Shown here piece by piece: positions 1 to 64,000 of a stretch of DNA of 64,000 nt (positions are counted from its first letter, which is position 1; every line of letters begins with the position of its first letter). The translations under genes and the position numbers were made by a program. The stretch is from contig JAUCBJ010007179.1 in assembly GCA_032718475.1 (NCBI GenBank), positions 62,001 through 126,000 of the forward strand, in the 5' to 3' direction. Origin of the DNA: Nemertoderma westbladi. Taxonomy: Eukaryota; Animalia; Xenacoelomorpha. The notes under the pieces were generated by a model. It was not told the DNA's origin and made no database searches. It saw only the letters and a list, made by a program, of their open reading frames with translations.

Positions 1-248
1 TGCTAGATCATCCGCATCTTTAAGGCCAGTGTCCTTTAAGATGCGTCTCAAGAAAGTCATGGACTGTCCACCATGCTTATTCACTCCATGAGGCTGCCAA
101 AGTACAAGATTATGCACTGGCTGGTCCTCACGGCGAAAGCAATGTCCGGCAAAGCGGACGACGACGTCAGACGACGACGACGACGACAGACTACTCGTTA
201 ATGGCACCCATATGCTAAGGCTTCGCTCACTTCGTGGCTCGCCCCACA
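1..248 (+). mobile_element. End of a Helentron/HINE-like non-autonomous DNA element (runs off window start)
   Basis: (GAC)n microsatellite at ~155-190 followed by GCTAAGGCTTCGCTCACTTCGTGGCTCGCCCCACA. The same terminus occurs at 16122-16134 and, reverse-complemented, at 17593-17640. Confidence 0.5.
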
Positions 249-414
249 CTCGAAGAATATTTTGGCCAAAACAATACCGAGACTCAAGAACACAGGTTAC
301 ATTTTTATAATTCTCATTGACGATTGACAGTGAAGCGTTTACTCTTGGTTCATTCAGCTATGTTTAAACGCTATTAGGGATAGGATTATAAAATTCTAAA
401 TAATTGGCGCTTGG

Positions 415-1460
415 AGGGTAATCGAAGACCTGCTGTATCAGCAAAGAATAACAGATGTCGGGCTATTGACTTTGTGGACTTCTTTAAAGTATTCGACTCA
501 GTCTCCCAACCACGGATGTTTAGCATACTAGTAGCACATTGGATTCCTGAGGAGATTATTGCAGCTATCCGATCACTTATATATACGATATGATATATTA
601 TGTATAATATCTGTATAATATATGATATATATTATATGGACGGTGTGATATATCTGCGATGGTCCCACCACATTTGTGTCTTCTGCTGGTGGTGACACAG
701 ATCCATTAGAAGTTTTTCGGTGAGTCGTTCAGGGTGACACACATGCACCATTCTTATTCTTAATTGTGATTGATTATGTTCTACGCATGTCCTTAGATCA
801 TCTTAATAAAGATGGGGTGATGGTAACACCCCCTACTGGCACACGAAGTAGAAGAAATCCAACAAAGTACCTAAATACAGTAATAAGTGAATTGTTGTGG
901 GGTGAGTGACGCGGTGAATTAAATATACAATGTAAATAAGACAATATGATAATGCTCTCCCTAGGTACCGGGTTCGAGCCCCAATAGGGCCGGTTGATAT
1001 TTTTCGCTATGGAGAGTATTATCATATTGTCTTATTTACATTGTATATTTAAAGTACCTAAATGATCTAGACTTTGCTGATGACTTAGGGGTACTGTCAG
1101 AATCACTAGTGGGAGCCCAAATTCTCATTTGCTAATTGGATCAGGTTGCTTCTAATTTTGGTATTTTTGTAATCTCTTATAAGACCAAAATTATGACAGT
1201 GAACCTGACAGCCCCCACGAAATGTGTGATCGTACAGTAAATGTGGATGACTTCTGCTACTTGGGATCATGGATCCGAAAGTCAGGTGAAGACTTTCGGA
1301 TACGTAAGGGGAAGTCATGGGCAGCGTTAAATAGTCTGTCCAGGAATTGGAAGGCCCATAGAATAAAACGGAACCTTAAGGTTCGATTATTTCTTGCAGT
1401 AGTACTGTAGTACCAGTAGTCTTATATGGGAGTCCATGGTGGGCTCTAACTGCAGAGGAT
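415..1460 (+). pseudogene. Degenerate RTE-clade LINE reverse-transcriptase fragment
   Basis: Fragments FVDFFKVFDSV, QGDT.APFLF, DLDFADDL and FCYLGSWI..RIRKGKSWAALN are collinear with the copy at 12330-12958. Multiple stops and frameshifts. Confidence 0.85.
877..1050. mobile_element. 174-bp fold-back insertion with a tRNA B-box-like loop and 13-bp TSD
   Basis: AAAGTACCTAAAT occurs at 864-876 and 1051-1063 but is single-copy in the homologous RTE at ~12666. 40-bp inverted arms at 921-960/1011-1050; GGTTCGAGCCC in the loop. Confidence 0.75.
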
Positions 1461-1899
1461 ACCAAATCTCTGGATTTAGTATTGGCGTTATTGGTAAAAA
1501 AGCGCCAGACTTTACCAGTTCGATCCCGCCTGGACGTCACTGTCGACTTTGCAAAGCCTAACAAATAGTTATAAATCTCTGGATGGCACTTTCGCAAGAA
1601 TGCTGCGCCAGGTTGATTGCGTCAAGTACAATGAACACATCTCCAATGAGACTTATACAACATGGGGGACGTGTTGACGTTTCCTCAAATTTATTCATCT
1701 TTCAAATGAAAGAGAAACTATCTTTAACTCATACAGGACCTTTCTCGTACCCATGTCAAGATTTTTGAAAATAAAAAAATAAAAAAATTATAGAGTAAAT
1801 TATAAAGTTGCCCAAAACCATACAAATCCTATTATATATCGCTTTTTTTTATGTGTAGTTGAGTACAATATTTCTAATGTTTAGTTCAGATGTCTAACA

Positions 1900-3033
1900 G
1901 GTATTTTTCGTGCTGGCACCAAAATTGGGTGCTATGCGAAATTTTCAAAATTAATTGTTTCGAAATTATCATTATTTGACATAAATTGCCTCTGTGATCA
2001 CGAATTCAATGGATTTGAAATGAAGTTCACAGGAGTAACGAAATTACCATTTTCGTGCGCGCACAAAAAGTGGGTGCATAGGCTGCTCGCGAAATTTTCA
2101 AAATCAATTTTTCTTAATATTCATTGTATGATCTATGTTCCTGTGATTTATAGGTATTCTGTGATTGTGAATGCAATGGTAATATAATGGAGTTCATTCG
2201 AGTAACGTAAATGCCTTTTATATAGATATTTTCAAAGATAGGGAGGAGATATCATATTATATTAGTTATAGGCCTACAGTAGTACAGTAGTAAGACTACA
2301 AAAGTCGCAACAGACAAACACTGGTATATCAATGTAAACATAATGTGAGGTTACAAATCAATTTAGAAGTCGTAGCTAGCGGCTCCATCAATAATCTCCA
2401 CCAGACAAGAAAACCTATACCAAATTATCAACAACACTATTTATATTAGCCAGCATCAGCAATTATTTCATTGGCGTTTACTCAACCCTGTCCCTTTCCT
2501 TCCCTTTACTATCAACCCTGCTTAGAATAAGTTATTTTATTATTCCCAAAATTATATTTATCAGAGATGGGTTATTCGTTCATTCCATCCCCCCACCCTT
2601 TCTCTACTAATTGCTATATTATAGTTACATAAAATGAATATTTCAAAACAAATAATTTTTAAAATTTTGTACTGCACCCACGTTTGGTGTGCGACCGAAA
2701 AATGGTAGTTGCGTTACTTGGATGAACTCCAATTCATTACCATTGAAATGGCCACCACAATATACAGGTAAGACTTGAAAATTAGTTACATTTGTCACAT
2801 TATCCGCAATTAAATTTTTCTATTGCACAAAACCACTATTTTTCATATTTGAGGCACTTCCAAATAAATTTTTGCTTATTTTTCAAGAATGTGTTAAAAT
2901 ATACCACTAGAGATTTTGTGTTTCCACATTTCAGTGAAATTCATTAAAAAATAGCCGAGAAATCAGGTCTGGGTCGAATCCGTACCACCACCACCATGGT
3001 AGATCTAAAAGGCCCAGGGTAGATAGGGTGTAA
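1900..3033. repeat. Degenerate MITE-like repeat with internal direct and inverted sub-repeats
   Basis: Similar blocks at ~1905-2045 and ~2050-2210, inverted copies at ~2640-2750 and ~4345-4440. AGATAGGG(T)TAA-type ends at ~3021-3033 and ~4671-4683. Confidence 0.35.
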
Positions 3034-3242
3034 GCATCACCCATTTATCATTCGAGCCAAATATCACACGAATTCGTTACTTTTTAGAAAAGCCTTTGCA
3101 TTTTGAAATTTAAAATTTGCATTCTTCAGAAAACGCATTTAAAGTTTATTCTTAGGGTAATTTTGTCCATTGAAATTATTCCATTATTTCCATTAGATAT
3201 TCCATTATATCCACAGAAACTCCGCTGAAAATTCTGTTGCAA

Positions 3243-3935
3243 GGGTTATCCGGGTCGGTGATTTCATTTCTAAAGTCAGTTTACTCATTTGGCAGATTCA
3301 ATCAAGTCTGTCTGTCATTGCTATCTGTCCGTCCGTCAAAATATAACCGACAGCTGAACAGACAAACAGACAATGTGGATGACATCGAACACGAAAACTG
3401 ACATCGGCAATGAAATCACCAACCATGAAAACCCCCATAACAAAATTTTTAGCTAGTTGGTATGCATTCCTGTTACTGGACAGACATAAATTCGGCATAC
3501 AGACATACAGTAGTAGGTTTTGTTAAAAGTGACGTCGGAAATGAAATCAGGAACTAGACTAACCCCCATAACAAAACTTTTATCAAGTTGGAATGCTTTC
3601 ATTATATTTTGACAGACAGACCGACAATCAGACATAACAGATTCACTAAAAATGAAAACAGACTTCGGAAATGAAATCAGCGACCAAAAAACCAAAACAA
3701 AAAAAGTTTCAGCTACGTGGTATGATATCCTTATATTTTGACAGACAGATCGTCGGTCAGAAAGACAGACTATATAAAAAAATATAACATAATCAGGTAA
3801 ACAATAGATAGGATGTCGCGTACGACCTTTAAAGAAAGACAGACTGACAGTCAGACATAGAGACATAACAGTTTTCGTTAAAAGTGAAAACTGACGTTAC
3901 GAATGAAATCAGCGTCCATGAAAAACCCCATAACA
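3243..3935. repeat. Degenerate ~125-bp tandem units with GACA microsatellite (HINE/MITE-type internal repeats)
   Basis: Recurrent AAAACTGAC(N)TCGGAAATGAAATCAG..CCCCATAACA at ~3393, 3526, 3655 and 3887; an inverted copy at ~3250-3282. Confidence 0.55.
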
Positions 3936-4791
3936 CCCCCCACCCCCCCCCCCCCCCCTAAAGGACATTGGTCCTCGCGAGCACGTATATTAGTTACATA
4001 TCTTGAAGATGCGGATGATCTTCAAATGTAATACGTGATAGGGATTTGTGGCGACGCAATTTTACCTACAAGTCTGTACAGCTGTACCTTTTTTGAATCA
4101 TTAGCTATATAATTTTGTTGAGTCGTTGACATGATAAATTAATATTTCAGTATCAATACTACTATCGGCTTAATTATGTTTCACATTATGTATACAATGA
4201 TATGCCCGCCCATTGTTTGTCTGTGGAGAATATAGTAGACTTACTACCGGTACTATAACTAATATAATATGTTTTCTCCTCCCTATCTTTGCTAACTAAA
4301 TCCTGAGACTAATTTTCCTAGCGGAGAAAATATTTATATAAATGGAATTTGCGCTACTCGGATGAACACCATTTTATTACCATCCCATTCACAATCACAG
4401 AAAAACTATGAATCACAGGAATATAGATCATACAATGATTATTTAAAAAAATAAGAAGTTTTGAACATTTCGAGCTGCGGATGCATTTTATTTTCAAAAA
4501 TCCCGACATGGGTGCGAGAAAGGTCCTTTCCCTTTAATGAGAAAAACGGGCGAGGTTAGAGCACGGTTTTTTTTATTTTCAAGGTCGTACATCTAACCTG
4601 TTAGAAATACCAGCGGATTTTATAATTGTCTGTGTGGAATCCTCTCCTCCCCCCCCCCCCCCCCCCAGGATAGATAGGGTTAAATAGCCTTACCTACAAA
4701 TGACAGTTTAAATCTCCATACACGCATTAAAGCCTGTAAGGGCTAACTGAAATAACTTTCTTATATAAGCTCTCGTGCTGCCGTAATGCTC

Positions 4792-6901
4792 ACGTAACGC
4801 CGGGTGCATGGACGTAACGCCAGGTGCATGGACGTAACGACGGGTGCTTGGACGTAACGCCGGGTGCATGGACGTAACACCGGGTGCATGGACGTAACGA
4901 CGGGTGCATGGACGTAACGCCGGGTGCATGGACGTAACGCCAGGTGCATGGACGTAACGACGGGTGCTTGGACGTAACACCGGGTTCATGGACGTAACGA
5001 CGGGTGCATGGACGTAACGCCGGATGCATGGACGTAACACTGGGTGCATGGACGTAACGCCAGGAACATGGACGTAACACCGGGTGCATGGACGTAACGA
5101 CGGGTGCATGGACGTAACGCCGGTTGTATGGACGTAACACCGGGTGCATGGACGTAACACCGGGTGCATGGACGTAACGACGGGTGCATGGACGTAACGC
5201 CGGGTGCATGGACGTAACGCCAGGTGCATGGACGTAACGACGGGTGCTTGGACGTAACACCGGGTTTATGGACGTAACGACGGGTGCATGGACGTAACGC
5301 CGGATGCATGGACGTAACACCGGGTGCATGGACGTAACGACGGGTGCATGGACGTAACGACGGGTGCATGGACGTAACGCCGGGTGCATGGATGTAACAC
5401 CGGGTGCATAGACGTAACACCGGGTGCATAGACGTAACACCGGGTGCATGGACGTAACACCGGGTGCATGGACGTAACACCGGGTGCATGGACGTAACGA
5501 CGGGTGCATGGACGTAACGCCGGGTGTATGGACGTAACACCGGGTGCATGGACGTAACACCGGGTGCATGGACGTAACGACGGGTGCATGGACGTAACAC
5601 CGGGTGCATAGACGTAACGTCGGGTGCATGGACGTAACGCCAGGTGCATGGACGTAACACCGGGTGCATAGACGTAACACCGGGTGCATAGACGTAACAC
5701 CGGGTGCATGGACGTAACGACGGGTGTATGGACGTAACACCGGGTGCATGGACGTAACACCGGGTGCATAGACCTAACGACGGGTGTATGGACGTAACGA
5801 CGGGTGCATGGACGTAACACCGGGTGCATGGACGTAACACCGGGTGTATGGACGTAACACCGGGTGCATGGACGTAACGACGGGTGCATGGACGCAACGT
5901 CGGGTGCATGGACATTTGCATGGATGTAACACCGGGTGCATGGAGGTAAAGACGAGTGCATGGACGTAACGCCGGATGCATGGACGTAACACCGGGTGCA
6001 TGGACGTAACACCGGGTGCATGGACGTAACACCGGGTGCATGGACGTAACGACGGGTGCATGGACGTAACGTCGGGTGCATGGACGTAACGCCAGGTGCA
6101 TGGACGTAACACCGGGTTCATGGACGTAACGACGGGTGCATGGACGTAACACAGGGTGCATGGATGTAACGACGGGTGCATGGACGTAACGCCGGGTGCA
6201 TATGGACGTAACGCCGGTTGCATGGACGTAACACCGGGTGTATGGACGTAACACCGGGTGCATGGACGTAACACCGGGACCGTGGACGTAACACAGGTTG
6301 CATGGACGTAACTCCTGGTGCATGGACGTAACGACGGGTGCATGGATGTAACGTCAGGTACATGGACGTAGAACCGGGTGCATGGACGTAAAACCGGGTG
6401 CATGGCGTAACGCCAGGTACAGGGACGTAACACCGGGTGCATGGACGTAACAGCGTAACACCGGGTGCATGGACGTAACGACGGGTGCATGGACGTAACG
6501 CCAGGCGCATGGACGTAAAACCGGGTGCATGGACTTAACACCGGATGCATGGACTTAAAACCGGTTGCATGGACGTAACACCTGGTGCATGGACGTAACG
6601 ACGGGTGCATGGATGTAACGCCAGGTACATGGACGTAAAACCGGGTGCATGGACGTAAAACCGGGTGCATGGACGTAAAACCGGGTGCATGGCGTAACGC
6701 CAGGTACAGGGACGTAACACCGGGTTTGTGGACGTAACACCGGGTGCATGGACGTAACAGCGTAACACCGGATGCATGGACGTAACGACGGGTGCATGGA
6801 CGTAACGCCAGGTGCATGGACGTAAAACCGGGTGCATGGACGTAAAACCGGTTGCATGGACTTAAAACCGGTTGCATGGACGTAAAACCGGTTGCATGGA
6901 C
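4792..6901. repeat. 20-bp GC-rich minisatellite, consensus GACGTAAC(AC/GC/GA)CGGGTGCATG, ~105 units
   Basis: Directly visible 20-bp periodicity. It produces the overlapping repetitive minus-strand ORFs in the ORF track. Confidence 0.97.
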
Positions 6902-7334
6902 TCTAATCTTTTGCACTTTCAGTGAGTGTTACGATGTAGTTACTTTGTTACATAAATAATGTGGTGATTATTCTAATGGAAAATATTTCAAATAATGGGA
7001 ATTCAATAACATAGACAATAATTGGTAATGGTGAAGTGAACAAGTTGTTCGATAAATTGCTCAATATAGCCAATGTATATTTGAATACATAGCCATTTGT
7101 CATAACCTCTATATAATATATTTATATTAAAAAAAGGGTTTCTATAACTATATAAAAAAACTATTTTCTGGAATTTATATATCAGTAACGAATTAATAAT
7201 GTAATTCATTTCGTATAAAATTTAATTTGTAAAATGATTGACTTGTAATATAATTAATTGTTCTGTGCACCGGAATTTTCTGTGAATTTTCACTTCCTTA
7301 TCTTACGATGTTGGATATGATTCTTTCTATGTAG

Positions 7335-7383
7335 TTGTATACTCGTTCAATTTCTGAACGTGAGCTAAAGCTATAAATATTTG
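7335..7383 (+). other. Possible 5' non-coding exon of the host gene
   Basis: Ends in a consensus donor TTG|GTAAGT at 7384 and is preceded by TTCTTTCTATGTAG. No coding support. Confidence 0.3.
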
Positions 7384-7994
7384 GTAAGTGTGATTTTATG
7401 TAATATTTATTTAGTATTTTCTTTTAATATCAAAATATTTTAGAGGATCTGCGGCAAATCCAACTAAATCGAACGTAAACTAAAACTGTAAAATATTTTT
7501 AGTTGGAAAATGTACCCACTTGTCATTGTGTCACCAGTTTGGGGTGATTTTTCTAAGCAATTTAAGCAACGTACTTGGAGATATTTTGATTGATTATGGC
7601 AGTATGACCCTTGTTAATGTTTCAGCAAGTGTTTTGTAATGGTGGCTCAGTGTTGTTGTAATAGTGGCTAGAGTTTGGTAGGTATTTATTAGAAATGTTA
7701 GCTAGTATTTTTAAAAAGTTATAGAAAATCTAATAAAATAATACAATGCAGATTTTCAGATATAGGCCTACATTTCTGCACATTATGTTTTTGTGTAATT
7801 TCATTCTTATGAATTCTGATATATTAAATATTGAAGTTACGTTAACATTTTTTAACTAACTAAAAGAGCTACTACAGTATTATTAGCTATTATAAAAATT
7901 ACCAGTTAACGTTATAATTTGATGTAATAAATGATTGATGAATTTTTGATATTTGATACAAATCAACTTAAAAAATACACAAAAAATATAATTT

Positions 7995-8253
7995 TTTATA
8001 AAATATTCAAAAACATTTTTAAAAAATATTCCAGAACATTTTTATAAAATATTCTAGAACATTTTTATATAATATTCTAGAACATCTTTTATAACATATT
8101 CTAGAACATTTTATATAAAAAATTCTAGAACATTTTTTATAAAATATTCTAGAATATTTTTTTGAAAATTTTCTACAACTTTTTTTATAAAATATTCTAA
8201 AACTTTTTTTATAAAATATTCTAAAACATTTTTTATTAAACATTCTAGAACAT
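7995..8253. repeat. ~21-22-bp AT-rich tandem repeat (AATATTCTAGAACATTTTTTATAA)
   Basis: About 11 visible units. Confidence 0.85.
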
Positions 8254-8929
8254 TATTCCTCCCCATTTGATATATTGGTAATATCTCTCTCCACTAGTTC
8301 CATAGTCCACGGTCCCCCCCACTAGTTCCGCACTCGTCCCCACTAGTCCCTAATAATAAATTTTTTTGCAGGAGGGTGTTTTAGAACATTTATATATGTC
8401 AAAAACTGCTTAAAAAATAGCCGGTAAAAAAACACAAAATGGAGAGGAATACGGAAATCTTCCCCTTTATTCTTTAGCTAAACCGGTACTTCAAGAGCCA
8501 TAGGCCTACTATCATAAATAAATATCAAAATCATGAAAAAATGCAAAGATGGAACATTTTAAAAAAGCAAACATTGCCAAGAGGTGCATTCGAATTCAAA
8601 CTTATTAAAATTATAATTCTGCAGATGAAAACGGTTCTAATTATTTTCAGTGTTTGTGGAGCTAGGAAGACTGTTAGGCTGAGATTATATAATTTATGAT
8701 ATTGCTCTCTTATAATTTATAATATAATGCTATTAAACACTAATTTATATATTATGGCACTAATTCGGCATCTTTTTATTGCTATCTTAATCATCTGGTT
8801 AAATATAAAATTATTAATTATATATAATTAATTGTATTTATTTATGTTTACAAATTTTTGTTTTTTTTCCAGATAAGCCATATATTCTGTCAGGGTGGCA
8901 CTAAGCGTTGGTGTGAGGGAAAATTAACC

Positions 8930-8975
8930 ATGTCTTGGAATTTGGACCAATTATTCTTTACCCTTCTATTAGTTG
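8930..8975 (+). CDS. Host gene first coding exon (exon starts 8873): signal-peptide start MSWNLDQLFFTLLLV(G)
   Basis: Acceptor TTTTTTTTCCAG ends at 8872; ACCATG start at 8930; hydrophobic stretch; donor G|GTAAGT at 8976, phase 1. Confidence 0.7.
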
Positions 8976-9216
8976 GTAAGTCTCTTCCTCTCTTATAATA
9001 AGTGACATTATTATAATGTATAAATTCGCTGTTACAAATATAGTTTATATAAAATAAAATAAAAAATCAAATATAGTTTTATTTGTTTTATATAAAAAAA
9101 TAAGGATAATTAATGGAGGGTTTTTTACAGAAATATAGAAGAAACCTATAACGAAATATAATCAAAGGTTCATATCTTTATATCTTTAATTATTAATAAT
9201 ATTTTAATATTTACAG

Positions 9217-9240
9217 GGTTAATCTCCACCCCAACAAAAG
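9217..9240 (+). CDS. 24-nt coding micro-exon, (G)LISTPTK(G), completing the signal peptide
   Basis: TATTTACAG acceptor and AAAG|GTTAGT donor. Phase 1-1 keeps the frame between the flanking exons. Confidence 0.55.
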
Positions 9241-9347
9241 GTTAGTATTACGTTATGAACCACCGGCAACCCGTTAGCGGCTTAGCAGCTCAACATACGC
9301 GCGATCGAAAATATATAGGAAATATTCAAAAATTTGCTTTGACCGAT

Positions 9348-9582
9348 TTAACACTAGAACAGCTGACCGACCAATTTTGACCGTTTTTGGTTTTGAAATC
9401 AACATTGTGAGAATTCAGTTCTACTTGGGGTGCTGAATCTTCTTGACTTTTCCTAAACCTTCATTCATTAGGTATGTCATCAAGGACAAAATTTTTTAAC
9501 CGAATATACTCAGGGGGTGTAGTTTTTGAGATCACAATGGAAGGCTGAAGCGGTCAAAAATGACCGCAAGGCATTCTATACT
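9348..9582. mobile_element. Degenerate MITE (piggyBac-like, TTAA-bounded left end)
   Basis: TTAACACTAGAAC..CAATTTTGACCG on the left versus CGGTCAAAAATGACCGC..ATTCTA on the right form imperfect inverted termini. Confidence 0.35.
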
Positions 9583-9769
9583 AATTCAAGAGTAATAACA
9601 AGTACTGCACCCAAGCATTTAAGCATTTAAGGCTAGTAGACCCCATTAAATTTGTTAAAATTTTATAATTAAAAAGAGAAACAATATACCACCGAAAAGT
9701 AAACAAAAATTTAATTTGAAAATATTTTTTTGCAATACTATTTAATATTAGTTAATATTTGGTCAGATC

Positions 9770-12700
9770 AGGTCAGGTATTCTAGGTCATTGATCAAGAA
9801 AACTTGCCACCTCCATGCAGCATAAAGGAGGTGCCACCTGTAGCTGCATAGACCCTCTTACTAGGGCTAATCTGGCCCTGTAACTAGGACCCCCTTCGTT
9901 CTGGGATAAGGACGCCGTTGGTCCTGGATTAAGGACCCATATACTTGGCTGCAGGGGTATATGGCCTGGCCAGGCAGATGGTGATCTACCAATGGCTGGT
10001 CAGGAGTAGAGTGTTCTCATGTCCACTCTGAGAGCACTTCACTGCGACCTGCACCTGGCAGCAGGGGTACAGGGCATGACCCAGCAGATGAGCTGCACAG
10101 CCAATGGTGGGTCATGTGCGCAAGAGTAGATATGGGTGATGGGCCTCATATCTACTCCACTGCGACACCCACCCTGTGGAACGGCAAACCAGGGTGTGGT
10201 ATTTGCCCTGAGAGCTGACTCGGCAACCCCCCACCCCCCACTATGGATTACATTAGTAATGCGGAGGTCCGGCCACTGGAGGCCAGTGGAATTACCGGAC
10301 ACAATCGGCCTCACAGGCGTCAGTTATCTCCTGACCGGCTGCCTGTCTCACCCCCTACTGGAGAGAGAGAAGCCAACAATTCTTTGAGTCCCTTTCCTGA
10401 TGACCTTTCTGGCCCAAACCCCGGGTCACCAGGGAGGCCAGATTGTGAGGGGGAGAGGGATTCTGGAGTTGGAGGCTACTCTCATGTTCCACCCCGACCA
10501 ACAAAGCCATTGGTGAATCTGAGGCACTAGACTAGCCTCAGTAAACACCCTAACACTCGGGTCCCCAATGCGACAAGGTGAGCTGACTGCCTTGGCAGAT
10601 AAGCTTTCTCTTAGCGCAGTGGGTGTTCAAGAGCACCGAATGCAGACTGGACAGACTGATGAGGTTGTGATTAAGGACATGGGGGGCGGTTGGCGACTTG
10701 CCCTCGCGTCAGCAGATGATAGTGGAAATGGTGGTATTGGTCTATTGATGAATCCAACTGCACATACAGCATTGGACAAAATAGACCAAATCTCTAACCG
10801 CATCATCCGTTGCCACTTCTCATGTTCTGGAAGACTGGCTAAGAAGTTTCCTAAGGTGGTTCTGATTGTGTGCTACTCTCCAACTAGTGTTGCCCCTGTA
10901 GAGGAGGAGGAAAATTTCTACCACAATCTACAAGCAGCTACTGATGGAGTGGATCAGCATGCATTCTTAACATTCCTGGGAGACTTTAATGCAAGTCTGC
11001 ATCAATCACCTACATCGCCCTGGGTCTATAGCAATAGTGTCAACCGAAATTCCGTCCATCTTCAGGATTTTATCTCTGGAAATGGATTGTATTCGGCTGG
11101 AACCCATTTCAAGAAGCGAACTGGAAAGCTATGGACTCATAGTGGACCCAGAGGTCACAAGTCCCAGATAGACCATATTCTGTTTCGTAGGAAGTACAGG
11201 AGCTCTATACAAGACTGTAATGCATTTACACTTCGACCATTCTCCAGTGATCACCGCCTTATTGCGGCCAAGGTAAGACTTAGTCTGCGTGTTAGCAGAA
11301 CAACGAAATCTGCCTTGCCGCGGCATGACTGGTCCTCTCTGTTGCAACAGCCAAGTGTGAGATCCAGCTTCACACTACAGCTGAGAAACAGGTATGAGGT
11401 TCTTGCCTCTGAGGCGGCAGATCACTGTGAGGGCTATACTGCCTTTACAGAAGCAGTTAAGTTAGCAGCTGCAGAAACAGTTCCTGTATACCCTCGAAAC
11501 AGGAAAAGAGCCCCCTGGACGGACATCAAAATCCAGAATTGCCGAAATGACCTATATAAGGCGCAGAAAGAGTCCCGACACAAACAGACTACAGCGGCCA
11601 AGAATGCAGTTAAGGCAGCATCTAGGTCCCTGAACAGTCAGTACTCTGTTAATCTACAGGAGCTAATAAACCAACAGGTTGATGCCATCAATGATGCTGA
11701 CGACAGCAGGCAATCATCCCAGGCATGGAAATCGATCAACTTGCTTACTGGGCGGAAAAGCCAACCAACCACCACGGTTAAGGCTGAATCACCAGCCGAT
11801 CGCCTCAATGGTTGGAAGGCCCACTTTAAAAAGCTCCTCAATAATGACAGGGTATTGCCTGATAACTTTATAGAAGTAAAAGTGTCTGAGTCTGTACTCC
11901 CAGATATTCCCATTGGCGATATCTCCTTTGCAGAAGTGAAGACTGCTGTAAAGAGCATTAAGACCAATCGTGCCAGTGGAGTAGATGGTGTTCCCCCTGA
12001 GGTCTTTAAAATACCTGAGTGTTTAAAGCTCATCTATCCCATCTTAGTAGACATGTACCGTACAACAAGAGTCCCACAAGAAATGAAAACAAATAAGTTG
12101 GTGCCAGTTCCCAAGAAGGGCAACCTAACACTCTATGGTTCTTTTCGGGGAATCTCATTGATCTCGATTGCTGCAAAGCTATACAATAGAATTCTATTAA
12201 ATCGCATCAGGGATCCCATTGAGAGACTGCTCCGTGGAAATCAGAATGGGTTCCGTAAAGGTCGTGGGACCATGGAGCACATTTTGGCACTTAGAAGGAT
12301 AATTTAAGAGTTATCAAAAAAGAAAGACAGGCATCTGGCTGTTATCTTTGTTGACTTCTTCAAGGCCTTTGATTCAGTCTCCCGCTCACGTCTGTTCAGC
12401 ATACTTTCATTATATGGGATTCCTGATGAAATTATTGCAGCAATCAGATCAGTATACGATGGTTCGACAACATTTTGTGTCTACTGTTGATGGTGACACA
12501 GAACCATTTGAAGTGTTATGGGGCGTCCTCCAGGGAGACACACTTGCACCATTCTTGTTCATAATTGTGGTTGACTATGTTCTACGCATGTCCTTAGATC
12601 ATCATAATGATGATGGGGTGATGATAACTCCACCTACTGGCTCCAGAAGTCGAGGAAATCCTGCCAAGTACCTAACTGATCTAGACTTTGCTGATGACTT

Positions 12701-12959
12701 AGGAGTACTCTCAGAATCACTAGAGGGAGCCCAACGGCTCCTCAGCTCATTAGAACATGCTGCTTCTATTGTTGGTCTTTTTATTAACTCCAGAAAGACC
12801 AAAGTTTTGACAGTTAACTTTGAAAGTCATCAGCAAGTCTCTGATCGGATGAGCATAAGCTCAAAGGATGGTATGCTTGAGCATGTGGACAACTTCTGTT
12901 ACCTTGGATCATGGATCAGGAAGTCAGGTGATGACCTTCGAATACGTAAGGGAAAGGCA
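9770..12959 (+). mobile_element. RTE-clade non-LTR retrotransposon, 3'-truncated, intronic
   Basis: GC-richer 5' region followed by a single APE-RT ORF. Similarity to the other RTE fragments ends abruptly after RIRKGKA at ~12959. Confidence 0.88.
10568..12959 (+). pseudogene. RTE ORF: AP endonuclease + reverse transcriptase, with a stop at 12305-12307 and a frameshift near 12475
   Basis: APE motifs GVQEHR, CYSPT, LGDFNA, QIDHIL, SDH. RT motifs VPKKG, FRGISL, QNGFRKGRGT, FVDFFKAFDSV, GVLQGDTLAPFLF, DFADD, FCYLGS. Confidence 0.92.
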
Positions 12960-13887
12960 ATGTTAAATTCTCAATTTAGGGAAAGCAGCAGGTTACAGTG
13001 GCACGTTATTTTAACCAAAACAATAAACTAAGCACAATAGAACAGGAAACAGTTTTATTTTTGAAAATAATCAGCTGTTATTTGCGTCGAATTTCCCCTG
13101 GAGAGGGATGAATTTTTATTGTGTCCAGTCCCCCCCCCCCCCCGCCCCCCTATCTGGTATTAATAGTAACGTTTAGCAAACAAACTATTTTATTTCACCG
13201 GCCTACGGCCAAGTCAGTCAGTCCAACCATCTCAGCCATTAGCTAGCACGCGCGTAGGGAACATCACCAAAGTCAAACGGTCCGGACCTCAGGCCAACCG
13301 GGATCCCGTCACATTCCATTTTAAAGAGTTCTATAAAGTGTTTTAAGTTAGTATTAAATTCTAATAACTAATTATTTTAAAAAATTGTCTGGTACTTTTG
13401 TGCGAAGTCACAATCTAGACATTAAGTGGAAATTTCAGAAAATTTGGACAAAAATTGCAGATGTAGTAGGGTTTTGAATTAATCTGAGTTTTGATACTGT
13501 ATATTCTGAAAAAATTTCAGTTAAAACATTTTGCACCAAAATTATTTTCAATTGTTATCAGTTTATGAAAAATGTAATTACTCGAAACCAAAAGAGGTAC
13601 AACTGCTAAGTTGATTTCAGATTTGAAGTTTCCGTTTAATTTAACATCATAATCTATTAAAGAAATAGGGCCTATATATTTGCACAATTATTCCTAAAAA
13701 ATGATGCCCCCCCCCCCCGCCCCTTAGACAGGCAATGATTAATCATCTAATTATTTTATTAATATAAAATATATAAAATATAAGCTTTAATAATAAATTT
13801 CTCTCAATTGCGTTACTAGTAAATACGAGTTTAATGCGAGTACGAGATTTGAAGAACTAATTTCACGTCATATTGTTTTAGTTGCAG

Positions 13888-13998
13888 GAACAAATTGTGA
13901 TAATGTTAATAAATGCACCGAAAACCAAGTGTGTAAAGAAAATAAATGCGAATGTAAAGAAGGATATAAATATAACGATGAGGAATCCGAATGCATTG
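13888..13998 (+). CDS. Host gene exon encoding a 6-Cys EB/EGF-like module, GTNCDNVNKCTENQVCKENKCECKEGYKYNDEESECI
   Basis: Acceptor TTTTAGTTGCAG (alternative in-frame AG at 13881); 111-nt phase 1-1 exon; C-x5-C-x5-C-x4-C-x-C-x2-GY-x8-C spacing; donor G|GTTTGT at 13999. Confidence 0.75.
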
Positions 13999-14339
13999 GT
14001 TTGTATTGCACCCATAATTTAATCCTCTCAATTAATTGTTAGTTTTATTGAATAGCTTAGAATGGTTATCATTCTAAAAATGTGGTATTGCGATATACAT
14101 AGACGCCCGTTAATGCGTAAGGCTGATTATTTATTGAATGGCTATTTGTACAATGGGTGGGGGAGTGGGATTCAAAGTGAAACTGAAGTGACATTCTATT
14201 AATCAAACTCAATGAAGTTTACCTAAAAGATTGACCCGATTTGACTTAATTGTCAAGGCTGCTGCCGCAAAGAGTTGATGGTGCCGCTCCACATGAGGTT
14301 TTTTAAAATAGCAGTGTTTGGAGCTCATTCAACATCCCA

Positions 14340-14915
14340 TCGTAATAGACCGGTACAGAACGACAAGAAATGAAAACAAATAAGTTGTTAAGTCCCGAAG
14401 AAGAATGGATGTTTTCGCGGAATCTCGTTGTTATCGATTGCCGCAAAGCTATGCAATAAAGATAAGAACTCCAGAGGTCGAGGAAATCCAGCCAAGCACC
14501 AAGCTGGTCCAGACTTTGCTGATGATTCAGGTGTACTTTGAGAATTACTAGACGAAGCCCAAATACACTTAATTGGTCCAGAAAATGTATCTTAATTAGA
14601 CCAGGCTGCTTCTAGTATTGGTCATTTTATTATCTCCAAGAAGACCATAATTTTGACAGTTAACTTTGACATTCCTAAGGAAATGTCTGATTGCATGAGT
14701 ATAAGCTCAAAGGATGGTGTGCTTCTAATGACTTCTGCTACCTGGGATCATGGATTCGGAGGTCAGATGAGGGAGGACCTTCGAATACGCAAGGGAAAGG
14801 CATGGGGAGCATTGAATAGGCTCTGTACAAGATTTGGAAGTTAGATAGAATACGTCAGAAACTTATTTAGAGCAGCATTGGAACCATATACAGTACAGTT
14901 AGTACTCCTATATGT
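14340..14915 (+). pseudogene. Internally deleted RTE LINE fragment
   Basis: Matches 12050-12195 (CAAGAAATGAAAACAAATAAGTTG) joined to 12640-12958 (GACTTTGCTGATGA, DLRIRKGKAWGALN). Confidence 0.8.
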
Positions 14916-15512
14916 GAGTCCCTGCCGGGCACCGCTCTGGATCTAGGACACTTCCCCCCACGGACAGTTCCCCCCAAGACACTTTCCCCCCCGCCCAAGT
15001 AGGACACTTCCCCACAGACACCCCCCCCCCCCCCCCAGTTAAAGTGTTAAAATTAATCTGACATAAAGCAATAAACAATAGTTAAAGATGGTTACAGGAC
15101 AAGTTGTATCTAGTCAAGTTTTTTCCACTATAAAAGAAACATTTTTTTAGTCAAATTTTGTTTTTTTCTTTTTATTGGGGGCTGCTGCCCCCAAACCCCC
15201 GCTGCTTTTGATGGGGGCTGCCTCCCCCAAATTCCGGCATTTCCCTGTTTGCCCGTGGTGAAAGACTTTAAAAAACCATTTTGTAATAATTAATTCATGT
15301 TTGTATCATCAGATAATAAATTATAATAAAACTAAGCCTAAAGTAGGAACTGCAGTGAATGTTAACCAAATTAATATATAAATTACTACAATATTATAAA
15401 ATTCAACAAAATCCTATTAAAAATATTGCAAGTAACCAGGAAATTTAATATGTAGTGTGTATAATATCTATATAGTATGTATAGTAATATGTATATCAAT
15501 ATGTAATGCTGA

Positions 15513-16134
15513 ACACGTTCGTGGGGACTTCGCGCAGCACGTAGTCGGAAGCCTTGGCATACGGTTCATATAGAGCAAATGGGGCATGTCTAGTTTGGAC
15601 CCCATATCACATGCTATAAATGTATTCATTCGATATACAATCATATGTTAATCCGCTAGGTGGTGTCAAATTGTTATTCTGCAATTTCGTACTTACCAGT
15701 GCAGCACTGTACAGCAGTACCGTACCGGTAGGCCTATGTCATTACTTCTGAGTCTCTAGCGGATCCCCAATTAAATGTCTTAACTTTTCAATTTCGTAAA
15801 AGATAGACTTCATGATTCTCTACAGGCCACCAAAATTTCAGCTCAGGAAAATGAGGCCTTCCCGAGAAATTTAACATTTTCTAAAAACTACATAATCTGT
15901 CGTAGCTGACGTCAGACTGCATGATTTTTCACCAAACTTTACAAACTTTCTAAACTTTCTCTCTACTACTTACCTACTAAGTTTGGTTCAATTCCGAACC
16001 AGCGATGCAGAGAAATTCGCGTTCAAACATTTACCAGACAGACAGACGGACGGACAGACAGACAGACGGACATGCCCCATTTGCCCGATATGAACCGTAT
16101 GCCAAGGCTCGCCGACTACGTGTCTCGCCCCACA
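15513..16134 (+). mobile_element. Complete ~620-bp Helentron/HINE-like non-autonomous element
   Basis: ~54-bp subterminal inverted repeats at 15537-15590/16069-16122; (GACA/GACG)n microsatellite at 16035-16070; terminal hairpin CACG-TT-CGTG; asymmetric GTGGGG/CCCCAC ends; ACA on both flanks. Confidence 0.65.
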
Positions 16135-17592
16135 CAGAATAAAGGTCGACGCATGTCGATTTTCACCTGGAGAGGTATAATTTTGATTGCAAAAATAATA
16201 TTCATCCCCATCTGCTACAATTTGAAGAAGACTATTACATAATAATACCTATAATTATAACAATTCATTATTATAATTCTATAGTTAATAAAAACAGTAT
16301 ATCATTCCGGGGATGGAATTTATAGGTCATCTAATTAATTGTTTAAAGGTTAGCAAACAATACGATGTAATTGCATTGATAAAACCTATAAATAAAACTT
16401 GGATATAAAATGTAAAATCGGGTTGCAAAAGATCACTTTCTTAGCTAAAATTGAACTCCTTATAATTGCTCCTTGAGGTGTGCCGCATTTGGGGTAAGTG
16501 GATCGGAGTTTGTATTATTCCGTCGGATTCCGTAGCTGTCTAATTTTTTCAAGCAAAAGTATATCGTGGTTTAGGGTATCGAAGGCCTTCTTCAAGTCAA
16601 TCGAGATTAAACCACCTGCGTCCTGTGTGTCCAGATTGTCCTGTAGGCGTTCAGTAATTGTAAGTATGGCTTCGGTAGTTGTAGATTTTTTCCTAAAGCC
16701 GTATTGTGAGTCAATCAGTATTGAGTTCTTGTGTAGATAACTAATTAATTGAGTATTAATTATCCGTTCGTATATTTTACTGAAGAGTGTTAGTACAGAG
16801 ATGGGACGGTAGTTTTTCTTATCAGTGGGATCTCCTGCTTTAAATACTGGTGTAATTTTTGCTTTTTATAATATTGTGGGGAAGACGCCATGTTGTATAG
16901 ATATATTTATTAAGTGTGTTAAATGGGGTGCTAAGTCATATGCCGCGATTTTTATTAGTCATTAGTAGCACAATTATTATTTAGATCTAGGATGTTATAT
17001 ATTACTTCAGTATTTGTTGTTTCAGCTAAATGGAAGGAGTTTGCTTTGCGGTGGTTAATGAGTCGTGTTGGATTTCTGTTTGTCTTGGGGATTTTTTCTG
17101 CTAGTTTTGGGCCTATGTTCGCGAAGTGTTCATTGAATGTATTTGCAATATGTTTTGGATCAGTTGTTGTTTTTATCTGGCCTGATGAAGTAGTACATGT
17201 TAATATTTTCGGAGAATTTAAGTTTTTTGTTTTATTGAGAGCGTTATTTATAGTTTGCCATGTTTTCTTTGTGTTGTTTTTATTTTTCTCAAATTCCTTA
17301 GCTCAAAAGTATTTTTTTGTGCTGTTCTAAGTGTTTTTGTAAGTTCATTCCGGTATATTTTGTAGTTATGTACATTTTCTGGTGTTGGATTTGTTAATAG
17401 AGATGCATAAAGTGTATTTTTTATTATTGTTGATTGTGCAAGGGAGGTGGTTATCCAGGGATTTATTGGAATTTCGCGCGATTTTAAAAGTTCTTTTTAA
17501 GTGTTTGTCAGTATTTTTTTCGAGGTTATTGTAGAATGCTTCAAATTTGTTATTTATTGGGATTTCTGTGTCGTTGTATGTCCAGTTGTCGA

Positions 17593-18927
17593 TGTGGGGC
17601 GAGCCACGATGTGAGTGAGCCTTAGCGTAGTGGTACCATTAATCAACTTGTCGTTCTGTCGTGTTCAATTTTAAACGTTAATAACTCGGCCAATCTTTGA
17701 TGAAATCTATCCAAACTTGGTACACATGTTGTTTGGCAAAAGTTTAGAAATTTTCCAAGTAGAATTTCCGTGTGGCCTTCGAGAAGCTAAGATAATAGCA
17801 GTTAATTAGTTAATTAAATTGATTACGGTAAAAACAGCACTTTCAACCTGCCTTTTAAAGGAAATTAATTGTTTTACAGTATAAGACTTCAATAATTATA
17901 CTTAAAAATTATACAGATGTAATCCACATACTCCATTCTATTATAGTTTTTAATTAGTTCAAGTGATTTGCTTTAATAATTGTGTCTTTAATTGATCTAA
18001 AGTAATTAAAACGGCATAAAAAATTGATTCTCATTAAATACTGCTCATTTATTGGTTAACATCCAAGTTGGCTTGTTTCCCAGCAACACTTGAGGTATTC
18101 AGTCAGCCTTGCTTGTAAGAGGCAGACTGCTGCTGCTGCTGGTAGGATAGCATTAATTCCCCATCCATTCACTCACTCTCCATTCAACTGGCTGACTGGA
18201 GAGTGGATGTGTGTTTAGGTATCGGGTTCAATGACATTAATATTATTACTAAAGTAACTAGTAAATATATTACGTGCTGCTGTACAGTAAACGCGGCTTT
18301 GCGTTATTGAATTACAGAATTGGCGGTACAAAGTACATTAATAGGGATCAGGCATATTGCATTTATATAATTGTTGTTGTAAATGTACAATAATATGCGC
18401 CACTTTTATTTTAGTAACTGCAATGTGTATTTCATTTGTACCTGCAGCCCATTAAAAAGGGCAGCTTAACTTATCGCGGACAGGCTGACTATTCACCATT
18501 AAAAAAAAACCCAAATCGCCGCAGTTCCACTTACAGTTCCATATTATTCTGTTTTGCAATTCAACCCAATTTATCTGCTCTCTGCTACACGCGGTTTTAT
18601 CCACGAGTTTTGTAAAGTCCCGACTTATCGGGAATGACATGAACTTAGCGTCCGGAATATTCTGAACAGATTAAATCTACTTGGCGCTGTAATACTGCAT
18701 CCCGTTGTACCAGAAGTTATTTAAACATACCGGCCCCTCAAATGCGTTTGCAGTGGGTTAGAGAACAACATATACCGCCCCAGTACAACCGCTATTTTGA
18801 TAAGGTCCAATATATAATATATATATATGGTCCAACATATGATAGTTCACTAATCAGCTAATAGGCCTATTTATTCGTGAGATTTCAATTTATAAATAAA
18901 ACTAATATACGAGCTCATAAGAGCTCA

Positions 18928-18961
<34 letters not shown>

Positions 18962-19370
18962 GGTATGACCGTTGTTGTGGGGGACTAGGTCTACCTGTCT
19001 AGCAGCTAATAACTCGTCCGTGGAGAGAATAATATAAGTCGAGGAACATAACGAAACGCGTTTAATTTATTTATTTATTCCAATTGGGGATTCTTTCTAA
19101 CGCGGTAATGCGGTGCTATTAAACATCAACACATTCCTGCGCGTGCGTCGATATTGTGCACCCTAATACTAACAACCCACCCAGACACCCCCTACCCCTC
19201 ACCGCCCCCCCCCCCCCCCCTCCCCCATCACCCAACATTACTATGTACAGATCAATGCAGCTCAATATATTAGTAAAGGTATCGTCTGATTAGCTTTCCT
19301 ACACATGACCTCTTATCCTTGTAGTTGTTTATTTATTTACACTATTTTTGTTGAGTAAATCTTTCTGATA

Positions 19371-19402
<32 letters not shown>

Positions 19403-19750
19403 GACTTACTCTGGACGAGCGCAACGATTGAACGACGCTTATAATAATTAAGACGAGTACGGCGTTGATTATATTCATATACAACACCTGGCTTTGCATA
19501 TTGAACGTGCGATTGGAAATAAGTTCGTTCTTCCCTTCCGTGGGAGGTAGATGTCTCGGTTATGTATTGGTGGTTGAGAAGGGTGGGGGGGGGGGGGGGA
19601 TTAAAAGGGGTGAACACGTACTGTCCCCCTTTCTTTGAAAGATTGGTGGTGTGGGTAATTTCTCAAAACCTGATTTTGTGATACAGTCGCTTAATTTTAA
19701 TTTGTATCTCATAACTGGGCCTCGTGCTGCGCAAAGGCCCACGAACGTGT
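17593..19750 (-). mobile_element. 2.15-kb Helentron-like element inserted in the LINE
   Basis: Same two termini as 15513-16134 in reverse orientation. Removing it while keeping one ACA restores the LINE frame ..SDIRNIDNWTY.. Confidence 0.7.
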
Positions 19751-20305
19751 TCCGTATGTCTGAGAGAAAGTTTGTTGGTTTAAAGCTTGAATAATCGTAT
19801 ATGTATTTTTCTTGCGGTTGTGAAAAAAACATGTGTATTTCTGTAGAATGACAAAGGTTGCAAGATGGTCCGTGGTTCCAAGTTGGCCAGTGAAAACGCC
19901 AGAGGTTATCATTTTATTATAAATATTTGTAGATATATGGTCCAGTATAGATTTAGAGTAAGACGTAATTCTAGTTGGTTTGTCAATAAGTTGTTCTAGT
20001 CCGTTTGACTCGAGCATTTGTAAGCAGTTGTTAGCAGTGTTGGTACGTTTCAGTAAGTCTATGTTGTAGTCGCCTGTTAGTAGTAATAGATCAGTATTGT
20101 GTTGGTTAATTGTGGATAGAGTTGTATTTAGGTGTTCTATGAATTCGTTAATTTTACATGAGTCTGTTCTGTAGATAGTCCCAATTAGTATGGGTTTAGT
20201 AGTGGTGGAGGTATTCGTTGTAGGTAGGTGTTCTAGAGATTGTTGCCCAAGTAGATTCTCAGTTAGGTATTATAATCTCTTTCCGTTCTATAATAACATT
20301 TAGTC

Positions 20306-20400
20306 TAATTCATGCTAAAGTAAAAAGAGGGTCTAATTGGCTAATATAATTACACAATACAAAGTAAACATACATACAAACAACCATTTCATCTCATTGC
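20306..20400. mobile_element. 95-bp insertion with 12-bp TSD (probably a 5'-truncated retroposon tail)
   Basis: TAACATTTAGTC at 20294-20305 and 20401-20412; interrupts the LINE endonuclease after GGTAIYAKNGLNV. Confidence 0.7.
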
Positions 20401-21185
20401 TAACATTTAGTCCGTTTTTCGCATATATTGCTGTGCCGCCTCGGTTTATCAAGCCAGTCTGACGGTTAGTTAATAATGGTGGTGCGTATCCGTCAATTTG
20501 TAGGTAAATAAGATCGGTGTCATCAGTAATAAATGTCTCTGTGAATGTTAATATGTCAAACTGTTGTCGAAATGTAGATAAGTAGTCGGTTATGGATCGT
20601 AAATTAAGATTCAGGCTTCTACAATTTACATGGAAAATGGATAAAGAATCTTTATTAATTTTGTGGGTATTATTACATTTTGTTTCAACGTAGTAGCTGC
20701 AGTTGGATTTATTGGAAGTTAAATTAATGTCCGGATCAATAGTAGTAAAATTATAATTAGAATCTGCATAATTTTCGGGTAATAATGGCTCATCATCTTC
20801 ATATATCGTTTTTAAAAAAATATCGTCATTATCGTTTGAAATATTGCTAAAGGGGGATATACTTAGGTAACAATATATGCAAAATAAAATAGCTTTCTCG
20901 TGTATGTCTGAACGTGTTCCACATGGTAGTAGCATTTACAGATAGAGCAAGTAATTTTTTTATCTGATTTTTGAAATGGTGCAAAACAACAGTCGCAAGA
21001 TGCAGGTATGTTATTGAAAGGCATTAAGTAATAATAAAGTAGAGCAAAAAGGTAGGGCGGCAAATAAAAGTTCGTTTAACAGTACAAATCAAACATTAAC
21101 ATTCGTCATATTTCATACATATTGCATATGAATATACGAAATAAAAAAAATAACGGAAAAAAGGAAACATATGGATAGGTAGGCC

Positions 21186-24100
21186 ACTAAATAATAGATC
21201 GTAACATGGATTACTAAATAATAGATCGGAACATGTATTACTAAATAATAGATCGGAACATGTATTACTAAATAATAGATCGGAACATGGATTACTAAAT
21301 AATAGATCGGAACATGTATTACTAAATAATAGATCGGAACATGTATTACTAAATAATAGATCGGAACATGTATTACTAAATAATAGATCGGAACATGGAT
21401 TACTAAATAATATATCGGAACATGGATTACTAAATAATAGATTGGAACATGGATTACTAAATAATAGATCGGAACATGTATTACTAAATAATAGATCGGA
21501 ACATGGATTACTAAATAATAGATCGGAACATGGATTACTAAATAATAGATCGGAACATGTATTACTAAATAATAGATCGGAACATGTATTACTAAATAAT
21601 AGATCGGAACATGGATTACTAAATAATAGATCGGAACATGTATTACTAAATAATAGATCGGAACATGTATTACTAAGTAATAGATCGGAACATGGATTAC
21701 TAAATAATAGATCGGAACATGGATTACTAAATAATAGATCGGAACATGTATTACTAAATAATAGATCGGAACATGTATTACTAAATAATAGATCGGAACA
21801 TGGATTACTAAATAATAGATCGGAACATGTATTACTAAATAATAGATCGGAACATGTATTACTAAATAATAGATCGGAACATGGATTACTAAATAATAGA
21901 TCGGAACATGGATTACTAAATAATAGATCGGAACATGGATTACTAAATAATAGATCGGAACATGTATTACTAAATAATAGATCGGAACATGGATTACTAA
22001 ATAATAGATCGGAACATGGATTACTAAATAATAGATCGGAACATGTATTACTAAATAATAGATCGGAACATGTATTACTAAATAATAGATCGGAACATGG
22101 ATTACTAAATAATAGATCGGAACATGTATTACTAAATAATAGATCGGAACATGTATTACTAAATAATAGATCGGAACATGGATTACTAAATAATAGATCG
22201 GAACATGGATTACTAAATAATAGATCGGAACATGTATTACTAAATAATAGATCGGAACATGTATTACTAAATAATAGATCGGAACATGGATTACTAAATA
22301 ATAGATCGGAACATGGATTACTAAATAATAGATCGGAACATGGATTACTAAATAATAGATCGGAACATGTATTACTAAATAATAGATCGGAACATGTATT
22401 ACTAAATAATAGATCGGAACATGGATTACTAAATAATAGATCGGAACATGTATTACTAAATAATAGATCGGAACATGTATTACTAAATAATACATCGGAA
22501 CATGTATTACTAAATAATAGATCGGAACATGTATTACTAAATAATAGATCGGAACATGTATTACTAAATAATAGATCGTAACATGGGTTTCTAAATAATA
22601 GATCGGAACATGTATTACTAAATAATAGATCGGAACATGGATAACTAAATAATCATTATCGGAACATGTATTACTAAATAATAGATCGGAACATGGATTA
22701 CTAAATAATAGATCGGAACATGTATTACTAAATAATAGATCGTAACATGGGTTTCTAAATAATAGATCGGAACATGGATTACTAAATAACAGATCGGAAC
22801 ATGGATTACTAAATAATAGATCGGAACATGTATTACTAAATAATAGATCGTAACATGGGTTTCTAAATAATAGATCGGAACATGTATTACTAAATAATAG
22901 ATCGGAACATGTATTACTAAATAATAGATCGGAACATGGATTACTAAATAATAGATCGGAACATGGATTACTAAATAATAGATAGGAACATGGATTACTA
23001 AATAATAGATCGGAACATGGATTACTAAATAATAGATCGGAACATGTATTACTAAATAATAGATCGTAACATGGGTTTCTAAATAATAGATCGGAACATG
23101 TATTACTAAATAATAGATCGTAACATGTGTTTCTAAATAATAGATCGGAACATGGATTACTAAATAATAGATCGGAACATGGATTACTAAATAATAGATC
23201 GGAACATGGATTACTAAATAATAGATCGGAACATGTATTACTAAATAATAGATCGTAACATGGGTTTCTAAATAATAGATCGGAACATGGATTACTAAAT
23301 AATAGATCGGAACATGGATTACTAAATAATAGATCGGAACATGTATTACTAAATAATAGATCGTAACATGGGTTTCTAAATAATAGATCGGAACATGGGT
23401 TTCTAAATAATAGATAGGAACATGGATTACTAAATAATAGATCGGAACATGGATTACTAAATAATAGATCGGAACATGTATTACTAAATAATAGATCGTA
23501 ACATGGGTTTCTAAATAATAGATCGGAACATGGATTACTAAATAATAGATAGGAACATGGATTACTAAATAATAGATCGGAACATGGATTACTAAATAAT
23601 AGATCGGAACATGTATTACTAAATAATAGATCGTAACATGGGTTTCTAAATAATAGATCGGAACATGTATTACTAAATAATAGATCGTAACATGGGTTTC
23701 TAAATAATAGATCGGAACATGTATTACTAAATAATAGATCGGAACATGGATAACTAAATAATCATTATCGGAACATGTATTACTAAATAATAGATCGGAA
23801 CATGGATTACTAAATAATAGATCGGAACATGTATTACTAAATAATAGATCGTAACATGGGTTTCTAAATAATAGATCGGAACATGTATTACTAAATAATA
23901 GATCGGAACATGGATTACTAAATAATAGATCGGAACATGGGTTACTAAATAATAGATAGGAACATGGATTACTAAATAATAGATCGGAACATGGATTACT
24001 AAATAATAGATCGGAACATGTATTACTAAATAATAGATCGGAACATGTATTACTAAATAATAGATCGGAACATGGATTACTAAATAATAGATCGGAACAT

Positions 24101-27100
24101 GTATTACTAAATAATCATTATCGGAACATGTATTACTAAATAATAGATCGGAACATGTATTACTAAATAATAGATCGTAACATGGGTTTCTAAATAATAG
24201 ATCGGAACATGTATTACTAAATAATAGATCGGAACATGGATTACTAAATAATAGATCGGAACATGGATAACTAAATAATAGATTGGAACATGGATAACTA
24301 AATAATCATTATCGGAACATGTATTACTAAATAATAGATCGGAACATGGATTACTAAATAATAGATCGGAACATGTATTACTAAATAATAGATCGGAACA
24401 TGTATTACTAAATAATAGATCGGAACATGTATTACTAAATAATCATTATCGGAACATGTATTACTAAATAATAGATCGGAACATGGATAACTAAATAATA
24501 GATCGGAACATGGATAACTAAATAATCATTATCGGAACATGTATTACTAAATAATAGATCGGAACATGTATTACTAAATAATAGATCGGAACATGGATAA
24601 CTAAATAATCATTTTCGGAACATGTATTACTAAATAATAGATCGGAACATGTATTACTAAATAATCATTATCGGAACATGTATTACTAAATAATAGATCG
24701 GAACATGTATTACTAAATAATAGATCGGAACATGGATAACTAAATAATCATTATCGGAACATGTATTACTAAATAATAGATCGGAACATGTATTACTAAA
24801 TAATAGATCGGAACATGGATAACTAAATAATAGATCGGAACATGTATTACTAAATAATAGATCGGAACATGGATAACTAAATAATCATTATCGGAACATG
24901 TAATACTAAATAATAGATCGGAACATGTATTACTAAATAATAGATCGGAACATGGATAACTAAATAATAGATCGGAACATGTATTACTAAATAATAGATC
25001 GGAACATGTATTACTAAATAATCATTATCGGAACATGTATTACTAAATAATAGATCGGAACATGTATTACTAAATAATAGATCGGAACAGGGATTACTAA
25101 ATAATAGATCGGAACATGTATTACTAAATAATAGATCGGAACAGGGATTACTAAATAATAGATCGGAACATGGATAACTAAATAATCATTATCGGAACAT
25201 GTATTACTAAATAATAGATCGGAACATGGATAACTAAATAATAGATCGGAACATGGATAACTAAATAATCATTATCGGAACATGTATTACTAAATAATAG
25301 ATCGGAACATGTATTACTAAATAATCATTATCGGAACATGTATTACTAAATAATAGATCGGAACATGGATAACTAAATAATAGATCGGAACATGGATAAC
25401 TAAATAATCATTATCGGAACATGTATTACTAAATAATAGATCGGAACATGGATTACTAAATAATAGATCGGAACATGGATAACTAAATAATCATTATCGG
25501 AACATGTATTACTAAATAATAGATCGGAACATGGATAACTAAATAATAGATCGGAACATGGATAACTAAATAATCATTATCGGAACATGTATTACTAAAT
25601 AATAGATCGGAACATGTATTACTAAATAATAGATCGGAACATGGATAACTAAATAATCATTATCGGAACATGTATTACTAAATAATAGATCGGAACATGT
25701 ATTACTAAATAATCATTATCGGAACATGTATTACTAAATAATAGATCGGAACATGGATAACTAAATAATAGATCGGAACATGGATAACTAAATAATCATT
25801 ATCGGAACATGTATTACTAAATAATAGATCGGAACATGGATTACTAAATAATAGATCGGAACATGGATAACTAAATAATCATTATCGGAACATGTATTAC
25901 TAAATAATAGATCGGAACATGGATAACTAAATAATAGATCGGAACATGGATAACTAAATAATCATTATCGGAACATGTATTACTAAATAATAGATCAGAA
26001 CATGGATTACTAAATAATAGATCGGAACATGGATAACTAAATAATAGATCGGAACATGGATAACTAAATAATCATTATCGGAACATGTATTACTAAATAA
26101 TAGATCGGAACATGGATTACTAAATAATAGATCGGAACATGGATAACTAAATAATAGATCGGAACATGGATAACTAAATAATCATTATCGGAACATGTAT
26201 TACTAAATAATAGATCAGAACATGGATTACTAAATAATAGATCGGAACATGGATTACTAAATAATAGATCGGAACATGTATTACTAAATAATCATTATCG
26301 GAACATGTATTACTAAATAATAGATCGGAACATGGATAACTAAATAATAGATCGGAATATGGATAACTAAATAATCATTATCGGAACATGTATTACTAAA
26401 TAATAGATCGGAACATGTATTACTAAATAATAGATCGGAACATGGATAACTAAATAATAGATCGGAACATGTATTACTAAATAATAGATCGGAACATGTT
26501 TTACTAAATAATAGATCGGAACATGGATAACTAAATAATCATTATCGGAACATGTATTACTAAATAATAGATCGGAACATGGATTACTAAATAATAGATC
26601 GGAACATGTATTACTAAATAATAGATCGGAACATGTATTACTAAATAATAGATCGGAACATGTATTACTAAATAATCATTATCGGAACATGTATTACTAA
26701 ATAATAGATCGGAACATGGATAACTAAATAATAGATCGGAACATGGATAACTAAATAATCATTATCGGAACATGTATTACTAAATAATAGATCGGAACAT
26801 GTATTACTAAATAATAGATCGGAACATGGATAACTAAATAATCATTTTCGGAACATGTATTACTAAATAATAGATCGGAACATGGATTACTAAATAATAG
26901 ATCGGAACATGGATAACTAAATAATAGATCGGAACATGTATTACTAAATAATAGATCGGAACATGGATAACTAAATAATCATTATCGGAACATGTATTAC
27001 TAAATAATAGATCGGAACATGTATTACTAAATAATAGATCGGAACATGGATAACTAAATAATAGATCGGAACATGTATTACTAAATAATAGATCGGAACA

Positions 27101-28087
27101 TGGATAACTAAATAATCATTATCGGAACATGTAATACTAAATAATAGATCGGAACATGTATTACTAAATAATAGATCGGAACATGGATAACTAAATAATA
27201 GATCGGAACATGTATTACTAAATAATAGATCGGAACATGTATTACTAAATAATCATTATCGGAACATGTATTACTAAATAATAGATCGGAACATGTATTA
27301 CTAAATAATAGATCGGAACAGGGATTACTAAATAATAGATCGGAACATGGATAACTAAATAATCATTATCGGAACATGTATTACTAAATAATAGATCGGA
27401 ACATGGATAACTAAATAATAGATCGGAACATGGATAACTAAATAATCATTATCGGAACATGTATTACTAAATAATAGATCGGAACATGTATTACTAAATA
27501 ATCATTATCGGAACATGTATTACTAAATAATAGATCGGAACATGGATAACTAAATAATAGATCGGAACATGGATAACTAAATAATCATTATCGGAACATG
27601 TATTACTAAATAATAGATCGGAACATGGATTACTAAATAATAGATCGGAACATGGATAACTAAATAATCATTATCGGAACATGTATTACTAAATAATAGA
27701 TCGGAACATGGATAACTAAATAATAGATCGGAACATGGATAACTAAATAATCATTATCGGAACATGTATTACTAAATAATAGATCGGAACATGTATTACT
27801 AAATAATAGATCGGAACATGGATAACTAAATAATCATTATCGGAACATGTATTACTAAATAATAGATCGGAACATGTATTACTAAATAATCATTATCGGA
27901 ACATGTATTACTAAATAATAGATCGGAACATGGATAACTAAATAATAGATCGGAACATGGATAACTAAATAATCATTATCGGAACATGTATTACTAAATA
28001 ATAGATCGGAACATGGATTACTAAATAATAGATCGGAACATGGATAACTAAATAATCATTATCGGAACATGTATTACTAAATAATAG
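21186..28087. repeat. 27-bp satellite array, block 1 (GGAACATG(T/G)ATTACTAAATAATAGATC; 29-bp variant ..AATCATTATC)
   Basis: Directly visible periodicity, ~250 units. Confidence 0.98.
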
Positions 28088-29329
28088 TGTAAAAGCTTCT
28101 GTGGGATATAACTGGCCCCTTTTGCTTCGCAATCCAGTTTCCCCCAGGCGCTGGAATACTCTAAAAAGGTTTTCTAACTGTATATATATTCCCCTCGCCC
28201 GCAAGGTACCTTTACAGGTGTTTTAACGGACATAAAAATCATTCTGCTATATACGTATTTTGGCGGACATGGTAAGGCAAAAACTTGTAATGCACCAACT
28301 ACCTTTCACAGCTTAGCCGTGATGATTCATATTACGACATCTAGCAGCTGGTTGCTGACATGGAAACAGCCATTGGACGCGTGGTTCTTTGTTTGGCTTG
28401 GGCCAATCAGGGCGGTTTTTCCTGTCGACGTGTAGCTTTTAGTCGATCATAAGGAGAGTGTTCAGTCTTACTGCTTTTACTTGATACTTTGTTGTTATTG
28501 CTGTCTAAGCCAGAAACACCGGCTTTTTGGTAAGAACTCTAGTAAACTGCTTAGATTATAGAAAGTATAACTGTTACCGGCGGCGGTGTTACCTCACTTA
28601 ATTTAACTGCACTAATCATATTGTTTGTACTGCTATTTACCGTCAGTTATTAATTGTATCTATTTGTTGATGGAAATATTGCTCTTTGGAGAATACGGAT
28701 AAATCACCCAAAATTCCCAATTTTCTTGATACACTACAGGTTAGAGAGGCGGGCTATATATAACAATTGCGATTTATATCAATGTGGTGTGTATTGAATC
28801 TAATGTTATTTAGTAGACACTACCTGAGTCAATTGCTGTTCTCTTTATGTGTGATCAAATATACTGACGGTCGGCAGAATAGTGTGCATGATTGTGAGTG
28901 TGATGTGACTGGTAACAAAGCATTTCCTAAAGAATGCGACTTATACTTTAATCATAAGCCTTATCGTTGCGTTTAGTATAAGTCCTAGCTCTGTTTAAAT
29001 AGATAGAGCGCCACGTCCTAAAGGAACTGTTAATATTTCCCGAAAGTTAATAATATCTGTCAGAAATTACATATTACTGTATTAGTGATCTATCGAATAA
29101 TACAATAGGTTTACACTGCAACCTTACACTGCAATAATAAAATCTAAGCATCCGAATTCAGCCTCCCGGGTGTAGATCCATCGGGTGAATGATCGCGCAT
29201 GGGCTGGCTTCGGCTAATGTTTTGTTTATTAGCATAAAATATTGTCGTATGCTAAAGGTGTGTTAATTAACTAAAAGACATATAAATTTTGGCAGGTTAA
29301 ACTGCTAAAGGTCTTCAAAAGCGCGAACA
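28088..29329 (+). repeat. 5' LTR of element 1 (1242 bp, TGT...ACA)
   Basis: No differences from 37702-38889 spotted by eye. End placed by homology to the TSD-defined end of element 2 (AAAAGCGCG(A/T)ACA). Confidence 0.9.
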
Positions 29330-29339
29330 GTAACAGTTA
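29330..29339 (+). promoter_or_regulatory. Non-tRNA primer-binding site of element 1 (GTAACAGTTA)
   Basis: Abuts the LTR, has no TGG, and is the perfect reverse complement of LTR positions 28568-28577 (TAACTGTTAC). Confidence 0.7.
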
Positions 29340-31604
29340 GTTAATCTTATTGCAGTAGGCAATAAGGTTGCAAGTGTAGGCATTAAATACAGTTTAATAC
29401 TGTTCTGTCGAACAGTAACAGTTTACAATCTTATTGCAGTAGGCAATAAGGTTGCAAAATACCGTAGTGACTGGTAAAACTGAACCGGTGCTTCTGTAGG
29501 TCAGTAGGCCTAACTGTCATCACCGGTACCGGTACTGCTGTACAAGTACATTTAGTATTATTCGATTTTGATTATTGTATACCGGTAGGTCTCGATATTA
29601 AATCGGGGACGCCTGGTTTTTATTGGGATTTTACTTAGGTCTATTTCTGTCAGTTTTATTTACTAGTAGGCTAATATTGAGCAGAAGGCGTGTGACCCTG
29701 CTCAGATTGTTCAGATAATTGTAGGCTGAGCTGCTGTCTGACTGTTGTTGAGTTTGGAGAGATTACGGCGTGTGTAGAGTTTGTCTGATAAAGTGCCGTT
29801 AGTAAGTTGGGGCAGCCATATGCTGAAGGTCAATCCCCTCTTAAAGAATAAGTCGTACTACCGTGTTAGAACGCATACTAACTAACAGTTTCAGAGTCTG
29901 CATATACTGTAGTTTATTTAGGCTTGATCGTAGTCTGCCAGTGTTTTAGCCTGTGTTTGTTTGTGTGGTCTGTTCAGGTACCGTAATAGTTATTACTCAG
30001 ATATTTTGTAGGCTGGATTGTTGTCTAGCTATTTTTAGGTCTGAAGGGATTGCTGCGTGTGTAGAGTTGGTCTGATCAAGTGCCGTTAGTAAGTTGGGGC
30101 AGCCATAAGCGGTAAGGTCAATCCCCTCTTAAAGAGTAAGTCGTACTACCGTGTTAGAACGCATACTAACTAACAGTTTCAGAATCTGCACATACTGTAG
30201 TTTGTTTAGGCTTGATAGTAGTTTGCCAGCGTTTGGTTTGTATTTGTTTGAGTATTCTGTACGGGTAGCGTAATATTTATTATTCAGAGTTTATGCGATT
30301 ATTCGCAACATTCATGTCCCCAAGTTTATTCCTACAGTAATTGTGCTTGTTATACATACCGTTATAGTTAAACTAACCCCGGTACTACATCAGGGCTGCT
30401 TGGCGTAGGTAAAGACTGACGACTTTGTGCTTCGGTCACTCCAGCAGATGCCGTGGTTCTTTTAACTGTTCAAGTATATTTAACTACTGATTATTTGTTA
30501 TACCGGTACTTGTACCTAATTTAGGGTTTAGTGTACAGTGCTTTCCGAAGTAATTAGTGTAGGCAGTATATTTGTGTTGTAAAGTGGTTGATAGGCACAT
30601 TCGTTAGCTCTATTAGCTTCTGGGTAGGAACAATCCGTGATACATAACGTTGTACCTATAGCGATACGGTTATAGGTCGTCAGGCGGTGGTATTTTCCTA
30701 TCTGGACAACGCAGTGTATTTACTACTACTTATTATTTTCAAATACCGTAGTACCCTGTTCATTGTAATAACCAGAATTCTAACCCTTTGTTAGGCTGGT
30801 TTGTAGACTTCCTGTAAAATTACCCTAAAAATTTCGTACGTAATATTTTTGTTGTGTTTAATTAGAGAATTAATCTCACCCGTATCGTAAGTAATTTGTA
30901 GTATTAAGTAACTTAGGTAAATTAGAATTATCAGTTTTAGTGTCAAATAAATAGCACTTCACTGAGAGGCGTTCAGCTTCTGTGTAGTGACTCCCCCAGA
31001 AATAATAACATTTATTTCAAATATTGACAAAAACCCATTTTAAACGGGTATATAAATATTATAAATCAACTCAAACGATTTATAAATAGTAGGCCTGCCA
31101 TACAACAACTAGGTCTCAATATCAGTTGGACTACTGCTTAAATAACGGTAATAAAGTAAGTTAAAGTAACCAAGTAACCCTAAAATATTCAGAAATTCAA
31201 TTATTCTAAAATAATTGACATACCAGTATTTACCATAGGCTTATTATATTTATTTCTATAAATTTGAGCTGAAATCATACCGGTACTCTGTAATTAATTC
31301 TAGTTCATAATTATACTTATATATACTATAAGTGTAAGCTGTATACCGGTATTCACTATAGGCCTATTATATATTTATATATATTTGTGCTAAATTTATA
31401 TACCGGTACTCTGTGACAAATCTCGTCTGTAATAATACTTATATATACTATAAGCATACCGGTATTCTAATATATTATATATATATATCACGCTACATTG
31501 AGTAGCAGTATCGGTAATTAATTATTAGGCTAGCAGTGATACTGAATTACTAGACTTGCTTTAACTGTATATATAGCAGTAGGCATCCAACTGTATAAAG
31601 CGAA

Positions 31605-34600
31605 ATGTCTGACACAACACAAACATTGTCAGATAGTCTCTTAGAGGGTTTTAGAATGAGTCGTCGACTTGGACAGTGTCTTGAAAGGAGAGAAGACAGA
31701 AAAGCGGCAGAGGCAGTGGCAGAAGCAGAACGGAAGACGTCTGAAGCGACTATCCAACTAGAGCTGGAAAACCTTCAGGCGAAACAAGATTACTTGAAGA
31801 AACAAACCAGAAGACTACCTGTGCCCAGTAGGACTGTTCCCGAGTCCGAACCCGTCCTGGACGCCGAGCGAGGTATCAAGAATTTATCGCCCGTCGTCTC
31901 TCGCTCGCCCGCTACTACGTTGGCGACTCCCGCTTCGGCGGTTGAGTGGGTAGCTGAGGGACGACGGGAGATGGGTCTCCTGCTCGAGCAGCTGAGGGAA
32001 CACTGTTTGCGCTCCTCTCAGCAGGTCAGGGAAATGGAAGAGACGGTTCAGCAGCTCAAGGGAACAGTAAGGGAAAGTAGGTTAGAGTTGCAAAAAGTGC
32101 AGCAAAGTATCGCACTAGAATGCGACAAATTAGTCAACCTACAAAAGGGAATACCAATAACCCCTGTAACAGTGTGTCAGCCTGTTAGGTCTGAAGTATT
32201 ACATGCGCAAGGTGTGGAGCCTACACGCATCTATACTGCTAGTGAAGTAGAAACTCCTATAGCAAACCCTATTAAGGGTGATTATACGCCTGTTGTTAAT
32301 GACATTCCCAATAGACTTGATAATAATTCGAGAAATTTATATACCGATAACTCGATATTCAATAACACGATGGCCCAAGAAAGTTTTACGCGTCAAATGG
32401 CTAGAACCGAAGCCCGTCAAGCGGTAAAGGTTGGAGAGATAGTCAAGTTCAATGGAGATGAGATGAAATGGTTACCTTTTAATGAATATTATAAAGATAA
32501 CATACAGAACTCTGTGTTATCCAACGGAGAGAAACTTAGATTCCTCATCGAGTGCTTGGAAGGACCTCCCAAGTCAATGGCGTTAAAATTTATTGGACAT
32601 CCAGATGGATTAAGACAAGTTTGGGATACACTAAACATCAGGTATGGTAATAGGAATAACATAGCTAGGTATTTATATGCGAAATTAATGGCCCCCCGAA
32701 AGTTTCTTAGCAGCGGGATTATAGAGTTTTCCGATGAGATTCAGGAGATCTGTAGACAACTAGATTGGTTAGGTAAGTCTCATGAATACCAGAATTCTAT
32801 GGTTGTAGGAGCCTTAGCATCTACTTTGCCCAAGGGTGGAGTAGGTACACGCTGGGACAAGAAGGTGTTATATACGATGGAACAACAACAACGAGACCCT
32901 ACCATGGCTGATCTCATGTCATTCTTGGATGGCGAAGTGAAATTACAACTCCTAAAGCAATCCAGAGAGAAAACACCGGAAAATAAGGTAAGTGAGAAAC
33001 CCGTTTCTAGGAGAAGAGTAACACCGGTGTGTTATACTGATGACGGCGAAAGCCAAGCTTCTCAAGAAGAAGACAGCGGGAAAGACACCGAGAAATTTTA
33101 CTATGTTAACAAGACCTCAAAGGACGTAAGTAAATCTAAAGCTCGAACCCATGACAGGAGAGAACAGGTTGCTAAGACTCCTCTTCAGTTTCTTCAGTTT
33201 CCTAACAGAGTACACGGAAGAAAGCCCGAAGAAAGAACTAGAGTGCATAACGTCACCCAAAATAAGGCGAGTAACATTAAACCCAACTGTGCGCTGTGCG
33301 ACGGGCCCCACCGTTTGAGTGTGTGTGCGGAATTCCTAAAGAAATCCCTTGTAGACAGACGTACAGTTGTGTGGGACAAGCGGTTATGCTATAATTGCCT
33401 CAGACGCGGACACCAGCGGCGAACCTGTTACTCTGACATAAAGTGTGCAAAGTGCGGTGCGAAACATCACATCTTGTTACAAAGTGAATTCGAACGAAAC
33501 AGCCCGAGTCAGGTAAGTGAGCCCAAATCACATGTCCAATTCAGTGATGAGAACGACACTGACCAAAGTTCTGAGTGGGAAGGATTCTATACGGACGAAT
33601 TCTCCGACGCCAACGAATCCTGTTACCTAATAAATACCGCAGTGTATCGAGCACTTACTTACGAAAAAGACACCACCAATGAGTTTCCCCCAACTACTTT
33701 TGACAAACCACCATCTTGGAAAACTCCAACTTCCAATGTAGGAATCAGAGAATTTCCTGTAGTGCAGGTAAGAGTTCACGGTCCCAACAAAAGTTACATA
33801 GTGAACGCACTCCTTGACTCCGGCAGCACAGGAACATTCATCGATCAAGAACTAGCCGAAGATATCTTTGCTGGACAACCCAAATTCCAAACTAAGTTGA
33901 ATATGTCCGGAATTATGCAGGTTTGGAAATCTACCATAACGGCAGATTACTATGTAGGTGCGTTGTCCACCCCCCAGGATAAATTAGGAGCACAAAGTAT
34001 AAGGTCAGTAAAAATGGTGGCTATAAAGAACTTCGCTACTACCCAAGCAGACCTTTATAATTGGGACGAGGATGAGAGCATCCAACATCTTAAGATACCT
34101 CGATTCCAGACGGATTATCCTGGAGTGCAAATACTTATCGGCCAAAACGCGCACGAGGCGCTCGAGACATTGGAAAAACGACCTGCTCAACCGCAGCCAC
34201 TACAAACCTATGCGGTAAGAACTAGAGTAGGTTGGTACTTTACTGGCCCTTCCCGCAGAACTCTCGAAGAGAGACTACCATCAGAAAGACTATACCAGAT
34301 AAATGGTTTGGAAGTGGAGAGCAGTGAAGTGGACGAACTAACTGAGGGAACACCATACTCCTCAGATAATGACGATATTAACTCCAATGAAGATCAATGG
34401 AGACATCGCCCCGAGATGATTAATCTAGCCGACATCGCTTCCAGAGGAGCGACTCCTCAAGAACGGATAGATACTCCCGGCTGGTTAGGTGGACCCGACT
34501 CCCTAAGTAAAGAAGAAGATGAATGGCCTCCTCATCTTATCACGGCGGAGAGTAGACAGGCCAAGGGAGCGGAGAAAGTAACACGACAACCCAATCACCC

Positions 34601-34721
34601 AGCTGGTCGTTTATGTTTACTGGAAAGAGACCAAAAACTGTCCGGAAACTATGGAAGGCAAGATACTCTTCCTACGACCACTTCCCTAATCCGACAAATA
34701 TCTAGGGACTCCATAACGTAA
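31605..34721 (+). CDS. gag: Gag-protease polyprotein (1038 aa) with short in-frame remnants of the RNase H-end and integrase-end regions
   Basis: KFNGDEMKW (DUF1759-like), three Pao Cys-His knuckles (CALCDGPHRLSVC, CYNCLRRGHQRRTC, CAKCGAKHHILL), protease LLDSGSTGTF, then fused DQWRH..ADIASRG and GRLCLLE pieces. No stops. Confidence 0.9.
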   Translation: MSDTTQTLSDSLLEGFRMSRRLGQCLERREDRKAAEAVAEAERKTSEATIQLELENLQAKQDYLKKQTRRLPVPSRTVPESEPVLDAERGIKNLSPVVSRSPATTLATPASAVEWVAEGRREMGLLLEQLREHCLRSSQQVREMEETVQQLKGTVRESRLELQKVQQSIALECDKLVNLQKGIPITPVTVCQPVRSEVLHAQGVEPTRIYTASEVETPIANPIKGDYTPVVNDIPNRLDNNSRNLYTDNSIFNNTMAQESFTRQMARTEARQAVKVGEIVKFNGDEMKWLPFNEYYKDNIQNSVLSNGEKLRFLIECLEGPPKSMALKFIGHPDGLRQVWDTLNIRYGNRNNIARYLYAKLMAPRKFLSSGIIEFSDEIQEICRQLDWLGKSHEYQNSMVVGALASTLPKGGVGTRWDKKVLYTMEQQQRDPTMADLMSFLDGEVKLQLLKQSREKTPENKVSEKPVSRRRVTPVCYTDDGESQASQEEDSGKDTEKFYYVNKTSKDVSKSKARTHDRREQVAKTPLQFLQFPNRVHGRKPEERTRVHNVTQNKASNIKPNCALCDGPHRLSVCAEFLKKSLVDRRTVVWDKRLCYNCLRRGHQRRTCYSDIKCAKCGAKHHILLQSEFERNSPSQVSEPKSHVQFSDENDTDQSSEWEGFYTDEFSDANESCYLINTAVYRALTYEKDTTNEFPPTTFDKPPSWKTPTSNVGIREFPVVQVRVHGPNKSYIVNALLDSGSTGTFIDQELAEDIFAGQPKFQTKLNMSGIMQVWKSTITADYYVGALSTPQDKLGAQSIRSVKMVAIKNFATTQADLYNWDEDESIQHLKIPRFQTDYPGVQILIGQNAHEALETLEKRPAQPQPLQTYAVRTRVGWYFTGPSRRTLEERLPSERLYQINGLEVESSEVDELTEGTPYSSDNDDINSNEDQWRHRPEMINLADIASRGATPQERIDTPGWLGGPDSLSKEEDEWPPHLITAESRQAKGAEKVTRQPNHPAGRLCLLERDQKLSGNYGRQDTLPTTTSLIRQISRDSIT

Positions 34722-36334
34722 TAACATATGGAGTGGGTGTGTGACTATATCATTTTATATTTGTTTTTATTTTATATTTATGTATGTATTATTATGTACT
34801 TTATTATAATCGTTTTATTTAATTTTATTTAGTGGAATGTTATTTAGATTATTTAGTAGATTAGTGCAATATATTAGTGTTTATTACGTAATTACATAAT
34901 ATATCTAGTGCGACGGCGAGAAATAATTCTTTTCTCTTTCCTTACTGTCCGTGTTATATTATAAATGCGAGACTATAGTAAGATGACATGTCCGTACTTC
35001 TTAAAGTACAATAAAGCCACTACTATATTTAAGTATTATTGGTAGGCAGAGTATTAGGAATGCAAAGTTCAGATCCTCGTGTCTCGGCTAAACCAAGCTC
35101 TGGGTAGACCTTGGAAACGACTTGCCTCTTCACACTGACATTGCTTCGTGCGATATTGCTCTTCTACCTTATAACAAATAATACATATAGTAGCGTGATG
35201 TCCCTCTAACAGTAGCGTAAATCGCAAATAAAGCTGTTAAACTTTTGACCATCTGTAATTCTAGTCGATTAAGATATCGTGGCACCCACCGATATACTTG
35301 AAAGACATATTCTAGAATCAGTGGTTAACGTCCCCAGACAAGTTCTGGAATAAATCGGTGCCCATCCAAAATATTAATTTAATATTTATTAAAATCTGTA
35401 AAATTCCGATCCTTTAAAATTTCTAGTCAATTAAGATATCGCAGCACTTACCGATACTCTTAAAAAGACAAATTTCATAGAATTCAGGATCCTATGTCCC
35501 CAGACCTGCTCTGGAATCAAATTGTGTCAATTTTAACATCAAATAATAAAATTCACGGGAATAAATTTAAATTCATATTCAAATGAATTTCATAAATTGT
35601 CATTTTGTGCAATTTACAACATTCCCAAAATTCCAGTAATTAATAGATCATGGGAGCGGAGATTCATATTGAGTGTACTAGAGTGTGAGAATCTCCAACA
35701 TATAGTCAATAGCCGATAAAATTTATAAAATCATGCATAAAGAGGATATTGACAAATTAAAGAATTACTATTAAATAACATCCCAGATCTGTATACATGA
35801 GAATTGCCCTAATTCTACCGCTAGTTTTCCATAATGTCACCATGGCAACACCCACGCTAGAATTAGAAGCAAGTTAAAGGAACAATAAAAGCTTGCCCCA
35901 TTGCGTAGCATAAGAGTATACATAGCGCACTATTAGTATCCAAGGATACATAGTAATAACGTGACATTCTGGAAGACACTGACTAACGGACAAATGGCAT
36001 GCATGTGTGCAGTAAGTAATGATTGTATGGAATTTGTGCGTTTATAGGTGAATGTTACTACTAAAGTGTGTTTACAGTAGCTAATCGCAATTGTAAAGTA
36101 GCCCTAACTCTACCGAGATAACCTCAAGTGGAATCAAGCCTTTGGGACGGACAGTGGTGGGACTTGTGTCGATTATCGTTGTCGTGCTGTTGCTACATGT
36201 TGGCGCAAACACTGCGACAGCGGTACATCGGCGCTGAGAAACCCACTGTCCGGGGGCAAAAGCCTAGTAGGCAGCGACGCCCGCTTGCCTAAAATATTAA
36301 CTTATATTGATATTAATAAACTCAGATAACAGAT

Positions 36335-37623
36335 ATGACGGAATTGATAGAAGATGACCTTGGTATCAGGGAGCGATATACTCTACCTTTACAAGCGTTT
36401 GTGGATAGCTTGATACGCGGTGAAGCCGATCCGACTATTACGGAGGACGATGGTCGTTATATCGAACCGCCGATGTCCCAGGAACAACTTACGCGTGAAT
36501 TGGACTATAGAAAATTCACCGCTCGCTATACGAATCGTAATGGTACGTATATGGACTTCTTAACTACTGGCCATCCTATCGATTTACATGATACGGACGA
36601 TGTAGACACCGAAAGGGAAATGGTTCTATTTAAATATCATACCCAGCGGCGTCGTAACGATAAACCGAGAATAGATCACGAAAATTCTATTCGTAACAGA
36701 CTGGGAAGACGAACCAATATGTCTAGAATCTGAGGAGATTCAGCCTATCGCGCTCGGAACAGCGACAACGATTACATCCTAGAATGGTATCAAAGTCCAC
36801 AGTGTCTCACTGCGTACGATTATCGCCATGCCAACTATGTTTCTCGGCAACGTTGTCGGTTATGCGCATCGAGAGACCATGTTACGCCCATGGACACAAA
36901 CGTCCGCTGTTCCTATTTCCACGAACAACCGGCGATGGAAATTTATTGAGCGTATTGCAGATTTAATAATTTGCATATTTTTGCGGTTTGCCCTCAATTT
37001 ATGACTCAATGTCACCACTGTCCACTAAAGGGACACGCCAGTTTCGATTGCCCTTTTAATCGCGATTTGGAAAGCGTAGATGAAATGATCACACTACGTT
37101 ACATTAGAGCTTGGGAAGCGAACGCTGATTTACATCGTGATTCGCGCCATCGCTATTATCCTGGACGCGCTTACGAAGGAATTTATGCGTTCCATCCTTA
37201 TCTATTCGCTTCTGTCGAACAGAAATCACGCATATCGAGTTACAGGAAGTATATCGATGGCCTTACGAGTACCGAGCCCGCGAACGCGAGTTGGAAAAAA
37301 CCATTAAACCAAGGAAGTTTCTAACTGCCTATGGTCCACCCACGGCCCTCATTCAGACCACTCGTAAAGGACCCGTAAGAGCGGCTGTCTTGAAACGAGC
37401 TCTCAAAGCCGTTAGACCCCTCTCCCCCGACGTTGATGTCAATCAACTCGGCACTTCGACTGGCGGATACACCGACCATAATCCTATACCCTCTGATGCA
37501 ATCATGTTGCACCCTTCACCCATGAGTTATAGCCCTCCTTGTAAAGTGGCTCGCCCCAAAGAGAAAAAGACTCTGGCTAGCTTTAAAAAACTGCGTAAAC
37601 GCCGTCCGCGCATGAAAGACTAA
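36335..37623 (+). pseudogene. Deleted and frameshifted remnant of ORF3
   Basis: Matches the N-terminus (56478-56850) joined to the C-terminal part (59645-60726) of element 2 ORF3. The exonuclease region is missing; several frameshifts and a stop. Confidence 0.9.
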
Positions 37624-37701
37624 CTGTTTAGAGTATTTTCGTATTTGAGAAACTGTGATTTTGTATATTTTATAGACTTAAATCCCATTTTCTGGGAGCG
37701 G

Positions 37702-38889
37702 TGTAAAAGCTTCTGTGGGATATAACTGGCCCCTTTTGCTTCGCAATCCAGTTTCCCCCAGGCGCTGGAATACTCTAAAAAGGTTTTCTAACTGTATATA
37801 TATTCCCCTCGCCCGCAAGGTACCTTTACAGGTGTTTTAACGGACATAAAAATCATTCTGCTATATACGTATTTTGGCGGACATGGTAAGGCAAAAACTT
37901 GTAATGCACCAACTACCTTTCACAGCTTAGCCGTGATGATTCATATTACGACATCTAGCAGCTGGTTGCTGACATGGAAACAGCCATTGGACGCGTGGTT
38001 CTTTGTTTGGCTTGGGCCAATCAGGGCGGTTTTTCCTGTCGACGTGTAGCTTTTAGTCGATCATAAGGAGAGTGTTCAGTCTTACTGCTTTTACTTGATA
38101 CTTTGTTGTTATTGCTGTCTAAGCCAGAAACACCGGCTTTTTGGTAAGAACTCTAGTAAACTGCTTAGATTATAGAAAGTATAACTGTTACCGGCGGCGG
38201 TGTTACCTCACTTAATTTAACTGCACTAATCATATTGTTTGTACTGCTATTTACCGTCAGTTATTAATTGTATCTATTTGTTGATGGAAATATTGCTCTT
38301 TGGAGAATACGGATAAATCACCCAAAATTCCCAATTTTCTTGATACACTACAGGTTAGAGAGGCGGGCTATATATAACAATTGCGATTTATATCAATGTG
38401 GTGTGTATTGAATCTAATGTTATTTAGTAGACACTACCTGAGTCAATTGCTGTTCTCTTTATGTGTGATCAAATATACTGACGGTCGGCAGAATAGTGTG
38501 CATGATTGTGAGTGTGATGTGACTGGTAACAAAGCATTTCCTAAAGAATGCGACTTATACTTTAATCATAAGCCTTATCGTTGCGTTTAGTATAAGTCCT
38601 AGCTCTGTTTAAATAGATAGAGCGCCACGTCCTAAAGGAACTGTTAATATTTCCCGAAAGTTAATAATATCTGTCAGAAATTACATATTACTGTATTAGT
38701 GATCTATCGAATAATACAATAGGTTTACACTGCAACCTTACACTGCAATAATAAAATCTAAGCATCCGAATTCAGCCTCCCGGGTGTAGATCCATCGGGT
38801 GAATGATCGCGCATGGGCTGGCTTCGGCTAATGTTTTGTTTATTAGCATAAAATATTGTCGTATGCTAAAGGTGTGTTAATTAACTAAA
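37702..38889 (+). repeat. 3' LTR of element 1, lacking the last 54 bp
   Basis: Matches 28088-29275, then joins satellite directly. Preceded by PPT-like TGGGAGCGG at 37693-37701. Confidence 0.92.
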
Positions 38890-41800
38890 CATGTATTACT
38901 AAATAATAGATCGGAACATGGATAACTAAATAATAGATCGGAACATGTATTACTAAATAATAGATCGGAACATGTATTACTAAATAATCATTATCGGAAC
39001 ATGTATTACTAAATAATAGATCGGAACATGTATTACTAAATAATAGATCGGAACAGGGATTACTAAATAATAGATCGGAACATGGATAACTAAATAATCA
39101 TTATCGGAACATGTATTACTAAATAATAGATCGGAACATGGATAACTAAATAATAGATCGGAACATGGATAACTAAATAATCATTATCGGAACATGTATT
39201 ACTAAATAATAGATCGGAACATGTATTACTAAATAATCATTATCGGAACATGTATTACTAAATAATAGATCGGAACATGGATAACTAAATAATAGATCGG
39301 AACATGGATAACTAAATAATCATTATCGGAACATGTATTACTAAATAATAGATCGGAACATGGATTACTAAATAATAGATCGGAACATGGATAACTAAAT
39401 AATCATTATCGGAACATGTATTACTAAATAATAGATCGGAACATGGATAACTAAATAATAGATCGGAACATGGATAACTAAATAATCATTATCGGAACAT
39501 GTATTACTAAATAATAGATCGGAACATGTATTACTAAATAATAGATCGGAACATGGATAACTAAATAATCATTATCGGAACATGTATTACTAAATAATAG
39601 ATCGGAACATGTATTACTAAATAATCATTATCGGAACATGTATTACTAAATAATAGATCGGAACATGGATAACTAAATAATAGATCGGAACATGGATAAC
39701 TAAATAATCATTATCGGAACATGTATTACTAAATAATAGATCGGAACATGGATTACTAAATAATAGATCGGAACATGGATAACTAAATAATCATTATCGG
39801 AACATGTATTACTAAATAATAGATCGGAACATGTATTACTAAATAATCATTATCGGAACATGTATTACTAAATAATAGATCGGAACATGGATTACTAAAT
39901 AATAGATCGGAACATGGATAACTAAATAATCATTATCGGAACATGTATTACTAAATAATAGATCGGAACATGGATAACTAAATAATAGATCGGAACATGG
40001 ATAACTAAATAATCATTATCGGAACATGTATTACTAAATAATAGATCGGAACATGGATTACTAAATAATAGATCGGAACATGGATAACTAAATAATCATT
40101 ATCGGAACATGTATTACTAAATAATAGATCGGAACATGGATAACTAAATAATAGATCGGAACATGGATAACTAAATAATCATTATCGGAACATGTATTAC
40201 TAAATAATAGATCGGAACATGGATTACTAAATAATAGATCGGAACATGGATAACTAAATAATCATTATCGGAACATGTATTACTAAATAATAGATCGGAA
40301 CATGTATTACTAAATAATCATTATCGGAACATGTATTACTAAATAATAGATCGGAACATGGATAACTAAATAATAGATCGGAACATGGATAACTAAATAA
40401 TCATTATCGGAACATGTATTACTAAATAATAGATCGGAACATGGATTACTAAATAATAGATCGGAACATGGATAACTAAATAATCATTATCGGAACATGT
40501 ATTACTAAATAATAGATCGGAACATGTATTACTAAATAATCATTATCGGAACATGTATTACTAAATAATAGATCGGAACATGGATTACTAAATAATAGAT
40601 CGGAACATGGATAACTAAATAATCATTATCGGAACATGTATTACTAAATAATAGATCGGAACATGGATTACTAAATAATAGATCAGAACATGGATAACTA
40701 AATAATCATTATCGGAACATGTATTACTAAATAATAGATCGGAACATGTATTACTAAATAATCATTATCGGAACATGTATTACTAAATAATAGATCGGAA
40801 CATGGATAACTAAATAATAGATCGGAACATGGATAACTAAATAATCATTATCGGAACATGTATTACTAAATAATAGATCGGAACATGGATTACTAAATAA
40901 TAGATCGGAACATGGATAACTAAATAATCATTATCGGAACATGTATTACTAAATAATAGATCGGAACATGTATTACTAAATAATCATTATCGGAACATGT
41001 ATTACTAAATAATAGATCGGAACATGGATTACTAAATAATAGATCGGAACATGGATAACTAAATAATCATTATCGGAACATGTATTACTAAATAATAGAT
41101 CGGAACATGTATTACTAAATAATCATTATCGGAACATGTATTACTAAATAATATATCGCTACATGTATTACTAAATAATAGATCGGAACATGTATTACTA
41201 AATAATAGATCGGAACATGGATAACTAAATAATCATTATCGGAACATGTATTACTAAATAATAGATCGGAACATGTATTACTAAATAATCATTATCGGAA
41301 CATGTATTACTAAATAATATATCGCTACATGTATTACTAAATAATAGATCGGAACATGTATTACTAAATAATAGATCGGAACATGGATAACTAAATAATA
41401 GATCGGAACATGGATAACTAAATAATCATTATCGGAACATGTATTACTAAATAATAGATCGGAACATGGATTACTAAATAATAGATCGGAACATGGATAA
41501 CTAAATAATCATTATCGGAACATGTATTACTAAATAATAGATCGGAACATGGATTACTAAATAATAGATCGGAACATGTATTACTAAATAATCATTATCG
41601 GAACATGTATTACTAAATAATAGATCGGAACATGGATAACTAAATAATAGATCGGAATATGGATAACTAAATAATCATTATCGGAACATGTATTACTAAA
41701 TAATAGATCGGAACATGTATTACTAAATAATAGATCGGAACATGGATAACTAAATAATAGATCGGAACATGTATTACTAAATAATAGATCGGAACATGTT

Positions 41801-43224
41801 TTACTAAATAATAGATCGGAACATGTATTACTAAATAATAGATCGGAACATGGATTACTAAATAATAGATCGGAACATGTATTACTAAATAATAGATCGG
41901 AACATGTATTACTAAATAATCATTATCGGAACATGTATTACTAAATAATAGATCGGAACATGTATTACTAAATAATAGATCGTAACATGGGTTTCTAAAT
42001 AATAGATCGGAACATGTATTACTAAATAATAGATCGGAACATGGATTACTAAATAATAGATCGGAACATGGATAACTAAATAATAGATTGGAACATGGAT
42101 AACTAAATAATCATTATCGGAACATGTATTACTAAATAATAGATCGGAACATGGATAACTAAATAATCATTATCGGAACATGTATTACTAAATAATAGAT
42201 CGGAACATGGATTACTAAATAATAGATCGGAACATGGATAACTAAATAATAGATTGGAACATGGATAACTAAATAATCATTATCGGAACATGGATTACTA
42301 AATAATAGATCGGAACATGGATTACTAAATAATAGATCGGAACAGGGATTACTAAATAATAGATCGGAACATGTATTACTAAATAATAGATCGGAACATG
42401 GATTACTAAATAATAGATCGGAACATGTATTACTAAATAATCATTATCGGAACATGTATTACTAAATAATAGATCGGAACATGGATTACTAAATAATAGA
42501 TCGTAACATGGATAACTAAATAATAGATTGGAACATGGATAACTAAATAATCATTATCGGAACATGTATTACTAAATAATAGATCGGAACATGTATTACT
42601 AAATAATAGATCGGGACATGGATAACTAAATAATAGATCGGAACATGGATTACTAAATAATCATTATCGGAACATGTATTACTAAATAATAGATCGGAAC
42701 ATGTATTACTAAATAATAGATCGGGACATGGATAACTAAATAATAGATCGGAACATGGATTACTAAATAATCATTATCGGAACATGTATTACTAAATAAT
42801 AGATCGGAACATGTATTACTAAATAATAGATCGGAACATGTATTACTAAATAATAGATCGGGACATGGATAACTAAATAATAGATCGGAACATGGATTAC
42901 TAAATAATCATTATCGGAACATGTATTACTAAATAATAGATCGGAACATGTATTACTAAATAATAGATCGGGACATGGATAACTAAATAATAGATCGGAA
43001 CATGGATTACTAAATAATCATTATCGGAACATGTATTACTAAATAATAGATCGGAACATGTATTACTAAATAATAGATCGGGACATGGATAACTAAATAA
43101 TAGATCGGAACATGTATTACTAAATAATAGATCGGAACAGGGATTACTAAATAATAGATCGGAACATGTATTACTAAATAATCATTATCGGAACATGTAT
43201 TACTAAATAATAGATCGGAACATG
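38890..43224. repeat. 27-bp satellite array, block 2
   Basis: Same monomer and variants as block 1. Confidence 0.98.
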
Positions 43225-44497
43225 TGTAAAAGCTTCTGTGGGATATAACTGGCCCCTTTGCTTCGCAATCCAGTTTCCCCCTAGGCGCTGGAATACTCTA
43301 AAAGGGTTCTCTAACTGTATATATATTCCCCTTGCCCGCAAGGTACCGTTACAGGTGTTTTTAACGGACATAAAAGTCATTCTTCTATATACGTGTTTTA
43401 GCGGACATGGTAAGGCAAAAAACCCGCAATACGGCAAATACTTTACACAGTTTAGCCGTGATGATTCAGATTACGACATCTAACAGCTGGTTGCTTAAAT
43501 GGAAACAGCCATTTTACGCATGGTTCTTTGTTTGGCTTCAGCCAATCAGAGCGATTCTCTCTGTCGATGTGGAGCTTTGAGCCGATCATACTGGGATTGT
43601 TCAGTCTTACAGTTTTTTACTGATACTTTGTTGTTATTGCTGTCTAAGCCAGAAACAACGGCTCGAGAAAGAAACATTAGTAGGCTTAAATTATAGAGCG
43701 TATGACTGTGATCAGTACACAGTCTAATTCACGGCACAATTTGGACACTTAACATATCACTGTATATATCTGTTCATATCATATCTTAACCTACCGTCTT
43801 AATATTTTTACTGTTGTTATTATTTTATATCAGTTGATTGAAGATTATTTGGAGAACGTTTATAAAGAACCCAAATTTCCCAATTTTCTTGATACACTAC
43901 AGGTTAGAGAGGCGGGTTATATTTATAGCGATTGCGACTTATATTATTGTGGTGTGTATTGAATTTAATGCTATTTGATAAGCACTACATTGGTCCGTTG
44001 CTATTTTCTTTATATATGATAAAATTCATTGACGGTCGGCAAGTTAGTGAGCAGTATTTTGTGTTACCGGTAGTGTGCATGATTGTGGCTGATAACTAAG
44101 CATTTCCTAAAGAATGAGCCTCATACGTGAATCATAAGCCTTACCGACTTACCGTTGTGATTAGTGTAAGTCATATCTCTGTTTACTTAGATAGAGCGCC
44201 ACGTCCTAAAGGAACTGTTAATATTTCCCGAAAGTGAATAATATTAGTCAGAAATTATTTATTAACGATCAATCGAATAATACAATACCGTAAGCTTCAC
44301 TGCAATAATAATCTAAGCCGACAGAATCCAGTCTCCCGGGATTATCCAGCGGGTGAATGGACGCGCACTAGGCTGGCTTCTGCTAATGTTGTGTTTATTG
44401 GTATTAAATATTGTCATCTTCTAGAGTCGATTTATAAACCAAAAGACATATAAATTTTGGCAGGTTAAACTGCTAAAGGTCTTCAAAAGCGCGTACA
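43225..44497 (+). repeat. 5' LTR of element 2
   Basis: About 8 substitutions versus 60805-62077 counted by eye. CCAAT at 43542 and Inr-like TCAGT at 43601 are conserved in element 1. Confidence 0.95.
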
Positions 44498-44508
44498 ATA
44501 ACAGTCAT
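44498..44508 (+). promoter_or_regulatory. Non-tRNA primer-binding site of element 2 (ATAACAGTCAT)
   Basis: Abuts the LTR and is the perfect reverse complement of ATGACTGTTAT at 61282-61292 (3' LTR). The 5' LTR copy at 43702-43712 has one mismatch. Confidence 0.72.
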
Positions 44509-44563
44509 TGACTTTATTGCAGTAAGCAATAAAGTTGAAAGTACCGATCGACCGGTAAACCTG

Positions 44564-44690
44564 AACCGGTACTTCTGTAGGTCAGTAGGCCCAACTGCCA
44601 GAACCGGTACTGCTGTAGGTCCGTAGGTCCAACTGCCAGAACCGGCACTTCTGTAGGTCCGTAGGCCCAACTGTCCTAACCGGTACTTCC
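44564..44690 (+). repeat. 38-bp tandem repeat x3.3 in the element 2 leader
   Basis: AACCGGTACTTCTGTAGGTC(A/C)GTAGGCCCAACTGCCAG repeated; about one copy in element 1 at ~29483. Confidence 0.85.
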
Positions 44691-46731
44691 AGTATAAGTA
44701 CATTAGTATTATTCGATTTTGATTATAGTATACCGGTAGGTCTTAGTATTTAATCAGGGAACGGCCGCCCTGGTTTTTATTGAGATTTTACTTATTTCTG
44801 TCGGTTTTATTTACATGTAAGTTAATATTGAGCTGAAGACGTGTAAGTCTGCTCAGATTGTTCAGATAACTGTAGGCCAGACTGTTGTCGGATTGTTGTT
44901 GGGTTTGGAGAGATTACGGCGTGTGTGGAGTTTGTCCGATAGAGTGCCAGTTAGTAAGTTGGGGCAACTTGAGTGTAAGGTCAACCCCCTCTTAAAGAAT
45001 AAGTCGTACTACCGTGTTAGAACGCATACTAACTAACGATTTTGGAATCTGCACATACTGTAGTTTATTTAGGCTTGACAGTATTCTGCCAGCGTTTAGG
45101 CCTGTGTTTGTTTGTGTAGTCTGTCCAGGTACCATAATAGTTATTACTCAGATATTTTGTAGGCTGGATTGTTGTCTAGCTATTACTAGGTCTGAAGAGA
45201 TTGCTGCTTGTGTAGAGTTTGTCTGATAAAGTGCCAGTTAGTAAGTTGGGGCAGTCATAACTGTAAGGTCAATCCCCTCTTAAAGAATAAGTCGTACTAC
45301 CGTGTTAGAACGCATACTAACTAACCGTTTTGGAATCTGCACATACAGTAGTTTATTTAGGCTTGGTGGTAGTCTGCCAGCGTTTGGTTTGTATTTTGTT
45401 TGAGTATTCTGTACGGGTAGCGTAATATTTATTATTCAGAGTTTATGCGATTATTCGCAACATTCATGTCCCCAAGTTTATTCCTACAGTAATTGTGTTT
45501 GTTACACATACCGTTATAGTTAAATTAACCCCGGTACTACACGGGCTGCTTGGCGTAGGTAAAGACTGGTGACTTTGTGCTCCGGTCACTCCAGCAGATG
45601 CCGTGGTTCTTTTAACTGTTCAAGTATATTTAACTACTGATTATTTGTTATACCAGTACTTGTACCTAATTTAGGGTTTAGTGTACAGTGCTTTCCAAAG
45701 TAATTAGTGTGTAGGCAGTATATTTGTGTTGTAAAGTGGTTAATAGGCACGCTGGATCTGGTAGTCCGCGGTAATTAACTTCTAGGTAGGAACAATCCGT
45801 GATACATAACGTAGTACCTATAGCGATACGGTTATAGGTCGTCAGGCGGTGGTATTTTCCTATCTGGACAATGCAGTGTATTTACTACTACTTATTATTT
45901 CAAATACCGTAGTACCCTGTCCGTTGTAATAACCAGAATTCTAACCCTTTGTTAGGCTGGTTTGTAGACTTCCTGTAAAATTACCCTAAAAATATTCGTA
46001 CGTAATATTTTCGTTGTGTTTAATTAGAGATTTAATCTCACCCGTATCGTAAGTAATTTGTAGTATTAAGTAACTTAGGTAAATTAGAATTATCTGTTTT
46101 AGTGTCCCATAAATAGCACTTCACTGAGAGCGCACAGCTTCTGTGTAGTGACTCCCCTAGAAATAATGACATTTATTTCAAATATAGACAAAACCCTTTT
46201 AACGGGTATATATATATATTATAAATCAACTCAAACGATTTATAAGTAGTAGGCCTGCCATACAACAACTAGGTCTCAATATCAGTTGGACTACTGCTTA
46301 AATAACGGTAACAAAGTAAGTTAGAGTAACCAAGTAACCCTAAATATTCAGAAATTCAATTATTCTAAAATAATTGACATACCGGTATTTATCATAGGCT
46401 TATTATATTTATTTCTATAAATTTGAGTTAAAATCATACCGGTATTCTGTAATTAATTCTAGTTCATAATTATACTTATATATACTATAAGTGTAAGCTG
46501 TATACCGGTATTCACGATAGGCCTATTATATATTTATATATATTTGTGCTAAATTTATATACCGGTACTCTGTGACAAACCTAGTTTACAATACTTATAT
46601 ATACTATAAGTGTATACCGGTATTCTAATATACTGTAATAAATTACTGGTACTAGGCCAACGGTCATACTGAATTACTGGACTTGCTTTAACTGTAACTA
46701 TAGCAGTAAGCATTCAACTGTATAGCTAAAC

Positions 46732-49700
46732 ATGTCTGACACTCAGCAAAACCTGTCAGATAGTCTAATCGATACAACCATCTGTGACACAGATAGGAGT
46801 GTGGAGCGATTAAGAAAGGAGTTCAGCTCACCTCCTACTGAGAGAAAGGTCATTCCCCCACCAGTAGTATCAGACCCTAGGCTAATCCAACACCGTAGGT
46901 CTATCATCGGCACTCGGGCCCAAGTCAAACGGAACCAGGAAGCAGCTGTTCCACAGCAGCAACAGCCTAGTCAAGAAACTTGTTCCCAGCGATCCGATAG
47001 CTCCAGTAGTTCGGATACTGTCGAGCTGACCCCCGAACGCGGATTGCAGATGGCGGCTACAGCCTACTCGGACCCTCTTCTCACCCTTCCTGCCGCAGTG
47101 CTAACCACTATATTGATTGCGGTGGAGGAACATCAAGCAGATTGGGCGAGGAATAAGAAAGCGACCCAAGATAATTATGCGGGATACGCCAGGGAAGAAT
47201 TGATGTCTATTGTCGAGTCACAATGGAACTTTCCCGGACCTGGACTCCCATTAGATCTGTCCGAAGCTACTTGGGAAGATATACACCGGATGGGAGTGAC
47301 TAAAGATACAATGGATCCAGCTGTTTGGAAGAGGTCGGCAGCAGGATATGTGCAAGGGTTCTTCGGCTCCTTAGAGCGATTAGAAGAACAACTGTTTCGA
47401 CAACCCCAAGGACCTCAAGAGCAGGAAGAGCTGCTATATCAAGTGCGCGAAAGAACCCTACGCATTAGACTAATTCTGTCAGCCTTTGAGGAAACTTCCA
47501 AAAGAAGACAGGACACGTCGCTGCAGGTTTCTGTTAAGACCTGGTTCCAGAGGGTAGGTCGCAAAGTGCAAGAAACGAACCAGTGGAAATCCCAGCTGTC
47601 TGAGAGACTAACTTATGAAGAACCAACCGATGCCACCCTTTCTGAAGTGGAAAGCGAAGAGACCGCAGAGAGACCACGAACGAGAGACGCCATCGACATT
47701 TACCTATCCGACTATCAGCGATTCTTAGGAGACGAAGAGTTGAGATGACGACTGTCTGGACTTTCCCCTAATAGTGAAGGAACCCAGCGTGTGTTAGACT
47801 CAATCGACGCTGAAATGTTGGCGGCTAATCAAGCTGAATTTGATGAAAAACTCCGCCTCACTAGAGTTCAAGAAGAACAAGTAAAGAAAAGGAGGATAGA
47901 GGACCAAAGGGCAGCGGCAATCGCAGAAGCCGAAGCAGAAAGAAAGGAGGCAGCGGCAAGGGCAGAAGCAGAAATACAAAGAAAGGCGGCCATGGCAGAA
48001 GCAGAAATACAAAGAAAGGCAGCGGCGGCAGAAGCAAAGGCGGCCATGGCAGAAGCAGAAGCAAGGGTGGAAAAGGCAGTAGCGGAAGCAGAACGGAGAG
48101 CGTCTGAGCAGACTACCCAACTGGAGTTGGAAAAGCTGCAAGAGACGCAAGATAACATAAATAAACAGTTAACTGCTAGTCACATGCAAATGATGAGAAA
48201 ATCTACTCCCAAACGCCAGGGCTATACTTCATCAGAGGAAAGCGAAACCACCGATCCTGAAGGCGGAGGAAATAGATCTCGTCTAAGCAGGCGTAGAAAA
48301 ACATCTTACCGTCACAAATTACCTGATTTGCCCCCAGCTGTTAAAAGACAACTAACTAGCACAGACTTAGGTAGTGCAGAACCCATAGAACAATTTATCC
48401 AGGTCAAAAGACTCCCTACTATAGTCGATGAGCCTGAAATAATTAGGCCTGTCGTTCCCAAAGTCACTCCTGTGCTAGAGACCCCTGCACTTCCAGAGCT
48501 TAACTCTAAATTCCCTTTACATAGTACTACACTGCCTGTACCCGGTGGAACAGTCCATGCAAATACCCCTGTCCTGAGCATTGAGAGAGGAATCAAAGAT
48601 TTGTCTCCCGTCGTCCCGCGTCAACCCGCTACAATGTTGGCGACTCCCGCTTCGGCGGTTGAGTGGGTAGAGGAGGGACGGCGGGGGATGAACCTCCTGC
48701 TCGGACAGATGCAGGAGACTGTCCACCAGCTTAAGGGAACAGTAAGGGAAAGTAGGGCAGAATTGCAAGAAGTGCAGCAAAGTATCGCACTAGAACGCGA
48801 TAAATTAGTCAATATACAAAAGGGCATACCAATACCCCCTGTAACATTGTGTCAACCTGTTAGGTCTAAAGTATTACATGCGCAAGGTGTGGAGCCTACA
48901 CGCATCTATACTGCTAGTGAAGTAGAAACTCCTATAGCAAACCCTATTAAGGGTGATTATAGACCTGTTATTAATGATATTCCCTATAGACCTGATAATG
49001 ATCCGAGAAATTTATATACCGATAATTCGATATTAAATAACACGATGGCCCAAGAAAGCTTTACGCGGCAGATGGCTAGAACAGAAGCCCGCCAAGCGGT
49101 CAAAGTGGGAGAGATCGTCAAATTCAATGGAGATGAGATGAAATGGTTACCTTTCAACGAATATTACAAAGACAGCATACAGAACTCTGTGCTATCTAAC
49201 GGAGAGAAACTTAGGTTCCTCATCAAGTGCTTGGAAGGACCTCCCAAGTTAATGGCGTTAAAGTTTATTGGACATCCAGAAGGATTAAGACAAGTTTGGG
49301 ATACATTAAACATCAGGTATGGTAACAAGGATAACATAGCTAAGTATTTGTATGCAAAATTAGTAGCCCCTCGACACTTCCTTAGTAGCGGGATTATAGA
49401 GTTTTCTGATGAAATTCAGGAAATCTGTAGACAATTGGACTGGTTAGGTAAGTCTCATGAATATCAGAGTTCCATGGTTATTGGAGCCGTAGTCTCTACT
49501 TTACCAAAGGGTGGAGTATGTACACGCTGGGACAAGAAAGTGTTGTACATGAATGAACAACAACGACGAAGTCCTACCATGGCTGATCTCATGTCCTTCT
49601 TAGATGGTGAGGTAAAACTACAACTCATCAAGCAGTCCAGAGAGAAAACATCGGAAAATAAGGTAAGTGAGAAACCCGCTTCTAGGAGAAGAGTAACACC

Positions 49701-52700
49701 GGTGTGTTACACTGACGACGGCGAAAGCCAAGCTTCTCAAGAAGAAGACAGCGGGAAAGACACCGAACGATCTTACTATGTTGACAAAACCTCAAAGGGC
49801 GTAAGTAAATACAAGGCTCGAAACAACGATAGGAGAGAACAGGCTGCCAAGACCCCTCCTCAGTCTCCTAACAGAATGCGCGGGAGAAAGCCCGAAGAAA
49901 GAACGAGAGTGCATCAGATTACCCAAGGTAAAGTAAGTAACATAAAACCTAACTGTGCGCTGTGCGACGGGACCCACCGTTTGAGTGCGTGTGCGGAATT
50001 TCTAAAGAAATCCCTTGTAGACAGACGTACAGTTGTGTGGGACAAGCGGTTATGCTATAATTGCCTCAGACCAGGACACCAACGGCGAACCTGTTACTCC
50101 GACATAAAGTGTGAAAAGTGTGGCGCGAAACATCACATCTTGTTACATAGTGAGTTCGAACGAGACAAGCAGAGTCAGGTAAGTGAGTCCGAACTACATG
50201 TCCAATTCAGTGATGTAAATGACACTGAGCAGGAGTCTGAGATGGAAGGATTCTATACTGACGAATTCTCCGACGCCAACGAATCCTGTTATCTAATCAA
50301 TACCGCAGTGTATCGAGCACTTACTTACGAAAAGGACACCACCAATGAGTTTTCCCCAACTACTTTTGCCAAACAACCATCTTGGAAAACGCCAACTTCC
50401 AACGTAGGAATCAGAGAATTTCCTGTAGTGCAAGTAAGAATTCATGGTACTCACCACAGTTACATAGTGAACGCACTCCTTGATTCCGGCAGCACAGGAA
50501 CATTCATAGATCAAGAATTAGCCGAAGACATCTTTGCTGGACAACCCAAATTCCGGACAAAATTGAATATGTCAGGAATTATGCAGGTATGGAAATCTAC
50601 CCTAACGGCAGATTACTACGTAGGTGTGTTGTCCACTCCCCAGGATAAGTTAGGAACACAAGGTATAAGGTCGGTAAAAATGGTGGCTATAAAGAACTTC
50701 GCTACTACTCAAGCAGACCTTTATAATTGGGACGAGGATGAGAGCATCCAACATCTTAAGATACCTCGGTTCCAGACAGATTATCCTGGAGTGCAAATAC
50801 TCATCGGCCAAAACGCGCACGAGGCGCTCGAAACATTGGAGAAACGGCCTGCTCAACCGCAGCCACTGCAAACCTATACGGTAAGAACTAGAGTAGGTTG
50901 GTACTTTACTGGCCCTTCCCGCAGGACTCTCGAAGAGAGAATGCCACAAGAACGAGTAGATCATGTGAGCGATTGGAGCGAGGAGAGCAGTGAGGTGGAC
51001 GAACTAACTGAGGGAACACCATACTCCTCAGATAACGATGACACTTATCAACTCTTCGATGAGGAGAACACCATAGACTTACTTACAGAAAACCAAACTT
51101 GGAAAGATCAGGTGAACCTATGTCAACTGATTCACCCATCGGAACCCATCGCTTACAATGACGAACTCAACGATGAGATAGAGCGCTGCAACGCTAGAAC
51201 TCGGGACGAACTAGCCGTACGATTCTTTACTCAGGAACTTGTAGAGCCCAATTCGTATGATAAGGCTCTATCGATAGAAGAAGAAAGAGCCAAGCAAATC
51301 CAGGAAACAACTACACGTTTTTTAAAAGACCAAGGTAGGTATGAAATCGGCCTGCCATTTCGAAAACGAGAACCTAGATTTATAAATAACAGACCCTTGG
51401 CAGAGAAAAGAATCGCTCAATTACATCGACGCCTTACAGCTAATGCTTCAGCGAAAGAAATGTACCAAACTCAGCTGAAGAAATTTATAACAAAGGGATA
51501 CGCGGAGCGAGTACCGGAAGGAACACCAGTGACTGAGAGAACGTATTACTTAACACATCATTACGTTCCCAAACCCGGTAAGCCCCATGAAGTACGAGTC
51601 GTATTCGATGGCTCTGCTCTATATATGGGCCAATCCCTTAATTCCGAGTTGTTACCAGGACCCAATTTACTCCAATCTTTGTTGGGAATACTTTTGAGAT
51701 TAAGACAGTATTCCATCGCGTTCGCTTCCGATATCTAAGGAATGTTCTTACAAGTCAAGGCGCTGGAGAGAGATAGAGACCGCCTGAGATTTCTGTGGTG
51801 GCCTGAAGGAGACCTCAACCAGAAACCGGTAGAGTACTGGATGACCATCCAGGCTTTTGGGATCATATCTAGCCCTTCCAACGCCTGCTCCATAGTGCGA
51901 ACCACTGCGAATGACAACAGAGATTCCTTCTCAAAGGAAGTGATAGACAATATAAAACGTAATATATACATGGACGACAATTTAAGGTCCCTTCCATCAG
52001 TAGAAGAAGCCATAGCTGTCGCAAAAGGAACGGTAGAGTGTTTGAAAAGAGGTGGATTTCGACTAACGAAATTCACTAGCAACTCCCGTGAGTTTCTGGA
52101 AGCCATACCGGTAGAAGACCGCGGAGCGAAAGATCTAGACTTAATAAAGGATGATCTTCCTGAAACCAAGACGCTTGGCTTGAAGTGGGACACTGAAAGA
52201 GACATCCTGTTTTTTCAGTTAAAACAGCGAGATAATCCAGTTCGGACCAAACGGATTTGTTTAAGTATCCTGAGCACTTATTTCGACCCATTGGGATTCA
52301 TTAGCCCAGTTATATTGATTGCTCGGAGTTTAGTACAACAAATGTGGCTTGAAAACCAATCATGGGACGATCCGCTTAAGGGAGAATTGTTAAAGAAATG
52401 GATGAAATGGGAAGATTCTCTACCTGCCATCGAGAACTTTATAATTTCCCGTGCATATTTTGGCCATGTTCTTCCTACGTATTCCTATCAACTCCATGTG
52501 TTTGGAGACGCCAGCGACATGGGAATAGGTATAGTAGCATATCTGCGAGTCGAAACTCCGGATGGAATCAAGGTCGCCTTGGTTACCTCTAAGGCACTGA
52601 TTAACAACAAGTTAAAGGTTCCTCGAGCGGAGTTAAAAGCGGCTTTATACGCTACAGCCATCGGCCGGAACGTAACGGAACAAATCGATTACCCACTGGA

Positions 52701-54852
52701 GAAAACGGTTTATTGGACCGACGCTTTACTCGTGTTGGAATATCTAACCAATGAAGTCTGTCAGTTCAGTGTTTTTGTTAATAACAGGGTAGCTATTATT
52801 CTTAGTCGCACAAAGATAGATCAATGGAGACATTGCCCTGGTACGATTAATCCAGCCGATATCGCCTCCAGGGGAGCAACTCCGCAGGAACTGATAGATA
52901 CTCCAGATTGGTTGGGTGGACCCGACTTCCTGAGCAAGGAAGAGGACGAATGGCCTCCTCACCTTACTACGGCGGAAATTAGACAAGCCAAGGGAGCGGA
53001 GACCGTCAAACCTAAAACCCGGGCGAGTAAATCGAAGTTATTTAAACCGACTATCGATCTATCTGTATTACATGTTTCCGGAAACGATGATTTGGATCCA
53101 CAATCCCTCGCTATAAATAAGTCTGTTGCGGAAATTCGAGATAGAGATTGGAAATCTGGAATACCAGACGTCTCGCAAGGAATCTCACCCCTGCTGCAGA
53201 GAGCGATGCATCACTACAGTTCCTGGAATCGGCTCTGTAAAGCCGTCACATATTTAAAGAGATGCTTTCATCATCAATACTCCAGGATGAAGACCACTAG
53301 TGATAATGCTCCATTGACATCTGCACAAGTTCATGTTATTAAAAACTTACCTAAATATAAGGTATCTGACAGTTTTCTAAAGGAGAAAATTAGTCACCAG
53401 GAGCATGAAGAGACCAATAAACAGATACTGAGACTCCTGCAATGCTATGAGGATTCCGAAAAGTATTTCCTGTTGTTGAGAAATCCGCAGATGCGCTTAA
53501 GGGATCGATTCTCTAGCACAATGATAGATGGGTTAATACATGTTGGAGGAAGGCTCACCAATGCACCCTTATCCTTTGACACTAAATTCCCCATACTCAT
53601 TAGAAATCTTGAAGTACAAATCAAGATGATTGTAGATGTTCACAGTAAGCTTTATCATGCTGGAAGAGAACGAGTTCTTAGCGAAATTCGAACTCGCTAT
53701 TATTTTGATAAACCCCGTAGAGCTCTGAACCAAGTTCTTAGGAACTGCATACCCTGTAGGAAAGCATTCAGTAGGCCTTTAACACAGCGAGAGGCAGAAT
53801 TACCTAGGGAACGAGTAAGCTTCTATGAACCACCTTTTACTAATACTGGTGTAGATTTATTTGGCCCTATTGAAGTATATCGTGCGAGGACTATAGTCAA
53901 GAGATGGTGTGTCATCTTCGTGTGCATGACTTGCAGAGCCATCCATCTCGATATGGTGAACGATCTATCTACCAACAGTTTCGTCTTAAGTTTACGACGA
54001 CAGATCGCTCGCTTCGGTACGAGTAATACCATGAGATCGGACAAGGGAACGAACTTCATTGGTGCCAACAACGAAATACAGGCTTACGTAAAGGACTGGA
54101 ACCAAAGACAGGTGGATGACCAGCTAAGGATAACAGCGTCTAGCTGGACCTTCAACGCCGCCGACGCCCCTTGGTGGGGAGGAAGTTGGGAGAGATTAAT
54201 TAGAAGTGTTAAGACCGCATTTCACTTTATAGTGCCATGCCGTGCGTATCTCACTGACGAACTTTTGCGGACGTTAATGGAGGAAATAGCTGCCTATCTC
54301 AATGAGAGACCGCTTATGCCAGTCTCATCGAGTCCCGATTCCCTGGAAGCGCTAACACCTGCGCACTTCCTACTGAAGAAACCGGTAGCCATGCTCCCAC
54401 GATCGGAGATTGCCGACGGAGACGAATACTGCCGTCGAACTTGGCAACTTTTGCAGTTGCTATCCCGTCGTTTCGCTGACCATTTCGAGAAACATTACCT
54501 GCCCACGCTACAACTTCGAACTAAGTGGTTTGCGCAGCAAGAAAACGTCAGCGCCGGAGATATGGTATTTATTGTAGATCCAGACCTCCCACGTAAACGG
54601 TGGCAGACAGGTCGTATCATCGAGACCCATATCTCGGAGGATGGTTTAGTGCGTTCAGTAGAACTCATCGTTATGCGGCGTAACTTCAAGAAGCCCGGCA
54701 TAATCTTTGAGACGCAACAACTCAATCGCCCAGTTGGTCGTTTATGTTTACTGGAAAGAGACAGAGAACTCTCCGGAAACTATGGAAGGCAAGACACTCT
54801 TCCCACGACCACCTCCCTAATACCTCAAACATCTAGGGACTCCCCAACGTAA
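46732..54852 (+). pseudogene. gag-pol: Single Gag-Pol ORF (~2706 codons) with two in-frame stops (47746-47748 TGA, 51736-51738 TAA)
   Basis: ORFs 46732, 47791 and 51742 share one frame. Gag knuckles; PR LLDSGS; RT VRVVFDGS, GPNLL, SDI*GMFLQV, YMDD at 51967; RNase H FDPLG, HVFGDAS, PRAEL, YWTD, NPADIASRG; IN H-x4-H..CIPC, GVDLFGP, RSDKGTNF, GSWERLI; DUF5641-like tail. Confidence 0.95.
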
Positions 54853-56477
54853 TACGTCTGGAGTGGGTGTATGACTATATTATTTTATCTATTTTATTAC
54901 ATTTTATATGCAAACTTTATTATGTACTTTATTATAATCGTTTTTATTCAATTTTTATTTAGTAGAATGTTATTTTAGGGATTATTTAGTAGATTAGTGC
55001 AATATATTAGTGTTTATTACGTACGTAATTACTTATAATATATATTTAGTGCGACGGCGAGAAATAATTATTTTTCTCTTCCCTTACTGTCCGTATCATA
55101 TTATAAATACGTGACTACAGTAAGATGAAATGTCCGTACTTCTTAAAGTACAATAAAGCCACTACTATGTTCGAGTGTTGTTAGTAGGCAGAGTATTAGG
55201 AATGCAAAGTTCAGATCCTCGTGTCTCGGCTAAACCAAGCTCTGGGTAGACCTTGGAAACGACTTGCCTCTTCACACTGACATTGCTTCGTGCGATATTA
55301 CTCTTCTACCTTATATTAAATAATACATATAGTAGCGAGATGTCCATATAACAGTAGCATAAAACGCAAATAAATCTGTTAAACTTTTGACCATCTGTAA
55401 TTCTAGTCGATTAAGATATCGCGGCACCCACCGATATACTTGAAAGACAAATTCTAGAATCAGTGGTTAACGTCCCCAGACAAGTTCTGGAATAAATCGG
55501 TGCCCATCTTAAATATTAATTTAATATTTATTAAAATCTGTAAAATTCAGATCCGTTAACAATTCCAGTCGATTAAGATATCGTAGCACTTACCGATACT
55601 CTTAAAAGACAAATTTCATAGAATTAAGGATCCTATGTCCCCAGACCTGCTCTGGAATCAAATTGTGTCAATTTTAACATCAAATAATAAAATTCACGGG
55701 AATAAATTTAAATTCATATCTTAAATGAATTTCATAAATTGTCATTTTGTACAATTTATAACATTCCCAAAATTCCATTAATTAATAGATCATGGGAGCG
55801 GAGATTCATCCTATTGAGTGTATTAGAGTGCGAGAATCTCCAACATATAGTCAATAGCCGATAAAATTAATAAAATCATGCATAAAGAGGATATTGACAA
55901 TTAAAGAATTATTATTAAATAGCATCCCAGATCTGTATGCATGAGAATTACCCTAATTCTACCGCTAGCTTTCCATAATGTCACCATAGCAACACCCACG
56001 CTAGAATTAGAATTGAGTTAAAAGAACAATAGAAGGCATACCCCATTGAATAGCATACGGAATAAATAGCGCACCGCTAGTATCCAAGGATACATAATAA
56101 ATACAGTGACATTCTGGAAGGTACTGACTAACGGACAAATGGCCCGAATGTGTGCGGTTTGTTGCAGTTGTGTTGAATTTGTGCGTTTGTAGGTGAATGT
56201 TACTACTAAAGTATGTTTACAGTAGCTAGTCGCAATTGTAAAAATAACCCAACTTTCCTATAGAAAGAACCTAAGTGGATCCAAGCCTTTGGGACGGACA
56301 GTGGTGTGACTTGTGCCGGTTATCGTTGTCGTGCTGTTGCTACATGTTGGCGTAAACACCGCGACGACGGTACATCGGCGCTGAGAATCCCACTGTCCGG
56401 GGGCAAAGAAAGTAGGCAGCGACGCCCGCTTGCCTAAATACAAACTTATTTGATATTGATAAACTCAGATAGCAGAT

Positions 56478-59400
56478 ATGACGGAGTTAATAGAAGATGA
56501 TCTCGGTATTAGGGAGCGATATACTCTACCTTTGCAAGCATTTGTGGATAGCTTAATACGCGGTGAAGCCGATCCAACCATTACGGAGGACGATGGTCGT
56601 TATATCGAACCGCCGATGTCCCAAGAGCAACTTGCGCGTGAATTGGACTATCGAAAATTCACCACTCGCTATACGAATCGTAATGGTACGTATATGGACT
56701 TCCTAACGACCGGCCATCCTATCGATTTACATGATACGGACGATATAGATACAGAAAGAGAAATGGTTCTATTTAAATATCATACCCAGCGGAGTCGTAA
56801 CGATAAACCGAGAATAGATCACGAAAATTATATTCGTAATAGACTGGAAAGAGAAAACGTTGAAGAACCGGATAAACGCATCGACTTCAACGAATACTTA
56901 GAGTTTTTGAGAGAAACCTATCTCAACGTCGCTAGTCAGCAGAACTTAGAGACTCGATATCCTCAAGGTATCCATCACGACCCTGTAGTAGAACTCAAAC
57001 GGCTCTATTTCACTATGATGTATCTTACCGCCGATCGTCCACTACCTGTTATCCCGGATAGTTTTGAACAAATGGAAGAATACTGCAAAACTGGAGAACG
57101 ATCACCCGCGTTTCCTTTACAGGATGTGCGTCTTTGGTATTATTGCGACGAATGCCCTAGACCCAACCAACAAATTGAAAGACATAAACATCCACGGAGA
57201 CGTTGCGCTAAACATAGTTTTACGCGTTACACTTACGGGAGTTTCGAGCGAAACCTGTTCGACGTACCGCCCACGATCGCTCGTCTTAAACGATCACTGA
57301 ATAAACCCATGATCAGAGTTCCGGAATACTCGGTCAGGCCTCCTCATTCCCTAGTGAGACCTCAAACTCTTGATCCTAACAGTATCACTGATCCTCCCGA
57401 ACTATATTCCCTGTTCAAAGACTTAGTGTTACCCGAACAATTAATCGGTGGCGCTCCGGTAGTGGGTTCGTTAGACATCCGCCCATCCTACTTAGCCGGA
57501 TTGGGACGCGGGCAGCTAATATCACCCTTTGATCCTTACAATCGTCCAGGATTAAACCCGATACAACCCGCTACGGAAGTCGAGGAGAGCGTTATAAGAA
57601 ATGCTTTAGACGCCATTTGACAGAAAATCGGAAAGGGAACACAAGATTGTTTAGAGAAACGTAAATTACAACAACAAGTCCAAGCGGTGAAGGAGTTAGC
57701 CTTACCACAGTTCGATAGAGAAATCCGAAACCTCGAGGAAGACATCGAGCTTGGACGCACGTATTCTCTCCAAGAATTCTTAGATGAACGCTTACAGAGA
57801 CAAGCGGAAGAAATTCTACTCGAGGAGAAACACACGAAACTGGAAGAAAGAGAAGAAGCCGCTTTAGCCCAACCTGAAGCTCAAATCCTCATGACGGACC
57901 TCTACTCTAAAACCGTTCGTCATCCCTCTATGATTCCACATTTCGGAGACAAGCTCTTCGCGACGATACAACCTCAACCGGTTGATATCAGTATAGGATC
58001 GCAAAATATTATCGCTGACGCCCCTATGTTACAGCGTCCGCCGATCGAGGCCGCTCGTGTTGACGGTATACTCGTTGAACCTCCGGACAATCGAGCGGAT
58101 CTTGTCCGTCGTATGGTACACGATGTCAACATACGCGCTAGACCTTTACAGAACTCGTTTTACGGGATTAAAGACCACCCTTATTACGTTAATCTGACTC
58201 AATATTATATGGTAAAACCAGAAGACCCGACACATGATTTAAAGTTTCTACCACTAATAAATCCTCTAGACATTGTCGAACTCGAACAATTGCAGAAACA
58301 TCTGGATCAGTTAGTAAAGGTAAACTCATTTAGAAAACCATATAACATTTCGCGAATCGAGAAAGATATAGAAACTCCTTATAACCTCGATGGATTTATT
58401 AAAACTCGATTAGTCCATTGGAATCTAGATGTATTATTTGAAGAAGAGAAAATACAAAGATATGGAACTGTGGAGACGTATACCACTCGGCATATGAAGT
58501 ATAGGGATCTCCCTGACGCTAACCAATGCGCCACCTTGTGGCATCCAGTAGGGATGACCCTAGAGAACGCCACCAAGGAGTGGAATGAAACTCTTAATGT
58601 TATCGAGATGTATGGAGTTGTCACCTACGATAATGAAGGTAGCGTTCCGGTCGGAGAGCTAGGAACTACGCGCATGATCCACATCCGCGGATTAGCTGGT
58701 TCTACCCACGTGTTTACTCGAGCGTGTTCCGACTTGATTGATTATTCTTTTGAAACTCTTACCGAAACACAAAAGAATCTCCGACATGGACAATTCGAAC
58801 TCGCGCAGCGTTACGTCATTGACACCGAACGCAAACCGGCCATGGGCATCGATGGATCGATGTTACCCCAGCCCGTACTCGAGATGTTGTTCAACGAAAG
58901 AATCCTTAAAATCGGCTCAGCTGTTTATGGAGATCTCCAAAACGACTTTCGGAATATGGAGGACATTCCATACCCTTTCGTTGATACTCAGCTGATTGCT
59001 CCCTGGGCAGAAGGTCGAGGTTTCTTCCGCACCATGTATGCTAATACGTCTAGCAACATTACCAAGGTGCAACGGACTTCCATCGGACATCTTGCCTTTC
59101 AGGAATACGGATGGAATTTCAAAGTCGGAAATCCCGTTAACTATCAACAAGTATACGGAGACCATTATTCTCGATTATACTTTGATGGACCATTGACCGC
59201 ACCTGGCGCCGTGTATAGCTTCATGAGTGTTCCACTCCGTCCCTCCTTAGCTATATACCTTTGAAAACACCGCACTTGCCGGTTGGCTAGCCGATGTGTG
59301 CAGTCGTACCATACGCGCCCATCCATTAATACTTGGGACCAAACTCGATAAACTAGATGAACATAATAAATTCATTCGTTTCGAATGTTTCCGGCGATTT

Positions 59401-60726
59401 TTAACCCCGTTCCGCAACGTGGATAGCCAATTTAAAGACCGCGCTTTGACCAAGCTCAGCCTAAGAGACTCAGCTGCAGAGAAGTTGGATAGCGCTGGAT
59501 TCGCCATTTTCCAGGAGATTTGTACATCGAACCTGCACTCCTCTGTTCTACAAAGACCTCGAATCCCCACCGGTTATTCTGTCGTAGAAATTCAGACAAT
59601 AGGTCCACCCGAGGAGACAGACACGCCCACCTCATCTATGCACTTAGAAGATGAACCAATATGTCTAGAATCTGAGGAGATTCAGCCTATCACGCCCCGG
59701 AACAGCGACAACGACTATATCATCGAATGGTATCAAGGTCCACAGTGTCTCACTGCGTACGATTATCGCCATGCCAACTATGTTTCTAGGCAACGTTGTC
59801 GGTTATGTGCATCGAGAGACCACGATACGCCCATGGATACCAACGTCCGCTGTTCCTATTTCCAAGAACAACCGACTATGGAAATTTATTGCGCATATTG
59901 CAGACTCAATAATCTGCATATCTTTGCGGTTTGCCCTCAATTTATGACTCAATGTCACCATTGTCAACTAAAGGGACATGCCAGTTTCGACTGCCCTTTT
60001 AATCACGATTTGGAAAGCGTAGATGAAATGATCACACTGCGTTACATCAGAGCTTGGGAAGCGAACGCTGATTTACATTGTGATTCGCGCCATCGCTATT
60101 ATCCCGGACGCGCTTACGAAGGAGTTTATGCGTTCCATCCTTATCTATTCGCTTCTGTTGAACAGAAATCACGCATATCGAGCTACGAGTTACTGAAGCG
60201 CGTCGGAGAATGTATTTCAACTAAATTTGTACGCAAATTTCTCAGGAGTGTTAATCCTAGCGACCTTCATTCCTATAACTTAATCAATTATATCCGTCAG
60301 GATCCAGACTATGGAGACTTGTTTGTTAACTCACACCCTGAGTTACAGGAAGTATATCGACGGCCTTACGAATACCGAGCCCGCGAACGCGAGTTGGAAA
60401 GGACCATTAAACCCCGGAAGTTTCTAACTGCCTATGGTCCACCCACGGCCCTCGTTCAGACCACACGTAAAGGACCCGTAAGAGCGGCTGTCTTGAAACG
60501 AGCTCTCAAAGCCATTAGACCCCTCTCACCTGACGTTGACGTCAATCAACCCGGTACTTCGACTGGCGGATACACCGACCATAATCCTACACCCTCTGAT
60601 GCAATCATATTGCACCCTTCACCCAGGAGTTATAGCCCTCCTTGTAAAGTGGCTCGCCCCAAAGAGAAAAGGACTCTTGCTAGCTTTAAAAAACTGCGTA
60701 AATGCCGTCCGCGCAAGAAAGACTAA
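56478..60726 (+). pseudogene. ORF3 (~1415 aa when repaired): unknown N-terminus, coiled coil, DEDDy-type 3'-5' exonuclease fold, triple CCHC zinc knuckles, basic tail. One in-frame stop (57618-57620) and one frameshift (~59260)
   Basis: ORFs 56478 and 57687 are in the same frame. Motifs VVTYDNEG, LPQPVLEMLFNERILKIGSAVYGDL, FVDTQ, SIGHLA, PLT-x5-Y and CHHCQLKGHASFDC. Element 1 fuses the N- and C-terminal parts, consistent with a single gene. Confidence 0.82.
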
Positions 60727-60795
60727 CTGTTTAGAGTATTTACGTATATTAGAAACCGTGATTTTTGTATATTAATAGACTCAAATCCCATTTTC

Positions 60796-60804
60796 TGGGA
60801 GCGG
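60796..60804 (+). promoter_or_regulatory. Short polypurine-tract-like plus-strand primer site TGGGAGCGG
   Basis: Directly abuts the 3' LTR in both elements. Confidence 0.65.
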
Positions 60805-62077
60805 TGTAAAAGCTTCTGTGGGATATAACTGGCCCCTTTGCTTCGCAATCCAGTTTCCCCCTAGGCGCTGGAATACTCTAAAAGGGTTCTCTAACTGTAT
60901 ATATATTCCCCTTGCCCGCAAGGTACCGTTACAGGTGTTTTTAACGGACATAAAAGTCATTCTTCTATATACGTGTTTTAGCGGACATGGTAAGGCAAAA
61001 AACCCGCAATACGGCAAATACTTTACACAGTTTAGCCGTGATGATTCAGATTACGACATCTAACAGCTGGTTGCTTAAATGGAAACAGCCATTGGACGCA
61101 TGGTTCTTTGTTTGGCTTCAGCCAATCAGAGCGATTCTCTCTGTCGATGTGGAGCTTTGAGCCAATCATAGTGGGATTGTTCAGTCTTACAGTTTTTTAC
61201 TGATACTTTGTTGTTATTGCTGTCTAAGCCAGAAACAACGCCTCGAGAAAGAAACATTAGTAGGCTTAAATTATAGAGCGTATGACTGTTATCAGTACAC
61301 AGTCTAATTCACGGCACAATTTGGACACTTAACATATCACTGTATATATCTGTTCATATCATATCTTAACCTACCGTCTTAATATTTTTACTGTTGTTAT
61401 TATTTTATATCAGTTGATTGAAGATTATTTGGAGAACGTTTATAAAGAACCCAAATTTCCCAATTTTCTTGATACACTACAGGTTAGAGAGGCGGGTTAT
61501 ATTTATAGCGATTGCGACTTATATTATTGTGGTGTGTATTGAATTTAATGCTATTTGATAAGCACTACATTGGTCCGTTGCTATTTTCTTTATATATGAT
61601 AAAATTCATTGACGGTCGGCAAGTTAGTGAGCAGTATTTTGTGTTACCGGTAGTGTGCATGATTGTGGCTGATAACTAAGCATTTCCTAAAGAATGCGCC
61701 TCATACGTGAATCATAAGCCTTACCGACTTACCGTTGTGATTAGTGTAAGTCATATCTCTGTTTACTTAGATAGAGCGCCACGTCCTAAAGGAACTGTTA
61801 ATATTTCCCGAAAGTGAATAATATTAGTCAGAAATTATTTATTAACGATCAATCGAATAATACAATACCGTAAGCTTCACTGCAATAATAATCTAAGCCG
61901 ACAGAATCCAGTCTCCCGGGATTATCCAGCGGGTGAATGGACGCGCACTAGGCTGGCTTCTGCTAATGTTGTGTTTATTGGTATTAAATATTGTCATTTT
62001 CTAGAGTCGATTTATAAACCAAAAGACATATAAATTTTGGCAGGTTAAACTGCTAAAGGTCTTCAAAAGCGCGTACA
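60805..62077 (+). repeat. 3' LTR of element 2
   Basis: Direct repeat of 43225-44497, followed by TSD ACATG. Confidence 0.95.
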
Positions 62078-64000
62078 ACATGTATTACTAAATAATAGAT
62101 CGGAACATGTATTACTAAATAATAGATCGGAACATGTATTACTAAATAATAGATCGGAACATGTATTACTAAATAATAGATCGGAACATGTATTACTAAA
62201 TAATAGATCGGAACATGTATTACTAAATAATAGATCGGAACATGTATTACTAAATAATAGATCGGAACATGTATTACTAAATAATAGATCGGAACATGTA
62301 TTACTAAATAATAGATCGGAACATGGATTACTAAATAATAGATCGGAACATGTATTACTAAATAATAGATCGGAACATGTATTACTAAATAATAGATCGG
62401 GACATGGATAACTAAATAATAGATCGGAACATGGATTACTAAATAATCATTATCGGAACATGTATTACTAAATAATAGATCGGAACATGTATTACTAAAT
62501 AATAGATCGGGACATGGATAACTAAATAATAGATCGGAACATGTATTACTAAATAATAGATCGGAACATGTTTTACTAAATAATAGATCGGAACATGGAT
62601 AACTAAATAATCATTATCGGAACATGTATTACTAAATAATAGATCGGGACATGGATAACTAAATAATAGATCGGAACATGGATTACTAAATAATCATTAT
62701 CGGAACATGTATTACTAAATAATAGATCGGAACATGTATTACTAAATAATAGATCGGAACATGGATAACTAAATAATAGATCGGAACATGTATTACTAAA
62801 TAATAGATCGGAACATGTTTTACTAAATAATAGATCGGAACATGGATAACTAAATAATCATTATCGGAACATGTATTACTAAATAATAGATCGGAACATG
62901 TATTACTAAATAATAGATCGGAACATGGATTACTAAATAATAGATCGGAACATGTATTACTAAATAATAGATCGGAACATGTATTACTAAATAATCATTA
63001 TCGGAACATGTATTACTAAATAATAGATCGGAACATGTATTACTAAATAATAGATCGTAACATGGGTTTCTAAATAATAGATCGGAACATGTATTACTAA
63101 ATAATAGATCGGAACATGGATTACTAAATAATAGATCGGAACATGGATAACTAAATAATAGATTGGAACATGGATAACTAAATAATCATTATCGGAACAT
63201 GTATTACTAAATAATAGATCGGAACATGGATAACTAAATAATCATTATCGGAACATGTATTACTAAATAATAGATCGGAACATGGATTACTAAATAATAG
63301 ATCGGAACATGGATAACTAAATAATAGATTGGAACATGGATAACTAAATAATCATTATCGGAACATGGATTACTAAATAATAGATCGGAACATGGATTAC
63401 TAAATAATAGATCGGAACAGGGATTACTAAATAATAGATCGGAACATGTATTACTAAATAATAGATCGGAACATGGATTACTAAATAATAGATCGGAACA
63501 TGTATTACTAAATAATCATTATCGGAACATGTATTACTAAATAATAGATCGGAACATGTATAACTAAATAATCATTATCGGAACATGGATTACTAAATAA
63601 TAGATCGGAACATGGATTACTAAATAATAGATCGGAACAGGGATTACTAAATAATAGATCGGAACATGTATTACTAAATAATAGATCGGAACAGGGATTA
63701 CTAAATAATAGATCGGAACATGTATTACTAAATAATAGATCGGAACATGGATTACTAAATAATAGATCGGAACATGTATTACTAAATAATCATTATCGGA
63801 ACATGTATTACTAAATAATAGATCGGAACATGGATTACTAAATAATAGATCGGAACATGGATAACTAAATAATAGATTGGAACATGGATAACTAAATAAT
63901 CATTATCGGAACATGGATTACTAAATAATAGATCGGAACATGGATTACTAAATAATAGATCGGAACATGTATTACTAAATAATAGATCGGAACATGGATA
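62078..64000. repeat. 27-bp satellite array, block 3 (runs off window end)
   Basis: Same monomer and variants as blocks 1 and 2. Confidence 0.98.

Follow-up and report, generated by a model that had tools for sequence, protein, structure and literature searches.

Two related BEL/Pao LTR retrotransposons in the Nemertoderma westbladi genome are likely to use their own transcript as the primer for minus-strand DNA synthesis, a reading that is unproven and was built from sequence comparison. The full model, in which self-priming proceeds in the manner of Tf1 and the annealing stretch of this family is most likely read without splicing, is likely too. Evidence comes from the pairing of each primer-binding site (PBS) with its own LTR, from changes matched on both sides of that pairing, and from similar complements in related families.

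Two BEL/Pao elements and their primer sites

The window, i.e., the whole stretch of DNA analysed, comprises 64,000 nt (assembly GCA_032718475.1, contig JAUCBJ010007179.1, positions 62,001-126,000, forward strand). It contains element 1 (E1) and element 2 (E2), as follows:

21186..63999, no strand: 27-bp satellite array hosting both insertions (segments 21186-28087, 38888-43225 and 62077-63999)
28088..29329, +: E1 5' LTR, 1242 nt, TG...CA
28568..28577, +: candidate self-primer site of E1 at LTR nt 481-490, complementary to the PBS without mismatch
29330..29339, +: E1 PBS, offset 0, without TGG
29411..29458, +: older duplication in E1 covering the LTR end and the region of the PBS, with a 9-nt PBS copy at 29415-29423
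31599..34721, +: uninterrupted gag-protease frame of E1, which has lost most of RT, RNase H and integrase
37694..37701, +: E1 polypurine tract (PPT), GGGAGCGG
37702..38889, +: E1 3' LTR, 54 nt missing at its end; second primer-site copy at 38182-38191
43220..43224 and 62078..62082: E2 target-site duplication, ACATG
43225..44497, +: E2 5' LTR; primer site at 43702-43712, mismatch at 43710
44498..44508, +: E2 PBS, offset 0, without TGG
46726..54852, +: E2 gag-pol frame, broken by stops at 47746 and 51736
56463..60726, +: E2 second ORF, interrupted by one stop and one frameshift
60797..60804, +: E2 PPT
60805..62077, +: E2 3' LTR; perfect 11-nt primer-site copy at 61282-61292

Domain content and order confirm the assignment of both elements to BEL/Pao made in the initial annotation. 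The E2 gag-pol frame carries DUF1759, CCHC, protease (DSG), RT (YMDD), Peptidase_A17/RNase H, integrase and DUF5641, in the order protease-RT-RNase H-integrase typical of BEL/Pao, together with TG...CA LTRs, a PPT and a 5-bp target duplication; PF05380 is present in every homologue among the 120 matches listed. E1 and E2 are two subfamilies of one BEL/Pao LTR retrotransposon, and E1 is non-autonomous. The E1 LTRs are identical at all 1188 shared nucleotides, and those of E2 differ at 8 of 1273; the target duplication is visible for E2 only, the right end of E1 being lost. No tRNA gene and no Rfam match was found inside the elements, and exact LTR patterns had no match in the metagenome and viral contigs searched. 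The second ORF of E2 likely encodes a DEDDy-like 3'-5' exonuclease region with three zinc-knuckle-like motifs. Pfam and PDB searches with the exonuclease-like part returned no match, and its AlphaFold2 model (pLDDT 31) does not confirm the fold.

Each PBS begins at the first base beyond the 5' LTR. As first annotated, neither is of the TGG type that complements a tRNA 3' end, and no TGG was found between -10 and +100. Reverse-complemented, the E1 PBS matches two LTR stretches exactly, 28568-28577 and 38182-38191, and the E2 PBS matches 61282-61292 in the 3' LTR; the coordinates and letters originally given for these pairings are correct. In the E2 5' LTR, the copy expected to supply the primer, the reported single mismatch is likewise present: position 43710, which lies 3 nt from the end of the primer, has G instead of T. 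The two primer sites are homologous, LTR nt 481 of E1 aligning with nt 478 of E2, and the compensatory changes claimed for them are real: two base pairs, G-C to A-T and T-A to C-G, are altered on both strands. Overall, 3 of 11 positions distinguish the E1 and E2 PBSs, the 11th pairing in E2 only, and both PBSs are preceded by 53 nt that are invariant between the elements; such variability beside an invariant block is unlike a site pinned to one tRNA. For comparison, the accessible part of PMC6317226 asks of a self-primer at least 10 bp beginning 0-5 nt after the LTR, and at offset 0 the pairing spans 10 nt in E1 and 11 nt with the E2 3' LTR.

Candidate control signals and predicted RNA folds

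Around the primer site and the PBS lie conserved sequences to which functions can be tentatively assigned:

28181..28188, +: TATA-like box lying within an invariant block; candidate for the upstream promoter, whose putative start is close to LTR nt 125
28272..28277, +: conserved splice-donor-like GTAAGG, LTR nt 185, putative role
28372..28466, +: TCAGT together with two CCAAT-type boxes; candidate for an alternative promoter, whose putative start is close to LTR nt 377
28714..28753, +: block of 40 nt identical in E1 and E2, including a splice-acceptor-like TACAG at 28739 (LTR nt 652)
29092..29103, +: U5 arm of the U5:leader helix, which is conserved, measures 12-13 bp and encloses the PBS (partner 29555-29566)
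29275..29315, +: part of the invariant end of U5, predicted to form a stem-loop directly before the PBS (z -2.8)
29342..29370, +: predicted hairpin directly after the PBS (E2 equivalent 44510-44536; z -5.6 and -5.1)

Both candidate promoters are upstream of the primer site. The initial annotation's caveat that the primer may be internal to the transcript stands. The letters following the TACAG acceptor, GTTA, are those of the 3' half of the primer, and no substitution is listed in four runs for 28706-28748. Used with this acceptor, the donor at LTR nt 185 could remove the primer site from the mRNA by splicing.

When E1 RNA is folded from nt 377 or 480 to just past the PBS, the PBS:LTR helix forms with a probability of 0.94-0.98. 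In nested folding, this probability is 0 if the RNA runs 270 nt beyond the PBS or begins at nt ~127. The U5:leader helix, whose E2 counterpart pairs 44271-44283 with 44706-44718, crosses the PBS:LTR helix and has a probability of 0.9-0.99 in longer RNAs. The predicted U5 stem-loop beside the PBS is equalled in 1-2 of 200 shuffles; Tf1 is reported to require such a structure.

Related families and alternative readings

Complements between PBS and own LTR recur among related elements, which supports the self-priming interpretation put forward initially: they extend over 10-12 nt in 10 of 13 non-TGG BEL/Pao families vs none of four tRNA-type families. The complement is contiguous (11 nt) in two of the 13 and split (10-12 nt) in eight; L015, L080 and L082 were placed in neither form. 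Contiguous complements of at least 8 nt are found in 7/13 non-TGG families, against 1/26 control windows and 0/4 tRNA-type families (Fisher p 8e-6). The split complements span a predicted GT-AG intron of the LTR, each with p 0.003-0.033 (group test, Fisher 9e-7; controls, 0.46). The search required only the dinucleotides GT and AG and no wider splice consensus, and the predicted donors and acceptors outscore other GT/AG sites (p 9e-4 and 6e-4, respectively). Each of the eight predicted junctions matches its own PBS only, over 10-12 nt vs at most 6 nt for the others, and CAC/TAA covary with GTG/TTA at a homologous donor in L073 and L076. A blind scan of 39 further loci gave six matches, all at GTAAGT, compared with 0-2 in ten null runs. 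The TGG-type loci (L065, L086-L093 and L098) have no LTR complement longer than 5 nt. When unspliced LTRs were scored by duplex energy or with mismatches tolerated, the groups showed no difference (1/15, Fisher 0.12).

The window element forms a long branch whose position among its relatives is unsure, and the 82-row clade that contains it includes one TGG element. Intron loss was considered as the source of the contiguous primer of L056 and rejected, the flank alignments not being significant. The exonuclease-like ORF was likewise dismissed as a general primer trimmer: it is absent from all 98 related loci and is therefore not needed for the priming signature.

That the pairing arose by chance within a long AT-rich LTR is largely refuted. 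At offset 0, 10 of 3000 dinucleotide shuffles equal E1 and 1 of 3000 equals E2 with its 3' LTR. Chance gains some ground when offsets 0-5 are allowed, as 59/3000 shuffles then do as well as E1 (5/3000 for the E2 3' LTR), and from the 27 of 8346 interior E1 positions that have LTR complements of at least 10 nt; the E2 5' LTR copy by itself is not significant (1802/3000). Against chance stand the E2 shuffle result, the signal in other families and the double compensation. Among 23 listed conserved helices of at least 10 bp in the LTR and leader, the PBS:LTR helix alone has two double-sided changes, and the probability of the E1 11-mer drifting to the exact E2 complement is ~0.001-0.002; this covariation rests on two subfamilies, most family contigs not aligning to the E1 primer region (contig depth in run X1, ~96,000 there vs ~567,000 just upstream). 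Among the variants listed for aligned contigs, the E1 primer site has no substitution at 1% or above, with indels from 28578 on; in one contig alignment, the PBS and primer site are free of variants among the 40 of 208 variant rows listed.

Three further readings accept the pairing or the conserved sites as meaningful and assign them otherwise. It is improbable that the window family also splices its primer, with exon 1 ending in ...ACT (LTR nt 485) and the acceptor at nt 652 supplying GTTA, for a match of 9-10 nt at offset 1 resembling those of the relatives. All 40 nt of the acceptor block are unchanged between the elements, four runs show it conserved, the start of exon 2 is identical to the primer 3' half, and the LTR between the proposed sites is its least conserved part (65-70% identity). 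However, the proposed donor, ACT/GTTAYC, is non-consensus, agreeing beyond the GT with one of four consensus positions; the split falls short of significance (p 0.08-0.12), the first base of the PBS covaries with the unspliced and not the spliced base, and no GT-AG joint is listed in any aligned contig set, these being mostly DNA. A different E1 split, via a donor at LTR nt 92, gives 10 nt but lies inside the TATA box and misfits the changed base of E2; it was discarded. About as improbable is that the helix acts as a switch, structural or regulatory (in packaging, dimerisation, translation or the masking of the PBS), priming being achieved otherwise. The region does hold several other conserved helices, one of them mutually exclusive with the PBS:LTR helix in nested folds, yet the pairing starts exactly at the first base past the LTR, no other candidate primer site came to light, and the helix measures 10-12 bp in unrelated families. 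We consider it slightly less plausible still that priming falls to one half of a host tRNA, for which tRNA-Asn(GUU) cleaved in its anticodon loop is the best candidate, with a secondary LTR complement. The single motif tried, a mouse and not a host anticodon arm that we take to be tRNA-Asn, pairs over 8 bp with both PBSs, G-U included, the T/C change at PBS position 9 lying opposite a G of the motif. This motif is printed in PMC7330628, and anticodon-loop priming by several tRNAs is described in the accessible part of PMC10886601. The resulting duplex is nevertheless shorter and weaker than the self-pairing (-8.1 and -10.3 vs -11.4 and -12.4 kcal/mol), requires G-U pairs, leaves the matched LTR changes unexplained and does not account for the unrelated PBSs in related families, for each of which the element's own LTR holds the partner. 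Among plant elements, moreover, tRNA halves were found only in Ty1/copia, as far as the consulted part of PMC6317226 goes. With one tRNA motif, two subfamilies and the candidate promoters compared, none of the three contrary outcomes named in the initial annotation came up.

Priming model and known systems

Self-priming by the E1/E2 family would involve a transcript starting upstream of LTR nt ~480. The primer would probably be a capped 5' fragment of ~11-360 nt, whose final 10-11 bases anneal to the PBS. The element RNase H would cleave at the duplex end, at nt ~488-490, and RT would extend from the cleaved end, the missing 5' portion being regained from the 3' LTR. Plus-strand synthesis would return a copy of the primer to the PBS, and the joint changes of PBS and LTR site would thereby be explained. 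In 8/13 related families, the annealing stretch would instead be assembled by splicing an LTR intron; in that case, the unspliced 3' LTR copy could not compete for the PBS, and only capped, spliced 5' ends could prime. On balance, we favour the broader view that a large BEL/Pao branch has abandoned tRNA priming, most of its members using the host spliceosome to join two LTR exons and the window family using a contiguous stretch.

Cer7 of C. elegans is a BEL/Pao element that reportedly encodes its own primer; that primer is a tRNA-like RNA derived from the internal region at its 3' side, whereas an LTR segment would serve here. Self-priming of the LTR type in BEL/Pao was not found described in the open-access literature searched. 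The closest parallels, from the accessible parts of PMC7175516, PMC4600332 and PMC5341516, are the Tf1/sushi chromoviruses, including Tf1/Tf2 (S. pombe) and Tj1 (S. japonicus), which have no tRNA PBS and in which, as in the window elements, ~11 nt adjoining the LTR pair with RNA derived from the own LTR. They are Ty3/gypsy chromoviruses, with a pol unlike that of the BEL/Pao window elements. The Tf1 primer consists of the transcript's initial 11 bases, whereas the window elements' transcript probably starts upstream of the site, with a primer-to-PBS loop of ~750-785 nt; no intron-split primer is described for the Tf1/sushi group in these texts. The plant TAR (Ty1/copia) and Tcn1 (Ty3/gypsy) lineages, predicted to self-prime in the part of PMC6317226 consulted, have the same sequence signature in other superfamilies and hosts, contiguous and by prediction only.

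The tRNA-primed BEL/Pao elements, i.e., the TGG-type loci and Achilles of the olive fly, with its 18-nt tRNA-Tyr-type PBS (PMC4580426, in part), share superfamily and domain order with the window elements and have a spacer of 0-4 nt before the primer site. According to the accessible portion of PMC10886601, copia, Ty5 and fungal Helenus are primed by tRNA halves; like the window elements, they have a non-TGG site adjoining the LTR, but their primer is a host tRNA fragment without a covarying LTR partner. The bdelloid Juno and Vesta LTR retrotransposons carry a DEDDy exonuclease in ORF3 (PMC5408684, in part) and thus resemble E2, whose additional 3' ORF likely includes a 3'-5' exonuclease region; E2 differs in its BEL/Pao context and zinc-knuckle motifs, and its exonuclease assignment is no more than a lead.

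Fission-yeast Tf1 has been shown to self-prime, and some Ty3/gypsy and Ty1/copia lineages are predicted to do so. If the present reading is true, BEL/Pao would be the third LTR superfamily with self-priming, and BEL/Pao elements without an assignable PBS would be explained. Self-primed elements would go unnoticed by LTR-finding tools that depend on a tRNA PBS and would presumably also evade silencing by 3' tRNA fragments. The split form in the relatives, if true, would couple reverse transcription to host splicing.

BEL/Pao elements in a 27-bp satellite

The two related elements of the window, E1 and E2, are BEL/Pao retrotransposons, as shown by their Pfam domains (DUF1759, Peptidase_A17, DUF5641) and by the succession protease-RT-RNase H-integrase. 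The closest proteins share ~35% identity across the whole query. The relevant features are as follows (window coordinates).

28088-38889: E1, LTR element inside the 27-bp satellite
29330-29339: PBS of E1, the first 10 bases after the 5' LTR
28568-28577 and 38182-38191: candidate primer sites of E1, the LTR stretches complementary to its PBS
43225-62077: E2, LTR element inside the 27-bp satellite, TSD ACATG
44498-44508: PBS of E2, the first 11 bases after the 5' LTR
61282-61292 and, with a mismatch, 43702-43712: candidate primer sites of E2

The 3' LTR of E1 is without its last 54 nt, the remainder being identical to the 5' LTR (1188/1188); the LTRs of E2 are 1273 nt each and show 8 differences, and its gag-pol contains two stops. 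E1, from which most of pol is missing, is a non-autonomous deletion derivative. Because its LTRs are identical and its gag-protease frame (1040 codons) is open, it has probably moved recently in trans. The same satellite (21186-63999) holds both elements at different positions of its unit, and a preference of the elements for it is possible. E2 owes its length of 18.9 kb to a second ORF of ~1400 codons (56463-60726), with a likely DEDDy-like exonuclease region and three zinc-knuckle-like motifs. Atlas returned PF01612 in 25 of 30 hits (score 0.91), and one homologue (E 3e-5) itself has weak exonuclease and zinc-knuckle hits; E1 retains just the ends of such an ORF. The 2.2-kb leader has a tandemly repeated 38-bp unit and a duplicated stretch of 288 bp, shared with E1 (44563-44689 and 44862-45440 in E2). 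A non-LTR retrotransposon fragment with endonuclease and RT (10523-13031) and a 20-bp satellite (4792-6901) bear no relation to the primer finding.

Complementarity between the PBS and the LTR

The letters and coordinates that the initial annotation assigned to the PBSs and their LTR partners were all correct, and neither element has a TGG-type PBS: in both, no TGG occurs between positions -10 and +100 relative to the LTR end. At offset 0, an equal match occurred in 10 of 3000 shuffles for the E1 LTR and in 1 of 3000 for the E2 3' LTR, rising to 59 and 5 when offsets 0-5 were allowed. In the E2 5' LTR, the would-be primer supplier, the complement with its mismatch at 43710 is not by itself significant against shuffles; we read this mismatch as a mutation after insertion, since it is one among the 8 LTR differences of a dead copy. 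The matched substitutions claimed earlier were recovered: three of the 11 PBS positions are different between the elements, two of them with corresponding LTR changes and the third gaining a pair. The 53 nt preceding the PBS are invariant between the elements. Drift into an exact complement has p ~0.001-0.002, and among the 23 conserved helices listed, none but the primer helix carries two double-sided changes; a chance complement is a less likely explanation.

Contigs from four sequencing runs (X1, X3, X4, X5) show the family to be abundant, with many subfamilies; it occurs in three studies under one organism label and under a second label. Among the variants listed, no substitution reaches 1% at E1 28560-28577, where depth is ~1/6 of that just upstream, so that most subfamilies are not represented there. 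Indels begin at 28578, and no listed substitution reaches 1% at 28706-28748. Coverage is deepest over a 48-nt invariant LTR block (29000-29047; near 44190-44237 in E2), which holds a second, 8-nt complement of the E1 PBS, where E2's change is not followed.

The PBS is flanked by predicted hairpins on both sides, and a conserved 12-13-bp U5:leader helix that encloses it also crosses the primer helix. By nested folding, the primer helix reaches a probability of 0.94-0.98 in E1 RNA running from nt 377 or 480 to just past the PBS, 0.58 or 0 with the mismatched E2 copy, and 0 in every longer RNA. Within a model that admits nested structures only, these folds count against the primer helix as a stable equilibrium structure, as distinct from a transient or pseudoknotted one. 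A structural role for this helix is less likely than priming. The primer site has two candidate promoters upstream of it: a TATA box (LTR nt 94) and a group of CCAAT boxes plus TCAGT (nt 285-379). With either in use, the primer would be internal. A conserved 11-nt stretch 75 nt upstream of the 3' LTR (37627-37637 and 60730-60740) is complementary to LTR nt 68-78; this pairing would enclose the PPT.

The LTR further includes a donor-like site at nt 185, which is conserved, and an acceptor-like block at nt 627-666, which is invariant; the primer might be built by splicing to this acceptor. GTTA, the primer's own 3' half, stands right after it, and the most variable LTR stretch is that between primer site and acceptor. 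However, the donor that this would need departs from the consensus, the split does not reach significance (p 0.08-0.12), and it is the unspliced base with which PBS base 1 covaries. On these sequence grounds we favour the contiguous form for the window family; the acceptor is possibly a relic, or else the partner of another donor.

Contiguous and split complements in relatives

Alignment of the pol piece with 29 homologues yielded 98 related loci, 40 with a repeat flanking pol on both sides and 26 with the right end fixed by flanks. L046, L055 and L094 were excluded, their repeat not being a clean LTR end, the ends of L096 and L090 were moved by homology, and L034, L061, L070, L027 and L074 were added with ends set by sister likeness, giving 28 loci. 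Eight TGG loci and L088, assigned by judgement, formed four tRNA-type families; the remainder formed 13. The 26 loci L073-L098 come from records labelled bacterial genomes or MAGs and are most likely animal host DNA within those assemblies.

Energy-based and mismatch-tolerant scores gave no signal in first tests on these relatives. Perfect runs of at least 8 nt were present in 7 of 13 non-TGG families (Fisher 8e-6), as against a single one of 26 control windows and none of the four tRNA-type families; in the surrounding sequence, the partner begins directly after a pyrimidine tract and YAG. When one GT-AG intron was allowed, perfect complements of 10-12 nt were found in 8 of 13 families, each with p 0.003-0.033 (Fisher 9e-7, compared with 0.46 for control windows), whereas the TGG type did not exceed 5 nt. 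This test was devised after the pattern had been seen, so the weight lies on the subsequent checks. The chosen donors and acceptors surpass the remaining GT and AG sites (p 9e-4 and 6e-4), and 8/8 junctions match their own PBS only. Between L073 and L076, whose LTRs are 88% identical, CAC becomes TAA at a homologous GTGAGT donor and the PBS changes in step from GTG to TTA; for L073 the test had chosen a weaker tied donor. The other 39 loci that had sufficient upstream DNA were scanned blind: 6 gave a match, each with GTAAGT, whereas ten null runs gave 0-2. In 33 no match was found, some of these contigs probably being without part of the LTR.

In L056 and L079 an 11-nt complement is contiguous, as in the window family, and L015, L080 and L082 were assigned to neither form. 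GGGA lies 1-2 nt upstream of the paired exon-1 end in L027, L031, L044, L070, L074 and the contiguous L056. A quick tree places the window element, unsurely, on a long branch; its clade of 82 rows includes 13 without TGG and one with it.

A proposed self-priming model

Self-priming, as the initial annotation interpreted these elements, is supported by the low shuffle counts, the matched changes and the same signature in relatives. A competing primer candidate is an anticodon-arm motif, which we take to be of tRNA-Asn type; it forms 8 bp with both PBSs, yet this pairing is weaker than the self duplex and leaves the LTR changes unexplained. The motif sequence is from PMC7330628. Self-priming is attributed to Tf1/sushi, Tcn1 and TAR copia in PMC6317226, and PMC4580426 describes a BEL/Pao element with a tRNA-Tyr PBS. 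Our search of the open-access literature returned no description of BEL/Pao self-priming or splice-built primers in the text it covered.

By analogy with Tf1, as described in PMC7175516, PMC4600332 and PMC5341516, nt ~480-490 of the 5' LTR transcript would fold onto the PBS. RNase H would cut at the duplex end, RT would then extend into U5, and the missing 5' part would be regained from the 3' LTR. Primer copying during plus-strand synthesis is a feature of retroviral replication; here it would rewrite the PBS and carry changes across. In the window family, contiguous self-priming is likely from the sequence, and self-priming of either form somewhat more likely. In split families, the cap-proximal intron alone would be removed, so that the LTR would retain the intron and its 3' copy would be unable to pair.

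Follow-up and report, generated by a model that had tools for sequence, protein, structure and literature searches.

Element A, an LTR retrotransposon of Nemertoderma westbladi, raises the question of how its reverse transcription is primed and whether the exonuclease-like product of its third open reading frame (ORF3) matures the primer, as a preliminary description of the locus had proposed. The window, i.e. the whole stretch of 64,000 nucleotides that was analysed, holds this element together with a diverged relative, copy B.

Organization and family placement of element A

The following features define the element and its relative:
43225..62077 (+): element A, BEL/Pao-type LTR retrotransposon, 18,853 nt
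43220..43224 (+): left target-site duplication ACATG, 5 bp, inside a 27-bp satellite (right copy at 62078-62082)
43225..44497 (+): 5' LTR of element A, 1273 nt, with TG...CA ends
46732..54852 (+): gag-pol (Gag, protease, RT, RNase H, integrase), with DUF1759, Peptidase_A17, Integrase_H2C2 and DUF5641
60797..60804 (+): polypurine tract
60805..62077 (+): 3' LTR of element A
28088..38887 (+): copy B, with internal deletions and a shortened 3' LTR

The two LTRs of element A are 99.4% identical, with 8 differences, and no exact matches to them were found in metagenome contigs; a tRNA gene search returned none. The element shows the PR-RT-RH-IN order with Pao-type domains, the TG...CA LTRs, the polypurine tract and the target duplication by which BEL/Pao elements are recognized, and the best matches of its pol were Pao-type polyproteins, not those of chromoviral Ty3/gypsy elements. 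The Gag-PR-RT-RH-IN order, the Pao-specific Pfam domains, the LTR ends and the polypurine tract are shared with the Belpaoviridae as profiled by the ICTV (PMC8742986). The same profile describes host tRNA priming, an 18-nt primer-binding site (PBS) complementary to a tRNA 3' end and genomes of 4.2-10 kb, whereas element A lacks an 18-nt tRNA PBS, is 18,853 nt long and carries a third ORF that is exonuclease-like rather than env-like. Judged by the sequence of its pol, element A is of the BEL/Pao type, although its PBS departs from the ICTV profile.

Within pol, the motifs YMDD (51967), FGDAS (52501), RAELKA (52624), WTDAL (52714) and PADIASR (52852) were located, and those of RNase H are all intact. 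The gag-pol frame of element A is broken by two in-frame stops (47746-47748 and 51736-51738); neither these nor the ORF3 lesions given below had been recorded in the preliminary description. Copy B is devoid of RT, of most of RNase H and integrase and of the exonuclease domain, and its deletion joints were found again in public sequencing runs. On a tree built from a quick search element A occupied a long branch, the sampled relatives showing at most 43% RT identity, and priming type clustered on this tree no better than in shuffles.

Pairing of the primer-binding site with the LTR

The region around the 5' LTR contains the following features:
44498..44508 (+): putative PBS of element A, adjoining the 5' LTR, without TGG, its complement lying in the LTR of the same element
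43702..43712 (+): candidate self-primer in the 5' LTR, with one mismatch to the PBS (duplex -10.2 kcal/mol)
28568-28577 and 29330-29339 (+): primer and PBS of copy B, a 10-nt complement
43708..43902 (+): possible LTR intron, with a weak GT donor inside the primer and a conserved acceptor-like block

The 43 nt following the 5' LTR contain no TGG in either element A or copy B, in agreement with the earlier statement that a tRNA PBS is missing. The PBS is the exact complement of positions 61282-61292 in the 3' LTR, a length of 11 nt that was reached by 3 of 3000 dinucleotide shuffles, and in copy B the orthologous place in the LTR holds a complement of 10 nt (10/3000 shuffles as good). The primer starts at LTR position 478 in element A and 481 in copy B, and two compensatory changes between these two copies (n=2) keep the pairing; the LTR-derived complementary primer of the preliminary description was thus borne out. 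Tf1/Tf2 of Schizosaccharomyces pombe, Tj1 and the Tf1/sushi group likewise match 11 nt of the LTR to a PBS adjoining the 5' LTR, and in element A, as in that group, the PBS is complementary to at least 10 nt of the element's own LTR. Element A differs from Tf1 in that its pol is BEL/Pao-type and not chromoviral, in the gap of about 800 nt between primer and PBS (796 nt in element A), and in that the primer of its relatives spans a spliced LTR intron. No TATA box was found about 30 nt upstream of the primer in element A.

A self-complementary PBS occurred in 16 of 80 related BEL/Pao loci, in 13 of these 16 only across a spliced LTR intron. Splice-junction complements were present in 11/44 eligible loci versus 3/264 cross-locus controls, one of which belonged to the same family; a looser filter returned 13/44 loci with a false rate of 5.5% (104/1884 controls). 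When the PBS was held fixed, none of 152 cross-locus controls reached 10 nt and the unspliced LTR yielded just 5-7 nt, all 13 loci of this test having been preselected by the looser junction scan. The PBS varies among 11 related families, each matching only its own spliced junction, and with the LTR end set from LTR-LTR homology alone a complement of at least 10 nt was retained in 6 of 10 rows. These counts leave out the relaxed-donor matches (L013, L026, L032, L042, L049, L060, L067 and L070) and the contiguous matches without a defined LTR end, for which the control rate was 421/1884.

The LTR of element A may hold the same kind of intron as these relatives, as its sequence suggests. The body of the possible intron is 47% identical between A and B and the acceptor block 97%, and the predicted junction would restore 10 of the 11 primer bases, the primer core being equal spliced or unspliced. 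A donor at the GT directly upstream of the primer, which would place the primer within the 5' end of an intron, was rejected since its +5 G is not retained in copy B.

Folding predictions returned the following structures:
44299..44308 (+): 5' arm of an outer helix, predicted to pair with 44514-44523, just 3' of the PBS
44361..44366 (+): 5' arm of an inner helix, predicted to pair with the U5 end at 44489-44494
44509..44538 (+): hairpin on the 3' side of the PBS, competing with the outer helix, 12 pairs with one two-sided change
56294..56399 (+): long GC-rich hairpin upstream of ORF3

The outer helix had a pair probability of 0.97 in the local fold and of 0.46 once the competing hairpin was included, its sequence being invariant in copy B, while the inner helix reached about 0.9 in A and 0.55 in B when the PBS was kept unpaired and showed one compensatory change. 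[quoted passage not shown] The statistics of this counterpart are weak: taken alone the helices fall mostly within chance, with 6/40 and 10/40 shuffles as good in A and 1/40 and 6/40 in B, and they are not general among the 14 relatives examined. Folding from the primer start to 44545 gave the primer:PBS duplex a probability of about 0.86 in element A; in long folds, where nested folding is blind to pseudoknots, this probability was 0.0 in 16 of 18 and 0.12 in one more, which lends the pairing no support.

The hairpin upstream of ORF3 was far more stable than expected (z -5.55; 0/200 shuffles as stable) and is retained in copy B with one-sided changes only; it had no Rfam matches at E<=1. A local-stem scan of A against B showed no excess of compensatory changes, with 0, 1 and 1 stems in the LTR, leader and spacer against null means of 1.9, 2.2 and 1.9. 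The several conserved RNA folds noticed earlier were borne out in part, by the strong pre-ORF3 hairpin and the hairpin 3' of the PBS with its two-sided change, while the scan did not extend this to compensatory evolution of stems at large.

ORF3 and its exonuclease-like domain

Downstream of pol the following features were assigned:
56478..60726 (+): ORF3, about 1400 codons, with a stop at 57618-57620 and a frameshift near 59259 in element A
58611..59300 (+): RNase D-like (DEDDy-type) domain, with probable ExoI YDNEG (58626), ExoII VYGDL (58923) and ExoIII Tyr 59256 plus Glu 59263
59797..59994 (+): Cys/His zinc-knuckle cluster of ORF3 (zf-CCHC_3, E 0.027)

At both ORF3 lesions, contigs of other copies carry a sequence different from that of the window. 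The dN/dS values against copy B were 0.06, 0.15 and 0.37, the exonuclease domain, absent from B, lying outside the comparison; by this sequence measure ORF3 is under purifying selection in the comparable regions.

The RNase D-like ORF3 with RNA-binding knuckles announced in the preliminary description was recovered as weak similarity. The domain matched TIGR01388 with an E of 0.0024 over 46 residues, far under the curated cut-off, and the knuckles gave the E value listed above. This match (profile positions 60-105) and a weak alignment to RNase D 1yt3 (E 2.4) identify the region of the ExoII Asp. The ExoI D-x-E was assigned by eye as YDNEG; 249/2000 shuffles score as well, a rival register scores similarly, and MAFFT picks the latter. 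At ExoIII the canonical Y-x3-D is replaced by Tyr plus Glu, in register with the Y-x3-E of P0001 (34/1000 shuffles for the tail alone), and with the Asp exchanged for Glu the domain is thus DEDDy-like rather than canonical. The Ser at ExoIII reported earlier, which we took as the Ser of YSFMS (59226-59228), looks like a mis-registration, as the P0001 alignment places ExoIII at Tyr 59256/Glu 59263, across the frameshift; since this Ser is probably not a catalytic position, the case built on it for a binding or anti-silencing role falls.

P0001 was the sole ORF3 relative found; the two proteins are about 30% identical and carry exonuclease and CCHC domains in the same order. No further relatives emerged among 618 candidates of 300-958 aa, among 7989 candidates scored starting from P0001, or in viral contigs, and PDB sequence searches with the domain gave matches at chance level only. 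Structure models of the domain had pLDDT values of 31 and 38, and a fold search with them gave no match. An Atlas search with the window exonuclease domain produced no score above 0.79. As leads only, the Atlas pointed to a Euglenozoa cluster that combines these two domains in matching order (PF01612 100%, PF00098 61%; score 0.86) and, second, to an EXD1-like cluster (0.77). Trypanosome RND trims guide-RNA tails.

RNase D-like third ORFs downstream of pol are known from the bdelloid rotifer elements Juno and Vesta and from Terminons (PMC5408684). As far as the published description allows the likening, rotifer DEDDy ORFs share with ORF3 the change of one catalytic Asp to Glu, the motif being DEED there and probably D-E-D-E here. 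These elements are not BEL/Pao, and ORF3 of element A differs from their DEDDy ORFs in its length of about 1400 codons and in its knuckles (PMC5408684). That paper, which proposes roles in 3'-end processing and silencing, mentions neither a PBS nor priming.

Probable self-priming and its alternatives

The pairing data make it very likely, as far as sequence can tell, that element A primes reverse transcription with its own RNA. Starting from the non-tRNA PBS and its co-varying LTR complement, transcription would begin at or near the primer segment, and the folded RNA would set the PBS between the two helices, bound to the 5' segment. RNase H would then cut 3' of the duplex, followed by RT extension into U5. 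The start site and the RNase H cleavage were shown for Tf1 (PMC7175516); by this analogy, and with all RNase H motifs kept in element A, RNase H is rather probably the cutter of the primer end. The same signature recurs in many ORF3-less BEL/Pao families, mostly over the exon-exon junction of an LTR intron. Taken as a whole, the view that the PBS pairs with the element's own LTR, that its own RNA primes, that RNase H probably cuts and that ORF3 is likely an accessory RNA nuclease unneeded for priming appears fairly probable. If true, it would extend Tf1-type self-priming to BEL/Pao elements, a family profiled as host-tRNA-primed, and, through the splice-junction complements of 11 related families, would couple reverse transcription to splicing by the host. 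A literature search, with most subscription journals and Repbase notes outside its scope, found no report of BEL/Pao self-priming.

Priming might instead come from a host RNA, for instance a piece of tRNA, with the PBS-LTR pairing as a structural or regulatory helix. The TAACAG core common to the PBSs of A and B could presumably pair with the tRNA-Asn anticodon loop, the primer:PBS duplex seldom forms in global folds, the family is described as tRNA-primed (PMC8742986), and half-tRNA priming is known in some copia lineages (PMC6317226). We consider this quite unlikely, as PBS and LTR have changed together between A and B, and the differing PBSs of 11 families match their own spliced junctions only, which no host tRNA set would explain.

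The proposal that ORF3 matures the primer found no support. Among the self-complementary relatives, all distant (at most 43% RT identity), 15 of 16 have no room for ORF3, the distance from pol to the 3' LTR being about 70-450 nt (the 16th has no 3' LTR in its contig), and a weak two-sequence profile detected no exonuclease ORF in any of the 80 loci. As such a gene is absent from relatives that show this pairing, an outcome that the preliminary description had itself set as refuting its hypothesis, ORF3 is probably not the primer-maker, and its dispensability for self-priming is highly likely. Moreover, in cis the template itself forms the 3' tail of the primer, which makes a prior endonucleolytic cut necessary: a 3'-5' exonuclease is unable to release the primer in cis without it, and trimming would destroy the template. 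ORF3 might still be required if it trimmed an LTR-derived trans RNA (a short capped transcript or LTR-intron product) to the PBS duplex, the element then encoding both primer and primer-maturing enzyme. Such a role would agree with the acidic residues probably kept at the catalytic positions of the RNase D-like domain, the purifying selection, the 796-nt gap and the 3'-end processing of element RNA proposed for DEDDy ORF3s (PMC5408684); it is nevertheless very improbable given the ORF3-less relatives, a predicted local structure that keeps the PBS open in cis, and the finding of no conserved strong donor upstream of the primer and of no conserved poly(A) signal to yield a short primer RNA.

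A helpful but non-essential role in this lineage, with the first cut made by RNase H or some other endonuclease and ORF3 only tidying up an imprecise 3' end or trimming the ends of the cDNA, would fit both the conservation of ORF3 and its absence from relatives, and DEDDy enzymes do work on structured RNA ends and single-stranded DNA (PMC5408684). It is improbable, as ORF3 shows no direct link to either the particle or the PBS, and similar ORFs occur in the Penelope-like Terminons, which are not LTR elements (PMC5408684) and have no LTR-type PBS, a point that also counts against primer maturation. Self-priming could also hold while ORF3, devoid of catalytic activity, served as an RNA-binding adaptor in the manner of EXD1 or Maelstrom. 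The Glu at ExoIII in both the window and P0001, the two about equal ExoI registers, the EXD1-like Atlas lead and the action of inactive DEDD derivatives in piRNA pathways (PMC5408684) all lean this way; each position keeps an acidic residue in two proteins of such low identity, and PMC5408684 regards Asp-to-Glu (DEED) variants as potentially active, which makes an inactive adaptor unlikely.

With self-priming independent of ORF3 as the preferred reading, ORF3 probably has a role other than primer maturation. Its likeliest role, put forward here tentatively, would be to trim or degrade short RNAs, e.g. host silencing RNAs, with the knuckles as RNA-binding module. Distinctive here is the presence of an exonuclease-plus-knuckle ORF3 in a BEL/Pao element, such ORFs having been described, in the literature searched, only from rotifer elements.

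Priming site of element A and copy B

The BEL/Pao-type LTR retrotransposon of the window (element A) was compared with a diverged relative (copy B) around the primer-binding site (PBS).

43225-62077: element A, with LTRs of 1273 nt that are 99.4% identical to each other
28088-38887: copy B, internally deleted, with LTRs about 78% identical to those of A

The lack of a tRNA-type PBS claimed in the preliminary description was borne out, no TGG being present after the 5' LTR of either copy, and the LTR-derived complementary primer was recovered as well. In A, the 11 nt that immediately follow the 5' LTR exactly complement 61282-61292 in the 3' LTR, a result matched by 3 of 3000 shuffles, and the 5' LTR counterpart (43702-43712) carries one mismatch to the PBS. 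Copy B showed a 10-nt PBS-LTR complement at the orthologous place (10/3000 shuffles), and the two PBS positions that differ between A and B are accompanied by differences at both partner LTR positions. The complement is of the kind taken as a self-primer in the available text of PMC6317226, i.e., at least 10 nt long and starting 0-5 nt after the LTR. Judged from sequence, element A is likely self-primed.

RNase H cleavage in Tf1 falls between bases 11 and 12 (available text of PMC7175516), and the primer of element A would be cut by RNase H in the same way. If an intron lies 5' of the cut, it might nevertheless be passed on through the RNA's 3' LTR copy, provided that this copy is unspliced. 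The ICTV profile describes Belpaoviridae as tRNA-primed (PMC8742986), and the available texts of PMC4600332, PMC6317226 and PMC3601003 record self-priming for the Tf1/sushi, Tcn1 and TAR lineages. A literature search that covered main texts and few subscription journals returned no report of BEL/Pao self-priming: term searches of PMC554778, PMC3118150, PMC8556966 and PMC6238403 gave no hit for PBS, "primer" occurring in one only, under laboratory methods, and PMC7472051 gave nothing further.

Self-complementary sites and predicted LTR introns among relatives

Metagenome contigs yielded 528 BEL/Pao loci, the best 80 of which served as relatives; 36 were set aside because the sequence upstream of pol was too short, and 44 were scanned. 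In a strict scan, 11 of the 44 loci had a PBS that complements a splice junction within the LTR of the same locus; the cross-locus control pairs gave 3 of 264, one of them from the same family. A looser scan returned 13 loci, with controls at 104/1884 for 10 nt and 29/1884 for 11 nt. When the PBSs from the looser scan were held fixed, no complement of 10 nt or more was seen among 152 controls, and the match to the unspliced LTRs was 5-7 nt long; as these 13 loci had been picked by that scan itself, only their controls are informative. In a set defined by LTR-LTR homology only, a complement was found in six of ten rows (four junction, two contiguous); among the misses, three end away from an LTR end as judged by eye, and L079 is a true miss.

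Junction loci L005, L006, L009, L010, L012, L017, L018, L035, L047, L051, L053, L069, L073: PBS 0-3 nt past the 5' LTR

In all 13 the PBS complement of 10-15 nt spans the predicted exon-exon junction, taking 4-9 nt from the first exon, and the LTR intron to be removed is GTAAG...AG, 71-423 nt in length. Addition of the contiguous complements of L001, L020 and L074 gave 16 self-complementary loci. L020 (primer at 122) and L017/L018 are sister families in the tree and have the 3' part of the primer in common; this part is contiguous in L020 and lies across the intron in L017/L018, which suggests intron loss. Candidate TGG-type, tRNA-like PBSs were seen near 142 in L064 and near 966 in L071, indicating that tRNA-type sites are present too among the sampled loci.

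43708-43902: possible LTR intron of element A
28573-28739: possible LTR intron of copy B

The LTR of A and B may share the relatives' intron. Conservation within this LTR is lowest (47% between A and B) in the stretch directly downstream of the primer, and this stretch ends in an acceptor-like block conserved at 97%; if the GT inside the primer is joined to this acceptor, 10 of the primer bases are restored in A and 9 in B. The same four bases follow the weak donor and the acceptor-like block, so the primer core is identical spliced or unspliced. Because the donor is weak and the unspliced primer gains one more base pair in A as well as in B, splicing would not be needed for this LTR. Alternatively, the conservation of the block may reflect a stem (43889-43897 paired with 43954-43962).

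ORF3 and its bearing on self-priming

46732-54852: gag-pol of element A, with Pao-type domains and two in-frame stops
56478-60726: ORF3 of element A, broken by a stop (57618-57620) and a frameshift near 59259

The top database matches of gag-pol were Pao-type polyproteins (30-41% identity), and RT, RNase H and integrase motifs were all found. At both ORF3 break sites, contigs of other copies from public runs read differently from the window, which suggests that the stop and the frameshift are specific to this copy. In the organism of those runs the family is very abundant.

The RNase D-like character proposed for ORF3 held in kind, with weak matches: the domain matched TIGR01388 (E 0.0024) and a single relative, P0001, among 1.84 billion representatives (E 5.7e-05). 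In P0001 the CCHC knuckles likewise follow the exonuclease domain, and its Atlas neighbours are PF01612 clusters (leads only). The exonuclease assignment is weak but consistent. With the frame read as X at the break, the alignment to P0001 scored 158 (best of shuffles, 52) and matched Tyr 59256 and Glu 59263 to the Y-x3-E of P0001 as ExoIII, the tail alone being modest (34/1000 shuffles). At ExoI two registers scored similarly. The Ser previously assigned to ExoIII was probably misplaced, the residue presumably meant lying about ten residues before the motif. The A/B comparison returned dN/dS values of 0.06 (122 codons), 0.15 (175) and 0.37 (128) for ORF3, whose exonuclease domain is missing from B, and 0.22 for gag-protease.

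The proposal that ORF3 matures the self-primer is unlikely, as its predicted co-occurrence with a self-complementary PBS failed. Little space separates pol from the 3' LTR in 15 of the 16 self-complementary loci (121-450 nt in 14, about 70 nt in L051; L047 is without a 3' LTR), and an exonuclease ORF was found in none of the 80 loci (best E 0.6, weak profile). A self-complementary PBS thus does not depend on ORF3. A quick tree placed element A, on a long branch, on the side containing all these loci, with identity to them of at most 43%, and the apparent independence of self-priming from ORF3 thus draws on distant relatives. Moreover, the RNA 3' of the primer in cis is U5 plus the genome, and a cut would have to precede any action of a 3'-5' exonuclease. 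That ORF3 is required for making the primer is accordingly very improbable, and a helper role in polishing its end is improbable. Among rotifer elements, DEDDy ORF3s are published for Juno, Vesta and Terminons; the roles proposed for them, 3'-end processing and silencing, are not demonstrated in the available text of PMC5408684. We tentatively regard ORF3 as a putative nuclease for short RNAs, e.g., host silencing RNAs, which is plausible at somewhat below even chances; the rival readings are an inactive adaptor and the end polishing mentioned above.

RNA folds and genomic setting

44299-44308 with 44514-44523: outer helix, local fold, unchanged in B
44361-44366 with 44489-44494: inner helix, local fold, one compensatory change
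56294-56399: hairpin with a very stable fold, some 80 nt before the ORF3 start

Tf1 requires two additional helices flanking the PBS (available text of PMC10085805), and local folds of element A yielded both. Taken alone they were mostly matched by shuffles, they were not general among 14 relatives, and the outer helix competes with a hairpin. The primer:PBS duplex was favoured in one of 18 long folds, the one from the primer to 44545. A scan of local stems gave no excess of compensatory changes. The several conserved RNA folds described previously were thus upheld only in part, the clearest being the hairpin upstream of ORF3, which may act in the translation of ORF3 or in packaging of the RNA. 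The leader of A (44498-46731) is unusually long, at 2.2 kb, and carries tandem repeats of 38 nt and 288 nt and repeated ATACCGGTAT palindromes.

The deletion joints of copy B recur in other runs, with high depth in the public run X4, and copy B thus represents a multi-copy subfamily; it is a non-autonomous deletion derivative. It retains an open Gag-protease frame of 1040 codons, and a second PBS-plus-hairpin unit occurs near 29415. Element A shows a 5-bp target duplication inside a 27-bp satellite, whose array (21186-28087, 38888-43224 and 62078-64000) contains both A and B in the same orientation; targeted insertion into it is possible. Fragments of non-LTR retrotransposon endonuclease/RT-like frames, recognized by eye, and a 20-bp satellite were observed at 10523-13031, 19709-20935 and 4792-6901.

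Follow-up and report, generated by a model that had tools for sequence, protein, structure and literature searches.

The window, by which we mean the whole 64,000-nucleotide stretch of Nemertoderma westbladi DNA analysed here (contig JAUCBJ010007179.1, positions 62,001 to 126,000), contains two sister copies of a retrotransposon, named elements A and B (Table 1). Element B is an unusually large BEL/Pao retrotransposon of 18.9 kb, and ORF3 is its third gene. The order of its motifs (PR-RT-RH-IN) and a Gag with three Cys-His boxes place it in BEL/Pao (Belpaoviridae), and its TG...CA LTRs, 5-bp target-site duplication and purine tract agree with this assignment. Pfam matches to DUF1759 (3.5e-12), Peptidase_A17 (5.5e-36) and DUF5641 (2.4e-19), together with the LTR pair, confirmed the BEL/Pao context given by the first-pass annotation. 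The LTRs of element B are 99.4% alike (8 differences in 1273), and those of element A are identical across 1186 bases. The two copies belong to a young BEL/Pao family. A 27-bp satellite is the insertion site of both copies in the 64-kb window; targeting of the satellite by the family was not accepted, as two insertions are too few.

Table 1. Features of elements A and B in the window
Feature	Position	Strand	Remarks
Element A, sister copy	28088-38887	+	open gag-pro; lacks most of pol and the exonuclease part of ORF3; 3' LTR shortened
5' LTR, element B	43225-44497	+	TG...CA; target-site duplication ACATG upstream, within the 27-bp satellite
Primer-binding position, element B	44498-44508	+	no tRNA-type TGG start; complementary to own LTR
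gag-pro-RT-RNase H-integrase, BEL/Pao type	46732-54852	+	single frame with two stops (47746-47748, 51736-51738)
ORF3	56478-60726	+	ATG at 56478, stop ends at 60726; about 1415 codons; three pieces in this copy
ORF3 N-terminal part	56478-57617	+	no match to a known family; purifying selection strong over the first 125 codons
CDEC..H..C..H stretch	57144-57215	+	in the ORF3 N-terminal part
In-frame stop	57618-57620	+	private to this copy
Charged, probably coiled-coil stretch	57651-57875	+	judged by eye
Exonuclease-like domain, DEDDy (WRN/EXD-type)	58614-59298	+	ExoI D 58629 and E 58635; ExoII D 58932; likely ExoIII Y 59256 and E 59263
Frameshift	between 59249 and 59262	+	in this copy only; interrupts the likely ExoIII motif
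Three zinc-knuckle-like (CCHC-type) motifs	59797-59994	+	the last is a canonical C-x2-C-x4-H-x4-C
Basic C-terminal tail, nuclear-localisation-like	60660-60723	+	judged by eye
Purine-rich tract preceding the 3' LTR	60797-60804	+	
3' LTR, element B	60805-62077	+	ACATG and the 27-bp satellite downstream

BEL/Pao elements usually carry a tRNA primer-binding site downstream of the 5' LTR. In element B no TGG start follows the 5' LTR, and the primer-binding position is instead complementary to the element's own LTR, perfectly at 61282-61292 and with one mismatch at 43702-43712 (a comparison within the element). Compensatory changes are present in this complement. In self-primed elements of the Tf1 type, the RNA begins with about 11 bases that are complementary to the primer site; here the complement and the compensatory changes form a candidate self-priming signature. 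Whole-RNA folding gave the primer duplex of element A a value of 0.86-0.99 with one end point and 0.00 with another, and that of element B at most 0.34, a result not robust enough to be counted in favour of self-priming. Rfam gave no match in the element.

ORF3 lies 1.6 kb downstream of pol, directly ahead of the purine tract and inside the LTRs. Its span of 1415 codons, the CDEC..H..C..H stretch and the positions of the quoted motifs and residues (D 58629, E 58635, D 58932 and S 59226) were reproduced as first annotated. The N-terminus is acidic (by eye), and no membrane segment was found in the protein, whose highest 19-residue Kyte-Doolittle mean is 1.21, again as annotated. With neither a signal peptide nor a transmembrane anchor, ORF3 is not an env gene. 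The three C-terminal knuckles and the basic tail had been overlooked in the first pass, which was also silent on the split of the frame by a stop and a frameshift. Both breaks are private to this copy: the stop is replaced by another letter at full depth in 4 of 4 sequencing runs, and every contig from the four runs that crosses the frameshift site differs from this copy by an indel. ORF3 is broken only here.

The first-pass annotation could have been overturned by neutral evolution of ORF3, which was not seen. The ends of ORF3 are colinear between elements A and B, and pairwise comparison of the two copies gave dN/dS values of 0.07 (125 codons, p 1e-9), 0.13 (178 codons, p 2e-8) and 0.37 (128 codons, p 0.04), versus 0.21 for gag-pro of the same pair, at a dS of 0.2-0.3 between the sister lineages. 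The exonuclease domain has no pairwise value because that part is deleted from element A. In the contigs, all three variable sites at 59175-59258, in the exonuclease region, are synonymous. Among the 36 variable sites listed, shared sites were 20 synonymous against 4 not, and private sites 5 against 7 (p 0.02). Third-position GC of ORF3 (0.42-0.44) is similar to that of gag-pol (0.43). ORF3 is under purifying selection and forms an integral third gene of the element family.

The identity of the exonuclease domain was examined by profile and language-model searches. hhalign matched it to a WRN-like set at a probability of 88-90%, with a score of 44.8 versus at most 22.9 in 30 shuffles. In Atlas, which uses language-model features, all ten best matches having a family belonged to the DNA_pol_A_exo1 family or clan; the best score was 0.88, and scores below 0.9 count as a lead on Atlas's own scale. 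A single homologue, P0002, encoded on a 9.4-kb contig and about 31% alike, was found among 1.84 billion representatives (E 1.2e-4), and its layout of exonuclease, linker and CCHC knuckles repeats the domain order of ORF3. These results suggested that the domain very probably adopts a DEDDy fold. A profile search without a match was the other result that would have refuted the first-pass annotation, and it did not occur, since hhalign recovered the family. The assignment to the DEDDy exonucleases is supported, but its RNase D label was too narrow: hhalign gave 88% against WRN-like and 1% against RNase D-like proteins (bacterial sets of just 5 and 7 sequences), and by these profiles ORF3 is nearer to the WRN-like proteins than to the RNase D/Rrp6 subfamily.

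Other searches were blank for the domain. No exonuclease match to the ORF3 protein appeared in Pfam, PHROGs or PDB sequence searches (PDB to E 10). Word-indexed protein searches returned nothing for the exonuclease region or the C-terminal piece, and P0002 retrieved itself alone. No close relative of a host-like kind was found in the large protein searches; nothing meaningful came from phage or plasmid sequences, and viral contigs gave 0 matches. A metagenome search yielded two loci, both generic WRN-like proteins. The DEDDy ORFs of the rotifer elements Juno, Vesta and Athena were absent among the 1.84 billion representatives at E 0.001. Structure prediction had been proposed as a check, and AlphaFold models of the ORF3 domain (with X at the break) and of P0002 reached pLDDT values of 32 and 30, so the fold was not obtained by structure.

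The ExoII aspartate (D 58932) took the top place in a block scan for both ORF3 and P0002. In the whole-domain alignment the candidate ExoI, YDNE, pairs with SIDVE of P0002; ExoI taken alone gave p 0.32, and YDNE came only third with the bacterial ExoI block. Another ExoI candidate, YVIDTERKP, was rejected because it lies too close to the helix preceding ExoII (about 14 residues before it) and falls on a non-catalytic part of P0002 in the alignment.

The first-pass annotation had placed ExoIII at PLT-x5-YSFMS, where serine stands for the expected aspartate, and had implied a dead nuclease. The proposed check of aspartate versus serine gave a clear answer: the Ser codon at 59226 is the family state, with no variant of at least 2% (788 contigs, four runs). 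The register itself, however, is probably wrong. The ExoIII of P0002 (Y229..E233) aligns to Tyr 59256 and Glu 59263, a register 14 residues further on than the first-pass one, with the Tyr before and the Glu after the frameshift. Ungapped scoring against P0002 gave 30 for this downstream register versus 1 for the earlier one, and the piece following the frameshift matches the YIYCENT region of P0002 (p 0.0005, 2000 shuffles). The loose ends of diverged contigs retain Glu and Asn past the frameshift, with synonymous changes (by eye). Other comparisons were divided. Of 232 places, PLRPSLAIY gave the best fit to a canonical WRN-like protein (L139, Pfam 1e-5), in favour of the downstream register; a 9-residue test against eight references was won by the downstream register in three cases, tied in one and lost in four; the bacterial ExoIII block selected neither register; and hhalign placed ExoIII at a third place, without an acid at +4. 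Resting mainly on one homologue, ExoIII of ORF3 is likely Tyr 59256 with Glu 59263, a Glu and not an Asp, and the predicted D-E-D-E plus Tyr site is quite probably complete. The 'dead enzyme' reading is tempting because the frameshift falls inside the last catalytic motif; as first argued, it was built on a register that P0002 does not support. Having Glu instead of Asp at ExoIII might weaken catalysis.

In the order and context of ExoI, ExoII (LP..v..ll....i.KiG.....Dl) and the likely ExoIII, ORF3 resembles the group of WRN exonuclease, EXD2, MUT-7, Nibbler and EXD1 (DNA_pol_A_exo1, PF01612). It differs in lying below Pfam detection, in insertions behind the ExoI strands and ahead of ExoIII, in the likely Glu at ExoIII and in its flanking domains; the EXD2 active site consists of D108, E110, D171, Y242 and D246 (PMC6648332, available part). 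DEDDy ORF3s have been published for the LTR retrotransposons Juno and Vesta and the Athena/Terminon elements of bdelloid rotifers (PMC5408684), as noted in the first pass. According to the accessible part of that paper, they are, like ORF3 here, non-env genes after pol, DEDDy-type with intact invariant residues and no transmembrane segment, and of unproven function. They belong to Juno, Vesta and Penelope-like elements, show the motif DEED and have no coiled coil, whereas ORF3 here belongs to a BEL/Pao element, likely has D-E-D-E, spans about 1415 residues and carries CCHC knuckles; the comparison covers published features. Our results support a large non-env ORF3 with a predicted WRN/EXD-type DEDDy domain in a BEL/Pao element, and we found no such case in print.

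We put at roughly 40% the prediction that ORF3 is an active nuclease working in trans against host small-RNA silencing. The protein would be a likely active WRN/EXD-type 3'-5' exonuclease, kept on RNA by its zinc knuckles. It would be translated from a message of its own, probably a spliced one, and not as part of Pol, and therefore would act in the cell and not just inside the particle; separate, spliced messages are the rule for ORF3s in the part of PMC5408684 available to us. One sequencing run, presumed to be RNA, covers the gene in contigs, which is no measure of its expression. The exonuclease would chew the unprotected 3' ends of RNA fragments entering piRNA/siRNA production or nuclear silencing; this substrate is a guess. 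Suppression of host defence by a viral exonuclease has a precedent in arenavirus NP, which together with nidovirus ExoN offers models for 3'-5' exonucleases of mobile genomes, in defence suppression and in proofreading of large genomes (PMC7968707, as partly available). Both are of other exonuclease lineages and belong to RNA viruses.

The same activity might instead serve the element's own copying cycle, trimming 3' ends of element RNA, the self-primer, or cDNA ends and flaps, and possibly proofreading a 19-kb genome. We regard this as possible but rather doubtful. Selection on ORF3 is as strong as on gag-pro, the knuckles of P0002 resemble those of retroviral nucleocapsid and Air2, and the self-priming signature implies a primer that needs a defined 3' end. 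On the other hand, enzymes of retroelement copying normally sit in Pol, and the recent transposition of element A took place with no such domain in cis, though it may have been supplied in trans. The zinc-knuckle proteins Air1/Air2 act with Rrp6 (TRAMP and nuclear exosome), and by analogy only, ORF3 combines Air2-like and nucleocapsid-like CCHC knuckles (Atlas scores 0.78-0.86) with a predicted DEDDy exonuclease and a basic tail; its nuclease is WRN-like in profiles, and both parts lie in one chain. A more specific form of the copying role, in which a single-chain TRAMP/exosome-like trimmer (knuckles plus active D-E-D-E exonuclease) trims the tRNA-independent self-primer or proofreads reverse transcription, thereby allowing a 19-kb LTR retrotransposon, seems quite improbable to us. 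In the literature, 3'-end processing of element RNA was proposed in PMC5408684, but Tf1 produces its self-primer by RNase H alone (PMC7175516; both sources as partly available).

The reading implied by the first-pass annotation, a protein that binds RNA without cutting it, in the manner of EXD1, Maelstrom or Egalitarian, and serves as decoy, transport adaptor or targeting factor, we judge unlikely. It gains from the serine of PLT-x5-YSFMS being fixed in the family, from an ExoIII that is non-canonical in both registers, and from the inactive DEDD derivatives that work in piRNA biogenesis (PMC5408684, in part). However, ORF3 and the distant P0002 share the full set of four acids plus the Tyr, and the Glu and Asn past the frameshift are kept in diverged contigs. 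The satellite shared by the two copies would suit a targeting factor, but two insertions cannot show targeting. That ORF3 is a mere passenger (captured host sequence, a nested insertion without a role, or a chance series of motifs) is largely refuted and hardly credible. This copy is broken twice and the Pfam and PDB searches were blank, but the breaks are private, purifying selection acted between the sister lineages, composition matches gag-pol, no host-like close relative turned up in the large protein searches, and P0002 has the same domain order.

A third group of retroelements now has a predicted DEDDy ORF3, with clear purifying selection, in a young and many-copied family, and with a predicted RNA-binding module attached. 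The descriptions of the rotifer DEDDy ORF3s offered no evidence that they are active or under selection, and the rotifer env-like and GDSL ORF3s that were sequenced showed mostly neutral variation (PMC5408684, available part), in contrast to the clear selection on ORF3 here. Whether animal retrotransposons bear enzymes against piRNA/siRNA silencing becomes a testable question in this family, through the activity, substrate and location of the ORF3 protein.

Element B is a BEL/Pao LTR retrotransposon of 18,853 bases which holds ORF3, its third gene, and shows a target duplication (ACATG) and a purine tract. Its gag-pol encodes three Cys-His boxes and then protease, reverse transcriptase, RNase H and integrase, and is interrupted by two in-frame stops. 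The LTRs of element A, the deleted sister copy, are identical across 1186 bases; this copy keeps an open gag-pro frame of 1040 codons. Both elements are inserted in a 27-bp satellite in the same orientation. Metazoan centromeric satellite arrays contain Bel-Pao elements, according to the accessible text of a preprint (10.64898/2026.09.17.752431). The spacer between pol and ORF3 has diverged by just 8% from A to B, against a dS of 0.2-0.3, which suggests constraint or recombination. A tandem array and open frames of other kinds were also seen in the window and are included in the table.

Positions of the features in the window
Feature	Position	Remarks
20-bp tandem array	4792-6901	
Open frame	10523-13028 (+)	by eye, endonuclease/RT piece of non-LTR retrotransposon
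Open frame	19712-20935 (-)	by eye, endonuclease/RT piece of non-LTR retrotransposon
27-bp satellite	21186-28087, 38888-43225, 62077-64000	
Element A	28088-38887	most of pol and middle of ORF3 deleted
Primer-position complement, A	29330-29339 with 28568-28577 and 38182-38191	
Hairpin after primer site, A	29342-29370	
LTRs, B	43225-44497 and 60805-62077	differ at 8 of 1273 bases; TG...CA termini
Primer-position complement, B	44498-44508 with 61282-61292 and 43702-43712	
Hairpin after primer site, B	44508-44538	
Leader, B	44498-46731	very long (2.2 kb); 38-bp and 288-bp tandem duplications
gag-pol, B	46732-54852	DUF1759, Peptidase_A17, DUF5641 (BEL/Pao domains)
pol-ORF3 spacer, B	54853-56477	1.6 kb; internal repeats
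ORF3, B	56478-60726	ATG to end of stop; 1415 codons in three pieces
In-frame stop in ORF3	57618-57620	
Frameshift in ORF3	between 59249 and 59262	
Three knuckle-like motifs in ORF3	59797-59994	

The stretch was found wholly or partly in six of seven sequencing runs from four studies. Contigs of four runs were compared over ORF3, and those of four runs (three shared with the first set) over 59175-59275. At the ORF3 stop, another letter was read in all depth in 4/4 runs, and an indel was present at the frameshift in all four runs compared over the whole gene. Over 59175-59275 the depth past the frameshift equalled that of the indel-carrying contigs in three runs, and the fourth had none beyond; contigs lose rare variants, and their depth is not copy number. 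Because the runs read otherwise at both places, the stop and the frameshift are private to the element B copy. Thousands of contigs matched ORF3 (22,630 in run X1) with hundreds of variable sites, and point to many copies. A joint from 56847 to 59647, skipping the ORF3 part missing in element A, recurred in 3/4 runs, so a non-autonomous form appears to be spreading.

We show that ORF3 is an integral gene of the element and is under selection. Its GC3 equals that of gag-pol. Neutral evolution, which the first-pass annotation had wanted checked, was not observed: pairwise counts between A and B, which leave out the exonuclease part deleted in A, gave dN/dS of 0.07 over the 125 opening codons, 0.13 over a 178-codon stretch around the knuckles and 0.37 over the last 128 codons (gag-pro, 818 codons: 0.21). 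The N-terminal start was the most constrained part among those measured. Over 59175-59258, only 3 sites varied at ≥2% among 788 contigs, all synonymous. Among 36 sites picked by support, hence a non-random sample (40 of 1394 variant rows, less the row of the stop and 3 that lay beyond the ORF), those common to copies were 20 synonymous versus 4, and those private to element B 5 versus 7 (Fisher p 0.02). As had been proposed, ORF3 is not env, since no stretch of it is hydrophobic enough to span a membrane (the 19-residue hydropathy peaks at 1.21). The first 700 residues, also considered unassignable before, gave no family match in domain and protein searches. The knuckles had zf-CCHC and Air2-like proteins as neighbours (0.77-0.86) in Atlas, a search with language-model features, and a basic tail forms the C-terminal end.

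The first-pass annotation had assigned ORF3 a DEDDy/RNase D-family exonuclease domain. Pfam, which it had named as a check, gave no exonuclease match for the ORF3 protein, nor did PHROGs or PDB sequence searches, and two word-indexed protein searches returned no matches. AlphaFold models, made without a usable alignment, were of low confidence (pLDDT 32 and 30). In Atlas, the matches were 3'-5' exonuclease clusters (best 0.88, which counts as a lead on the Atlas scale), and 10/10 fell within a single family or clan. Searching all 1.84 billion representatives yielded a sole match, P0002 (E 1.2e-4), 31% alike across 112 residues of the domain; it matches PF01612 weakly (E 0.2), and its CCHC knuckles also align to the C-terminal piece of ORF3. 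P0002 (648 aa, from a 9449-base ENA contig) is shorter than ORF3 and is laid out as exonuclease, linker and CCHC knuckles. In hhalign, whose alignment spans only the central part of the domain, the ORF3 and P0002 pair scored 88% against 7 bacterial WRN-like PF01612 domains, 90% against all 17 references, 42% against 5 PolA and 1% against 5 RNase D-like domains; the score was 44.8, and 30 column shuffles gave at most 22.9. On this evidence the domain very probably belongs to the DEDDy (PF01612) family, and in the profile comparisons the affinity is WRN-like rather than RNase D-like.

The catalytic residues of EXD2 are D108, E110, D171, Y242 and D246 in the available part of PMC6648332; the corresponding set in P0002 would be D62, E64, D130, Y229 and E233. 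In a block scan, ExoII of ORF3 (D 58932) stood out clearly as the best-scoring position. ExoI (D 58629, E 58635) aligned with D62 and E64 of P0002 over the whole domain with cheap long gaps, and taken alone this match was not significant (p 0.32). For ExoIII, a Ser had been read in place of the Asp in PLT-x5-YSFMS. This Ser is indeed fixed in the family, but the alignment with P0002 favours a register downstream (ungapped score 30 versus 1, over 25 and 23 columns; local match p 0.0005). In BLAST, the GPL of the earlier reading aligns to a DPF of P0002 that lies upstream of W-x-x-P-L in that protein. With X across the break, PLRPSLAIY and then ENTALAGWLADV follows PLCHDQLYYIYCENTTIMHLLLDV. L139, a canonical WRN-like metagenome protein (Pfam 1e-5), matched PLRPSLAIY best of 232 places, and is not independent because it was retrieved with the ORF3 query. 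Other results speak against the downstream register: over 8 references (one further dropped, motif absent) it scored higher in 3, equal in 1 and lower in 4; a bacterial ExoIII block chose neither place, and hhalign chose a third, without acid at +4. The frameshift falls inside the downstream motif, which explains the PLT-x5-YSFMS reading. The predicted active site is probably D-E-D-E plus Tyr.

DEDDy ORF3s have been published for the rotifer elements Juno, Vesta and Athena, where the accessible text gives the motif as DEED, unlike the likely D-E-D-E here, and activity is not shown (PMC5408684). No report of a DEDDy ORF3 in BEL/Pao was found in the mostly open-access literature searched; a Repbase or Dfam entry or a supplement may annotate one. 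The ORF3 of this BEL/Pao element, with its probable DEDDy domain, is real and selected, and its function is putative.

BEL/Pao elements usually have a tRNA-type primer site. None was found after the 5' LTR in A or B. Instead, the bases adjoining the 5' LTR downstream (11 in B, 10 in A) are complementary to a stretch of the element's own LTR that lies about 480 bases in; for B, no other site in the window is a perfect complement. Both A-B differences in this stretch are compensated (chance about 0.003-0.009). A hairpin of 12-13 bp directly follows the primer site, and both elements retain it despite sequence changes. The complement is a candidate self-priming signature. The available parts of PMC6317226, PMC5443660 and PMC3601003 name self-priming in no elements other than Tf1/Sushi, Tcn1 and certain Copia groups, and no report of it for BEL/Pao was found in the literature searched. 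Such an element, lacking a tRNA-type site and carrying an LTR-complementary stretch, would suit an ORF3 that serves the element's own copying. However, folding support for the primer duplex is not robust and Tf1, in the accessible text of PMC7175516, makes its primer with RNase H only, and we regard this use as somewhat less likely than one against silencing. That ORF3 is a non-cutting binder seems less likely still.

The likeliest use in the cell, to which we tentatively give a probability of about 0.4, is that the predicted exonuclease acts against RNAs feeding silencing. ORF3 would need its own message because it lies 1.6 kb downstream of pol, and own messages are stated as the case for ORF3s in the part of PMC5408684 available. 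The protein would then be made apart from Gag-Pol and, with its predicted RNA-binding knuckles and basic tail, would act in the cell. Arenavirus NP, as far as the accessible text describes it, is a precedent for an exonuclease used against host defence (PMC7968707; 10.1101/2025.09.09.675144). By 3'-5' digestion, ORF3 may similarly remove or shorten the RNAs that feed silencing.
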